DNA of 64,000 nucleotides, taken from contig NIVC01002677.1 in the NCBI GenBank assembly GCA_002269645.1, positions 86,133 through 150,132 on the forward strand, read 5' to 3'. The notes beneath the pieces are model-generated. The model was not told the DNA's origin and ran no database searches. It saw only the letters and a list, made by a program, of their open reading frames with translations. Shown one piece after another: positions 1 through 64,000 of this stretch; position 1 is the first letter of the stretch, and each line of letters starts with the position of its first letter. The DNA is from Macrostomum lignano (lineage: Eukaryota). The translations under genes were made by a program, and so were the position numbers.

Positions 1-145
1 TCACAGCCAAAATGACGTAGGCCGTAACAAAGAAAATGTAGTCGACCCAGAGCATCTCCCATACGCTGCCAGTCCATCGGAATAGCAGCTTCAGGAAGAA
101 CAGTCGATCTTTCGTGTAGATCTTTGACGCGTAGCTGACAACCAT
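1..145 (-). CDS. BEST: Bestrophin (Ca-activated anion channel), first coding exon, runs off window start
   Basis: Reverse strand from ATG at 145 reads MVVSYASKIYTKDRLFFLKLLFRWTGSVWEMLWVDYIFFVTAYVILAV, matching the bestrophin N-terminus (MTVTY...LLxRWxGSxxKxL..xFL). Confidence 0.9.
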   Translation of the reverse strand, partial: MVVSYASKIYTKDRLFFLKLLFRWTGSVWEMLWVDYIFFVTAYVILAV

Positions 146-1289
146 TATTAATTAGTTTATTTCTCTTTTATTCGCGTCTGGTATCCAATATTCTGCTTTA
201 AAGAGAGCTAATGCCAATAGGGTCGTCTGAATGTGAAGCTCTGAAAAGCGGAGGTAAGGCCTTCTCTCTCTTGAATAAAGTAAAGCCTAAATGTTCACTC
301 GACGCTAGGGAAGGGTGGGCTGGGCCAGTCCAATAGGAATAAGAGCTTTCCCCGCCCCCGTGTGTACATACCAACGGAGGGTGGGGGACGGGGTTGAAAT
401 GAATGTACATAGAAATAAGTGAAGAGTTTTTGTGTACATTGAATGAAAAAGAGAGGGAGCCTGGAGTCTTCTCTCTCCCTCTGGTTCCCCAATTAATTGC
501 ATACTGAGCTAGTTTGTGCCAAAGCAACTTGTACAGTATATCTTAAACATACGTATTACTATTTGCGTATTGTATTTGTATGAATAGCCTTTTTTTAACT
601 ATATAAAATATATTGATAATGTAAGCAATTGCACAAATCAATTGATTATTCTCTGAAAAGTCGAAGCTATCTTCTCTGTAGATTGATTGTAGATGTGAAT
701 AAACTACTAGTGATAAGCGGCTGAACCGATCGAGCAAAATGTCTCAACTCTTTATCTGCCGAGGCTCTGGTGATGTTAATGGAATATTAATATGAAGCTT
801 CATATTTATAGCTGCATTGATTGAATTGTTTATGGTCGAAACAGGATTTCCAATTAATGACTCAAGGACAACTGAAGCATTAAGCCCCCACACCCCCGTT
901 CTCACTCTCCCCATGGACTTCTATACTTAGCATCTAAGTATAGAAGTCCATGACTCTCCCCCATCTCGACTCCTTCGAATGCCATAGACGAAAGCGCATA
1001 GCAATAAATCATTGTCAGCGGGGCGGGCTGTCGTTTTCAACGGAGTATAAATGATTGTTTGAGACTTTCTTGGCAACTTGGGATTTACTCCCGATCGAAA
1101 TTCTGTTTGTCGTATCATGCAAGACGCATATTATAATAATCGGTTTTTTATATGAAATTTATCTGTGCATTCAATTTTTTGTTCTAAGAAAAGAGTACTG
1201 AAAAGTAAAACGTACCCTTCCTCAGTGTATACAATGATATACCAGAATTTCTCCAATTGGTCATGGCATGGCTGCCATGCGCAGCAGTA

Positions 1290-1492
1290 CTAAAGTGGAT
1301 AGTGTACTTTGGTGCTTGCCGGGGTTGTAAAGGCAGCAGGGAGAAGATTAGTGAATCTGGTGCAAACTGGCAAGCGCCAGTTTCTGGGAGGATGGGAGGG
1401 GCCAATGCAATTCCGGTCAAAGCCACACACCACAAGCCCCAGCCCCTGTCTTCTTCATCTCTGTCAGTACAGTTGCTGTTATGTGACCGAGC
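1290..1492 (-). CDS. Possible terminal exon of the C-type lectin gene (PAN/apple-like Cys pattern), needs two indels
   Basis: attag|GC acceptor at 1492 is phase-compatible with exon 4. Stitched frames give GACGVW(C)FDRNCIG...VCTRF...HYPL*. Speculative. Confidence 0.2.
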
Positions 1493-2499
1493 CTAATATT
1501 GCATTATTAAAGAAGTTTGCAGTATGCAGTCAATGTCAAACTTTGATGGAATTCTGCATTAACTACTAGCAATTAGGTCTATAATAATGTGATTGACATT
1601 AACTTAAGCAATGCAAGAAATTTGCGGTGGTTGACAAATGTACAAATATAGAGCTGTGTATGCTAAGGATAGTCTATGTAGAAACTCTCTGATTCGCTAA
1701 TGAACAGAGAGTCGGGCCATAGACCAATTGAAGGCAGAAAGGAGAGGAGCTGCACTCTCACATAGACTGCAGGCCAAGCAAGTTAAGCAGACTCTTCTCT
1801 GTGGTTAAATTATCGATTTTTAATGAATTATCCACTCGATTGGCTTTATTGGCTATAATGATCGAGTGCAGACTTTCTGTGGCAGTGGCTGCTACGGCTG
1901 CAGCGAATGGGGATTGTCGACTTTATCGGTTTAATTACGATTGATTAATGTATGCGCATCTCTGATGTCTGATCTATATTTATTAATAACGTTACTTACT
2001 ACATACCGGTGATTAATTATAAGTCCTGCTACTAAAGCAGAAAACACGATTTTAAGTATAATATTTGCCTGAGACAGACATAATATAAGACGTTTATATG
2101 GAAGCGTTTGTAATTTATTTATTTCTTATACAGGGAGCTTTTTTAAAGCAACATACATGTATCGGTACAAGGCTCGCAATTTTACTGTACTAATACTAAC
2201 TTCTTGTACTAATATGTATGAGTATGTATGTACAACACTACTGGAAACTTTTACATATAGTATCTTTATTCAAGCTTCGAAACAGAAACTCCGCACTTTA
2301 TTCGAATCATAAACAAATCTATCCGTGTAAAATGCAAAACAGATTCAGAAGCAATAAAACAGTCATCTTGTAGCTAACTGTAATCGTTAACAATTGTAAA
2401 CTTTGTTACCGCGGCGTCACGAACACAAACACCGCTCATTATCGCGCGTCGGAGTATCAACTCCAAACTGGACTCAACTCATCGTCAGCTCATGCTCAC

Positions 2500-2540
2500 C
2501 TTCGTCGGGACCCACGCCTCGTTGGGCATTGATAGAGTTC
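2500..2540 (-). CDS. C-type lectin gene, putative exon 4
   Basis: ttttcag| acceptor and AG|gtgagc donor. 41 nt, phase 2/1, (R)NSINAQRGVGPDE, in frame with exon 3. Confidence 0.5.
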
Positions 2541-2664
2541 CTGAAAACCTTGGATTAAAGCTTCTGATTTGCGGGTGTGAGGGTGGAGCTGCATGGTTGC
2601 TATGCAATTTAAGATGGAAAACGATTTCCATTAATGCATACACAAAATATAGCGCGTAAATCAC

Positions 2665-2707
2665 CTGAACAACGGCGTTGTGCGGCCTTTGCAATCGCTG
2701 GGACTCG
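2665..2707 (-). CDS. C-type lectin gene, putative exon 3
   Basis: gttcag| acceptor and AG|gtgat donor. 43 nt, phase 1/2, (A)SPSDCKGRTTPLF. Confidence 0.5.
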
Positions 2708-2773
2708 CTGAACAATCGGGAGGGAGGCTATAGGAGGAAATGGGGATAGCAACTGAGGATTGTTTAGTCTCAC

Positions 2774-2946
2774 CTTCGCAGACCGACGGCAGATTCAGGA
2801 TGCAAGACTCCACCCGCCAGTTGCCATCGCTGTCAAAAGTCACGCAGTCGTCGCCTTCGTTTGGCTGCTCGGGCCGCCAGACGCGCTCGCCCAGCGGCTG
2901 AAGTCGTCCTTGACGTAGACGCTGCCGTCAGTGCGCTGGAAGTAGC
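2774..2946 (-). CDS. C-type lectin domain exon 2 (contains a 1-nt frameshift)
   Basis: tttacag|GC..G|gtgag. Reads GYFQRTDGSVYVKDD/QPLGERVWRPEQPNEGDDCVTFDSDGNWRVESCILNLPSVCE (CTLD W-x3-QPN, CV, W-x4-C, VCE). The exon is 173 nt, whereas phase 1/1 requires a multiple of 3. Confidence 0.85.
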
Positions 2947-3357
2947 CTGTAAAGGGCATTCAGTTCGGTTTTGGTCCAAGCTGCCAGGCTTAGTGGAGTT
3001 GACACTGATTTTGAGTCATAAACATATAAAGTATAATAGAAGTACAGTCTTGATCGAGCTTGTCTACTCTAAAACGTATTGAAGAAGCGAATCTGTGTGA
3101 AATCCGGACGTCTAAAGAACGCCTAAGCATTATACTTGGTGTCGGTCTTCAATGCTATATTCTCGGACGCAATACACACTTTCTTCACTTAAATTCGGAA
3201 GCCCAGAAGGTGAAATATTGTCAAATCAATTTAATACTGAAATCCCAGAAATCAGCGAGTGTAAGTATCCTCATATTTTAGTTGTCCGTAGTTTGAGTAA
3301 CAAAATTGCGCTGCAAGTCATGCCTAGATTTCGTACGATACTACTTTTAGTTTCGAG

Positions 3358-3560
3358 GGCAGAGCAGGTCAGCGGTAACTTGTCTGTCTCTCGCGCCGTG
3401 ACTCGCAGGTTCGATTCCAGATTCGTTTGGGGCTTTTTGCACAAAAATTAGACAGCGATTTGTTGTGCAATTCAACCTCCAAACCTCTTAAGGCCCAGAA
3501 AATGTACATGTCAGGGATGCTCTACACCCTGTGTGATCGTGTATATGAGTGTGTGCCTGC
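3358..3560 (+). mobile_element. tRNA-derived SINE family A copy (in lectin intron 1)
   Basis: A-box-like GCAGAGCAGGTCAGCGGT, B-box GGTTCGATTCC (3408-3418), body GTCAGGG..TACACCCTGTGTGA shared with the 4936, 30463 and 49055 copies. Confidence 0.7.
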
Positions 3561-3580
3561 CTACACTATCCGCGCCTCAC

Positions 3581-3863
3581 CTTCTCGCGCCTGATCGTCC
3601 ATGCCAACGTAGGCCTTCTCAACCTTCTTGCCGAGCAGGAACGCTTTCACTCGGTTGTTAGTGGCCAGATCCTTGATCGTGACCAGCCGCATTCCCTTGT
3701 CGTAGCAGGACTGGATGCACTGGTAGCGGCTGGAACCGGTGCACAGACTCATCTGACCCGGCGCCGATGTCACAACGGCGTCGGTGGGATCAGACGCCAA
3801 CATCAGCGTCAGCAACAGCGGCAGCAGGAGCCGCTGCGCTGCCGTTGCGAGCTTCTCCAACAT
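3581..3863 (-). CDS. Secreted C-type lectin, exon 1 (signal peptide plus first half of CTLD)
   Basis: MLEKLATAAQRLLLPLLLTLMLA signal peptide; CIQSCYDKGMRLVTIKD..N..V..FL and AYVGMDDQARE(G) are CTLD motifs; donor AG|gtgagg at 3580. Confidence 0.85.
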
Positions 3864-4935
3864 TTGATCAGTTCGAATTGTGTTGCTGCTGATCGAAGAG
3901 TCGGGGTTTGGTTGGCTGGCAGCAGGGTTTCACTGCATGGTTTGTAAGGAAGCGGAGTTAACATAGGGAATTTGAACTTAGCATTGGTATTGATGGCTTA
4001 TCGGCCCAGGTAATTAGAAGCACCGAGACATCCCGTCCAAGCCTCCTTATTAGGCCTTGTTTCTAGATGCATGTATCTTGAGCCGTTAAGCTGTCAGTTT
4101 CAGTTAGCTGTCAGATTGGGCCCCAAATTCAGCTCCATTGTGGATTCACATCCAACTTCAAAGAAGCTTCTTTAAATTTTGTAGGCTATATCGCTTGTTC
4201 TCAATTAAAGATAAGAAGGTAGAGAGAAACATGGAAACATACTGAAATTTTTTGGGACGTGTCGATTTTAATTAAAATCATATACTCATTCTAAACGGCA
4301 AGCTTCGATGTTGAAACACTAGAGATCAAGAAGGGAACACAACCTTACCTTTGCAAATCGAAGCGAATACAAATCCAGTTGGCCGAAAGAATTTTCCTTT
4401 TTTTGCAAAACGGATACCTTAAAGCGGCTGAGCTATCGATCTCGGAAAATGGGGATTTATATCCAATTTTCCTCCTTGAGAGCAGATTGGGATTAGCGAC
4501 AGCTGCGACCAGAAATAATCAACGAAATGGATTAGTATAGCTGAGGGATTTGAGGAAGCAAACTCGTAAGGTTGCTTTTTTGCTCCATGCACAGGAACTT
4601 CAGGAAGCCAGCTGTTGCGTCAAAAGCCTATTACAGATAGTCTAAACCCCTCATGCGAGCCAGAACTGAGTATTGCGTCCGTGATAGACAGGTGCCTCAA
4701 TCACTTGCGGGCATTCATTCAGCTCAGAAGCCAAACCAAGGCCTGATTTGGATTATCGCGGCGCCTCGGGATTTTTTTGCTAGAACTGATTTCGTCAGAA
4801 AAGATCTCAATAAATATTGATAGAATGTTTACGAATTTGACAGAGGTGAGCTATCCTATAGCCAACAAACTTTCGCAGAGATCAGATTAAGGACCATCTA
4901 GAAGTTACCGTTGTATCAGGACGTAATTAGGGACA

Positions 4936-5157
4936 TGCAGAGTAGCTTTGCGGTACACTCGCCCGACTGTTGCGTCACGACCCCTGGTTTGATTCCGTGC
5001 AACAGCAAAGACAAATTTATTTGGGGCTTGTGTACTAGAAAGTCAGGGCCGCTGTGCACCCCTGTGTGAGCGTGTGCATGAGTGAGGGCCTGTGTACACA
5101 GTATTGACGCGCAATGGGCAGAATTGTCGTCAGCGCTGGTTGTGAGACCAAGGTGCC
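4936..5157 (+). mobile_element. tRNA-derived SINE family A copy
   Basis: A-box GCAGAGTAGCTTTGCGGTA, B-box GGTTTGATTCC, body AGTCAGGGCCGCTGTGCACCCCTGTGTGAG and CACAGTATTGACGCGC. Confidence 0.7.
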
Positions 5158-5429
5158 CTATAAATATTATTATCAGGTAACAGTCGCATAGTATGAAAAA
5201 ATATTTGAGGGCCGAATTTCGCATAGAAAATTTCTGTTGATAGTGTCTTTTATTCCCGACAACTTGTCTATCATAAAACCTTATTTATCATACGTGTAAA
5301 ATGTTAAAATATAACGTTATTCGAAAAGCAAATCTACTTCTGAACTGAAATCCGTCTGAGATGATGAAAAACGGAAAACTTCTTATCTCATCCATGCATT
5401 TTTCAGCGAAAACCGGGACTGTTTAGTAC

Positions 5430-5712
5430 CATCGTTCTGCTCGGTAGATCGGTAGGCCACCCAGGAGAGTCCTCTGCGCCGCCGGATGTCCTCTCCACCA
5501 CGTAGGGCACCAGACAGCCACCATCCCATGCCGGGGACAACTTTAACTGGCGGTCCCACATGATGCCAGCCGAGAGCTGATGTCCCCAGCCTCTGCAGGA
5601 TGTCCTGCTGCTCACTTTGCAGGGCTCGTTGAGGCGAGGCCTGGCGCAAACCTGTCGATACGTGGCCTGCCTGCTGTGCCCGCTCTGGCTCGCTTGTTGT
5701 TGTCGTTGTCAT
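5430..5712 (-). CDS. Unassigned coding-like exon
   Basis: GC-rich open frame MTTTTTSEPERA...GWHHVGPPVKVVPGMGWWLSG...YRSTEQND ending at a G|gtac donor. No family recognised and no partner exon found. Confidence 0.3.
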
Positions 5713-6964
5713 GGGGGCTTTGGATTGCTGCCTCAACAAAGCAAAAACCAAATTAAAAGCATCGATAAGTGCAAAATAAAAAAACAAAATGAATTCGAAG
5801 TAACAAAATCCGATGTGAATAGCAAATCAACTATGACTATCTACTCTCCGCTTGATCTCTTAATTATTTAATTAGTTTGTTTATTTGTTTATTTCTCCGG
5901 ATCGAAGCCGACAAAACTGAGTTGGTCTAATTTAAACAAATGAGGAAAAACAGCCTGAGTGCTCAGCTTAGTAAAACGCAAGACGACAACAACCATAAGT
6001 ACGAGTATATATATATAGGGATATCGTATACGCAGTGAATTCAGATAGGTCGGTGTGTTCTTTTTTTAGCATAATATTTTGTGAGTTTCCTGTTAAACAA
6101 AAGGGTTCGGGTAACAATAGTATACAATATTGGCGCTTACAATAGTAAGTACAAGCGGGAGCGCTTCCAGTAAATCGGTTGATGCTTCACACTTTTAGTG
6201 ACAAAAAATTGTTGTCTTTTTGATATAAAAATAGATAGGAAAAGTACACGTTGTCAGGCTGGTTTAGAGTTGATGGTGCATAAATAGTCCGCGCAGTTCA
6301 CCTGCAAATTTTATAACGCGATTTATGCATGCTGTTTGAATAAACTAATTAGCCATGGAGGCGGAAAAAAGTCCTGAAAGAAATTCGTACATCAAACTTG
6401 CTTCCGACTCAGTGGGAGCTCATTAGATTGGGAGTTTGCTATAGCGGAATCAGAAAGTCCAACGGTGCTGCGGTTGCTACACAAAAAATGGGTCGCCTTT
6501 GCTTGGCTGTAACAGCAATAATTTGAAACTGCGGCAGGGAAAGTATTCAGTACAACAACAATAAAACGACAGAGTTGTGTGACGTTTTGGTGAAAAAGCA
6601 TTGGTGCAGATATTCGATCGAGTGCTCTGAAGATCTGTGCTCTAATCGTATACTCGTAAAGACTGTTACAACAAATGTTAAGGAAAAATCTCTGTCATTT
6701 TGGTAGCGTTTTTTTATAGCCGAAAATACTTCTTCCGTAGTGTTTGTATAACGATTTGGATACGCGGTTTAAGTCGACTATCTTATTATATTGAAGTTTT
6801 TCATAACTTAATAGTGAATAAAATCCATTATGCGCCCTACATTCTACGGGCTTTCAGTCTGGTTAATTCCGTCGCTCAAGGAGTGTCAACGACAACATGG
6901 CTGTCTGTTCGACCATTCAAAAGCTCAATCAATCGATCATCTCTCATCTTGACCTCCCGCAAGT

Positions 6965-7531
6965 TCAGATCTCCACGGCAGTCCTGGCGGAGCTCACGGA
7001 GGCCGACAGGTTCGGCAGCGAGGCGCTGAACGTAGCGAGAGGCAGCGACGGCGCTTCCGGTGGCGGGGGCGGCGGCGGCGGCAGGACCTCTGCCTCGACA
7101 ACAATCCGCTGGGAGGAGACGCCCGAGTCATCGTCTTCGTCGTTGCAGTCGGTGCTGTTGTCTTCTGGATCGTAGTTGCTGTCAAAGTCCAGACGCGAGT
7201 CGCCGTCGTCTCCGATGGCCGTGACAAAGTCCTCGGTGTCCTCGTCGCCGCCACCAGCCTGGAAGTGAGGCAGCGCCGAGTTGCCTCCTACTCCGATGGT
7301 GGCAGCATCCTCCGAGTCGCTAGTCTCTGGCGTGATGTCCAGTCGGAAGTTCAGCAGTTGCTTATCTGTCGCGGCCGTTGTCATGCAGTTATCGAAGGCC
7401 ACGGAGTCCAGCGCCTTGAGCAGGTAAGCCTGCTGAGCTTTGTACTGGTCTCGCAGCCGCTCCAGTTGGGTGGCCGCGTAGTCTTTGATGCGCAGCAGCT
7501 GCTGGTTGTACTGCTCACGAACTCGCTCCAC
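6965..7531 (-). CDS. LRR-Ig transmembrane protein, exon 4 (cytoplasmic 22-aa repeats and acidic tail)
   Basis: ttcctcag|GTG, phase 0. VERVREQYNQQLLRIKDYAATQLERLRDQY... continues the repeat of exon 3; stop at 6965. Confidence 0.85.
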   Translation of the reverse strand: MERVREQYNQQLLRIKDYAATQLERLRDQYKAQQAYLLKALDSVAFDNCMTTAATDKQLLNFRLDITPETSDSEDAATIGVGGNSALPHFQAGGGDEDTEDFVTAIGDDGDSRLDFDSNYDPEDNSTDCNDEDDDSGVSSQRIVVEAEVLPPPPPPPPEAPSLPLATFSASLPNLSASVSSARTAVEI

Positions 7532-8918
7532 CTGAGGAATACACAGAATGCACCGTGCTACTATCCCTATGAAACTGTTTGAGTGCGAGAAAGTTGGCAT
7601 CGAGCAGAATTATTAGCATAGCTAGGAGCAAGTGCCTGCGCCTATTCTGTGAGAAATCAGCTTACTATAAGTCATGACAAACTCTCGAGTCCAGTGTGTA
7701 GTGTACGGCTGTAGGTCCTATGCTTAAAAGTGTCCACCTTTGACGCTAGCTCATGATTTTCCTCAAAGAAACCGTGTGCAGGATATTGAATTAATTATTC
7801 AATTTCGAAAAAATCGTTCATAATGTATTCGCGAAATTGCTTTCTGAATGTTTGGCCCACTATATCTTACCGTTGTATCAGGACGTAACTCTCGTAAATA
7901 TTGCAAAATGTTTTGAAGGCTTTTTGTCTGCAAAAACCAATGCTTTACTGTACGCCTGCCGTTCCCTACATGTAGATATGGGGCCAATGTTTGTGTCAGG
8001 CACATACACACTCTGTGGCTTGGGAGTTGGTCCATAATGATCCTTTCAACGACAAGCCCCGGGGCCAAGTTCATATCCATGCGTGAGGACAAAATTAATG
8101 TATTAATGTTAATGTTAATCCTATACGCTCCTATAGTGCCACGAATTGGATCCAAGAACTTAGACACTGAGCAGGGCTGAGCGATTACTCGGTTCTCGGT
8201 TCTTGTTTGCGAGTATAATCGAGTTTTGATGAGTATTAGACGAGTTATTATAATCAACAATTCACAGCTGAACTGTCAAGTTTTGATGTCGACGGGATTG
8301 AAGCTTTGAAAGTAATAACATTCACTATTGGAGGTGGACAAGCTCAATAAAGGTGGTATCCTTAAAGTGCAGACAGTAAAAAATCAATGGAATACGCGTG
8401 GGAGAGGGCAACTGGAGGACTAAGGTTGCAGCGACAATCGTTACAATCCAGTTGGAGAGGCTCTCTCAGTCTTGTCTCTCGCTCTACTGAATTATTGATT
8501 TCCCTAAGTGCACTTGGCCTCCATTTTGGGTTTCCAGTCAGTTGCTACGAGCATTTGGTCAGCCAGAATTTCATTAATAGTATTCTCATGGACAGCTGAA
8601 CTCTCAACCCTGCACTGTAAAGTACATTTAATCAGGTGCTCGAGACGATACGCTGAATTTGAACCTGGTAACACTATTAGGCCTTAGGTTACTTCTTCGT
8701 ATTGTTGTTTTAAGTATTGTTGGTTGACTGTAGCCTTTTGCAGCGTGTCAACTAACAACATTGTGGAGTGTAACTAACTAAGGTCAATGATGAACTAATC
8801 AGCAATCAATCCCCAGACCGTTGTCTATGGCCAAAGCTCACTCCCCCATAGAATTCCATAGACACGAGGATGCAGGATGGCAGTCCCGACAAGATGGTGC
8901 TTTACTTAAACAACCCAC

Positions 8919-9368
8919 CTGGTTCGACTTGTAGTCCTTGATTCGGCTCATCTGGCTATTGTAGCTCTCCCTCAGCCGTTCAATCTGGCAGTCGCAGTGG
9001 TCGCGGATCTTGGCGATGCGTCTATTGTAGTGCTCCTGCATGAGCATCATGTTGCCAACGCAGGCCTCCTTGACTTTGCCGACCCTGGCGTTGTAGTTGT
9101 CCAGCTGGTTGTGCCGGTAGGTTCGGAACCAATCTTTGCATTCGCGCAGCTGCTCCATCTTGGCGCCACGGTAGGCTTCAAGGTGTTCCAGCATCTCCTT
9201 GATTGACTTCTGCTTTCGCCGTTCCTTCTCTGAGCATTTCCTGATGATCAGGCGGGTTAGGCCGATGACTACGGCGATGCAGAGTAGGGAGGCTGCGCTT
9301 AGTGCACCCACCATCATGCCGTACTTCTTGACCTCGCGCAGCACTTCGTATTTGAGAGTGAACACCAG
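8919..9368 (-). CDS. LRR-Ig transmembrane protein, exon 3 (TM helix and cytoplasmic repeats)
   Basis: ccgacag|CTG, CAG|gtgggt. TM YGMMVGALSAASLLCIAVVIGLTRLII followed by a RKC..RRK stop-transfer segment. Confidence 0.85.
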
Positions 9369-9399
9369 CTGTCGGATGGAGAGGCGGTGTTTGTGGTGG

Positions 9400-9620
9400 G
9401 ATGTCCATTGGGTTCTTATGTAAGATGCTGCTGGATTCTAAAGTGAGGTGTCCGTTGGATACTAAAGTGAGGTTTTTTGTTGGGTTCTCATGTGAGGAGT
9501 CCTTTGGATTCTTATGTGAGGTTTTTTGTTGGGTTCTCATGTGAGGAGTCCTTTGGATTCTTATGTGAGGTGTCCGTTGGAAGCTTGTAAGATGTCCGTT
9601 GGATACTAACGTGGGATGTA
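9400..9620. repeat. Degenerate ~24-bp minisatellite in LRR-Ig intron 2
   Basis: Units GTGAGGTGTCCGTTGGATACTAAA / GTGAGGAGTCCTTTGGATTCTTAT. Confidence 0.8.
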
Positions 9621-9773
9621 CCAAAGTACCTAATTTTGGTGCCTACTACATTCTAATGAGAGGTGTTGGTTAGATTCTAATAGGGTGTCCGATAGATACT
9701 AAATGTGTAATGTCCGATGGGTTCTAATTTTGATTTTCCTTAGATGTACCGTCTTTTCTAAATCTTTTCTCAC

Positions 9774-9996
9774 CTCCCTGACGACCGGCGGTCCGATCCC
9801 ATTGTCGGCGATGCAGCGGTAAAGGCCAGCGTCTGCTCTTGTCACATAGTCGATGTACAAAGAGCCATCCTGCAGCACTTGCACCCGCGACGAGCCCGGA
9901 CCCTCGGCTGCCTTCCGGGCTTCGTATTGAGTGTTCCAGTGCCACGGGTGCTCCGCGTGAAATGTGTTCGTGAAGGTGTCGGCTGGAGCGTGGTAC
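9774..9996 (-). CDS. LRR-Ig transmembrane protein, exon 2 (Ig I-set second half)
   Basis: ctccag|G TAC, GAG|gtgaga. RVQVLQDGSLYIDYVTRADAGLYRCIADNGIG carries the Ig D-x-G-x-Y-x-C motif. Confidence 0.9.
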
Positions 9997-10051
9997 CTGG
10001 AGTGGAAGTATGAGTAGGGAGGCAAAGAGTGAGACGGTTTTTCACTTGTAG

Positions 10052-10597
10052 GGAAAGGGAGTGAGGTGGGACAGGGAGTGAAATGGGACAGGGAGTGAAA
10101 TGGGGGACAGGGAGTGAGACAGGGAGTGAGATGAGGGAGAGGGAGTGAGGTGGGGACAGGGAATGAGGTGGGGACAGGGAGTGAGGTGGGGACAGGGAGT
10201 GAGGTGGGGACAGGGAGTGAGGTGGGGACAGGGAGTGAGGTGGGGACAGGGAGTGAGGTGGGGACAGGGAGTGAGGTGGGGACAGGGAGTGAGGTGGGGA
10301 CAGGGAGTGAGGTGGGGACAGGGAGTGAGGTGGGAACAGGGAGTGAGGTGGGGACAGGGAGTGAGACAGGGAGTGAGATGAGGGAGAGGGAGTGAGGTGG
10401 GGACAGGGAATGAGGTGGAGACAGGGAGTGAGGTGGGGGACAGGGAGTGAGGTGGGACAGGGAGTGAGGTGGGGGACAGGGAGTGGGGTGGAATGGGGAG
10501 TGAGGTGGGGACAGGGAGTGAGGTGGGACAGGGAGTGAGGTGGGGGACAGGGAGTGGGGTGGGGGACAGGGAGTGGGGTGGAATGGGGAGTGAGGTG
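10052..10597. repeat. 18-bp G-rich minisatellite (GGGAGTGAGGTGGGGACA)n
   Basis: About 28 units with variants, ending ~55 nt from the exon 2 acceptor. Confidence 0.95.
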
Positions 10598-11799
10598 AGA
10601 CACGCATGGAGTGAACAAGAAAGTGCAGTTTCAATAAAAAAGAAGCCACTTTTTCCTTACTTTTCACTCAGAAGCGGAAGCAAACGAAGGAAGGCATACA
10701 TAATATTGTAGTGTAAATTGGAAAAAGCCATGAAAGTGCTTATGAGTAGTGAAATAGCTTAGTGTGAGGCAACTTCCGCCCCCCCCCCGCTGAGCAGCAG
10801 TGGAGAACGAGGAAGTAGATTGTGTGAGCAGTTCAAACTGGCCAGCTCAGAGTTGAACAGCTGTCGCCGTTCTTGCCACAGCCTTCCTTTCCCCTAAACC
10901 GTCGGATTACCATAATCGGGCATGCTTGCGGCCCTACGTGTGTAGAGCGTGGGTTGGCTGTATTGGATTTGGATGGGGCATGGACTGCTAAATCCCTAGA
11001 ACCTGGACTAGAAGTTGAGTCTGAGTCCGTTCAAAAGTCCATGAGGGTCCAATAAAAGCATGTCCACCGCTATTCTCAGCGATATCCAGGCGAAGCCGTG
11101 TCCCCTAGAGGCCTCTCCCTCCCTTTCTGCATTTCCCTTGTTGGCCACCGGACCGAAACACAGTAATCTAATCATGTGGTCAGCAGCAGAGACAGAGAGG
11201 ACCAGAAGAGCCGAGAGACAGAGAGGTATCCGCAGAATCGATTGCTTCAACAAACGCAGAAGAAGAGAAGAGAAGCCGAGGCTGCTGAGCACGATCGATC
11301 GGTGTTTTGCTATAAAACAGGAATCTCTATCCAACCCCAGCTAACCCCGCCGTGCTTATGTGCATTGCCTCAGCGTTTAAACAAATTTTAAAGGGCTATT
11401 TAGTGTGGAGATAGCGGGAGGGATGCATCCCGTCCCCTGCATCCGGGTGCAGAGACCGGCCGCCCAAGGACAACTCGCTCAAGGACTTTTACAACTCTCA
11501 GTCTAAATTTTTTTAGCTAGGAATAAAAAAAATTAGATGGCGCTAAAGCTACTGAACGCACTCTCCAATTGTTGGGCACTAAAAGTGCTGTATTTTTGGA
11601 TATTTTAGAAAATGCGGGTAATTAGAGCTCCCCGTAATGTAGGGATACATATTATACCTTTTGCATATGCTGAAGCCCCTACTTAGGACAATAGGTGGGG
11701 TGTATGGTCCAAAACGAGTATATTTATACGACCTTTAATTAGTGGAGGTTGAGTGCCAATAAGAAAAGGAGGGTTGTACTTGTAGTGTGCGACTAAGGA

Positions 11800-11945
11800 A
11801 AGAGAGATGGGGAGAGAGGGTATGGGAAGAGAGATGGAGAAAGAGGGTGTGGGAAGAGAGATGGGGAGAGAGGGTGTGGGAAGAGAGATGGGGAGAGAGG
11901 GTATGGGAAGAGCGATGGGAGAGGGTGTGTGGGAAGAGAGATGTT
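11800..11945. repeat. 27-bp purine-rich tandem repeat (GAGAGATGGGGAGAGAGGGTGTGGGAA)x5
   Basis: Visible tandem units. Confidence 0.85.
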
Positions 11946-12496
11946 GACAGTTGAGAGAGGAGAGCTGGAGGCGAGATGGCGGGAGAGAGGGAGATGAAAA
12001 ATATGTGGGAAGTTTACAAACTGGTTGCATATCAGATGGGTTGCGTCGTTTGAAACTAAAATGGGAGTCGATTTGATCAATTGGGATAGAAAAAGTAGCG
12101 AGGGGAGTCAGGGGAAGGCAGTGAAGAGGTGTCAGCTTCCCTATGTGAGTACGGAAAATATTGATCTGTTATAGTCGCATGCACTGCTGAGCTAAACCGG
12201 ATGAATCTTGGGACTGGGAATACTTTTGTGAATTAGTGGAGAACTCCCTTAAATCCCCTTTCTCTCTTTCAACAGTCAAAGCTAATAGAGGGCCAGAAAC
12301 CGAAATTATTTTTGGTATTTTGGCAAGCTTCGTCACATGAAAAATGCTGTTGCTAGCAGATGCAAAAGTAAGGGAGATGGAGCCTTTAGTTTTTTGAAAA
12401 ATGGGCTCTATTCAGATTTATCAATTAGATTTGCTCATCATTGCTCAGAATTGGTTTTTTGACGGCTTCTCTAATTAAAATTTCATTTTATCTGGG

Positions 12497-13135
12497 ATCT
12501 GGCGGAGATGGATTCTCAAAAATGACACCAGATTCTCAAAAATGGCACCCGATTCTCTAAAATGACACCAGATACTCCAAGATGACACCCGATTCTCCAA
12601 AATGACCCAAATTTTCAAAAATGACATCAGATTCTCAAAAATGGCACCAGATTCTCCAAAAATGGCACCAGATTCTCCAAAAATGGCACCAGATTCTCAA
12701 AAGTGGCACCAGATTCTCAAAAATGGCACCAGATTCTCCAAAAATGGCACCAGATTCTCAAAAGTGGCACCAGATTCTCAAAAATGGCACCAGATTCTCC
12801 AAAAATGGCACCAGATTCTCAAAAATGGCACCCGATTCTCTAAAATGACACCAGATACTCCAAAATGACACCCGATTCTCCAAAATGACCCAAATTCTCA
12901 AAAATGACATCAGATTCTCAAAAATGGCACCAGATTCTCCAAAAATGGCACCAGATTCTCAAAAGTGGCACCAGATTCTCAAAAATGGCACCAGATTCTC
13001 CAAAAATGGCACCAGATTCTCCAAAATGGCACCCGAATCTACAAAATGACACCAGATTCTAAAAAAATGGCATCAGCTTCTCAAAGATGAGGCCAGACTA
13101 TCCAAAATGGCACCGGGCACTCCAAAATGGCACTG
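12497..13135. repeat. 20/21-bp minisatellite (AAAATGGCACCAGATTCTCC/A)n
   Basis: About 30 units, starting ~65 nt inside the LRR-Ig intron 1 donor. Confidence 0.95.
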
Positions 13136-13199
13136 GACTCTCGAATTGTTTAACATTTATTAAACATTTTAATGAAAGCAGCGCAGAGGTTGAACAAAC

Positions 13200-14369
13200 C
13201 TGTTCCGAAGCGGCGGCCTGTAGGTGACGTTGCTTCCCCGCCCGGTCACCCAGGTCACGTGGGCGGGCGGCTCGGCGGCCACCCGACACAGCAAGCGGGC
13301 GGAATCGCCGACTCCGTAGCTGGCCCGGCCGCTGAAGTTCAAAAATCTCGGCGCCCGGCAGCCCAGCTCGGCCGTGAAGTTCAAACCGGACAGGCGGCGG
13401 CCGCTGAGCCGAGGCGGCCCGGCGCATTTGGCGTCCGGTCCCAGCTCGACGGCGGCCAGCCAGGCGAGGCCGCAATGGCTGCAGTTCCAGGCGCCGCCGC
13501 CGTCGACACGGATGCTCAGGCGGCGCAGCGCGGGTCCCCAGCTCCAGCCGGCCAGTTTTGGACAGCGCCGGAAGCGCAGCTGGCGCAGCCGCGGCAGCTG
13601 GTTCAACGAGTCGACAAATTCGTACGTCACTTCGGTCAGGTTGGGCGAATCAACGAACTCCAGCCGGCGCAGGTTCGGGTGGCCCGCCAGGCCGCTGGCG
13701 GACAGCCGGCCGCTGGCCGAGAGGCGCAGCTCGCGCAGCCCGGACCCCCGCGGTGGCGTTGGCCAGCCGCTCCAGCTGGGCGTCCAGATCGGCCAGCGGA
13801 CTGCCGGACAGATCGAGCCGGTTCAGGTCAGTCAGGACGACGCTGGAGTTGACGGTCAGGCCGGTCAGGCCGCAGGCGGAGACGTTGAGCTGGGCGAGGT
13901 TCGGGAGCGCGGCCGAGAGGCTCGTCAGCGGAAATTCGCCAACGCCACCGTCGCCGCCTTCGCAGGACAAGTCGAGCTCCGCGAGGCCCGGCCAGAGCTG
14001 ACCGCGCCGGCTAATCAGTTTGGCGAGGTCGACAGCCGGGCGTCGAAAGCTGCCGCCGAGGCGCAGTCGGCGAAGCTGGCCCCGGCGCCAGTCGGATCCG
14101 AGGTCGGCGAGTTCGGCCAGGAGGTCGACGGGCGGCGACAACGATGTTGGCGCGGCCAACGTGGCGGAGAGGCTGGCCCAGGGCGGCTGGCGGATTGCGG
14201 CCAGGCGGTTCCAGTCCGCAACCGAGAGGTCGGGACAGTCGACTTCGCTCAGGCCGTCAGCTGAGCGGCAGGTGCATCGGGCCGGACACGCCGGCTGCGG
14301 CATCGGCCGAGCGGCGGCCAGAGCGATCACCGAGAGCAGCAGCAGCTGCAGCAGCGGCGATGACGACAT
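13200..14369 (-). CDS. LRR-Ig transmembrane protein, exon 1 (signal peptide, LRRNT, LRRs, LRRCT, start of Ig); 1 frameshift at 13745-13749
   Basis: MSSSPLLQLLLLSVIALAAA signal, CPARCTC LRRNT, LxxLxL repeats, WNCSHCGLAWL..CAGP..LGC LRRCT, LLCRVAAEPPAHVTW Ig; donor AG|gtttg at 13199. Two ORFs (13650-14369, 13169-13630) join across a G5 run. Confidence 0.85.
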
Positions 14370-14466
14370 TGCGCGATGAAGTGAGAGGCTGGACTGAGCC
14401 TGAGGAGGGGCATTCGAAAATTGAATTCGTTTGTTTGAGCTAGACTTGATTAAAAACTTAAAATCT

Positions 14467-14560
14467 ATTGGGATCTATAATACATCTATTGGGATCTATA
14501 ATGCATCTATTGGGATCTATACAGCATCTATTGGGATCTACAAACAGCATCTATTGCGAG
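14467..14560. repeat. ~21-bp tandem repeat (CATCTATTGGGATCTATAATG)x~5
   Basis: Visible tandem units just upstream of the LRR-Ig start. Confidence 0.8.
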
Positions 14561-17280
14561 GATCTATTTGAAGTATGAGAAAGCACAAGCAGAGCTTACC
14601 AAATGGACAAAGTGTTGTATTAACTTTTGAATGCGTTAAGCTTCTTCTTCCTTCCGAGCAAAAGCAAGTCAGTGGCTCGTGCTTGATTATCTTTCAACCC
14701 CGACAAAGTTTTCGGACCAGAACTGGCTGTCTTGCCCAAAACTTCCTCGGGGTGGAGGCGACACACAGAGAGAACTGTAGAGTTCAGAAATACTGGCTGC
14801 TGCTGAGGTTTGGGAATTGGGTAAACTTTATTTAGAGAGAGAGAGGGGGGAGAGGGAGAGAGGGCGAGGGTAGGGCTGGGAGACACGAGAGCAGTCATGC
14901 CCCGGTGGGGACACGCACGGGAGGCCGGACGAATTTGCACTTCCCCCGTCCAATCCCGAAGCCCCTAATCCCCAGCTGATTAGGGGAGGATGTGGGCTCC
15001 TTCACGGGTGATGGACGGGCCGCCCCGGTATTGCTTAGCAAAGGATGCGTGAAGGCGACGCCCCATGGCCTCCCTCAGTTGGGAAGAGGAATGAAAGAAA
15101 TGGGGCGAGGGTGAGGGAGGGTAAGAGGCGGGAAGAGTGTGTACACAAATCGGAGGAACCGCTTCGGGTATGGGGGTGGGGGATGGTTGGTCGGCGTCAG
15201 ATTCAGGGGGAGAAAGAACTTTCGGGAAGAGTGAAAACGGAAAGAAGGGGAAAAAGTCCCCAAAGAAGTTCATGAAGCCGCTATAGGCCGAGAGAAGGGA
15301 AGCGATGCAGAGCTATAGTGTTCCTCATTCGGTGTCGAGGGGAAGGAGAGCGGGGCAAAGAGAAGCTCTGGGGACGACGAGAGAGGATCGGGGACGAGTC
15401 TAAATCTTCAGCCTCGCCCTCCCCCCCCAGGCCCAATTCGGATCACATGACCGGCTCCCGCATACTGCATAGTACTCGAACATTCGCTGGCACATGCACC
15501 AGAGTTCGGGTAAAATGAATTGCCCAAAATCCAAGTGACTTTTCTTGTTGACTCCAAGGCAAGCCAGTTGCTTTTTTCGCTTCAGCGGATCAGGGAATTC
15601 CCGCGGGCATTCCAGTTGTCTGCTCTAATTAGCGAACTAATTGGAACCAGAGAGCTGTAAAGCATATTAAGGGGCTTTGGAAATTGAAGCATGTCCTTGA
15701 ACTTCACTCGGTAGAAAATTGTTAGCTAAAAGTTCAACGTCTAGAATATTTGATCATGTTAACACGGAATTCTCATTTCAACACTTCTCCACATTTCGTT
15801 CCGAAAGTGTTGCTTCTAATAGAGCTAAATAGCCATTAAGACCATTGTGCAAACTCAGCTCAGCTCTTTAGTTTGTTTAACCAATGATACGTGTAATTAT
15901 ACTACACCCAAACTGAGGTTCAGGAAACGGCATCAAGCGTTCAAGCTCGTTTACACCAACTGACTGATGCCCAAGGACCACTGTAGGATAGCGGGACGTG
16001 ACACTCAAAGATCGTATAATGTTTTTGGAGGCCAAATTCCTGGAAAAAATAGACTGCGGAGACAGCGAAAAATCTTTTTATTCATCACATAATCAATGAT
16101 TTGCATTTGATCTAAGACAGTGAAGATTACCATACTATATTGCATGTTACTCTACTGTGTTTTATGTAACTGTTTACTGAAACATTCACGGGCCACATTC
16201 GGCCCGCGAAGCCTCGATCTCTATCCGACATTCGGGTCCTTCGAAACTTCACAATGGCAAATCCGACCCGCTTAAAGTCTCTTCTCAGCTCTCTTACCCC
16301 TCTCTCCCCCCTCTCTCTCTCTTCTCCTCTCTCCTCTCATCTTACGTATCTATATCTTCTCCTCTCCTCTCTCTTCTTTCCTCTTAATTATCTCTCTCAT
16401 CTCTTCTCTTTATCCAATCTCTATTCTCTCTCCTTTCCTCTCATCTGGCCTGCAGCCATAAGCTAGGTTCTTTATCTTGCACGGCCCTTGAAGAGCAAAA
16501 AAGTTTGCCGACCCATGCTTTGTATACATGACCGCGTCAGAGGGCGACGTCGAAACCGTTCTGCTTTACAACACCGAGGCCTGCATGCTGCGCGCCGCCT
16601 TCAAGACCGCGGCGACAAGCGAGTCACCAACGCGACAAATCTATCGTCGCGCCAACCTAAGGTCCGTTCAAGCGAACTATTGTGCCGTCAGCGGCTCCAG
16701 CTGACAACAGGCTACTCGTCGAGTTTTTCTGCCCACAAACGATGCAGGAGGTGCTGCTGCTTGACGCTGCAGGCAACCATACCAGAGAGGACAGGTGGTC
16801 TTTGTCAACTACATGCACATGTGCAACCCGGACTAGGTCGGTGGCGCGGCCTATTTTGTGCCCTAGCACAGAAGCGCGCCCTCTGACTCTTCTTTTTTAA
16901 AGAAATTACTGAAAGCGTATTTTGCTGTGTTGTTTTTGCCAGTTGCTGTTTTATATTTCGCACTGCAGTAGCGCATTTTCATGTAGAATAATTTTATGAC
17001 TGAATTTGATACGAAGCTCAGCAGCTTGCACGGTTAGGGCGAGAAGTGAAGTCGGTATGAATGTGTGGATTATGATGAGACTGCAAGTAAAATCGTCAAT
17101 GTGTGACGCACCACAGATCACAAACTATACGCTCGTAGTCAGAAATTGAAAAAAGATAACCGCCAGTCAGTCCTTTACTATAGAGCCTTTGGCAGAGCGA
17201 TTTACGTCACAGCTCACTACACTGCAAATGACGCAAGGTTTTCCAACTCATGCTCCGGTGCACTGGGTCAGGATGGCGAT

Positions 17281-17545
17281 TTTCATTGTCGGCTGATTTT
17301 CCATGCAAGAATGGCATTCTTGCACTCTTTTGCGTGCAGGAATGGATGTCTATGGTAAAATCTCACTGAAAAAGCATTAGGCGCAGAAATGCATTCCTGC
17401 ACGGTTTTGTGCATTCCTGCACGATGAATCATCCGACAATGGAATTCCTTCACGTTCACTCGTGCGTGAAGGACATCGTGCACTCGTGCGCTAGCGCGCA
17501 CTCGTGCAGATGTCATTCCCGCACTCGTGACCGTGCAGGAATATA
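17281..17545. repeat. Small inverted-repeat/hairpin element (MITE-like)
   Basis: 17281-17313 is an imperfect inverse of 17412-17444; perfect 10-bp palindrome TGCAAGAATG-G-CATTCTTGCA at 17304-17324; repeated CATTCCTGCAC/GTGCAGGAAT modules. Confidence 0.6.
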
Positions 17546-19088
17546 CCAATGTTGCTGAGTTATATGAGTTTCAGCAGTGCTAATATCAGAACAACGAAAA
17601 TGTGTAAATGCCAAATAATAATTACATGTAAGAGTTTAAAAAACTTTCACTGTTTTTGTCATATAAAATAGCAGAAATAATTAACACTAGAAGCCATCTG
17701 ATTTAGTGAAGATGTTTTTTGATTTATGTAATTTTGTTTTTCAGGGTATGATAATAACTTTCGGATAACTGATTCGTTGAGTTTCAAAGAAAGCGCAAAG
17801 AAAGAAGGCTTTGGTTTTCACTAGAACTGCTTGCAAGATAAAAAGTCACATAGGCCCTAGTCTGTAGGACTACTTCAGAATCATATGTCTTAAGTCTAAC
17901 CCTTTATATTAGCATTTTATCATCTCTGAGTGTCAATGGATGGTGCATGGCATTTGTTCGGGGTTTTTTTAAGAACATTAGACCTGGGCTGGGCCTATTT
18001 TATTTATATATTCTTTTGCCATCGATCACGTCAGGTGGAAACTCCAGTTGCACAAATGATTAATCATTTTCCAGATAAGTGCAATATGAAGCAAATCAGC
18101 AAAGAGTTAATACTAGGCCTAGCCAGCCCTGGGGCCTGGTCTAGGTGCTAGTTAGTAAATAAAGTCGAAAGAAAGTTGTATTTCAGCATTTTTATAAATT
18201 CCAAGCCTAAGAAAAAGCTTCTTGCAATAAATTAGACGAATTTTCTATCTAATATAGCCATAGCCATAGGCCTAGGTTACATTGCCTAGGTTAGAATTAA
18301 TTGTTACTTTGTAAACAGAATTATTGCCTATTAATTGCTCATTAGATTAAAAGTCATTAGAAATTAATAGATAGGCCTAACTAGCCTAGCCTAAAAGTGC
18401 AGAAATACAAAGTTGGCTATTGTAAGCTCTGGAAAAGTGCTTACATTGAAGTGAAAAATAATGGCCTCCCCTTGTCTTAACTGGGCTGGGCTATCTAGCC
18501 AGACTAGCTCTACACTAAATGATAGGCCTAGATAACAAAGCTGAGGTTTGAAGGCCAAGCTAGCAGCCTGCAAAGGCATGACATAGTAGACTTGTAGATA
18601 AAACTTGTATTCTAAAAATTTTATCAGAAGAAGTAAATACTTAGACTTATACTCAGACCCTATTCTAAGATCTATGCTCAGAAATTAATTATAGTTTAGC
18701 ACAACTTTGGTAACAGTGATTAAGATGTTAAGAAAGAGGTTTAGCCCCATTCGATGAGAGAACCAGAATGCCTATGACACCTTGGTGGCATAACAGTGGG
18801 ATTTCCTTTAGTATAGGAAAAGGAAACAGCACTGGGACACTTTGATTGAAAAATCTGACAAAACTTAATTATTTTAATTTATAATAATTATTATTAAAGG
18901 CCTTGATTATTAAAAAAACCTAATGTTTGTTGGTTTATAATTGATTAATTAACGCCTTAAAATATCTTAACCCATTTTCATGAAACTTATAAGTCTACTA
19001 TTTAATTCGAAAATTAAGACTTAATATTTGTACAGATTAAGAAATGTTTCATGCTAAGGGGGTTAAATATTTAAAAAACCTATTTTTA

Positions 19089-20061
19089 CAAGGGGTGTCC
19101 AAAAAGTAGTGATACTTTTAACCATAGTTCTGGTTCTATAGCTTCCTGTGATTTAAAATTTTATGAACTGATAGCAGAAAATCTCTTCTACAAACTGCTT
19201 TTTGAATTTTTAAAATTGATACCAGAGAACAAAAGTTATACCCACGAAAATAACAGTACCTATACCATAGAGTTACACAAATTGTATGAAAATTTATAAT
19301 AGTTGACTTCTGCACTCATTCATTAAGAAGGCATTGATAAATGTCTTGTTTAAGCAATACAATTGCAAAATGATGCTCATTGTGACTGACTGGAATTTGT
19401 CTATGGATGGAATCATGCGCAGAAAAATAAAGCATTAAATTCATTACTTTACTTGCAAACAGAGGAGCTTGCATTTTGCGATTTGTTCATGATTTTATTG
19501 CCCATACTCGACAACACATGGATGTGCACTCAGTTGTTGCTCAGCAAAGTACCATCTTCACTCTTTGGGGTGCTGGCCATAGTGCCTCAGAAATTCACGC
19601 AAAACTTTGCTCTGCGCATGGATCCTCTGCGGTCAGCAAAATGACAGTTTATCAATGGATTGAGCAGTTAAGCAAGGGAAGGACTGACTTGGCAGATCAG
19701 CATCAGACAGGGCAGCCATACGTTCATCAACCTGATGTACTAGCAGACTCCATTCTGGATCTTCTTGACCTTTAGAGAGATCGCTGACACTCTGATAGGT
19801 TAGACATGCTGAAATCAACAATTCATTGAAGCTTACTCGGCATGTATCTTGTGAAGCTCAGCCTATAATTTGTGTAACTCTATGGTACAGGTACTGTTAC
19901 TTTCATGAGTATAACTTTTGTTCTCTGGTATCAATTTTAAAAATTCAAAAAGCAGTCTGTAGAAGAGATTTTCTGCTATCAGTTCATAAAATTTTAAATC
20001 ACAGGAAGCTATAGAACAAGAGCTATGGTTAAAAGTATCACTACTTTTTGGACACCCCTCA
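19089..20061 (+). mobile_element. Non-autonomous, internally deleted Tc1/mariner (mariner-type) DNA transposon
   Basis: 195-bp TIRs (19089-19283 and 19867-20061, about 9 mismatches), TA on both sides. Internal ORF 19476-19775 QSTIFTLWGAGHSASEIHAKLCSAHGSSAVSKMTVYQWIEQLSKGRTDLAD..TGQP is the mariner HTH; no DD34D domain. Confidence 0.92.
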
Positions 20062-20706
20062 TATAATGCTCTGAATAAATAGATAATCATTATTTATAAT
20101 ATTGACTTTTTTAATTTTGACTATAACAAAGATTACATCATAACTACCTTTTTGTTTATCATTAGTAACAAGTTGATTGGCTAAATTGTAACTTTTACTT
20201 TTATTTGAATTGCATAATCACTATAGTCACAAGATTTTCCTTGGTATATGGCAGTAAAATATGAGCCACACCTATATTGGATCCTAAAAGATATAAACCT
20301 ATATTTTAAGTCAAATAGAATTAAAATTTTGTATACCAGTATGAGTTTAAATCTATGATTGGCTATCATTTTAGACATTATTTATACAATTACTATATTA
20401 TTATTATCCATTAATGTAATTTAAATAATAAAAATGTTTCGATTTCGACAGTGCATAAAGCATAAGGTTTAATTATAAGCTAACAAATAATGACTGCATT
20501 TTTGTGAAGCCATGATTTAATCTAGTAATACATAAAAAATGAATGACCTTTCCATTGATTATATTTTTCGGCTTGATCAGATAGTTTTTTATTTATTTCA
20601 TGGCATCCCACTTTGCTGCATCCCACCAGAAAGTGAAGAAGTAGATCCAGCATCCTTGAAATCTCAGCAAACCAGGCGGGCGGTCTCGCTTTTGCCCGAG
20701 GAGTTG

Positions 20707-21726
20707 ATGGACTCATCTGAGCAGCTGCAGCAGGCTGGGGACGAGCTTGACGATCGCAGCGACTCGCTGCCGCAGCCACCGCTGGAGGCGCCGACGCGTC
20801 CAGGACGAGCAGCAGCAGCCGACGAAGATGAAGACAAGCAGCTGGCCCTGCTTAAGACCATCGACGTGGAGGACATCCACACGGAGGTGGCCGGCAAGAC
20901 CAGCCGCGGCGCCATCCGGCGCATCGCCCGCGCCTCCAGCTGCGAGGCGCCAACGCCGGCTGCCCTGGCAGCAGCAGCAGAGGCCGCATCCGAAGATGAT
21001 GAAGATGACGAAGACAAAGAAGCCAATGATGAGCTGGGGACGGCAACGGCGGCGGCTGAGACTGACAAGCCGTCAGCATCCGACCCGGGCTCGAACTCGA
21101 GACCAGCCGCTGCTGTTGCCGAAGACAGCATCGCAGCCGGCGTGACGGCGCTGCTGCTTAACGAAGCTGAGCAGCAGCAGCAGCAAAAGCAACAGCAGGA
21201 TGATGTAGAGGAGACACTGACAGCAGAATGGAGAACAGCTGATCGGCACGTGTTTGTCATGAGCCGTTCAGGCAAGCCGATCTTTAGTCGGCATGGCAAC
21301 GAAGAGAAGCTGGTGACCCACATGGGCGTCATGACCGCCCTGGTGTCAGTAGTTGAGGACTCAGACGATCAGGTGCATTGGTTCGAATCCGCTGATCGCA
21401 GATTCGTATTCCTAGCCAAGGAGTTCCTCATTCTCGTGTGCATCTGCCGGTCGGCCGAGTCGCCTACTCAACTGCTGCTCCAGCTCAACTATTTATACAA
21501 TCAGATCCTCAGCCTGCTCACCTTCACTGTGCTCAAGCGGGCATTTCGCAAGTCAAATTACGATCTGCGCCATTTGCTACCAGATGCGGACAGGTTCTTG
21601 ACCGGCCTGCTGCAGTTCATGGAGCGGGACATCGGGCCCCTGCTGGGCGCAGTCCAGTGCCTGCCACTGCCCAAGTCTACCAGAGACGCTGTCGGCGATG
21701 CCATCTGCTCTGGAGCTCGGGTTAAG
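20707..21726 (+). CDS. MON1: Vacuolar fusion protein MON1 (Rab7 GEF subunit), exon 1
   Basis: Acidic N-terminus, then W...HVFVMSRSGKPIFSRHGNEEKL...MGVMTALVS, QLNYLYNQILSLLT, NYDLRHLL longin domain; AAG|gtgaaa donor. Start codon inferred. Confidence 0.95.
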
Positions 21727-21757
21727 GTGAAAATCTGGATTTTTTTAAGGAGATGGG

Positions 21758-21953
21758 AATAATAATTGAATTGAATACCGCTGCCCTGATTGCCCTGATT
21801 GATTGTCGCCACACCTGCAGCTGGGTGAACTGAAGCAATGCAGAGTTAAGTGGTCTTCTTGCTTAAGGACACAAATTGTTCCAGTGGGATCCGGAATCGA
21901 ACCCCCGACCTTCACGTCGTTAGTCCGACGCTCTGACCACTGGGCTACAAACC
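21758..21953 (-). mobile_element. tRNA-derived CORE-like SINE (family B) in MON1 intron 1
   Basis: Minus strand: A-box TAGCCCAGTGG, B-box GGTTCGATTCC, CORE-like GTGTCCTTAAGCAAG..CACTTAACTCTGCATTGCTTCAGTTCACCCAGCTG, ending CAATTATTAT. Confidence 0.8.
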
Positions 21954-23049
21954 TTAGACACATTAGACACATTATAGAGTAATCCAATAGAGAATTAAGC
22001 AACTCCAAGCCAATCAAAATACAAGTATTGAAAATTTTTTGTTTTTTTAAAAATCAATTTTCTTTATTTGAGGAATGAGATCGCGAAAATGCCGCCTTTC
22101 GATACATATCGTCATCGTGTTTGTTTCTTTAGTAGAAGGACCTACTGCATGCACTTTGAAATTTTGATTAAAATTTCAATGTGGAGATAGTTTTCCTTTG
22201 TACTTTAATGACTAATTAGTGTTAGTGGCAATTCAATATGATCAACTTTAAAATAGGGTCCGCGTGCTTCCAGTTTTCATTGCGGTATTTTCTCATTTTT
22301 CTGTACTGCACTGCCAAAGATTGCAAATTAAAATAAAATAAAATTTTACTATTAGTAGCATATAAAGTATATTTGCTTTATTTTTTATTATAGTCCATAT
22401 ATTACCCTATATATTTATGCTAAGAGTAAAACAGTTAATAGAATTTCATTATTGCTAATTTCGTGAATGCAATATTTCGCTATTTCTACTGTAAGTAAAG
22501 TATCTAGAAGTTGCAAAACAATTAACAAAAAAACAAGTGGTTCGACAAGCTCAGTTCATGGGCTGTTACTAAAATTTGTTATTGTCATTAAGAAATCATA
22601 AAAAATATATTCATTAATTCGTTAACTCGCTTCCAGAATCGTCGCAATCCGGTAAGTATTAGGTGATTGTTTGTTTGTTTGTTTAATCTCTTTTTGTGTC
22701 TTCTGTGTGCTTCTGGTTCAATTTTAACATTCTATCATAAATGCGCTTCATTGGTGGTTTGTTTTACAGTAGCTGCTATTGTTTACCCACTTTGTTGTGC
22801 CTAGTTTTTATTTATTTGGTTTAATAGTTAAAATATCCTGCTCACCAGTACTAATAATTAATAATTTAGTAGTTGAAAAACTGTTCTATACGTCTAGCGA
22901 AGATAATTTTAAGTGGTTTTTAAGACTTTCAGTTTTGGGGAATTCTAGCCTTTTTAATTGCTCACAAATTGGCTCTCCCTTGCTGTTATAACTTTAGAAT
23001 ATTGGTAACAATCTCACAATTAGACAATTATTCAAGAAGACGATGGGAA

Positions 23050-23672
23050 TCTCTATGCTAGAGAGTGAGAATCTCAGGGTGAGGCACAGTGAGCAGGTGA
23101 CTGAGGTGAGACAGTCAGAATTTCAGGTTAAGACAGTGAGAATCTCACAATAAAATTATGAGAATCTAAAAAATAGACCGTCGGAATATCTAAGCTAGAG
23201 AGTGAGAATCTCAGGGTGAGACATTGAAAATCTCAGGGCGAGGTAGTGAAAATCTCAGGGCGAGGCAGTGAGAATCTCGGTGAGACAAGGAAAATCTCAC
23301 AATGAGATAATCAGAATCTCCAGAGTAGCCAGTTGGGATCTCTAAGCTAAAAGAGTGAGAATCTCAGGGTGAGACATTGAAAATCTCAGGGCGAGGCAGT
23401 GAGAACCTCAGGGTGAGACAAGGAGAATCTCAGGGCGAGGCAGTGAGAACCTCAGGGTGAGACAAGGAGAATCTCAGGGCGAGGCAATGAGAACCTCAGG
23501 GTAAGACAAGGAGAATCTCAGGGTGAGACAAGGAGAATCTCAGGGCAAGGCATGAAGAATCTCAGGGTGAGACACTAAGAATCTCACAAAGAGATAATGA
23601 GAGTCTCCAGAGTCGACAGTTTTAATCTCTAAGCTAGAAGAGTGAGATCTCAGGGTGAGACACTGAGAATCT
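23050..23672. repeat. ~21-bp minisatellite (GAGAATCTCAGGGTGAGACA..)n in MON1 intron 1
   Basis: Degenerate tandem units ending ~20 nt before the acceptor at 23690. Confidence 0.9.
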
Positions 23673-23690
23673 AGCCCCCATCACTCGCAG

Positions 23691-23981
23691 GATCTGGTGT
23701 TCGGCATCCTGCTGAGCGGCACCAAGCTGGTGAGCCTGGTGCACATGAAGCGGCAGTACCTGCACCCGTTAGACATGCATTTGATTATCAATTTGATTAA
23801 CTGCACCGAGTCCTTCAAGACCAGTCAGGCCTGGACTCCGATTTGTCTGCCGAAGTTCGACGCCAGCGGCAACCTGTACGCCTACGTGTGCTTTCTGGAC
23901 GAGGAGCTCTGCTTGGTGCTGCTCACTGTCGACGGCAACAGCTTTGACGCTTTGGCCGAGGCCAAGAATAAAATACTTGAG
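23691..23981 (+). CDS. MON1: MON1 exon 2
   Basis: cgcag|GAT..GAG|gtaggt. DLVFGILL..LHPLDMHLIINLI..SFKTSQAWTPICLPKFDASG; 291 nt, phase 0. Confidence 0.95.
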
Positions 23982-24002
23982 GTAGGTACACTTCGGTTGG
24001 GC

Positions 24003-24598
24003 TTAGTCAATGGGATCTGTGCATTACTTGGGATGTTTTAGTCCATGGGATCAGTGCAATCAGTGGGGAGTTTTAGTCAATGGGGTCTGTACAATCAGTG
24101 GGGAAGTTTTAGTCCATGGGGTCTGTGCAATCAGCGGGGCAGTTTTAGTCAATGGGATCTGTGCTATCTGTGGGGAAGTTTTAGTCAATGGGATCAGTGA
24201 AATCAGCGGGGCAGTTTTAGTCAATGGGATCTGTGCAATCAGTGGGGAAGTTTTAGTCAATGGGATCTGTGCAATCAGTGGGGAAGTTTTAGTCCATGGG
24301 ATCAGTGCAATCAGCGGGGCAGTTTTAGTCAATGGGATCTGTGCAATCAGTGGGGAAGTTTTAGTCAATGGGATCTGTGCAATCAGTGGGGAAGTTTTAG
24401 TCAATGGGATCTGTGCAATCAGTGGGGAAGTTTTAGTCCATGGGATCAGTGCAATCAGCGGGGCAGTTTTAGTCAATGGGATCTGTGCTATCTGTGGGGA
24501 AGTTTTAGTCAATGGGATCTGTGCAATCAGTGGGGAAGTTTTAGTCAATGGGATCTGTGCTATCTGTGGGGATTTTTTTGTCAATGGGATCTGTGCAA
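24003..24598. repeat. 36-bp minisatellite filling MON1 intron 2
   Basis: (GTTTTAGTCAATGGGATCTGTGCAATCAGTGGGGAA)x~16. Confidence 0.95.
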
Positions 24599-24727
24599 GA
24601 CCAATCGGATTAAACTTTGAATTGGAAACTGCTAAATTAGTCGTTAAAGTTTCCAACCTACTAACAGTACTAACAGTAGTGTTTTGGCTTGTCAGTAGCA
24701 AATTTTATTTCACTCCTTCGCACGCAG

Positions 24728-25009
24728 AAGCTGCAGAAGGCCAATTGTCTGGCCCAGATTCGCGAGAGCGCCGTTGCCGGCCAGTGGACCCTGGCGCAGA
24801 CTGGGGCGGAGGAGGTGCGCCATTTCGTGTACAAAATCAAGCTGGCTGGCCAGTACTTCTCGCCGCAGATGGGCGACCCGTTTGGCCAGCCTGAGGACCA
24901 GCAGCGCGTCATGGCGCTTTACCAGCGGATGCACGCCCTGCTGCATCGGCGGACCAGGCCGCTTAAGCTGGTGTATCACACCAACCAGCTGGCATCCGTG
25001 ATGGGCTGG
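24728..25009 (+). CDS. MON1: MON1 exon 3
   Basis: cacgcag|AAG..TGG|gtgagc. VRHFVYK..QY..P..., ALYQRMH, PLKLVY..VMGW; 282 nt. Confidence 0.95.
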
Positions 25010-25044
25010 GTGAGCCTGTTTGACATCTCACTAACAAATAATAC

Positions 25045-25265
25045 ACTTCTGACATCCCGCTGACAGATACCCCTGACATCCTGCTGTCAGATACCCCTGA
25101 CAACCCTTTTACAGGTACTCCTGACATCCCTCTGACATACTCCTGACATCCCTCTGACATACTCCTGACATCCTGCTCACAGATTCCCCTGACATCCCGC
25201 TGACATACCCCTGACAACCCGCTGTCAGATACCCCTGACATCACGCTGACATCCCGCTGACAGAT
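25045..25265. repeat. Degenerate (CTGACATCCC-like) tandem repeat filling MON1 intron 3
   Basis: Recurrent CTGACATCCC / CTGACAGATACCCC units. Confidence 0.75.
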
Positions 25266-25329
25266 TCCCATAGCAGCTGATGGCGGCACTCCGCTAAGCA
25301 CTCAACATCCCATCAATTCTCGTTGCCAG

Positions 25330-25470
25330 ATCACCGAAGAGTTCGAGCTGTACGCAGCCTTCAGCCCGCTGGCCAGCAAGCGGTCGGCCATCCAGTCGGT
25401 GAACCGGGTGCTTAAATGGCTTGGCAGGGAGCGGGACCGTCTCTTCTGCTTGTCATCTCCGTCTTTCTGA
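25330..25470 (+). CDS. MON1: MON1 exon 4 (terminal)
   Basis: ttgccag|ATC. ITEEFELYAAFSPLASKRSAIQSVNRVLKWLGRERDRLFCLSSPSF* matches the MON1 C-terminus. Confidence 0.95.
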   Translation: MTEEFELYAAFSPLASKRSAIQSVNRVLKWLGRERDRLFCLSSPSF

Positions 25471-25974
25471 TCTCATCTGGTCCGATGCCTTGGCTGTACC
25501 GCCGAAATTCAGGGCTAGAAAGAATTTCAGTTATTGCTGCTATTAGTTATTTATGATAGTAAGATCTTTTTTAATTGAGTTTTTAGATGTCTGTGTACCC
25601 TATTTATGTAATTCTGTGTGTGGCGTTGATTTAAAAGGTTATTCTTCTGTTTATTAATGAGAAAAAATGTCAGATATTCCGTTTGTAATTTCCATGCTTT
25701 CAATGGCGTTACGAGCGTAATGGGATAATTTCTTGTGGTGCGGTGCCTCTGATTAAATTATTGGCATTGTAAATATAATTGACATAATTATGCCGAAGTC
25801 ACACCACCACCAATGCTACATTCTGTATGAGGCTGGAATGGGGTGTGACCGTAGACTATTTTATTCCTGAACGAATCAAAAAGATAATAAAAAATTAGGG
25901 GGCACTAAATACTTGAAAATGATTTTTCGCTTGTTGTTTATGGTAATTAACTGAATATTTCCTATTTGCTGGCC

Positions 25975-26310
25975 AAGGGTAGTGAAGTCGGGTGGGGGGG
26001 GGGGGTTTGCCGGGGTAGTAAAGTGGAGGGTAGGAAAGGGGGGTTGGCCGGGCAGTAAAGTGGGGGTTGGCTGGGGTAGAAAGTGGAGAGGGGTTGGCCG
26101 GTGTAGGAAAGGGGGTTGGCCGGGGTAGTAAAGTTGAGAGTAGGAAAGGGGGGTTGGCCTTGGTATGAAAAGGGGGTTGGCCGGGGGATTGGCCGGGGTA
26201 GGAAAGTGGGGGATTGGCCGGGGTAGGAAAATGCGGGGGTTGGCTGGGGTAGGAAAGGGGTGTTATACGGGGTAATAAAGTGGGGGGTTTGGCCGGGGTA
26301 GTAAAAAGTT
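25975..26310. repeat. G-rich ~22-bp minisatellite (GGGGGTTGGCCGGGGTAGGAAA)n
   Basis: Degenerate tandem units. Confidence 0.85.
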
Positions 26311-27424
26311 ATCAAATTCTTTTAAAGCACAATAAAGTTATGCCAAATTGTGTGACAAGGTGCTCTGAAAATTGCCAAGCAGCCATTAGCAACAAAACAC
26401 GATCCAATAAATTTATCTGACAAAATGCTCGCAGCCTATTACGTTTTGCAGTAGTGCCATGAGCATAGTTACATCAAGTGCATTAATTCAATGCTGAGTG
26501 GCTCTGTTGATATCTAGTTATGCATATAATCTTTATAATTCCAAAAAGATATAATGAAATACTCACCTGCATACTCCTCAATATTTGCCAAATAGTGTCA
26601 CTTCAGCTAGTAGTTAACAACCTGACTTAATAACTTGTGTATTTTATTGCAATTTCCACCAAGTTAGTAAAGCAATGGTTACGGTACATATTATATGCAT
26701 AATTCATCTGTTTTGGCGGCCTTTCAACCTGTGATTAAACTGTAATTATGCTTACAGATTTAGTCATTACGAACATGCATGTGTTTACTTAGTTTTTGTT
26801 TTCGTAATGACTTCTGTTAGTTATACAATTGTGCTTTTTCTTCTATAAAAATCTTCCTCTCAACATGGATATACAGACTACAGTCAGTGTACAGGGATTG
26901 CTAAAATTGTGCCTTAGTTTAATATAATTTCGATACATATCGGTAGCTAGCAAATTATTGAAAAATTCAGAAAAATTTAGCAGGTTAAATTAAACCAATC
27001 TATCTAATGATTTATAATCTTGGATTTTACACAGGTAAAGTTTCTTTTAAGCAATTCCTAGCTCGGATGGCCTGTGCTACTACTGATTTAATAAGTAGTA
27101 GAGCTACTTGTGTTATCTTTTTTCCTATCATAATTATACCTAACCTTGTCAGGCCTGGTCTATTTCTAGTTCCCAGAGTGCTTACCGAAAAATTCCCATA
27201 CTCTATCTGGATTATTAAATCAGTTGTGCTGGCTCCCGTGAGCGCATGTAAGATTCCAACACTTATCTGACAATAAATGACAACTGAATGCCAATTTGAT
27301 TCATTTTCGGAAAGTTGCGTGTTTAGCACAGGAAGAATGCAAATATAAAAAAATTTTAGTAGTGTATCTTGGTTTACCTGTTCTTTGGGCTGATTGTGGG
27401 GTTTTACTGGAAATTTTTGGGAAA

Positions 27425-28050
27425 AGTGGGGGTTTGGGTCAGGTTGGGAAAGTTTGGGGGGTTGGCCAGGGTATGAAAGTGGTGGGTTTACCAGGGTAAG
27501 AAAGTGTGGGGGTTGGCCGGAGTAAAAAAGTGTGGGGGTTCGGCCGGGATAAGAAAAGGTGGGGGGTCGGCCGGGGTAATAAAATGAGGGGGGTCGGCTG
27601 GGGTAATAAAATGGGGGGTTGGCCGGGGTAATAAAATGGGGGGTCGGCCGGGGTAAGAAAATGAGGGGGTCGGCCGGGATAATAAAATGGGGAGTTGGCC
27701 GGGGTAATAAAATGGGGGGTTTGGGTCAGGTTGGGAAAGTTTGGGGGTTGGCCAGGGTATGAAAGTGGTGGGTTGGCCGGGGTAAAAAAGTGTGGGGGTT
27801 CGGCCGGGGTAAGAAAATGTGGGGGTCGGCCGAGGTAATAAAATGGGGGGTCGGCCGGGGTAAGAAAATGAGGGGGGGGTCGGCCGGGGTAATAAAATGG
27901 GGGGTTGGCCGGGGTAAGAAAATGGGGGGTCGGCCGGGGTAAGAAAATGTGGGGGTCGGCCGAGGTAATAAAATGAGGGGGGTCGGCCGGGGTAATAAAA
28001 TGGGAGTTGGCCTGGGTAAGAAAGTGAATTGGTGGTTGGTCGGGGTAAGA
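27425..28050. repeat. G-rich ~23-bp minisatellite (GGGGGTCGGCCGGGGTAATAAAAT)n with ~290-bp higher-order duplication
   Basis: Same core as the 25975 array; the block starting GGGTTTGGGTCAGGTTGGGAAAG occurs at ~27429 and ~27717. Confidence 0.9.
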
Positions 28051-28942
28051 AATGGGATTTGCGGAGAAAAAATAATGCTCTTATCAGATGGATTAAGTAT
28101 GAGTATCATAATTCTCGGCCACACCATGTGAGATTTATGCTCATTTCTTCATTCCCGAATTTTATGCAACCCACAAGTGAGTTAAAGCAGCTAGACGAGT
28201 TCCTAAGCAGCTGGGTCGCGTATGACTCTGGGCCATTCTCAATCATGCACAGTTCAATTTATCATGTCAGTGTAGTTAGTAGTCATGCAATTTTTTGTTC
28301 CTTGTTAAAATTCCACGCATCGCTGGAAAAGGCTCGTTTAATTGGCAAAATAGAGAGAGAAAGAGACCGCCGAGTGGGAAGGGAAAACAAGATGAAGGCC
28401 AGTTATGTTGAGAGGCCTCAAAATGCTCCTAGCTATACCGCGGTTGTTCGTGCGCATCCATATTGATGACATAGACAAGCAGCTATGGGAATTACTATGA
28501 AATTTTGGGGCTGAGCTCCCCCCGCCTGTCAGAGGGGAGTTGCGTGACTTGCTGGCTCAGATTTTTGACCGTTTTCTTCACTAAGAGTAGATTTCGGAAA
28601 AGCCTCCATTGCTCTCTGAATTGGCGATTCTCCTGCTTCGCGTGTCGCCCCGGTCCCGTGCTTCGCTCTTACCTGTCATCTGCCGCTGTGACGTGCGATC
28701 CTTCGAATCTTGACTCAGCGAAAGCAGGGCATCAGTTCTCGTAATTGTGTTCCTGCATTGCTTGTCTTGCGGTTGTACGAGCGTAAAATGACAAACAATG
28801 CGTTATTAGCAATCTCGGGTGCGCGATCATCACTGCCTGGTCTGAAGCTCACAAAAAAGTACTTCGATCGTTTTCCTCAGAAGAGTATACGAAACTTTGA
28901 ACTAACTTGTTTTAGTGTGTAGTCGCTGCCTTACATCTTTAG

Positions 28943-29170
28943 GTAAGCACTGCGTCATCCTTCAGTAATCACTGCGTCATCCTTCAGTAATCACTGCATC
29001 ATCCTCAAGTAAGCACTGCGCCATCCTTCAGTAATCACTGCATCATTCTCAAGTAAGCACTGCGTCATCCTTCAGTAATCACTGCATCATCCTCAAGTAA
29101 GCACTGCGTCATCCTTCAGTAAGAATTGAGTCATCCTTCAGTAAGCACTGCGTCATCATCCAGTAAGCAA
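28943..29170. repeat. 22-bp minisatellite (GTAAGCACTGCGTCATCCTTCA)x~10
   Basis: Visible tandem units. Confidence 0.9.
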
Positions 29171-30462
29171 TGCATCATCCTTCAGTTAAGCGCCTCAAGT
29201 AAGCGTCTGTAAGCGCGTCAGTAAGTTTTAGTCAGTTCTATTCGAGTATGCACTTCGTCATGCTTAATTATGTCAAGAATACAGGTAAGAAATGTACTTC
29301 AACACGATATTATCGCTGAAGACGTTTCGCCCCAGGGGTTTATCCACAGCCACAGTACCTGTAACTGACGGCTCGGCGCATTTTTGTCTTCAATATCGAG
29401 CGGAAAATTATCTTATTACAGCCTATAGCTGTTGGGGGGGGGTCTACAAGACAACACTTTCACTTGATCCTCCTCCTCCTCCTTGGTGTGGCCGCATCTG
29501 TGAGCTGAGGCGGCTGGCTGGGTCTTGGCTGATCCGCATACCAGCAGCATCAATACCTCATCTCTCCCGTGTCTGTTTCTGCTTTGCTTTGCCTCTCTAA
29601 TTAAGCATCAGCCGCCGGGGTCTGCTATACCTTATCCCTTGGCTCTGGGCATGCCGTGTTTACTTTGCAGTAAATCTCTGTTCCTTTTCTCATTCCCTAT
29701 ATGAGGATTATAGAGAATTCCGCTGGCTCCTAAATCTTCGCATTTCAACTTGATCGGCACGGCTAATACGCATGCCCCATCTGCGGGGATTAGCTTTTAT
29801 TGCACTCAATGCTGTGCAATTCCAGCAGTACCTAATTACTCTTTCGTAATAAAAACTGTTTGTCTAATGCTAGATCCCGAATGAGAACTGGATCCCGGTC
29901 TTTCGGGTGTCGAATTCCGCTGCTTGAGAGGGCAGCTGGTCACACCCACAAGCTGGGCACTCTGCTTCAAGTCGCGTTCATTAGCGAACCTCTCAAAAGT
30001 ACTTCGATTGGGGATCGGGCTAAATGAAAACGAAAATCCTTGAGGATCCGAACGGATTATCTTATTCGATTTTCAAGTTGCCGCGCAAATGTCAAGACTG
30101 CACCGGCAGAGGCAGATAAACAACGAGGAAGTGACTTGCGGACACCCGACTGACTGACTGGCTTTGGACTGCTTCAGCTTGACAGGGGCCGTCACAGCGG
30201 ATTTGCCGATGCACACTCGAGTGTTGCGTCGAAGGCTTAGGCGAGTAATTATGAATACACAATTCTGAAGACTGCGGCGGCTGCAGGGGATGACTTGGTA
30301 TGAGGTTGCGCCTGTGGTTGATTTCCGGTCAGCATCCATCATCACCAACGCTATGCATGCAACGGTGGAAATTTTTCTGCTGTTTGTGAATTTTTTCTTA
30401 GAGCAGAATATTTTTCCACCAGCTGTCCAAGCTTCAATGTAGAAAAGTTTCCTTTATCCCAT

Positions 30463-30658
30463 GAAGGCCAACCCCCGAGGCACAGAGGGTGCAAATGCCT
30501 GACGACTAGAAAGTCAGGGCCGCTGTACACCCTGTGTGAGCTGTGCATGAGTCCTCAGCGACATGGCCCCACAGCCAGCGCTGGCGGCAATTTCCGCCCA
30601 TTCCGTTGACTCCTGAGTACATGCAAGCGCGTCAATACTGTGCGCAGGCACCACTCAG
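30463..30658. mobile_element. SINE family A body with its 3' half inverted
   Basis: 30463-30550 is colinear with the 49167 and 5036 copies; 30551-30658 matches the reverse complement of the 5082-5150 and 49246-49310 segments. Confidence 0.7.
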
Positions 30659-33600
30659 TCTGTAAACTGTCACTAGCACAGTCTGTAAACTGTTCGCTAG
30701 CACAGTCTGTAAACTGTCACTAGCACAGTCTGTAAACTGTCACTAGCACAGTCTGTAAACTGTCGCTAGCACAGTCTGTAAACTGTCACTAGCACAGTCT
30801 GTAAACTGTCACTAGCACAGTCTGTAAACTGTCACTAGCACAGTCTGAAAAAACTGTCACTAGCACAGTCTGTAAACTGTCACTAGCACAGTCTGTAAAC
30901 TGTCACTAGCACAGTCTGTAAACTGTCGCTAGCACAGTCTGTAAACTGTCACTAGCACAGTCTGTAAACTGTCACTAGCACAGTCTGTAAACTGTCACTA
31001 GCACAGTCTGTAAACTGTTGCTAGCATAGTCTGTCACTAGCACAGTCTGTAAACTGTCACTAATGCAGTCTGTAAACTGTCACTAGCACAGTCTGTAAAC
31101 TGTTGCTAGCATAGTCTGTCACTAGCACAGTCTGTAAACTGTCACTAGCACAGTCTGTAAACTGTTGCTAGCATAGTCTGTCACTAGCACAGTCTGTAAA
31201 CTGTCACTAGCACAATCTGTACACTGTCGCTAGCACAGTCTGTAAACTGTCGCTAGCACAGTCTGTAAACTGTTGCTAGCATAGTCTGTCACTAGCACAG
31301 TCTGTAAACTGTCACTAGCACAGTCTGTAAACTGTTGCTAGCATAGTCTGTCACTAGCACAGTCTGTAAACTGTCACTAGCACAGTCTGTAAACTGTTCG
31401 CTAGCACAGTCTGTAAACTGTCACTAGCACAATCTGTCACTAGCACAGTCTGTAAACTGTCGCTAGCACAGTCTGTAAACTGTTGCTAGCATAGTCTGTC
31501 ACTAGCACAGTCTGGAAACTGTCACTAGCACAGTCTGTAAACTGTTCGCTAGCACAGTCTGTAAACTGTCGCTAGCACAATCTGTCACTAGCACAGTCTG
31601 TAAACTGTTGCTAGCATAGTCTGTCACTAGCACAGTCTGTAAACTGTCACTAGCACAGTCTGTAAACTGTCACTAGCACAGTCTGTAAACTGTTGCTAGC
31701 ATAGTCTGTCACTAGCACAGTCTGTAAACTGTCACTAATGCAGTCTGTAAACTGTCACTAGCACAGTCTGTAAACTGTTGCTAGCATAGTCTGTCACTAG
31801 CACAGTCTGTAAACTGTCACTAGCACAGTCTGTAAACTTTTGCTAGCATAGTCTGTCACTAGCACAGTCTGTAAACTGTCACTAGCACAATCTGTACACT
31901 GTCGCTAGCACAGTCTGTAAACTGTCGCTAGCACAGTCTGTAAACTGTCACTAGCACAGTCTGTAAACTGTTGCTAGCATAGTCTGTCACTAGCACAGTC
32001 TGTAAACTGTCACTAGCACAGTCTGTAAACTTTTGCTAGCATAGTCTGTCACTAGCACAGTCTGTAAACTGTCACTAGCACAATCTGTACACTGTCGCTA
32101 GCACAGTCTGTAAACTGTCGCTAGCACAGTCTGTAAACTGTCGCTAGCACAGTCTGTAAACTGTCACTAGCACAGTCTGTAAACTGTTGCTAGCATAGTC
32201 TGTCACTAGCACAGTCTGTAAACTGTCACTAGCACAGTCTGTAAACTGTTCGCTAGCACAGTCTGTAAACTGTCACTAGCACAATCTGTCACTAGCACAG
32301 TCTGTAAACTGTCGCTAGCACAGTCTGTAAACTGTCACTAGCACAATCTGTCACTAGCACAGTCTGTAAACTGTCGCTAGCACAATCTGTCACTAGCACA
32401 GTCTGTAAACTGTAGCTAGCACAATCTGTCACTAGCACAGTCTGTAAACTGTCGCTAGCACAATCTGTCACTAGCACAGTCTGTAAACTGTTCGCTAGCA
32501 CAGTCTGTAAACTGTCACTAGCACAATCTGTCACTAGCACAGTCTGTAAACTGTCGCTAGCACAGTCTGTAAACTGTCACTAGCACAATCTGTCTCTAGC
32601 ACAGTCTGTAAACTGTCACTAGCACAGTCTGCAAACTGTTGCTAGCATAGTCTGTCACTAGCACAGTCTGTAAACTGTCACTAATGCAGTCTGTAAACTG
32701 TCACTAGCACAGTCTGTAAACTGTCACTAGCACAGTCTGTAAACTGTTGCTAGCATAGTCTGTCACTAGCACAGTCTGTAAACTGTCACTAATGCAGTCT
32801 GTAAACTGTCACTAGCACAGTCTGTAAACTGTTGCTAGCATAGTCTGTCACTAGCACAGTCTGTAAACGGTCACTAGCACAGTCTGTAAACTGTTGCTAG
32901 CATAGTCTGTCACTAGCACAGTCTGTAAACTGTTGCTAGCATAGTTTGTCACTAGCACAGTCTGTAAACTGTCACTAGCACAGTCTGTAAACTGTTCGCT
33001 AGCACAGTCTGTAAACTGTCACTAGCACAGTCTGTAAACTGTTCGCTAGCACAGTCTGTAAACTGTCACTAGCACAATCTGTCACTAGCACAGTCTGTAA
33101 ACTGTCGCTAGCACAGTCTGTAAACTGTCACTAGCACAGTCTGTAAACTGTTGCTAGCATAGTCTGTCACTAGCACAGTCTGTAAACTGTCACTAGCACA
33201 GTCTGTAAACTGTTCGCTAGCACAGTCTGTAAACTGTCGCTAGCACAATCTGTCACTAGCACAGTCTGTAAACTGTTGCTAGCATAGTCTGTCACTAGCA
33301 CAGTCTGTAAACTGTCACTAGCACAGTCTGTAAACTGTCACTAGCACAGTCTGTAAACTGTTGCTAGCATAGTCTGTCACTAGCACAGTCTGTAAACTGT
33401 CACTAGCACAGTCTGTAAACTGTTGCTAGCATAGTCTGTCACTAGCACAGTCTGTAAACTGTCACTAGCACAATCTGTACACTGTCGCTAGCACAGTCTG
33501 TAAACTGTCGCTAGCACAGTCTGTAAACTGTCACTAGCACAGTCTGTAAACTGTTGCTAGCATAGTCTGTCACTAGCACAGTCTGTAAACTGTTCGCTAG

Positions 33601-33995
33601 CACAGTCTGTAAACTGTCACTAGCACAATCTGTCACTAGCACAGTCTCTAAACTGTCGCTAGCACAATCTGTCACTAGCACAGTCTGTAAACTGTCGCTA
33701 GCACAATCTGTCACTAGCACAGTCTGTAAACTGTCGCTAGCACAGTCTGTAAACTGTCACTAGCACAATCTGTCACTAGCACAGTCTGTAAACTGTCGCT
33801 AGCACAATCTGTCACTAGCACAGTCTGTAAACTGTCGCTAGCACAATCTGTCACTAGCACAGTCTGTAAACTGTCGCTAGCACAATCTGTCACTAGCACA
33901 GTCTGTAAACTGGCACTGGCACAGTCTGTGTCATTAGAGCAGTCTGTGTCATTAGCGTAGTCTGTAAACTGTAATTAGCGCAGTCTTTAAACTGT
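30656..33995 (+). repeat. 23-bp satellite (CTGTAAACTGTCACTAGCACAGT)n, left arm, ~3.3 kb
   Basis: Long tandem array with 39-bp higher-order variants (..CTGTTGCTAGCATAGTCTGTCAC..). Confidence 0.97.
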
Positions 33996-34461
33996 TTTCA
34001 TTGCAGTGCTACTAAAATGAAAGCTTTTAATACTCGTAAGCCAAAAATGGCCGAAAATTCATTCTACTAAGGTATTGAATACGCGTACTTCAACAGTATC
34101 CGGCATATTTATGCTCAGCATAAATAAATTCCAAGCATTCTTAGAAAGGAATTAATTTTTCTAATTGGAATTTTTCAATTTTCTGAAGAGATTAGACAGC
34201 AGTGAAGGAGCGACTATATATAAGACTACAGTTAAATGCTATGCTAACTATATGGAAAATAATTGAAAGCTACTCAAAACTGAGCTCTTTGAGTGCGGCT
34301 CTCCAGCTGGGAGTCGTCAGCGTCAAAATAGCGGAGGCAAAGCTCAGCTGTCAGTGTTGGCTTTGAGTCTTCTATTGTTGGCTGTGGACTGCGGTGTGCT
34401 CACGATTTCTGAGAAATCTATCATCATATGCAGGGAAATCATTTCCTTTGGGATTGTTTTG

Positions 34462-35606
34462 GACTGCGCTAGTGACAGATTGTGCTAGCGACAGTTTACA
34501 GACTGCATTAGTGACAGTTTACAGACTGCGCTAGTGACAGTTTACAGACTGTGCTAAGTGACAGATTGTGCTAGCGACAGTTTACAGACTGTGCTAGTGA
34601 CAGATTGTGCTAGCGACAGTTTACAGACTGCATTAGTGATAGTTTACAGACTGTGCTAGTGACAGATTGTGCTAGCGACAGTTTACAGACTGCATTAGTG
34701 ACAGTTTACAGACTGCGCTAGTGACAGTTTACAGACTGTGCTAAGTGACAGATTGTGCTAGCGACAGTTTACAGACTGTGCTAGTGACAGATTGTGCTAG
34801 CGACAGTTTACAGACTGCATTAGTGATAGTTTACAGACTGTGCTAGTGACAGATTGTGCTAGCGACAGTTTACAGACTGCATTAGTGATAGTTTACAGAC
34901 TGTGCTAGTGACAGTTTACAGACTGCATTAGTGACAGTTTACAGACTGTGCTAGCGACAGTTTACAGACTGCATTAGTGACAGTTTACAGACTGCATTAG
35001 TGATAGTTTACAGACTGTGCTAGTGACAGTTTACAGACTGCATTAGTGATAGTTTACAGACTGTGCTAGTGACAGTTTACAGACTGCATTAGTGACAGTT
35101 TACAGACTGCATTAGTGACAGTTTACACACTGTGCTAGTGACAGTTTACAGACTGTGCTAGCGACAGTTTACAGACTGCATTAGTGACAGTTTACAGACT
35201 GTGCTAGTGACAGTTTACAGACTGCATTAGTGATAGTTTACAGACTGTGCTAGTGACAGTTTACAGACTGCATTAGTGACAGTTTACAGACTGCATTAGT
35301 GACAGTTTACACACTGTGCTAGTGACAGTTTACAGACTGTGCTAGCGACAGTTTACAGACTGCATTAGTGACAGTTTACAGACTGCGCTAGCGACAGTTT
35401 ACAGACTGCATTAGTGACAGTTTACAGACTGTGCTAGCGACAGTTTAGAGACTGCATTAGCGACAGTTTACAGACTGCATTAGTGACAGTTTACAGACTG
35501 CGCTAGGGACAGTTTACAGACTGCATTCGTGACAGATTACAGACTGTGCTAGTGACAGTTTACAGACTGTGCTAGTGACAGCTTACAGACTGCGCTAGCG
35601 ACAGTT
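34462..35606 (-). repeat. Same 23-bp satellite in inverted orientation, right arm, ~1.15 kb
   Basis: (GTGCTAGTGACAGTTTACAGACT)n is the reverse complement of the left-arm unit. Confidence 0.97.
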
Positions 35607-35954
35607 GCTTGCAGCACTCGAAGTCAATGAAAGCATGTCATTTATAGACTCAGAAATCAACGAATTCCGACTACTTGTCTTGTGGGCAGATCCTCAGCTC
35701 TCGTGAATGCCTCACTGACTTCTCCTGATTGCAGTCAAACTTCTTAGCTTTCATGGATTGCTCCTTGAGCCCTGGAGTCTGTCAAATACCATTTTCCGAT
35801 CCAGGACAGTCTTAAAAACGTTTTTGAACAGCTATTTGTTGACTTTGTTGGCAGGTTCTCTTTAAAAAAGATTTTTTAAGACCATTTTTCAATTCGACAA
35901 GGAAAATTTTTTTAACTCAGAAGCAATTTTTCCTAGAAGTGACGGCATGGCTAT

Positions 35955-36440
35955 TTTTTCGGCGTCATTGTAACACCCTGTTGGCGTCATTGTAACACCC
36001 TGTTGGCGTCACTGCAACACCCTGTTGGCGTCATTGTAACACCCTGTTGGCGTCATTGTAACACCCTGTTGGCGTCATTGTAATTGTAACACCCTGTCGG
36101 CGTCACTGTAACACCCTGTTGGCGTCATTGTAATTGTAACACCCTGTCGGCGTCGTTGTAACACACCCTGTCGGCGTCATTGTAATTGTAACACCCTGTC
36201 GGCGTCACTGTAACACCCTGTTGGCGTCATTGTAATTGTAACACCCTGTCGGCGTCATTGTAACACACCCTGTCGGCGTCACTGTAACACCCTGTCGGCG
36301 TCACTGTAACACCCTGTTGGCGTCATTGTAATTGTAACACCCTGTCGGCGTTATTGTAACACCCTGTCGGCGTCACTGTAACACCCTGTCGGCGTTATTG
36401 TAACACCCTGTCGGCGTCACTGTAACACCCTTTTGGCGCC
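35955..36440. repeat. 22-bp minisatellite (GGCGTCATTGTAACACCCTGTT/C)n
   Basis: About 20 units with TAATTG insertions. Confidence 0.95.
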
Positions 36441-36625
36441 AATATTATGGCACTGTTTTGGCACCACTGTTGCACTTTTCTGGGCGCCACTGGTTCCTTA
36501 TTTTTGCTGCCATCCTACAAGTACATTGTGAGGTTAGGGTTTTGTTTCTTCAGTAGAAACAGTTCCCAGCCTTTAAATAAGCGGCTGCTCGGCAGCGGTG
36601 GCTTCTGGTTGAGCTACAAGTTATA

Positions 36626-36895
36626 TAATAATTGATTTCACCTGCCCCAATTGGGACAGATGTGCAACCGACAGCTCAGCCGCAGCTATTGCGCGGCGCA
36701 TCTGAAGTCTGCGTACGGCCGCTCAGTCCAAGAACTTTGGGGTCGCCACGCACACCCTCAATTACCCCAGCTAATGCTGGCACCCATTTTACAGCTGGGT
36801 GTCTTGCTCAAGGACACAAATTGTTCCGAGTGGGTCGAGACTCGAACCCCCGACCTTTCAGTCGTCAGTGCGACGCTCTGACCACTGCGGTAGGC
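36626..36895 (-). mobile_element. tRNA-derived CORE-like SINE (family B), longer copy
   Basis: Minus strand: CGCAGTGGTCAGAGCGTC..GGGGGTTCGAGTCTC head, GTGTCCTTGAGCAAGACAC..CCAGCTGTAAAATGGG core, tail ending CAATTATTAT like the 21758 copy. Confidence 0.8.
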
Positions 36896-37924
36896 TGCAA
36901 CCCCAAGTTAATTCCACTGGTTTTGATCTGGCGGTTGAAGCCACTGCATGCGCCAGCTGATCCCGTCATTAGTTATTAATGAGCTGATGCAGCCCTCCTG
37001 TCTCTCTATTCCGGAATCCAACACACTGAGGTGGGGCAGCTGGTACCCTTCCTGATCTCCCTCACTTCCCCCCCCTCTGCGTCTCTCCACCACCCCCCCC
37101 CCCCCCCAGCATCTCAAGGGGCAGCTCCACCGGCGGCGAGCCACTCGAGCACGGAGTCTGCATCAATATTCGGCGTCTCAACTCAGTCCCCACCTGATCC
37201 CTTCGCTAGGCCGCGCGATCTTCCATCCGATGAGGTCCCGAGGCCTCAAACCCTTGCGTCTGTCGCTTCGCACCGATGGCGTTTAAGAGGCGCAAAGTGC
37301 TTGAAGTTTTTTTCCTGCACCAAACAGCTTCTCCTCCTTTGCATGTTCGAGCTTCGAACTTTTGAGAACTTTTTTCTCATCTCTCGTTTTCGTTTCGGTG
37401 CGGCTACTCGAATTCTCGAACGATTTGCTCAAAACTTTCTTGTGTTTTTAACAAACTCGTCTCGAAGCTGCATCAGCTCCCCTGGACACTGTACTCGCAA
37501 AGAATCGTTTGTCGCTACTCAACGGAAAGTTTTCTCAGTTTGTTTATCAAGGACTACTCAAGTTTAGGGGGCCGGTTATTTCCAGATAAATACACTACGG
37601 AGATAGGAAGTTTTCATTTTTTCAGCACAAAATAATTGTGTTATTTCTTTCAATCGGAGGCAGACCCAATGTTCATCTTCTGATATGTTGTGCCTTTCTT
37701 ATAGCTCTATTGATATTCATAAAGCTTTTCGTTCAGAAAATTAGAGTTCTTTGTTAATTTTTTTTTCTACGAGTACGTAACATTGTACATTTCCTGTGCC
37801 TAAAACCATTAAAAATGTCACGGCTCGGCTCATTAGTTTTATGAATCTATTTTTAATTCTTAGCTGACTTTGTGACAATGCGTGTAGCAGAGATGAAAAA
37901 GAAAATTGATTCAAAATACTGACA

Positions 37925-38525
37925 ATCAAATGTCACTGATAATCAATTGCCACTGACAGTCAAATTTCACTGATTGTCAAATGTCACTGACAGTCAAATG
38001 TCACTGATTTTCAAATGTCACTGGGAGTAAAATGTCACTGACAGTCAAGTGTCACTGATTGTCAAATGTCACTGATTGTCAAATATCACTGATTGTCAAA
38101 TATCACTGATTGTCAAATGTCACTGGCAGTCAAGTGTCACTGATTGTCAAATGTCACTGATTTTCAAATGTCACTGATTGTCAAATATCACTGACAGTCA
38201 AATGTCACTGTTGTTAAATGTCACTGACAGTCAAATGTCACTGGCAGTCAAATGTCACTGTTGTTAAATGTCACTGACAGTCAAATGTCACTGACAGTCA
38301 AATGTCACTGATTGTCAAATGTCACTGATAGTCAAATGTCACTGACAGTCAAATGTCACTGATAGTCAAATGTCACTGACAGTCAAATGTCACTGACACT
38401 CAAATGTCACTGACAGTCAAATGTCACTGATAGTCAAATGTCACTGACAGTCAAATGTCACTGATAGTCAAATGTCACTGACAGTCAAATGTCACTGACA
38501 GTCAAATGTCACTGACAGTAAAATG
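37925..38525. repeat. 17-bp minisatellite (AAATGTCACTGACAGTC)n
   Basis: About 35 units. Confidence 0.95.
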
Positions 38526-40074
38526 TCGTAGGCCCATTTGCGAGTGCAACATCTTTCTACTTCAGTTCTTCATGCTTGTAAGAATTTAATTCAGCGCCAT
38601 TTCCAGCTGAATTTTTTGGGACTCCAGGCTCATTCTGCGCCAAAAGCGACTATCATCAATTCCTACGAGCGTAATTTCATTACCGTCCCACCATCTGCTG
38701 GCTGTCTGCGCCAAATCCCACTGCAAATCTGTCTTCCCATTTCTATGGCGATCCTTCCCCTCTTTTTCAGCGTCCTCGACCGGCTCCATCATAGCTAATT
38801 TCAAGTGCCAAAACCAAATATAGAGATCTGAGGGGGTGGGGGGGGGTGTAGAAGAGCCACGGGCTGAGGGTCCCGTGGGACAATGTGTGCTCAACGCTGC
38901 CTCACCTCCCCGAGGATTCTCCCCCCCTTTTCACTCATCGACTCGAGTGAGGCGAAACAGAAGCGGAGTTAAGCAGGCAGCCACAGACCGACTCGAGCTC
39001 GGGCGGCAGTCTTCAACTGATGCAAAATTAATTGCGGCTTCTCGAATAATTTTGTTTTAGCGGCCGGCCAGTGAAGAGAGCTGGGCGGCACGGGCAGGTG
39101 AGGATCCGGTTGCCACGGGCGGGGCATCATCTGCTCGAATCCATTTGTCGATTTTTCCATTTCTGCTACGGCAACCCTTCGGTTGATTGGCGCGTCGAGA
39201 GCGCCAGCTGAAGCACACCGGGGGCACAAAGCGATTTCCTGATCCCAGCTCTGTCCGACTGTCCTTCATGGATAATTCAGCCGCAGCCGCCTCAAAGCCG
39301 GGTAAAGGGGGGGGGAGGGTTGGTAGAGCGGCTTTCCGCTGTTACAGGCCCGATCGCAATTCCAACACAGCGGCTCCACCGCACCGCTTGTCTTGATTCG
39401 ATCAGGCGTACCGACTCTCCCGCCTTCCTGCCTGTCCTTGTGTGTCCCCGCGTCCTCTCTCTCTCTCTCTCTCTCTCTCACGGTTTCCCTGTTTAGCACA
39501 CGTCTAATATTCATTTGTTCTCCCTGTATGCCCTCCGCGGGTCTCTCTCTCTCTCTTATTTATTCGCTGCAGAAGCGGCTGCGACCCAAACTTGATCCTT
39601 CAATCTATCAGGGGGGGGGGGCTCGAAGCGCTGGAGCGTCACTCGATCTGGTGCGCATGCGACCGAATATGATGGAGGCAAACACGGGCCCCAGCGCACA
39701 GACTGCCATGTTGCTTGACTATCATTATATTTTGCTTTCTGTCCCATTCGTCTTTTTGCTCAGCCGGCCACACCCCAGCGGCTCCCGCCTCGTCAGGGCC
39801 GAAAGGCTGCGGATCTCCCCGCTGTGCCCCCAGAGTGTCGCTCGCTTGAGCGCTTTGCCCGCCTGAGTAACTGCTGTGTAGCCATTTGTCGAGTAGATGA
39901 ACACACCAACTTTCACGGTTGGGAGCTGTGCGTACTTTCTGCCAAGATGTCTCATTCACTGATTTCTATGTGTCTGCTTCTAGTTCAAGTTCTGCTTTTA
40001 CTTCTGCTTCGCAGGTGCGAATTTGAGCACGCATTCCATCTTAAATTCGAGAGCAAATGCTACTGCAGCTAGAA

Positions 40075-40769
<695 letters not shown>

Positions 40770-40880
40770 ACTGCAACTAGAGTCATACGAGTATCATGAC
40801 AGATCTGTAACTTCTTGGCTAAAACGGAAGCATTTAGTTATTGATTTTGTTGAACCTTGCGCTTATTTACACCGGGTTCG

Positions 40881-40916
<36 letters not shown>

Positions 40917-41441
40917 CTGTTGCATCCATCAGTTGGAAGTCAACTCCCACGTCAAAAGATTCCTGCCAAAGCCAGACTTGTCCAGGGCATCCGCATTGGT
41001 GTAGCTGCACCGGTGCACTTCCTTTCCGCTGGCTGGAGAGGGGGGTCTGGAGGCAGCTGGAGGACTTGCAGAAGAACCAGCCTGCAGGTACTGCCTCTCC
41101 ATCTCTGCCCCGATGTCATTGTCTCCGCGCTCCATTCAGCCTCTACGTGCAACTGCAGAGGTTCTCACCTGAGCTCTTCATCTCCTGCAATTCTGCGTGA
41201 ATTTCTCCAGTCTCTGGCGAGCTTCCATCTGCACGAGCCTGTCTTTGGATTCAACACTTACTTGCTTGAATTTGCACTCATAATAAATTTATCGAATTCA
41301 GCTTATCTGCGATCCTCCATCGTTTTAGGTTGAAGCAATGTATTGTTAAAATTCTTATTTGAAATTTGCTTTTAAAAAAATTTATTTATTGATCCGGTAG
41401 GCTTGCGGCGAAGCTAATGTCTCCTCTAGGCGAAAATTGGT

Positions 41442-41835
<394 letters not shown>

Positions 41836-41901
41836 ATTTCAAAAGCCAGAGTCAAAGCAAAGCAAGGTCCTCAGTCGCAGTCCAAGAGTTATCCCAAAGT
41901 C

Positions 41902-42630
41902 TTAGACGCTGGTCTCCTGGGGTCTGAGCTCGTCGATCTCGTCAGCCGGCTGCAAAGCGGCGACGCAGTCGCAGCCTCCGTCAGGCAGCTCAGCCGTGGC
42001 GGGCGCGGCGTCTCTCTGCTTGGAGTCGATGAGGCGCGCAGTCTCCGTGAGCGAGGGCGGCAGCTTCGGCTTGGCCTCGCCGCAGAGCTCCTTCTTGAAG
42101 TGCTGATCGTTGAAGAAGTAGATGAACACGTTCACGATGGAGTCGGTGACCGACAGGATGTACGTGACCTGGAATATCCTGATGGCGACGCTCCTGGACA
42201 CTTTGGTGTACACTTTGAACACGAAGAAGACGATGGCCCGGGGACCTTCGAGCAGAGCGAAAGTCAGGGAGAAGATGAACACCATGTGGGTGATCTTCTT
42301 GTTGCGCTCCGAGCTGTTCACCATGCTGTTCGAGCGCAGCGACACCACCAGCAGGACCGACGAGGTGATGATCGCCACCAGAGGGATGGTCTGGCTGAGC
42401 AGCGTCCAGAACATGTTGACGGTGTCGCGGTTCCTCGACTTGCTCAGCATCACGTGCAGCAGCAGAATTCCGCGGCGCTGCCAGCCGGTCGTGTTGCAGG
42501 CGTTGAACTCCAGGCTGAGGAAGTTGCGCGTGTTGATGAGGTAGGACCGGGCCAGGCTCAGCGACACCACCAGGACCAGCTTCAGCGCGAAGATCAGCGA
42601 TATGCGGCGAAGGCTGTACATCTGGCTCAC
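41902..42630 (-). CDS. Class A peptide GPCR (FMRFamide/myosuppressin-receptor-like), exon 2 (TM4-TM7, C-tail)
   Basis: cccacag|GTG. TM5 QTIPLVAIITSSVLLVVSL, TM6 ITHMVFIFSLTFALLEGP, TM7 LSVTDSIVNVFIYFF..FKKEL; stop at 41902. Confidence 0.92.
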   Translation of the reverse strand: MSQMYSLRRISLIFALKLVLVVSLSLARSYLINTRNFLSLEFNACNTTGWQRRGILLLHVMLSKSRNRDTVNMFWTLLSQTIPLVAIITSSVLLVVSLRSNSMVNSSERNKKITHMVFIFSLTFALLEGPRAIVFFVFKVYTKVSRSVAIRIFQVTYILSVTDSIVNVFIYFFNDQHFKKELCGEAKPKLPPSLTETARLIDSKQRDAAPATAELPDGGCDCVAALQPADEIDELRPQETSV

Positions 42631-42800
42631 CTGTGGGAGGGACGGTGCGTGGTCAATTTGATTGAACCTTGCCTACTGTTTTGCGGTTCGTGTTATGAGG
42701 GATGTTCATTTGCGGTTTGTGTACGAAAATTTACGAGAGCCGGTGGTCAACTCGCAACTGCCCGCAATCGCCTCCTGCTAATATTTATTGCTGCTTTTAC

Positions 42801-43304
42801 CTGCACATTTGTCCGACGAGTTGCCACGTAGCAGCGCAGCAGGGCGGTGATGGCCACCCAGCAGTTGCGGCTGAACTGCGACACCACGGACAGGTAGGCG
42901 AACAGAGTCAACAGGTTGTACACCAGGGTGGTCAGGCCGGAGCTCTCCGTCGGCATGTACAGCGAGTAGGCGAACAGCAGGGACTCGTTGGCGTCAAGCT
43001 GGGCATTGAGCCCGGCCCAGTGGTACAGGCCCTTCACGGAGACGGTCATGATGGTGTACGTCACGGCGCTGGTCAGGCAGAAGGACACCTCGCACACGGA
43101 CAGGAACACCAGGAACAGGTGGAAGCTGTTCCTGCTGCCGGACTTGTTGAACACCCGGACGAAGACCACCAGGGACAGGATGTTGAGCACCAAGCCGAGG
43201 CAGGACACCGCTATGGTCAGCGAGTTGAAGACAGTCTCGCCGAAGTCCTTCGTCCTAGCGAAGTACTCGGTCTCGTTGAGGGCGGCGCATTCGCCTTGCA
43301 GCAT
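42801..43304 (-). CDS. Class A peptide GPCR, exon 1 (TM1-TM3)
   Basis: tccgccATG start. LGLVLNILSLVVF (TM1 G..N), LVFLSVCE (TM2), SRNCWVAITALLRC (TM3); CAG|gtaaaa donor, phase 0. Confidence 0.92.
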
Positions 43305-43627
43305 GGCGGAGCTGGCGGGCAGTTGCTGGGACTGAGAGGAGCGGCGGCAGCGGCGCCGAGGTCGAACAGCGGCGGAAATAAAGAAGCCGGTCTTGACGAC
43401 CTGGGCGGAGGGGCTGCGGCAGCTGCATCGGCACTGGCTGCACTGGCTTGGGCCAATCCAGGGCGCTCCAGTATCGATTTGAGGTATTGTACGAGCGTGG
43501 AAAAAATAGGTCGCTTTCGTTTCTTAGAAACATTTTGATGTGACTCACATGTCGCTTCTTCTTGCAATGCGTTAAAAACTTTATTATTTTAAGAACGATA
43601 ATTAAAATTATAGAGGGTAGTCAAAAT

Positions 43628-44365
43628 CGCCCCCCATCGGGTAATGATAATCGCCCAATCAGATAATGAGAATCGCCCCACAGATAATGAGAATCGCCCC
43701 ATCAGATAATGAGAATCGCCCCCATCGGATAATGAGAATCGCCCTATCAGATAATGAGAATCGCCCCATCAGATGATGAGAATCGCCCTAGCAGATCATG
43801 AGAATCGCCCTAGCAGATCATGAGAATCGCCCCCATCGGATAATGAGAATCGCCCTATCAGATAATGAGAATCGCCCCATCAGATAATGAGAATCGCCCC
43901 ATCAGATAGTGAGAATCGCCCCATCAGATAGTGAGAATCGCCCCATCAGATAATGAGAATCGCCCCATCAGATAATGAGAATCGCCCCATCAGATAATGA
44001 GAATCGCCCCATCCGATAATGAGAATCGCCCCATCAGATAATGAGAATCGCCCCATCAGATAATGAGAATCGCCCCATCCGATAATGAGAATCGCCCCAT
44101 TAGATGATGAGAATCGCCCCATCAGATAACGAGAATCGCCCCATCAGATAATGAGAATCGCCCCATCAGATAATGAGAATCGCCCCATCTGATAATGAGA
44201 ATCGCCCCATCAGATAATGAGAATCGCCCCCATCGGATAATGAGAATCGCCCTATCAGATAGTGAGAATCGCCCCATCAGATAATGAGAATCGCCCCATC
44301 AGATAGTGAGAATTGCCCCATTAGATGATGAGAATCGCCCCATCAGATAATGAGAATCGCCCCAA
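43628..44365. repeat. 22-bp minisatellite (GATAATGAGAATCGCCCCATCA)n
   Basis: About 33 units starting ~320 nt upstream of the GPCR ATG. Confidence 0.96.
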
Positions 44366-44884
44366 ACAGTGTTAGAGCTACATCAGGAAATCTGCATCAC
44401 TTAAAAAAATTAACTAATTGCACAAAAAAGCAGATTTGTTTCCCCAGCCGGGCAGCATCCCCTGCAGGCATTCCCATTTAGCAAGCAGCAGCTCAAATCC
44501 CACACGCTACGCAACTTCCTGAGTTGTTCATCACTAATGCGAGCTTTCTATTTCAATATTCCAGCTCATTACGGGATTCCGTTCTCACTGCGGTGCCCAT
44601 GACTTTCCCAGCCTCCCATGTACTTTGCAAGATTCTCCCCATCGCCATCTGCTTTCTCTCGAACTTTTTCGCATTACGAGGATGGGGGGCGCTGGGAGAT
44701 TTTGAGATAGTGACAGTGGCGGATTTCACGCCGCCGCCTTGAGGATTGAATTTGGTTTTATAATAATCCCCTTCATCTCTTGAGGCTCGAAATCTCCATA
44801 GCGAGATGAGGGACACTGGGGAGTTCACGACTAAAATAATTTCACCAATTTTCTATGCCTGCAGTGAGATGAATAATAGCTCAC

Positions 44885-45245
44885 ACTGACTCATAGTGAC
44901 TCATAGTGACTCAGAGTGACTCATAGTGACTCGTAGTGACTCGTAGTAACTCATAGTGACTCCTAGTGACTCATAGTGACTCATAGTGACTCATAGCGAC
45001 TCATAGTGACTCATAGTGACTCAAAGTGACTCATAGTGACTCATAGTAACTCATAGTGACTCATAGTAACTCATAGTAACTCATAGTAACTCATAGTGAC
45101 TCATAGTGACTCATAGTGACTCATAGTGACTCATAGTGACTCGCAGTAGCTCATAGTGACTCAGTGACTCATAGTAACTCATAGTGACTCATAGTGACTC
45201 ATAGTGATTCATAGTGACTCATAGTGATTCATAGTGACTCAATGC
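44885..45245. repeat. 10-bp tandem repeat (TAGTGACTCA)n
   Basis: About 35 units. Confidence 0.96.
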
Positions 45246-45269
45246 GACTCATTTTGACTCATTGTAAAC

Positions 45270-47075
45270 CGCCATCTCATAGAATCGCCCCACCATCTCA
45301 AAGAATCGCCCCCGCCATCTCAAAGAATCGCCCCGCCAACTCAAAGAATCGCCCCGCCATCTCAAAGAATCGCCCCCACCATCTCAAAGAATCGCCCCCG
45401 CCATCTCAAAGAATCGCCCCGCCATCTCAAAGAATCGCCCCGCCATCTCAAAAAATCGCCCCGCCAACTCAAAGAATCGCCCCGCCATCTCAAAGAATCG
45501 CCCCGCCATCTCAAAGAATCGCCCCGCCAACTCAAAGAATCGCCCACGCCATCTCGAAGAATCGCCCCGCCATCTCGAAGAATCGCCCCGCCATCTCAAA
45601 GAATCGCCCTGCCATCTCAATGAATCGCCCCGCCATCTCAAAGAATCGCCCCGCCATCTCAAAGAATCGCCCCGCCAACTCAAAGAATCGCCCCGCCATT
45701 TCAAAGAATCGCCCCCGCCAACTCAAAGAAACGCTCCGACATCTCAAAGAATCGCCCCGCCATCTCAAAAAATCGCCCCGCCAACTCAAAGAATCGCCCC
45801 GCCATCTCAAAGAATCGCCCCGCCATCTCAAAGAATCGCCCCGCCATCTCAAAAAATCGCCCCCGCCATCTCAAAGAATCGCCCCGCCAACTCAAAGAAT
45901 CGCCCACGCCATCTCGAAGAATCGCCCCGCCATCTCAAAGAATCGCCCCGCCAACTCAAAGAATCGCCCACGCCATCTCAAAGAATCGCCCCGCCATCTC
46001 GAAGAATCGCCCCGCCATCTCAAAGAATCGCCCTGCCATCTCAAAGAATCGCCCCGCCATCTCAAAAAAAAGCTCCGCCATCTCAAAGAATCGCCCCGCC
46101 ATCTCAAAAAATCGCCCCGCCATCTCAAAGAATCGCCCCCGCTGTCTCAAAGAATCGCCCCGCCAACTCAAAGAATCGCCCCGCCATCTCAAAGAATCGC
46201 CCCCACCATCTCAAAGAATCGTCCCGCCATCTCGAAGAATCGCCCCGCCATCTCAAAGAATCGCCCCGCCATCTCAAAGAATCGCCCCCACCATCTCAAA
46301 GAATCGTCCCGCCATCTCGAAGAATCGCCCCGCCATCTCAAAGAATCGCCCCCGCTGTCTCAAAGAATCGCCCCCGCAACTCGAAGAATCGCCCCCGCTA
46401 TCTCAAAGAATCGCCCCCGCTATCTCAAAGAATCGCCCCGCCATCTCAAAGAATCGCCCCCGCCAACTCAAAGAATCGCCCCCGCCATCTCAAAGAATCG
46501 CCCCGCCATCTCAAAGAATCGCCCCGCCATCTCAAAGAATCGCCCCCGCCAACTCAAAGAATCGCCCCCGCCATCTCAAAGAATCGCCCCGCTATCTCAA
46601 AGAATCGCCCTCGCCATCTCAAAGAATCGCCCCCGCTATCTCAAAGAATCGCCCTCGCCATCTCAAAGAATCGCCCTCGCCATCTCAAAGAATCGCCCTC
46701 GCCATCTCAAAGAATCGCCCCCGCCATCTCAAAGAATCGCCCCCGCTGTCTCAAAGAATCGCCCCCGCCAACTCAAAGAATCGCCCCCGCTGTCTCAAAG
46801 AATCGCCCCGCCATCTCAAAGAATCGCCCCCGCCATCTCAAAGAATCGCCCCCGCTGTCTCAAAGAATCGCCCCCGCCATCTCAAAGAATCGCCCCGCCA
46901 TCTCAAAGAATCGCCCCGCCAACTCAAAGAATCGCCCCCGCTATCTCAAAGAATCGCCCCCGCTATCTCAAAGAATCGCCCTCGCCAACTCAAAGAATCG
47001 CCCCGCCAACTCAAAGAATCGCCCCGCCATCTCAAAGAATCGCCCCGCCAACTCAAAGAATCGCCCATCTCAGGG
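45270..47075. repeat. 21/22-bp minisatellite (GCCATCTCAAAGAATCGCCCC[C])n, ~1.8 kb
   Basis: About 84 units; explains the 621-aa low-complexity ORF. Confidence 0.97.
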
Positions 47076-47537
47076 CAAATCGCTATTGAAAGTCACTGGG
47101 AAATGATTCATTCGCAAAACCTTTCTCGGATAGGAATAAACATTTTTCATCTAACATTCTTTCGACTCACGGAGCTTCCCACACTCTCACTCAGCTCCTC
47201 TCTTCCCCCTGCTAGTAGCAATTGTGCAGAATAATTTCATCACTGCTTTCATAAGCATAATTTCTGCATAAATTTGTCGCAGAAAAACAACGAAAATCTG
47301 ATTTATCGTTTGAAATACAGCTATCTTTGTGCTTTCTGTCTCGCTTTTGTGACCCTCGCAATTAGTGGGGCCGCTCAGCCTCCTAGCACCATCATATCAT
47401 TTACGAGCTATATTCTCTCGCTTCAATCTGATCTGCTGGTCCTAATTCTGCGGCTAGGTGTTTCACGGGGGAGACACAATACAGAGCACTGAACAAAATT
47501 GACACTTTTATTGATTCTTGCTGCAACTGTTCACCGA

Positions 47538-48365
47538 TACTCATCTTCAGGAATCATTTCTCCATCCTCATTCTCTCGATAATCATCTTCAGGAATCATT
47601 TCTCCATCCTCACTCTCTCGATAATCATCTTCAGGAATCATTTCTCCATCCTTACTCTCTCGATAATCATCTTCAGGAATCATTTCTCCATCCTCACTCT
47701 CTCGATAATCATCTTCAGGAATCATTTCTCCATCCTTACTCTCTCGATAATCATCTTCAGGAATCATTTCTCCATCCTCACTCTCTTGATAATCATCTTC
47801 AGGAATCATTTCTCCATCCTCACTCTCTTGATAATCATCTTCAGGAATCATTTCTCCATCCTCACTCTCTCGATAATCATCTTCCCGAATCATTTCTCCA
47901 TCCTCACTCTCTCGATAATCATCTTCCCGAATCATTTCTCTATCCTCACTCTCTTGATAATCATCTTCCCAAATCATTTCTCCATCCTCACTCTCTTGAT
48001 AATCATCTTCCCAAATCATTTCTCCATCCTCACTCTCTTGATAATCATCTTCAGGAATCATTTCTCCATCCTCATTCTCTCGATAATCATCTTCCCGAAT
48101 CATTTCCCCATCCTCACTCTCTTGATAATCATCTTCCCGAATAATTTTCCCATCCACACTCTCTCGATAATCATCTTCAGGAATTCATTTCTCCATCCTC
48201 CCATCCTCTCTCTCGATGATTATCTTCCCGAATCATTTCCACATCCTCACTCTCTCAATAATCATCTTCAGGAATCATTTCCCTATCCTCACTCTTCAAA
48301 TAATCATCTTCAGGAATCATTTTCCCATCCTCACTCTCTTGATAATCATCTTAAGGAATCATTTC
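47538..48365. repeat. 42-bp minisatellite (GATAATCATCTTCAGGAATCATTTCTCCATCCTCACTCTCTC)n
   Basis: About 19 units. Confidence 0.95.
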
Positions 48366-49054
48366 CTTCATATCGCTAGTGCATTTATTATGCTCTGGAG
48401 AAATCAGATTTTTCTAGCACGGATATTTCCCGACAGATTTGTCTATGGCAATACCCCATTTTGTGCTGTGCGTTCTCCGGAGCAATACAGAGAAGCCCCT
48501 AAAGACCGAAGCGAAGCATTTCTGTCACTAAAACTGCCTATCAAGAAATCGAAATCGAGGCACCCTGTTATTAACTGTTGAACACGGGCTGAAGAACATG
48601 AATAAGGAAGCACTGGGGGGATTTAGCACGGATTATCCCCCATCCAGCAGCCTGCAGGGCTCTGCATCAATGGCATATATTAATAGACGCAGCTGCCAGC
48701 CATCAATTGAAGCCCTTGGCCAGTTCATTTTTCCCAGTTAGGAGAAAAAAGATGAGCCAGATCCCTTAGCGGGTCTTCGGTCCTCGAAATCTCCCATAGG
48801 AACGGACCCGGCGGGCCCATATCTGTTGGCCCTCGTCCCCCGGGTCTCATTAAACTTGGAACACATCCGCCCTTATCTGCTGCTCATTTTCTGCTTTTAA
48901 TCTCATCCCAGCCTCTCTCATCCTGATTTCTGCTTTTTTTCAATTCGACAGCTTTTCCGGTTGACCCAGACAGACAAGCCAACTGTACCGGTCTCATATT
49001 CAATCGCTGTGCTGCCATGCTGACGAGTTCAACTAACCAATGGGACAGGGTGCC

Positions 49055-49320
49055 TTAGCCTGATGTGCCAGCGGCCCAGGCTCGATTCCAAATGCAGTCC
49101 ACATTAATTTTGGGGCCAAATTGGAATCTCGGCTTGGCTCTGCTCGTGCAATTAGCGCCATTGAAGGCCAACCTCTAAGGCACAGTGAAGTGTACATGTC
49201 TGACGGTTAGACAGTCAGGGCCGCTGTACACCCTGAGTGAGCGTGTGTGTGAGTGCGTGCCTGCATGTGCTCAGGAGTCAGCGGTGGTTGTGGGACGATG
49301 TCGCGACCTTTCACAGTCTC
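49055..49320 (+). mobile_element. SINE family A copy
   Basis: B-box-like GGCTCGATTCC, body GGCCAACCTCTAAGGCACAG..GTCAGGGCCGCTGTACACCCTG..GCATGTGCTCAGGAGTCAGCGG. Confidence 0.7.
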
Positions 49321-50112
49321 AGAGGACAACAAGCGGTTGCATCCTTTACCTCTCATGACTGCGGACTCACCTTGTTGAAGAAGAAGCGTCTCGTTCGAGC
49401 TGCCATGCAGGCTGGGCTCAGGAGCTTAAAAGACCGTATAGGACGATGAGGAACGGAGAGAGACTGGGGGGTGAGGAAACGGGCGAGAATTGATCGCCGC
49501 TGCACTACCCCAGGAAGCAGCCGGCAGCTGAAATGATTCAGAAGAAACACGCAGGGCTGCTTAGAAAAGCGGAAAAAGAGGAAACACGGAACACTTTCCC
49601 AGCTTCACACCGCTTCATCCATGTGCGTGCGGACCTGGCTGAGTTCAATATGTTGACTGGTGGGGGGGGGGTGCAGTAAAAGTTTGTAAAGCAAGCCAGA
49701 CACCGAGTGCTAGATTTTTAATTATAGAAGAATAACAACTTTTTACTTTGCCCTTACCCCCCACCGCGCCGACATCCGGTCGAGATGGAGGACGGCAGCT
49801 GGGCCAAGATTATTCCCGGCTGAGGAACTTTTTCTTCTTCCGCCGAAACAAGTTGAAAGCTGGGAAATTTGAACTGGCTATTCCCCCAGGAACCTGGAAC
49901 CAGGGTCTGGAGGGGATTTAATCCTCATTTTTATGTCGCTTTTCAGTTCCCTCACGACATTTGTTCTTCCATAAATTTCTAATAAATTCTGCTTGGTGAA
50001 ATCATACTCTTTAAAGTTGGTCTTGACTAAACTTCTGTAGTAAACTTTACATGTAGGTACCATGTAAGTACCCATGTAACCTTGTAGGTACCCATGTAGG
50101 TACCAGTTATCA

Positions 50113-50160
50113 AGCAGCAGAGCAGCTCAGCGGTAAACCCCCTGGTTGGATTCCGTGAGC
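50113..50160 (+). mobile_element. SINE family A head fragment
   Basis: GCAGAGCAGCTCAGCGGTA..CCCCTGGTTGGATTCCGTG matches the 4936 head with an internal deletion. Confidence 0.5.
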
Positions 50161-50459
50161 GTGAAGATATGGGAAATTTTACTTTTTTCTACAAAATCAG
50201 ACCACGAATGTAAAATACCTCGTTTGGACAGAATACAAGTTATGACAATCAATACGCAACCGCAGGTTTTAGAAAATATTCTCGACTTTAACTGACCCAG
50301 GCACCCATCAAACTTGTTGATAAAATGCGAAACACGTAAAACTGCAGGGAGCGAAAGGCCGCCACTTCTATGAAGTTTGGACTTTTATGGCGTTTGGGTT
50401 GCGGCTCCGCGGAGGCAGGCGATTCATGAAATTGCAAGATTTTCACCAATCAGTTGGTT

Positions 50460-51545
50460 AGGAATAGAATGGATTGCTAGTCTAGCCTACATCAATGATG
50501 AAGGAATAGAATGGATTGCTAGTCTAGCCTACATCAATGATGAAGGAATAGAATGGATTGCTAGTCTAGCCTACATCAATGATGAAGGAATAGAATGGAT
50601 TGCTAGTCTAGCCTACATCAATGATGAAGGAATAGAATGGATTGCTAGTCTAGCCTAAATCAATTATGAAGGAATAGAATGGATTGCTAGTCTAGCCTAC
50701 ATCAATGATGAAGGAATAGAATGGATTGCTAGTCTAGCCTACATCAATGATGAAGGAATAGAATGGATTGCTAGTCTAGGCTACATCAATGATGAAGGAA
50801 TAGAATGGATTGCTAATCTAGCCTACATCAATGATGAAGGAATAGAATGGATTGCTAGTCTAGCCTACATCAATGATGAAGGAATAGAATGGATTGCTAG
50901 TCTAGGCTACATCAATGATGAAGGAATAGAATGGATTGCTAATCTAGCCTACATCAATGATGAAGGAATAGAATGGATTGCTAGTCTAGCCTAAATCAAT
51001 TATGAAGGAATAGAATGGATTGCTAGTCTAGCCTACATCAATGATGAAGGAATAGAATGGATTGCTAGTCTAGCCTAAATCAATTATGAAGGAATAGAAT
51101 GGATTGCTAGTCTAGCCTACATCAATGATGAAGGAATAGAATGGATTGCTAGTCTAGCCTAAATCAATTATGAAGGAATAGAATGGATTGCTAGTCTAGC
51201 CTACATCAATGATGAAGGAATGGAATGGATTGCTAGTCTAGGCTACATCAATGATGAAGGAATAGAATGGATTGCTAGTCTAGCCTACATCAATGATGAA
51301 GGAATAGAATGGATTGCTAATCTAGCCTGCATCAATTATGAAGGAATACAATGGATTGCTAGTCTAGCCTACATCAATGATGAAGGAATAGAATGGATTG
51401 CTAATCTAGCCTACATCAATGATGAAGGAATAGAATGGATTGCTAATCTAGCCTACATCAGTGAAGGAATAGAATGGATTGCTAATCTAGTCTGCATCAG
51501 TGATGAAGGAATAGAATGGATTGCTAATCTAGCTTACATCAGTTA
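50460..51545. repeat. 42-bp minisatellite (GGAATAGAATGGATTGCTAGTCTAGCCTACATCAATGATGAA)n
   Basis: About 26 units. Confidence 0.96.
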
Positions 51546-51826
51546 AGAAACAGAAATAATGACGAAATAAAAAAATGGAACATCTTTTTATGTGTTTTGC
51601 AATTATTTGAGCTCAAAGATCGATTTTGTCAGGTTAATAATCAATATTTCTACTACCAGTAGAGATTGAAGGGTTTTTTTCTTTGAATATGCGTATAATT
51701 GATTGAAATTTCAAGGGTCCCTCATGACTCCGCTGGCGCTTTTGTGAAGGAAAGTAAAAATTTTCCTTCATTGACCACCCATTGACCGGACCGGATCATT
51801 GATCGGATTAACCATCAATCAGTCCA

Positions 51827-52090
51827 CATCTGGCCATGAGAATCACTCCTTATCTGGCCATGAGAATCACTCCTTATCTGGCCATGAGAATCACTCCTTA
51901 TCTGGCCATGAGAATCACTCCTCATCTGGCCATGAGAATCACTCCTCATCTGGCCATGAGAATCACTCCTCATCTGGCCATGAGAATCACTCCTCATCTG
52001 GCCATGAGAATCACTCCTCATCTGGCCATGAGAATCACTCCTCATCTGGCCATGAGAATCACTCCTCATCTGGCCATGAGAATCACTCTT
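51827..52090. repeat. 24-bp minisatellite (TCTGGCCATGAGAATCACTCCTCA)x~11
   Basis: Near-perfect units. Confidence 0.96.
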
Positions 52091-52293
52091 AAAGAAAGCA
52101 ATGATGCTGTGGTCTACAGAGCCAAAACGCCATAACTTGTTCAGTGTAAGCAAAACCGTATGCAGATAACGTAATCTCTTTTGAAGATACGAGCTGCCTT
52201 TCATATTTTAATGTCTTCTTATGATCGTAATCTGCAAGGAAAAGAGATTTGTCACGTGCTTAAAATTAAAATGAAGTGCTTCAGAATCTCTAC

Positions 52294-52790
52294 AGTCAGC
52301 CAGCCAGCCAGCCAGTCAGTCAGTCAGTCAGTCAGTCAGTCAGTCAGTCAGTCAGTCAGTCAGTCAGTCAGTCAGTCAGTCAGTCAGTCAGTCAGTCAGT
52401 CAGTCAGTCAGTCAGTCAGTCAGTCAGTCACCCACTCACTCAAGTCAGTCAGTCAGTCAGTCAGTCAGTCAGTCAGTCAGTCAGTCAGTCAGTCAGTCAC
52501 CCACTCACTCAAGTCAGTCAGTCAGTCAGTCAGTCAGTCAGTCAGTCAGTCAGTCAGTCAGTCAGTCAGTCAGTCAGTCAGTCAGTCAGTCAGTCAGTCA
52601 GTCAGTCACCCACTCACTCAAGTCAGTCAGTCAGTCAGTCAGTCAGTCAGTCAGTCAGTCAGTCAGTCAGTCAGTCAGTCACCCACTCACTCAAGTCAGT
52701 CAGTCAGTCAGTCAGTCAGTCAGTCAGTCAGTCAGTCAGTCAGTCAGTCAGTCAGTCAGTCAGTCAGTCAGTCAGTCAGTCAGTCAGTCC
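52294..52790. repeat. (AGTC)n microsatellite with four identical ACCCACTCACTCA interruptions
   Basis: Higher-order structure visible. Confidence 0.97.
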
Positions 52791-53661
52791 ATTAGTTTCC
52801 ATATTTGGGTTTATGCTGGCCGCAGAACCCGCGGCCTGAGACTGCAATGCTTATTTTGCAAACAGCCTCCTTCTCAACCGAGAGCTGCGCACGACACGCC
52901 TTCACTTTCCCATGACCGGCTGGGTGCAGCAGCATCGGAGTGCCGCAACAATTTCATCCAGCTGACCCATGCAAATCTGCCAGATTCAAATCTGAAGTGT
53001 TTTGAGGGCCAGCAGCAGGGCCTGAGAACTCTCGCATGGAGAGGGCGGCCCGCCCATGCTGCGGAGTCTGAGGTCTAAACTCTTCCTTCATCAGTGCAGT
53101 TGTCGGCATAAATGGTTTCTATGCTCTCACTCTTACTCTATCATTAGGCTAATCGCTCCATGAGCAGGCATTGTTCTGAGCCCAGCTGGATCCGAGGCGA
53201 GCCCGAGAAAGAAGAATGCAAAGAGCGAGCAGAAGATTTTAAAATACACTCGAGAAACCTCGAGGCGTATATTATACATCGCTATCAATACATCTGATGT
53301 CGAAAAAACCCCAGGAACTTACTGAGCTTCTGTCAACAAAGTTTGCATAAAAATATCTTGATGGAGCTCTATTTAACATCAATTGTACTGGATGGCAGTT
53401 AAATGCGCGAAAACTGGGAATGGCGGACTCAAACAGGCAACAAGGGATTAATTTTGATACTGATGGAAACCTTAGGAATGAAAGGAAGTTAGGGATCAGC
53501 AGGCAATATGTGTCGATTACATAATGATTCTGGGTCTGTGCCACTGTGCGTACATACGGTTTTGAAAGTCAAGTTGCAGCAGAAACCAACTTTTAGCTAC
53601 GTGTAAATGAGGCTCAAAAATTCAATGTCAAGTTCATGCAAAGGGGCTCGAACTCCGATCG

Positions 53662-55823
53662 CTAGAAGTAGACAGTCAAGCCCGGTCCACCGTTGCGTCC
53701 CAGCTGGTCGCCCTGTGAATTCGGCAGATCCGAGGCTGCGTCCACCGCGTTCTCCACCTGAACAACATTGAGATTGCTGCCTGCGTGCAGCTGCCTCGGC
53801 CGCGAGCTGTGCACCAGCGTCCGCTGGCTGCCAACCAGAGAGCCCTCGCCAGACACGGTGTGAATGCTTCCATTAGTCATCGAGGAATAGTAGTCATTAG
53901 CCGAGCCCAGCTGGTAAACACCGTTGCTGACAAACAGCTCGCCTTGGTCGCGCTCCCGGTTGAACGAGCCGACATCCGAGCCGGCCTGGTCACCGAACAT
54001 GTAGTTGTTGTAGCCGTCCAGCGGATTGTCCTGCAGTGAGGTGCCGCCAAACTCGTTCATGTCGTGATAATCGTAGCTGTCCGGCAGCTCGCTGCCATCC
54101 GGGGGCCGGTCTCGGAGTCCGCCTGCTTCGCTGAGTAGCGCCTGTAGAGCAGGAATGCCACGATAACTGAGATTATAATCACGGCGAAGACGCAGCCCAG
54201 AACGATGAGGGGAATCGTGCTGACGGAGGCGTTCGCAACGTTGATCAGGGCGGAATCGAAGTTGACAATGACGGTGACGGAGCTGGTCCTGGAGCCGTCC
54301 GAAGCTGTAACGCTGAAGCGGTAGCTTTTTTCAGCAAGATTTGCTGGAATAGTGTTGATTGTGATGATGCCAAGTTTTGCATCCACCGCGAACAGCTTCC
54401 TGTAGTCGGTGTCCATGATAGAGAAGGTCACCGTTGATCCGTCGCCATCGACGGCGCTGACTCTGCCAACCTCGAGGCCGTTCTCGCGCTTCGCGGCGGC
54501 GAACGTGTACTCGGCACTGTCGAATGTGGGATTATACTCGTTATCGTTTCCAACCAGTACCAACACTGTCGTAAATCCCCATCCAGTTCCGTCAGATGCA
54601 GACACGTTTAGCGTGTACGAAGACTTCGACTCATAATCCAATGATTTGATTGCCCTCAGCTCCCCCGTTGACGCGCCGATGCTGAACACGTCCAGAAACC
54701 CTGACAGGTGATAGGTCACGCTTCTCCTCAGATGATCGATTGTCTTCACGACCACCACCAGTCCTTGAGGGTTGTTCTCCATGACGGTTACGTTGTAGAG
54801 GGTCGAATCGAACACAGGCGGCGTGTACGAGGCAGCCACAATGTTGAGCTGCAGCTCTGTGTTGGTCTTTCTATCGCCATTGTTCGCCTGAGTGGCAAAC
54901 AAAACAATGCTGTACCTTTCTGAATCTGGCAGGTTTGTGATCAAGGACAGAGCTCCAGTCGCATTGTCAATGTTCACAATGTTTGAAGGACTTTGAGACA
55001 CGATTGTGTAAAAAATTGCGGCATTCAGACCAATGTCCCCATCTACTGCCTTGATGGGTGGCGATATCAGAGTTCCTGACGTGCTGTTCGACAGCAGTTC
55101 GCGTACATAGCAGACCCCGCTCGGGGCCCCGGCTGTACAGTTCAGCCACACGGGGTTCGTGTCGTCTTCGTTGATGATGTTCACAGTGAGGGTTGTGTTT
55201 ACCTCGAACACTTTCTGGCCAGTTGTGTTGTAATCAGAGACTTTCAGGATGAGAACGACCTGCTGCACTGTTTCGTAGTCTAGCTGTTTGATGAGCGAGA
55301 TGTTCATCACGGATTGACTCGGGTTGAGCAAGCTAAAATAACTGGAATATTCCGATGGAAGAATGCTATACTCGAGCCTTTGTCCGCTGTTCTTGTCAGG
55401 TTCATCCGTGGCTTTCGGCTTCACTTTCAGCTCGTATGGGACCGGTTCAGTCTCCCTTACTGAGTAGGTGTAGTTCCAGCTGTCCCACACGGGAGCATTG
55501 TTGTCGGTGTCGATCATGTTCACTATGAGAAGCTTCTTTTCTCCATCGCCGCATGTAATACGAAGCACCTTAACACCCGTCATTGGTGACTTCAGCAACA
55601 GGGAATTGTTTGACAGAACTTCGAGAGGCATCCCGGCGTTCTGGGTATCAATACTTGTGGCAGCGTGGTCCAGAGTGTCTGGAGATTTCACAATGACTGG
55701 CATCACGACTGTCCCAGCTGGTGTGTAGTCATAAACGTAGATATTTTCAGCCTCCAGAGTGCATCCGTGTGCGACACCCCCGACTAACGCCCAGCCGAGC
55801 AGCAGGTAGCTGAATGCGTGCAT
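53662..55823 (-). CDS. Intronless cadherin-related single-pass protein (~5 EC repeats); 1-nt frameshift at 54101-54105
   Basis: MHAFSYLLLGWALVGGVAHG signal; DTDNNAPVW, LDYE x2, NEDDTNPVW, AVDGD x2, NDNEYNPTF cadherin motifs; TM IPLIVLGCVFAVIIISVIVAFLLY. The tail continues in ORF 53662-54060 if one C is added. Confidence 0.92.
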
Positions 55824-57069
55824 GAAGGCACCTCTGACAGACCGAGATTTGCTTTGTATCAACTCTGATGGCTTCAGACTGGCGTCTCTTACGAGTGCAA
55901 GACCCTGTTTTTGTGTCTACTGCAGAAGCACAACGCACCGCCAGCTTTTATTGCACCCAGAGAGGCCTACCCAAAACAGTTTGGTCGGGGGTGGTTTGCA
56001 CTGTGTGTTCGGTCGGCCATAATTGGCTGAGCAGTTGTTTGAGAAAGAAGAAAGCCAGGCAAGAAGAGCAGGCAATAGCCCTATATGCATGTTACACACT
56101 CCCCATCGTAGCTATGCCGCTTCACAGTACCTCAGCTGGCTGGTTCTGGTTGCAGTACAGAAACAGCTCGGGCCACCATGCAGTTTTAACAGTGGATACG
56201 AGCTGAGCGAGTGAGAGAGCGAGAGAGGAAAGAACTCAGACCCAGGGGGGGGGGCGGCATTGCCGAGACTGTGGGAACGCGCCTCTCCAGCTGCTATGGG
56301 GGCCTGTCATGCATCACTGCGCTTGCAAGCCACGCCTCGACTCTACTGTTGCCTTGTAGTGCTATGGCACAATGAGGCCAGACCAGCCGTTCTTATAGTT
56401 TACAATGAAACCTCTAGCCAGTACTTAACTCTCTTGCCTACTAGTAGAAAGCTGACATTAGTGGAAGAATTCTATCGTACCATCGAGTCTATAATAGCTT
56501 GTAGAATGGGTGGGGCGAGGGAATCTTAAGAGCTTTTATTTTAGCCCTATAGCTTATAGTTTCTTCGGGCCGGACACGGGGCATGGAATCGACTCTTTTA
56601 CTCAATCTACTTAGACTTTGGGCGCGGCCGGCGCAACTCGAATAAAGCAGAATGGCTGCTGGCTGGTGTGAATCGAAGAGTCATTTGCATGGAAATTGTC
56701 GCCCACCCCCCGCCGCCCAAATCACTCGACTATGAGCTGTGCACGCAGGCAACATGGCAGGATTATGATTTTTCCTGGGCCTGTCAAGTACACACTCTTA
56801 CATATTTACCAGATAAATTTCAGTGAAAATTGGCTTCTCTTTACTTTAAGTAGCGCATTGCGGAGAAAAATAGAGTTCTTATTTTAAACAGGTCAATTAT
56901 AACTAATTAAACTGATCTAGAATAGAAACTCTTCACGGGAAAGAATGCCTAAGCTTTCATGTACGTATTAATAGCCATCACGTGACCTTGTTTCGTTTTC
57001 TGCAAGCATGACTGAGGCATGGCTGAAGAGGTTCTATGATGGAGTAGCCTAAGAAACTAAGACCTATAG

Positions 57070-57480
57070 AATATGGACTTCGCGCAGATATTCGCAAACT
57101 GATCATGGAGAAGGTGACACCCAAGAAAAGGCTGATCATTGAGGTACAGCAGCTCTGATCAGCTCAAGCAGTTAGCAACCAGCATCCCAGCTGAACAATC
57201 AGCTCCAGCAGTCATTGCCAGCGTCACAGTGGACAAGAACCAAAGTGCCGAAAACCAGTGCAAGTTCTGTAGACAAGCAACCACTTTGCTGCCGTGTGCA
57301 AAAGCAGCACCCAGAAAAAGTCGATACACGAGCTCGAGACTGCGGAACCGGAAGGCAACCTGGCTCACAACCCTGGCTTCCTAAGAACTTTTGGCACTCG
57401 GCGCTCCGGCACCAGATAAACTGCCTCTTTTTACCATAGACATTCGTAGCGGGAACGAAACGAGTTTGAAAATGCACTGG
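57070..57480 (+). mobile_element. Decayed LTR-retrotransposon (Ty3/gypsy-like) gag fragment
   Basis: With one frameshift reads ENQCKFCRxSNHFAAVCKSS (CX2CX4HX4C knuckle), preceded by GLRADIRKLIMEK..SSDQLKQL; contains stops and indels. Confidence 0.55.
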
Positions 57481-58480
57481 CAGCCCCCGCCCGACTGAGA
57501 TTGTCTATGGTCAAAACACGATCGGTTCCCCGCCAAGACTGTCTGTGGTAAATCCTCACTTACTGCTACCGATCGTACTCACTCGCGAGAGTTTCCTGAA
57601 AGAGTTTTCTAACGACAAAATAGCAAACGTGTGCTCAAAAATGAGATCTATTTTGGACTCAAGTTTCAACATGTGAAAGAAAATGAAGTACCAGATGACA
57701 TGTAAATTCGATTTTTACTTATTCACCTCTATTTTATTCAGTTTTCTACTGCGCATGTTGTGTGCTTTCAATCACTAAAGTCAGTACAATACAATCTACG
57801 AGCATATAGTGAGACTTTAACATCTCGGAAAAAAATTCATCCAGACACGGCAATAAAGCTACGATGTGATTTTTTTAGTAAACACCACAGATACCAGAGA
57901 ATAATTATAGATGGGCCACTCAGGCATATATACTTACTAAAACAGCTTTCTGCTTTCAGTTCATTAGCAATAAACATAAGCATATACGACATAAGCTATT
58001 TTATACTAATAAAGCCAGCTGAGATGACTCTGATAAGTTTAAAAGCCCAAGCTTGCAGGCGTAAAAAACTGGCTAATTGGTTCAGCAATAATGTACATTA
58101 GCCACTGAAATGTACATGGCAGATGTTTAGGCTGGAACAACTGAGGAAGGTAATAAAAATTGGGTTCGCGGGGCAGGGGTAGAGGTTCTTGTGGGGTGTT
58201 TGAGGGTTTAAGCTTGGGGGTAAGAGCCAATAGATAAGCCTTGGCTTAAAAAATACATTAAAATGCTTCAGCTTCACTTACTACTGAACTAAAAGTAGCT
58301 TAGACGCAAATGTGCTGAGTGGTCCATCTAGTTATTCCAGTACGAATATCTGTGGGAAACACTGACGAAAGAGAATCGTCTTTTAAAAAAATAAAATTGG
58401 ACGGAAAATATAGAAAAGGCACACTGATATAAGAACACAGTTTAAAAAGTTAATCCGACAATTGGGTGATTGGGAAGTTT

Positions 58481-59213
58481 TCATGCTCCTTCATCGCTTC
58501 TTCTGCTGCGGCTTGGCGGCCACCTGCTTTCGCTGACCGACTTTCGCAGGGGCCTCGTTGCCGGAAACGGCGGGCCTGGCCGGGCGGCGGCGGCTCGCTT
58601 CTGCTTCTCCTGGTAGCGCCGTTCGTAATAATCCAGCTCGGACTCTCCAGGCCTGCGCATCTGCGACTGCCGCTCCTCGGAGTCTTTCAGCGCCGCCTGC
58701 ATGTCGCCCATCCGCATCTTGTGCTCCTTGATGCCGCCCACGTGCGCCCGAAGGAACGGGTTATCGTCCCCGGTGATCTCCTGGTCAAGGAACTCGGCCG
58801 ACGGCGCGCCCCGGCCGCTCGGGTCCAGGCGGGCGTAGCCGGCGGCCAGCGAGCTGAAGCCGGTGATGCCGCCCATGGCTTTGTACGGCACCGACTGGCC
58901 GACTGGGTGACCGCGGGCCTCGCGCTCCTCGCCAGTCTCAACTAGAGTCTCGTGCTGATGGGCCGGCAGGCCGCAGTCGCAGGTGAACGAAGTTTTATAA
59001 CCGGCGCACTTCATGCACTCGCGACGTTTGCACAGGTAGGGCGGAGTGGGCGCGTGCTCGGTGCCCAGGTGCTTGCAGTGGCAGCGGACTGGCTGGCCGC
59101 CGTTCTTCGGCATGTAGCAGTAGCCGGGGCACGGGCAGCCGCGCACCTGGCAGGGCAGCGGAATCGGCCGACTGCTCGGCAGCTGTTCGAAATCGGTTTT
59201 GTGCTGTTTGTAC
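58481..59213 (-). CDS. FAM221A: FAM221A, exon 2
   Basis: ctccag|G TAC. YKQHKTD..LPCQVRGCPC..RCHCKH..C..C.GY..FTCDCG.P.H.H.TLVET, YKAMGGITGFSSLAAGYARLDPSG, YYERRYQE. Confidence 0.95.
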
Positions 59214-59271
59214 CTGGAGGGATTCGAGGTGCATAAAAAAGAATGTAATTATCTGGAAGCGCAATGATCGT

Positions 59272-59712
59272 AGATGTGTTGCTAGCCGGATGTGCTGCTA
59301 TCTGGATGTGTTGCTATCTGAATGTGTTGCTAGCCGGATGTGTTGCTAGCCGGATGTGTTGCTAGCCGGATGTGTTGCTAGCCGGATGTGTTGCTAGCCG
59401 GATGTGTTGCTAGCCGGATGTGTTGCTAGCCGGATGTGTTGCTAGCCGGATGTGTTGCTAGCCGGATGTGTTGCTAACTGGATGTGTTGCTAGCCGGATG
59501 TGCTGCTATCTGGATGTGTTGCTATCGGAATGTGTTGCTAGCCGGATGTGTTGCTAGCCGGATGTGTTGCTAGCCGGATGTTTTGCTAGCCGGATGTGTT
59601 GCTAGCCGAATGTGCTGCTATCTGGATGTGTTGCTACCTGGATGTGTTGCTATCTGAATGTATTGCTAGCCGGATGTGTTGCTAGCCGGATGTGTTGCTA
59701 GCTGGATGCTTA
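59272..59712. repeat. 16-bp minisatellite (GATGTGTTGCTAGCCG)n in the FAM221A intron
   Basis: About 27 units. Confidence 0.95.
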
Positions 59713-59919
59713 CTAACTAGCAGACGTCGTAAACCCGTGCTCTAAAAGCCTTCTCCAAGCTCTGTTACAATATGAGATTAAGATTTAATATATTACAATA
59801 TGATATGAGATATGATATGAGAATTAAGATTTAACCTTAATTCTTGCCGTGCAAGGGAGCTCAAGTCACCCTCACCATCAAACCGATCAGGTATTTTTCT
59901 ACTGCCTAGTGACACGCAC

Positions 59920-60158
59920 CTGTGCTGGCAGAAGCACTCTGTCTCGGGTCCAACCAGCACGCAGTCCATTCCACTTGGGCTCGTCCAGCTCACGTACAGG
60001 CGGTTTTTTATGCGGCCCGGCAGCACGCGCTTCTTGTAGGCCTCGTACTCCTCGGGAGTGAACATCTTGCCGCCATCGTCGTCGCCAACTATGTGTCGAT
60101 ATTCAGCGTACGCCTGCACGTCGTGCTGCGCCTGCGAGCTCAGCTGAATGCGCTCCAT
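59920..60158 (-). CDS. FAM221A: FAM221A, exon 1
   Basis: MERIQL..YAEYRHIVGDDDGGKMFTPEEYEAYKKRVLP.R..NRLYVSW.SPSGMDC.LVGPET.CFCQHR; AG|gtgcgt donor, phase 2. Confidence 0.96.
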
Positions 60159-61080
60159 TCCAGTGCTGGCTGGGTGCCTTCTGAAATCTGCATCAACACT
60201 CAACAGTCTGCATCTAGCTACTGAGCATCAACACTCAACAGTCTGCATCCAGCTACTGAGCATCAACACAGTGCATCTACCAATCATTGAAATTTACATA
60301 TCTTACCTTCTTGAAGAACTGCTTTGAGCAAAAACAGATAAAGCCGTCAGTGGGTGCCGTTAAGCCTCCGTGAGTACCTATGTGAATTTGCTGGGTGAAT
60401 ATATACGGTCAAACACAGGGGCGCACTTGCAAGTCCGGAGAGTAAACGTACAGAGGGAGGGAGTGTTTACTCTCAATAAAACCTTTCCAACAACCACTCC
60501 CTGCTGCAATCGGGTCTGTTCATTTCTGTCCCATATGGTCTAAAAATAGCATCATCACTCTTGTCTGCAGTACTTGAATGTACATCCAGTAAGAACGGCC
60601 CAGGACTTGGGTGGGTAGCCAACCATTTGCCTGAAGAAATGAAGAGAATGAAGAGCAGCACAATTGAGCTCGTTTAGAAAATTTTCTACCTGCATGCATT
60701 TTGCCATCGCTGTTCAGCTCTGACGTCTCTTGAACAACTTCAGTTGTAAAGCTGAGCTGCCATTCTATGACGCAAATTGCGAGTGGGTGAGAGAGAGATC
60801 AGAGAGACAACTGCATGTGAAGACGGGCTTGTTTATTACTTTTTTGTGTCATTATTACAATATTACAATTGAGGGCAAAGCATTTAATTACGCAGAGATA
60901 ATGAGGCCTCAAGGTAACGATGGCTCCTTCTAAAGAAGGTTTAGAAGCTTCAAAGTTAATATTTTTGTAGATAACTGCATATGTCTACTATGAGTAGACT
61001 TGTAATAAGAGTGAACATTTAATCGCTTCAATGACATTTTTAAGCTGAATCCTAAGCATTCACTTGCACGGGATAGCGAG

Positions 61081-61253
61081 ATTTGCCAGCCGAAATTTTC
61101 CAGCCGACAGTTGCCTGCCGACATAATTGCTAGCCGACATTTGCCAGCCGACATTTGCCAGCCGACATTTGCCAGCCGACATTTGCCAGCCGACATTTGC
61201 CAGCCGACATTTGCCAGCCGACATTTGCCAGCCGACATTTGCCAGCCGACATA
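61081..61253. repeat. 14-bp minisatellite (TTGCCAGCCGACAT)x~12
   Basis: Lies between the divergent FAM221A and GCPII starts. Confidence 0.93.
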
Positions 61254-61808
61254 ACAATTGCTGCATAAAAATGTTAATCAACCGTCCGGAAGGTAATCAA
61301 TATCTTGCAGCGAAAACCTGGCCTTACGTGAGGCCAGAATCACGTGATACAGCTGCAGCTTCCTCAGCTGTCCATGGAGTTTTCCAACGGCAGTCCTTTC
61401 TGTTCCTTCTATAACACCTTCAACAGCACCTTCCCTGTTCGCTAATTGCCAACATTCTTTGCTTAATCTGCGAGAGTATTATTGCCAACTTTGAAAGCGA
61501 CCCAAGTGGTGACGCAATATTGGGGGGAGCGGGCGAGTTTACGGTGGAATTTTCTAATGAGGACTTTGGCTTGGACCCGACGGTGTTCGGATGTAAATTA
61601 TAGGCTTTAGAATTGCGCAGAGCCGGGCTATTGCGCCACGGCTGCGTCCAATTAGCTGATATTGCAGAAAGGTCGAGACGTTCGGCTAGCGAAACGCGCC
61701 CGATGATTAATGCGCTTGCCCCCCCCCCCCCCAGGGGCTTTCGATGGCTACGCGGATAAAAGATGGCTGGAACTGGGGGCGGAAGCGTGTTATGCCAACA
61801 GGCGGAAA

Positions 61809-63150
61809 ATGTTCCCCTGCATCAAGTTGGCCCTCTGTTCAGTCGGCCTGGTCGCGCTTCTCACCCAGGTCGCCTGCACGCCAGTCGGCGATGCTGACGG
61901 CGCCATGCGGGCGAATCGAGACAAGCTGCGCGACTTGCTGAGAGACTCCAGCTCAAGACTGAAAGTTCACGTACGGGAGCTGTCGCGCACCTCTTCTCTG
62001 GCCGGCTCTCCAACAGCGATACGTCACGTCGAGTACGTGGAGAACTTCTGGCGCGATCTGGGCTTTCGCGTATCCCGAAGATCCTACGAGGTGCCGATTT
62101 CCTACTTCGAGCAACAAGGCGAGAGCCGCCGCGTCAATTCGTCGAGATCGGAGGCGATCGAGCAGCCAAGTGTGTCGGTGTGTTTCGCCGAGGACTGCCG
62201 AGCGCTTGAGCTGGACAAGCCGCTGACTCGAGAGGATCGGGACATCGAAGGTCTGTCGAGAGCGTTTTACGCCTATTCCGACCGCTCAGCGGCCACTTTG
62301 GCCTGCTTCAACCTGAGGACTTTGCCGAGTACATGAGCGTAGAGAATCTGACCGCCCTGCTGGAAGGCAACCTGGTGCTGGTCAGACCCAACGAGACAGC
62401 ATTACTGGAGCTGCTAATGCAGGTAGCTACCAGGACTACGAACAACACCGGCTTCCTTCTGGTGCACGCGCGCCGCAGGAAACGATGAGGACGGTTCGGG
62501 CGACCCGGATGCGGCCCAGCCGCAGCAGCCAGCCTATCCTGAGGGTCCGGGATCGCCCGACACGGCCGTCACCTTCCATGTCGGTGGCCGGAGGACACTG
62601 TCGGAGACCCGACTACGCCCGGCTACCCGTCCGCGCTGGTATGCCAGCCGCAGGAGCCCGGCGGCAAGGCCGGCTGGAAGTCCGCCTTGAACGTCACGGT
62701 GGTGCCGATCTCCGTGGCAGACGCCGAAGTCCTGGCCAGCGCCTTTGCCTCCGACTCCGGCACCGAGAGGCCCCATCTCCGGTGCACTGGCCGTTGCAGT
62801 TCGGCTACCGCGAGGTGTACGACTCGTGCGCCGAGATTCTCGGCGATCAGGAGCCCGACCGGGTGGTGCTGATCGGCAGCCACCGGGACGCCTGGTTTGG
62901 CGGCGCCGTGGACCCGCACACTGGTATGGCCACCTTGCTGGAGACCGCGCGCGCCCTGGCGGAGCTGCGCGACAAAACTGGCTGGCGTCCGCGCCGGACG
63001 ATCCTGATGTGCGCCTGGGACGCCGAGGAGCTCGGCCTGATGGGCAGCGTGGAGTGGGTCGAGGAGGAGTTCATGCGCATTGGTAGCCGGCTGGTCGCGT
63101 ACGTCAACACCGACACGGATGTGATTGGCGACTGGAAGATGCTGGTTCAG
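61809..63150 (+). CDS. Glutamate carboxypeptidase II / NAALADase-like M28B peptidase, exon 1 (four frameshifts)
   Basis: Hydrophobic N-terminus MFPCIKLALCSVGLVALL (alternative ATG at 61710), PA domain AFYAYS..EDF, YPEGP..P..AV, GDPTTPGYP, EPDRVVLIGSHRDAW, GAVDPHTG, WDAEELG, YVNTD; CAG|gtgagc donor. Confidence 0.9.
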
Positions 63151-63401
63151 GTGAGCCGGAATGATATCTTTTAAATGACTTTTTTAGTTAAGTGACAAAA
63201 GTTCAACAACTGGATGAAAAAAGTTTAGATTCGACACTGAACGGTACGGTGCGAGTTTCCTTGTGTAGACCCGAAAGGTATTATGAAGTTTGATATTATG
63301 AACAGTGTCAGTGGTTGGCATTTTTCGAAATTAAAGTTGGTATTGAAATGAGGTGTCCATGTACGGTCCTCAAATTTCCATGGTTCCGACAAATTTTGCA
63401 G

Positions 63402-64000
63402 AGCTCAGACCAGCTGACTGACATCATCAACCAGAAATCCTCTTGGAGAGCGCGGACACTTCCAGCGAGGACGGCTCGCCGCTGCACTTCTTCTACAAGC
63501 TGGACGACTCGTCGGACTATTTTTCCTTCACCCGCGCTCTCGGCGTGCCCGCCTGCGACTTCAGCTACGTTCGCGGCCCCCGGGAGACTCTGACTCTGTA
63601 CGACCTCTACCACACCCGGTACGAGACGCCCAGACTGTACGAGATGCTGGACCCGACCGGGAAAGCTCATCCGCGCCTGGCGCAGTCAGTGGCCTCGCTG
63701 GTGTACACCATGGCCGACTCGCCGCTCCTACCGCTGAACATGTCCGCCTTTGCCAACGGGCTGCGCTGGCGCCTCTACGACGGCTTCTTTGCAGCGGCCG
63801 ACAACGGCACTGGAGGAGATCTGTGGGGAGAGGGCGAAGACGAATTTGACGCCGTTCGTCAGCGTCTGCAGGCGTGTCGCTTTGTCGCACTGGAAAACGC
63901 CACCGAGCGCTGCATCGCTTCGAAGGAGAAGAAGCTGGTTGACGAGTCGGCTGGCCAGCTGCGCTGCGGATGCTGAACGACAAGATGATGCTGGTCCAGA
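63402..64000 (+). CDS. GCPII/NAALADase-like, exon 2 (two frameshifts), runs off window end
   Basis: ttttgcag|AGC. SSDYFSF..LGVP..DF, LYHTRYET, ADSPLLPLN; final frame LRMLNDKMMLVQ matches the TfR-like dimerisation domain. Confidence 0.9.

Follow-up and report, generated by a model that had tools for sequence, protein, structure and literature searches.

Minisatellites with dissimilar units share a short (T)GAGAATC block within a 64-kb window of Macrostomum lignano DNA

Six otherwise different minisatellites in the analyzed window, a 64,000-nucleotide stretch of a Macrostomum lignano contig, carry the motif AGAATC, as an earlier note on this DNA had claimed. GAGAATC was found in the consensus units of the arrays at 12.5 kb (minus strand) and 23.0, 43.6, and 51.8 kb (plus strand), where the shared block is the 8-mer TGAGAATC, i.e., (T)GAGAATC; AGAATC was also present at 45.3 kb and in part of the array at 9.4 kb. 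The sharing of (T)GAGAATC among the arrays exceeds chance if they are treated as independent. One window cannot tell common ancestry of the arrays from a working DNA signal. We regard it as plausible, if short of probable, that the core-bearing arrays are relatives, the block having been passed on from a parent unit, and not independent inventions. The six arrays are the following:

9402..9728, minus strand: 24-bp minisatellite, reverse-complement consensus TTAGAATCCAACGGACACCTCACA
12497..13133, minus strand: 20/41-bp minisatellite, reverse-complement unit TGAGAATCTGGTGCCATTTT alternating with GGAGAATC... units
23050..23672, plus strand: 22-bp minisatellite TGAGAATCTCAGGGTGAGACAA, higher-order repeat of ~150 bp
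43628..44364, plus strand: 22-bp minisatellite TGAGAATCGCCCCATCAGATAA, 33 copies, 92% matches
45269..47066, plus strand: 21-bp minisatellite AAAGAATCGCCCCGCCATCTC, 84 copies
51817..52088, plus strand: 24-bp minisatellite TGAGAATCACTCCTCATCTGGCCA, 11 copies, 98% matches

GAGAATC occurred 81 times in the window versus 10.0 ± 3.4 times in dinucleotide shuffles (shuffle maximum of 19), and 75 copies were located inside four arrays (12511–13021 on the minus strand; 23067–23671, 43668–44358, and 51838–52084 on the plus strand). The shorter AGAATC was found 174 times, which brings in the 45269–47066 array and part of the 9402–9728 array. The exact core was present in 11 of 11 units of the 51817 array and in 31 of ~33 units of the 43628 (43632) array. 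The 12497 (12511) array had GAGAATC in 22 of ~31 units and TGAGAATC in 11, and the 23050 array had GAGAATC in 11 of ~28 units. In the 45269 array, AGAATC was identified in 77 of 84 units and GAGAATC in none of the 84; the 9402 array was the weakest carrier, with exact AGAATC in 4 of ~14 units. The region is very repeat-rich, tandem repeats making up 27% of the window: among its 24 distinct minisatellite consensus units, 4 contained TGAGAATC, 6 contained AGAATC, and 18 lacked the core.

Several of these arrays adjoin genes. The 9402 array is intronic, within a gene on the minus strand, and its end is followed after ~40 bp by a 3' splice site (...ccgacag/CTGGTGTTC). The 12497 array lies just downstream of an LRRCT/Ig-like open reading frame (13169–13630, minus strand), and its last bases in core orientation are exactly a core (GAGAATC/CATCTCC). 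The 23050 array, in intron 1 of MON1, stops one base past a core and 18 bp before the exon 2 acceptor (23691), and the 43628 array sits upstream of a minus-strand 7TM receptor gene, ~280 bp from its start. Coding is excluded for the core arrays whose period is 20 or 22 bp, no multiple of 3, and the 45269 array is open merely because its unit has no stop codons in any plus-strand frame.

Outside the arrays, GAGAATC was not enriched: six solitary sites were found in 46.6 kb of the window's non-array DNA, approximately the number expected from base composition. Taken together, the solitary GAGAATC and AGAATC sites of this DNA did not exceed the expected frequency and had no common context. Within arrays, the per-position identity of the core was about that of the rest of the unit, barely higher overall and lower in the 12511 array; thus, the core has no clear advantage in conservation over the remaining unit positions. 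Its center is a near-palindrome, GA-A-TC, which is longer in the 23050 array (an 11-nt palindrome, TGAGAaTCTCA). Arrays ended 0, 1, 6, 4, and 4 nt past the last core, with units of 20–24 nt, and a degenerate core was found at the start of 3 of 5 arrays; both measures were picked post hoc.

The earlier note had estimated a chance of ~0.3% for a given 7-mer in one unit; the arithmetic is correct, but it ignores the post hoc choice of the motif and the relatedness between arrays. Our test statistic was the most widely shared k-mer among the 24 distinct consensus units; this statistic allows for the post hoc selection of the motif. Against shuffled units, P was 0.0007 for 6-mers, 0.016 for 7-mers, and 0.001 for 8-mers; against pseudo-units from the window's own non-array DNA, the respective values were 0.006, 0.033, and 0.0013. 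Merging the one proven related pair (43632 and 45269) gave P = 0.0008 for the 8-mer. Collapsing the arrays of the 43.6–52 kb region into one raised P to 0.24 (6-mer), 0.31 (7-mer), and 0.033 (8-mer), and merging just 43632, 45269, and 51817 gave 0.34, 0.41, and 0.04. The overall significance thus hinges on the independence of the 51817 array, since counting it as a relative moves P from 0.001 to 0.03–0.34; k-mer sharing between arrays must be tested with their relatedness considered. A nearby CCAT, proposed earlier as part of the pattern, was not borne out: pairing of the core with CCAT/CATC was not significant in an unbiased 4+4 dyad test (P = 0.76).

Relatedness beyond the core was evident for 43632 and 45269, which have a common 13-nt string, AGAATCGCCCCAC; with the core fixed, their remainders gave P = 0.007 and 0.083, and a separate test gave P = 0.038. 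The remainder of the 51817 unit was not significantly similar to that of 43632 (P = 0.21–0.40), the 9402, 12511, and 23050 remainders showed no similarity to other core-bearing arrays (P = 0.15–0.99), and the cross-cluster similarity sum of remainders was also not significant (P = 0.27). No relatedness is detectable between the unit remainders of four arrays that share the core, which is the pattern expected of a "core". Matches within arrays were 69–98%, and the best between-array consensus identity was ~68% (43632 versus 23203). Elsewhere in the window, the arrays 26028 and 27428 have a common unit (longest common substring of 17 nt), and the arrays 30656 and 34475 have an identical 23-bp unit in opposite orientation with a 74-nt exact opposite-strand match. 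Arrays are duplicated and inverted within the window, and the 30656/34475 inversion illustrates a way in which the core could have ended up on the opposite strand in the 9.4- and 12.5-kb arrays.

If the block is inherited, the arrays of the region would undergo copying, inversion, and re-phasing; a new array would be seeded by a piece of an older unit, comprising a contiguous block with (T)GAGAATC and whatever adjoins it, and would then be homogenized separately by unequal exchange or slippage. We infer that the 12.5-, 23-, 51.8-, and 9.4-kb arrays are of one lineage, with a partial unit carried over at each birth, and the block would therefore be inherited without demonstrated function. The data offer no pointer to function: there is no enrichment outside arrays and no clear extra conservation, and 18 of 24 arrays do without the core. 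Against inheritance, a perfect 8-mer beside unrelated remainders is unlike uniform divergence from a common unit, so that this reading needs the extra assumption of partial-unit carry-over. It also requires unit fragments to move 10–30 kb, and the array flanks share nothing.

Neighboring repeats include possible outlying members of the group:

28943..29191, plus strand: 22-bp array, variant units (CAGTAATCACTGCGTCATCC) with AATC
44627..44653, plus strand: solitary unit-like sequence AGATTCTCCCCATCGCCATCTGC, between the 43628 and 44887 arrays
44887..45262, plus strand: 10-bp array (TGACTCATAG)n, directly adjoining the 45269 array
47535..48365, plus strand: 42-bp array with GGAATC, thus GAATC only and no AGAATC

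The GAATC of the 47535 (47538) array lies in GGAATC; AATC, reported earlier for the 28943 array, is absent from its consensus, and only four variant units there carry it. GAATC is present in four successive arrays that lie on one strand in a span of 8.5 kb. The 28943 array is possibly a distant member of the group, judging by unit similarity to 47535 (P = 0.03–0.07) and to 51817 (P = 0.10); the links among the three units are weak (P = 0.03–0.10; z = 5.7). The solitary copy at 44627 (44631) has GAGAATC on the minus strand followed by plus-strand CCCCATC/GCCATCT, as in neighboring units, with weak support (P = 0.03–0.09). This copy and array-edge sequence resemble the units of the 43.6–52 kb cluster (P = 0.09–0.23 each). 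Fisher combination of array edges and solitary copy gave ~0.02–0.03, for items chosen post hoc. CTCATAG is common to the 44887 array and the first unit of the 45269 array, and at this junction, as a local example, the two arrays grade into each other. In the test for protein-coding tandem repeats, a plausible peptide repeat was found only in the 42-bp array at 47535, on the minus strand; this array may be coding, because that strand stays open for 208 codons and would encode an acidic repeat of 14 residues (EDDYRESEDGEMIP).

The sharing could also mark a site of array birth or upkeep: (T)GAGAATC would be a putative point where breaks, nicks, or slippage preferentially occur, or a site bound by a DNA-binding protein peculiar to the lineage, with neighboring unrelated sequence amplified along. 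We consider this somewhat unlikely, and its narrower form unlikely, namely, a lineage-specific minisatellite-initiating site at whose near-palindrome a putative nuclease, recombination-hotspot specifier, or chromatin factor acts while repair or slippage amplifies the adjoining DNA. A perfect contiguous 8-mer in four arrays of otherwise unrelated units (P ~0.001 against two null models, 0.0008 after merging the proven pair) argues for such a site, as does the near-palindrome, extended in the 23050 array; in clam tandem-repeat MITEs, the conserved palindromes found where units meet have been proposed as hotspots (PMC3879986). The tendency of arrays to stop just past the core and, in three of five, to begin with a degenerate one, a post hoc measure, is expected if the core served as the short direct repeat when a unit was first duplicated. 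An initiating site, if real, would explain the perfect 8-mer in unrelated 20–24-bp units and the array starts and ends at the core. On the other side stand the 18 of 24 arrays of the same window that lack the motif, the solitary sites at or below expectation without common context, the barely higher conservation of the core (lower in 12511), the non-significant CCAT/CATC partner, and P = 0.03–0.04 (8-mer) or 0.24–0.34 (6-mer) if 51817 is a relative of 43632. The core interpretation of the earlier note thus stands insofar as a contiguous block is common beyond chance to four arrays with unrelated remainders, but a bound motif or a nick or recombination signal is unsupported by the analyses of this window.

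Coincidence is about as improbable as an initiating site: only 43632 and 45269, perhaps with 51817, would be truly related, and the 6–8-mer in the 9.4-, 12.5-, and 23-kb arrays would be a chance match noticed after scanning many windows and k-mers. The P values obtained after the 43.6–52 kb collapse and the three-array merge (0.24 and 0.34 for 6-mers, 0.31 and 0.41 for 7-mers) are consistent with it, and so is the presence of the 6-mer in just 4 of ~14 units at 9402. Exact strings of 8–11 nt are common between arrays here (127 of 325 pairs share at least 8 nt, all variant units counted), and GAGAATC at a 19–24-nt period is found in more than 120 unrelated metagenome stretches, so that the pattern is not rare in nature. 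However, if 51817 and 43632 are independent, an assumption compatible with the remainder test, the 8-mer has P = 0.0008–0.0013 in three test variants, and even after full collapse it stays at ~0.03–0.04. Far less probable, and largely refuted for this window, is the origin of the arrays as internal tandem repeats in copies of one MITE- or Helitron-like mobile element, with the core a part of the element. Such elements are known in bivalves and insects (PMC3879986), GATGGG...CCCCATC brackets the 23050 array, and a ~970-bp element with 196-bp terminal inverted repeats is present at 19091–20059. Self-BLASTN of the array-masked window nevertheless revealed no two core-bearing arrays whose flanks resembled each other, which leaves the mobile-element remnant suggested earlier unsupported; neither target-site duplications nor common terminal repeats were seen, and the few dispersed repeats (5034/30462/49162; 21857/36802) do not lie beside core-bearing arrays.

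A merely inherited block would make the window a compact example of arrays spawning, inverting, and re-phasing within tens of kilobases, useful for repeat annotation and unsurprising. Should the block prove to be enriched across the genome, it would join the human core, from which it differs in composition, as a second minisatellite core and would offer a handle on the start of tandem arrays in a genome where they account for a quarter of the sequence and the bulk of some introns.

Human hypervariable minisatellites reportedly share the core GGGCAGGAXG, described by Jeffreys et al. in 1985. The analogy drawn earlier with this Chi-like core holds in that units of differing length share one short contiguous block beyond chance, but TGAGAATC, with 3 G/C of 8, is AT-rich and has neither a G run nor a G-rich strand nor a chi-like sequence. 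The human loci are scattered genome-wide, whereas the arrays here all lie within 43 kb and are known from one 64-kb window. The human type is also characterized by hypervariable length and an association with meiotic recombination. An initiating site, if real, would parallel the human core without being G-rich, in an animal with introns largely built of arrays. The array at 10051–10597 (GGGACAGGGAGTGAGGTG) is closer in look to the human core than the flagged motif.

The "library" model of satellites and minisatellites, with descent and concerted evolution, is matched by within-array identity well above between-array identity and by the presence of related neighbors and of duplicated and inverted arrays. 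Unlike in that model, most pairs share just a 6–8-nt block; the rest of the unit is mostly not alignable, and therefore ordinary family membership is shown only for 43632/45269. The tandem-repeat MITEs of bivalves and insects (DTC84, pearl/CvA; PMC3879986) have short internal arrays with a conserved short segment or palindrome at the unit junction, a proposed hotspot of copy-number change; the arrays here tend to end at the core, with a per-position identity of the core about equal to that of the other unit positions. In contrast to those elements, our arrays have no flanking modules in common, nor target-site duplications or terminal inverted repeats, and variability is not reduced in the core. 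Units of 20–24 bp, as found here, are also much shorter than the core repeats of such MITEs.

Amphioxus "mirage" minisatellites, as described in PMC3087553 (citing Canestro et al. 2002), lie within genes, with a unit spanning the exon–intron boundary. MON1 allows a direct comparison:

MON1 exon boundaries: 21726, 23691, 23981, 24728, 25009, 25330
MON1 intronic arrays: 23050–23672, 24003–24598, 25049–25262, wholly inside introns

Relative to that description, the arrays here differ in being purely intronic, starting 21–38 bp past donors and ending at least 18 bp before acceptors. They resemble the amphioxus repeats, as described there, in lying in genes right beside exons: they take up the greater part of MON1 introns 2 and 3 and stand directly before two splice acceptors.

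Tandem repeats account for 17,442 of the 64,000 bases of the window (27%) and comprise some 24 distinct minisatellite arrays, whose units measure 10–42 bp, together with four microsatellites. GAGAATC was found 81 times, against 10.0 ± 3.4 copies expected, and 75 of these copies lay inside four arrays, the actual common block of which was the 8-mer TGAGAATC. Core sharing among minisatellites, reported in the earlier note, was thereby confirmed, and all unit strings quoted there were found in the window; AATC, ascribed to the minisatellite array at 28943, was absent from its consensus. The shorter AGAATC (174 copies) added to the carriers array 45269 and part of array 9402, where no more than 4 of the roughly 14 units carried it. 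The core-bearing arrays, named here by coordinate, are 9402, 12511, 23050, 43632, 45269, and 51817. A literature search on GAGAATC and minisatellites found nothing relevant.

Because the motif had been picked after inspection of the data, the test statistic was the number of arrays containing whichever k-mer was most widespread in the set of 24 consensus units, taken as circular and on both strands. Against shuffled units, P was 0.0007 for a 6-mer in six arrays, 0.016 for a 7-mer in four, and 0.001 for an 8-mer in four; against pseudo-units from non-array DNA of the window, the values were 0.006, 0.033, and 0.0013, respectively. If the arrays are independent, the core sharing is not due to chance.

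The core-bearing arrays are not all mutually independent. Arrays 43632 and 45269, located on the same strand 900 bp apart, had in common AGAATCGCCCCAC (13 nt), the third-longest common string among all 325 array pairs, and the remainders of their units were alike when the core was fixed and the rest of the unit shuffled (P = 0.007 and 0.083; separately P = 0.038). Weaker mutual links (P = 0.03–0.10) were revealed by the same test among 51817 and two further minisatellite arrays, 28943 and 47535. The remainders of 9402, 12511, and 23050 showed no similarity to any other core-bearing array in this test (P = 0.15–0.99), nor was that between 51817 and 43632 significant (P = 0.21–0.40). The overall statistics hinge on the relatedness of the latter two arrays, since merging 51817 raises P.

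Core sharing after merging of arrays (P for the 6-mer, 7-mer, and 8-mer)
43632 and 45269 only: 0.022, 0.013, 0.0008
43632, 45269, and 51817: 0.34, 0.41, 0.04
Whole 43.6–52 kb cluster: 0.24, 0.31, 0.033

Resemblances were also present at array edges and in a lone copy: TAGCCCCCATCA follows the last core of array 23050 (its counterpart in the 43632 unit is GCCCCATCA), CATCTCCGCCAGAT follows the last core of array 12511, and a solitary AGATTCTCCCCATCGCCATCTG lies between arrays at 44631. Each had P = 0.09–0.25, and their Fisher combination, about 0.02–0.03, refers to segments picked by eye. As judged from sequence, these similarities may be hints of relatedness; a family by descent is proven only for 43632 and 45269. 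In arrays 12511, 23050, and 9402, the pattern GAATC-N(0–8)-CATC was found at the last core, and it stood at no other site outside arrays; a pairing of the core with CCAT/CATC at array ends is only suggestive. As a two-part motif, for which the earlier note had named a nearby CCAT, this pairing was rejected: in an unbiased scan of all dyads, the top 4-mer + gap + 4-mer combination was common to four arrays (P = 0.76), and the array-edge alignments had the individual P values just given.

The DNA of the window is animal nuclear DNA, in which several genes or parts of genes were recognized.

Coding features of the window
20539–21726, 23691–23981, 24728–25009, and 25330 to about 25470, plus strand: model exons of the MON1 gene
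54057–55862, minus strand: cadherin-repeat ORF
About 41.9–43.35 kb, minus strand: rhodopsin-type 7TM receptor
13169–13630, minus strand: LRRCT/Ig-like ORF
58481–59146, minus strand: FAM221 exon
62485–63174, plus strand: M28 peptidase exon

RNA genes were not found in the window by Rfam and tRNA scans. The spliced MON1 protein had an identity of at most 50% to any entry of a 5.8-billion-protein collection, with the closest relatives there in molluscs, a nemertean, and a brachiopod. When the raw exon ORF of MON1 served as the query, zero matches were obtained at E <= 1e-20. The minus-strand cadherin ORF comprises 601 codons and ends at 54057. Near its 3' end (53660–54100), a second minus-strand frame is open from at least 54099 for ~146 further codons (DGSELPDSYDYHDMNEF...), which suggests that this end of the gene contains a short intron, a frameshift, or an assembly error.

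Both 9402 and 23050 lie in introns, directly upstream of 3' splice sites, and have the core in sense orientation to the host gene. Array 43632 (or 43628), on the opposite strand to the receptor gene, is located upstream of the start of that gene at a distance of about 280 bp, and the 45–52 kb arrays are situated between the cadherin and receptor genes; these varied positions and strands indicate no consistent relation to transcription. In the MON1 gene, array 23050–23672 stands at the end of intron 1 (21727–23690), 18 bp ahead of the acceptor, array 24003–24598 makes up 80% of intron 2 (23982–24727, 746 bp), and array 25049–25262 makes up 67% of intron 3 (25010–25329, 320 bp). For arrays with 20- or 22-bp units, a coding explanation was rejected. 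Read on the minus strand, the 42-bp array at 47531–48157 gives an acidic 14-residue repeat, EDDYRESEDGEMIP, 15 times in frame, with a stop codon at the array edge; it may be a coding repeat exon belonging to an unannotated gene that is located between those for the cadherin and the receptor. Array 44887–45262 is built of TGACTCATAG, repeated in tandem about 38 times, and is situated about 1.5 kb upstream from the gene for the 7TM receptor; each copy carries a perfect AP-1/TRE consensus, TGACTCA.

A possible explanation, and the one we tentatively favour, is relatedness of the arrays with carry-over of a block. A new array would be founded on a fragment of an older unit together with adjoining sequence; a contiguous block alone would then be inherited, matching the pattern observed. 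Within the window, one array was duplicated (26028/27428) and another inverted (30656/34475), 44887 grades into 45269 via a common CTCATAG, and one pair of core-bearing arrays (43632/45269) is related beyond the core. We infer both the carry-over of partial units and the membership of the 9–23 kb arrays in the same lineage. Coincidental sharing in addition to a single related pair is unlikely. P stays low when only that pair is merged and rises when 51817 is added.

The putative sequence-specific seed or bound motif, proposed in the earlier note, is rather unlikely. The perfect 8-mer fits it, as do array ends close to the core: the last core was 0, 1, 6, 4, and 4 nt from the array end at units of 20–24 nt, and a degenerate core stood at the start of three of the five arrays, by a measure chosen post hoc and with two of the five arrays related. 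Such ends would be expected of a core that had served as the short direct repeat in the duplication that founded the array. The core centre is a near-palindrome, GA-A-TC, extended in array 23050 to TGAGAaTCTCA. However, tests of function gave no positive support. Outside arrays, GAGAATC had six sites in 46.6 kb, about the base-composition expectation, and AGAATC had 14, below prediction; no common context of these sites was seen in this non-array DNA. Within arrays, conservation of the core barely exceeded that of the remaining unit positions, and was slightly lower in 12511. The earlier interpretation is partly supported: sharing beyond chance stands, if the arrays are independent, whereas the absence of the motif from 18 of the 24 arrays, the unlike flanks, and the CCAT result speak against a seed or bound motif. 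Carriage of the arrays by a transposon is highly improbable: a BLASTN comparison of the array-masked window with itself revealed no sequence common to the flanks of core-bearing arrays, and a shared transposon was rejected because the only repeats obtained, a 196-bp inverted pair (19.1/19.9 kb) as well as two short dispersed repeats, do not adjoin any core-bearing array.

The inverted pair (19091–19286 and 19864–20059, 96% identity) brackets a ~970-bp element with ends ...AAGGGGTGTCCAAAAAGTAGTGATAC. The MON1 start codon lies about 480 bp downstream of this element, which is probably a MITE or a transposon of the fold-back type; no target-site duplication was resolved at it. The dispersed repeats (5034–5092, 30462–30552, and 49162–49263; 21857–21942 and 36802–36887) measure 50–93 bp, with two or three copies each at 83–94% identity, and probably represent fragments of SINEs or MITEs; one copy is situated upstream of array 30656, at a distance of 100 bp. 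This array (30656–33995, 3.3 kb) and array 34475–35606 (1.1 kb) consist of one 23-bp unit, CAGTCTGTAAACTGTCACTAGCA, and run in opposite orientations with a spacing of about 480 bp and a 74-nt exact match on opposite strands; so large an inverted pair would have cruciform or fold-back potential. G-rich minisatellites were found at 10051–10597, 11800–11943, 26028–26305, and 27428–28025; the dyad GGGA..GGGG, common to four arrays, was not significant. We take the 18-bp unit GGGACAGGGAGTGAGGTG of the first to be closer to the human Jeffreys core GGAGGTGGGCAGGARG than the AGAATC arrays are.

A metagenome scan for GAGAATC at a 19–24-nt period gave at least 120 loci from very varied sources; among the matches listed, none was related to the window beyond microsatellite matches. 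The scan shows only that GAGAATC arrays of such a period are not rare. In two sister samples, the eukaryotic contigs L083 (Ga0105052_10108233, 1–170) and L118 (Ga0105055_10277866, 560–800) contain two different GAGAATC minisatellites, GAGAATCCGTGTCCGTTGGAGTCT and GAGAATCTGTTCTCTCTGCAGAT, and have a SINE-like element in common. The L083 unit has an 11-mer, TGTCCGTTGGA, and a 24-bp period in common with the 9402 unit, in a different register to the core. Kinship of these loci to the window arrays was rejected: the window lacks the SINE-like element, and the arrays are not alignable core to core.

The 9-mer CTGGTGTTC is present in three exons, two of which are those that follow arrays 9402 and 23050; ATCTGGTG is shared with the 12511 unit. 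A 'mirage' origin via CTGGTGTTC was rejected, as it encodes Leu-Val-Phe in G/C-ending codons, apparently favoured in these exons, and we take the sharing as a codon-driven coincidence. The window arrays failed the boundary test for amphioxus 'mirages' (PMC3087553); the MON1 intronic arrays are not 'mirages' because they span no exon boundary. They also failed the flank test for MITE-borne arrays (PMC3879986). The compositional feature of the Jeffreys-type core family is missing from the core-bearing arrays; as in that family, however, different units here share a block.
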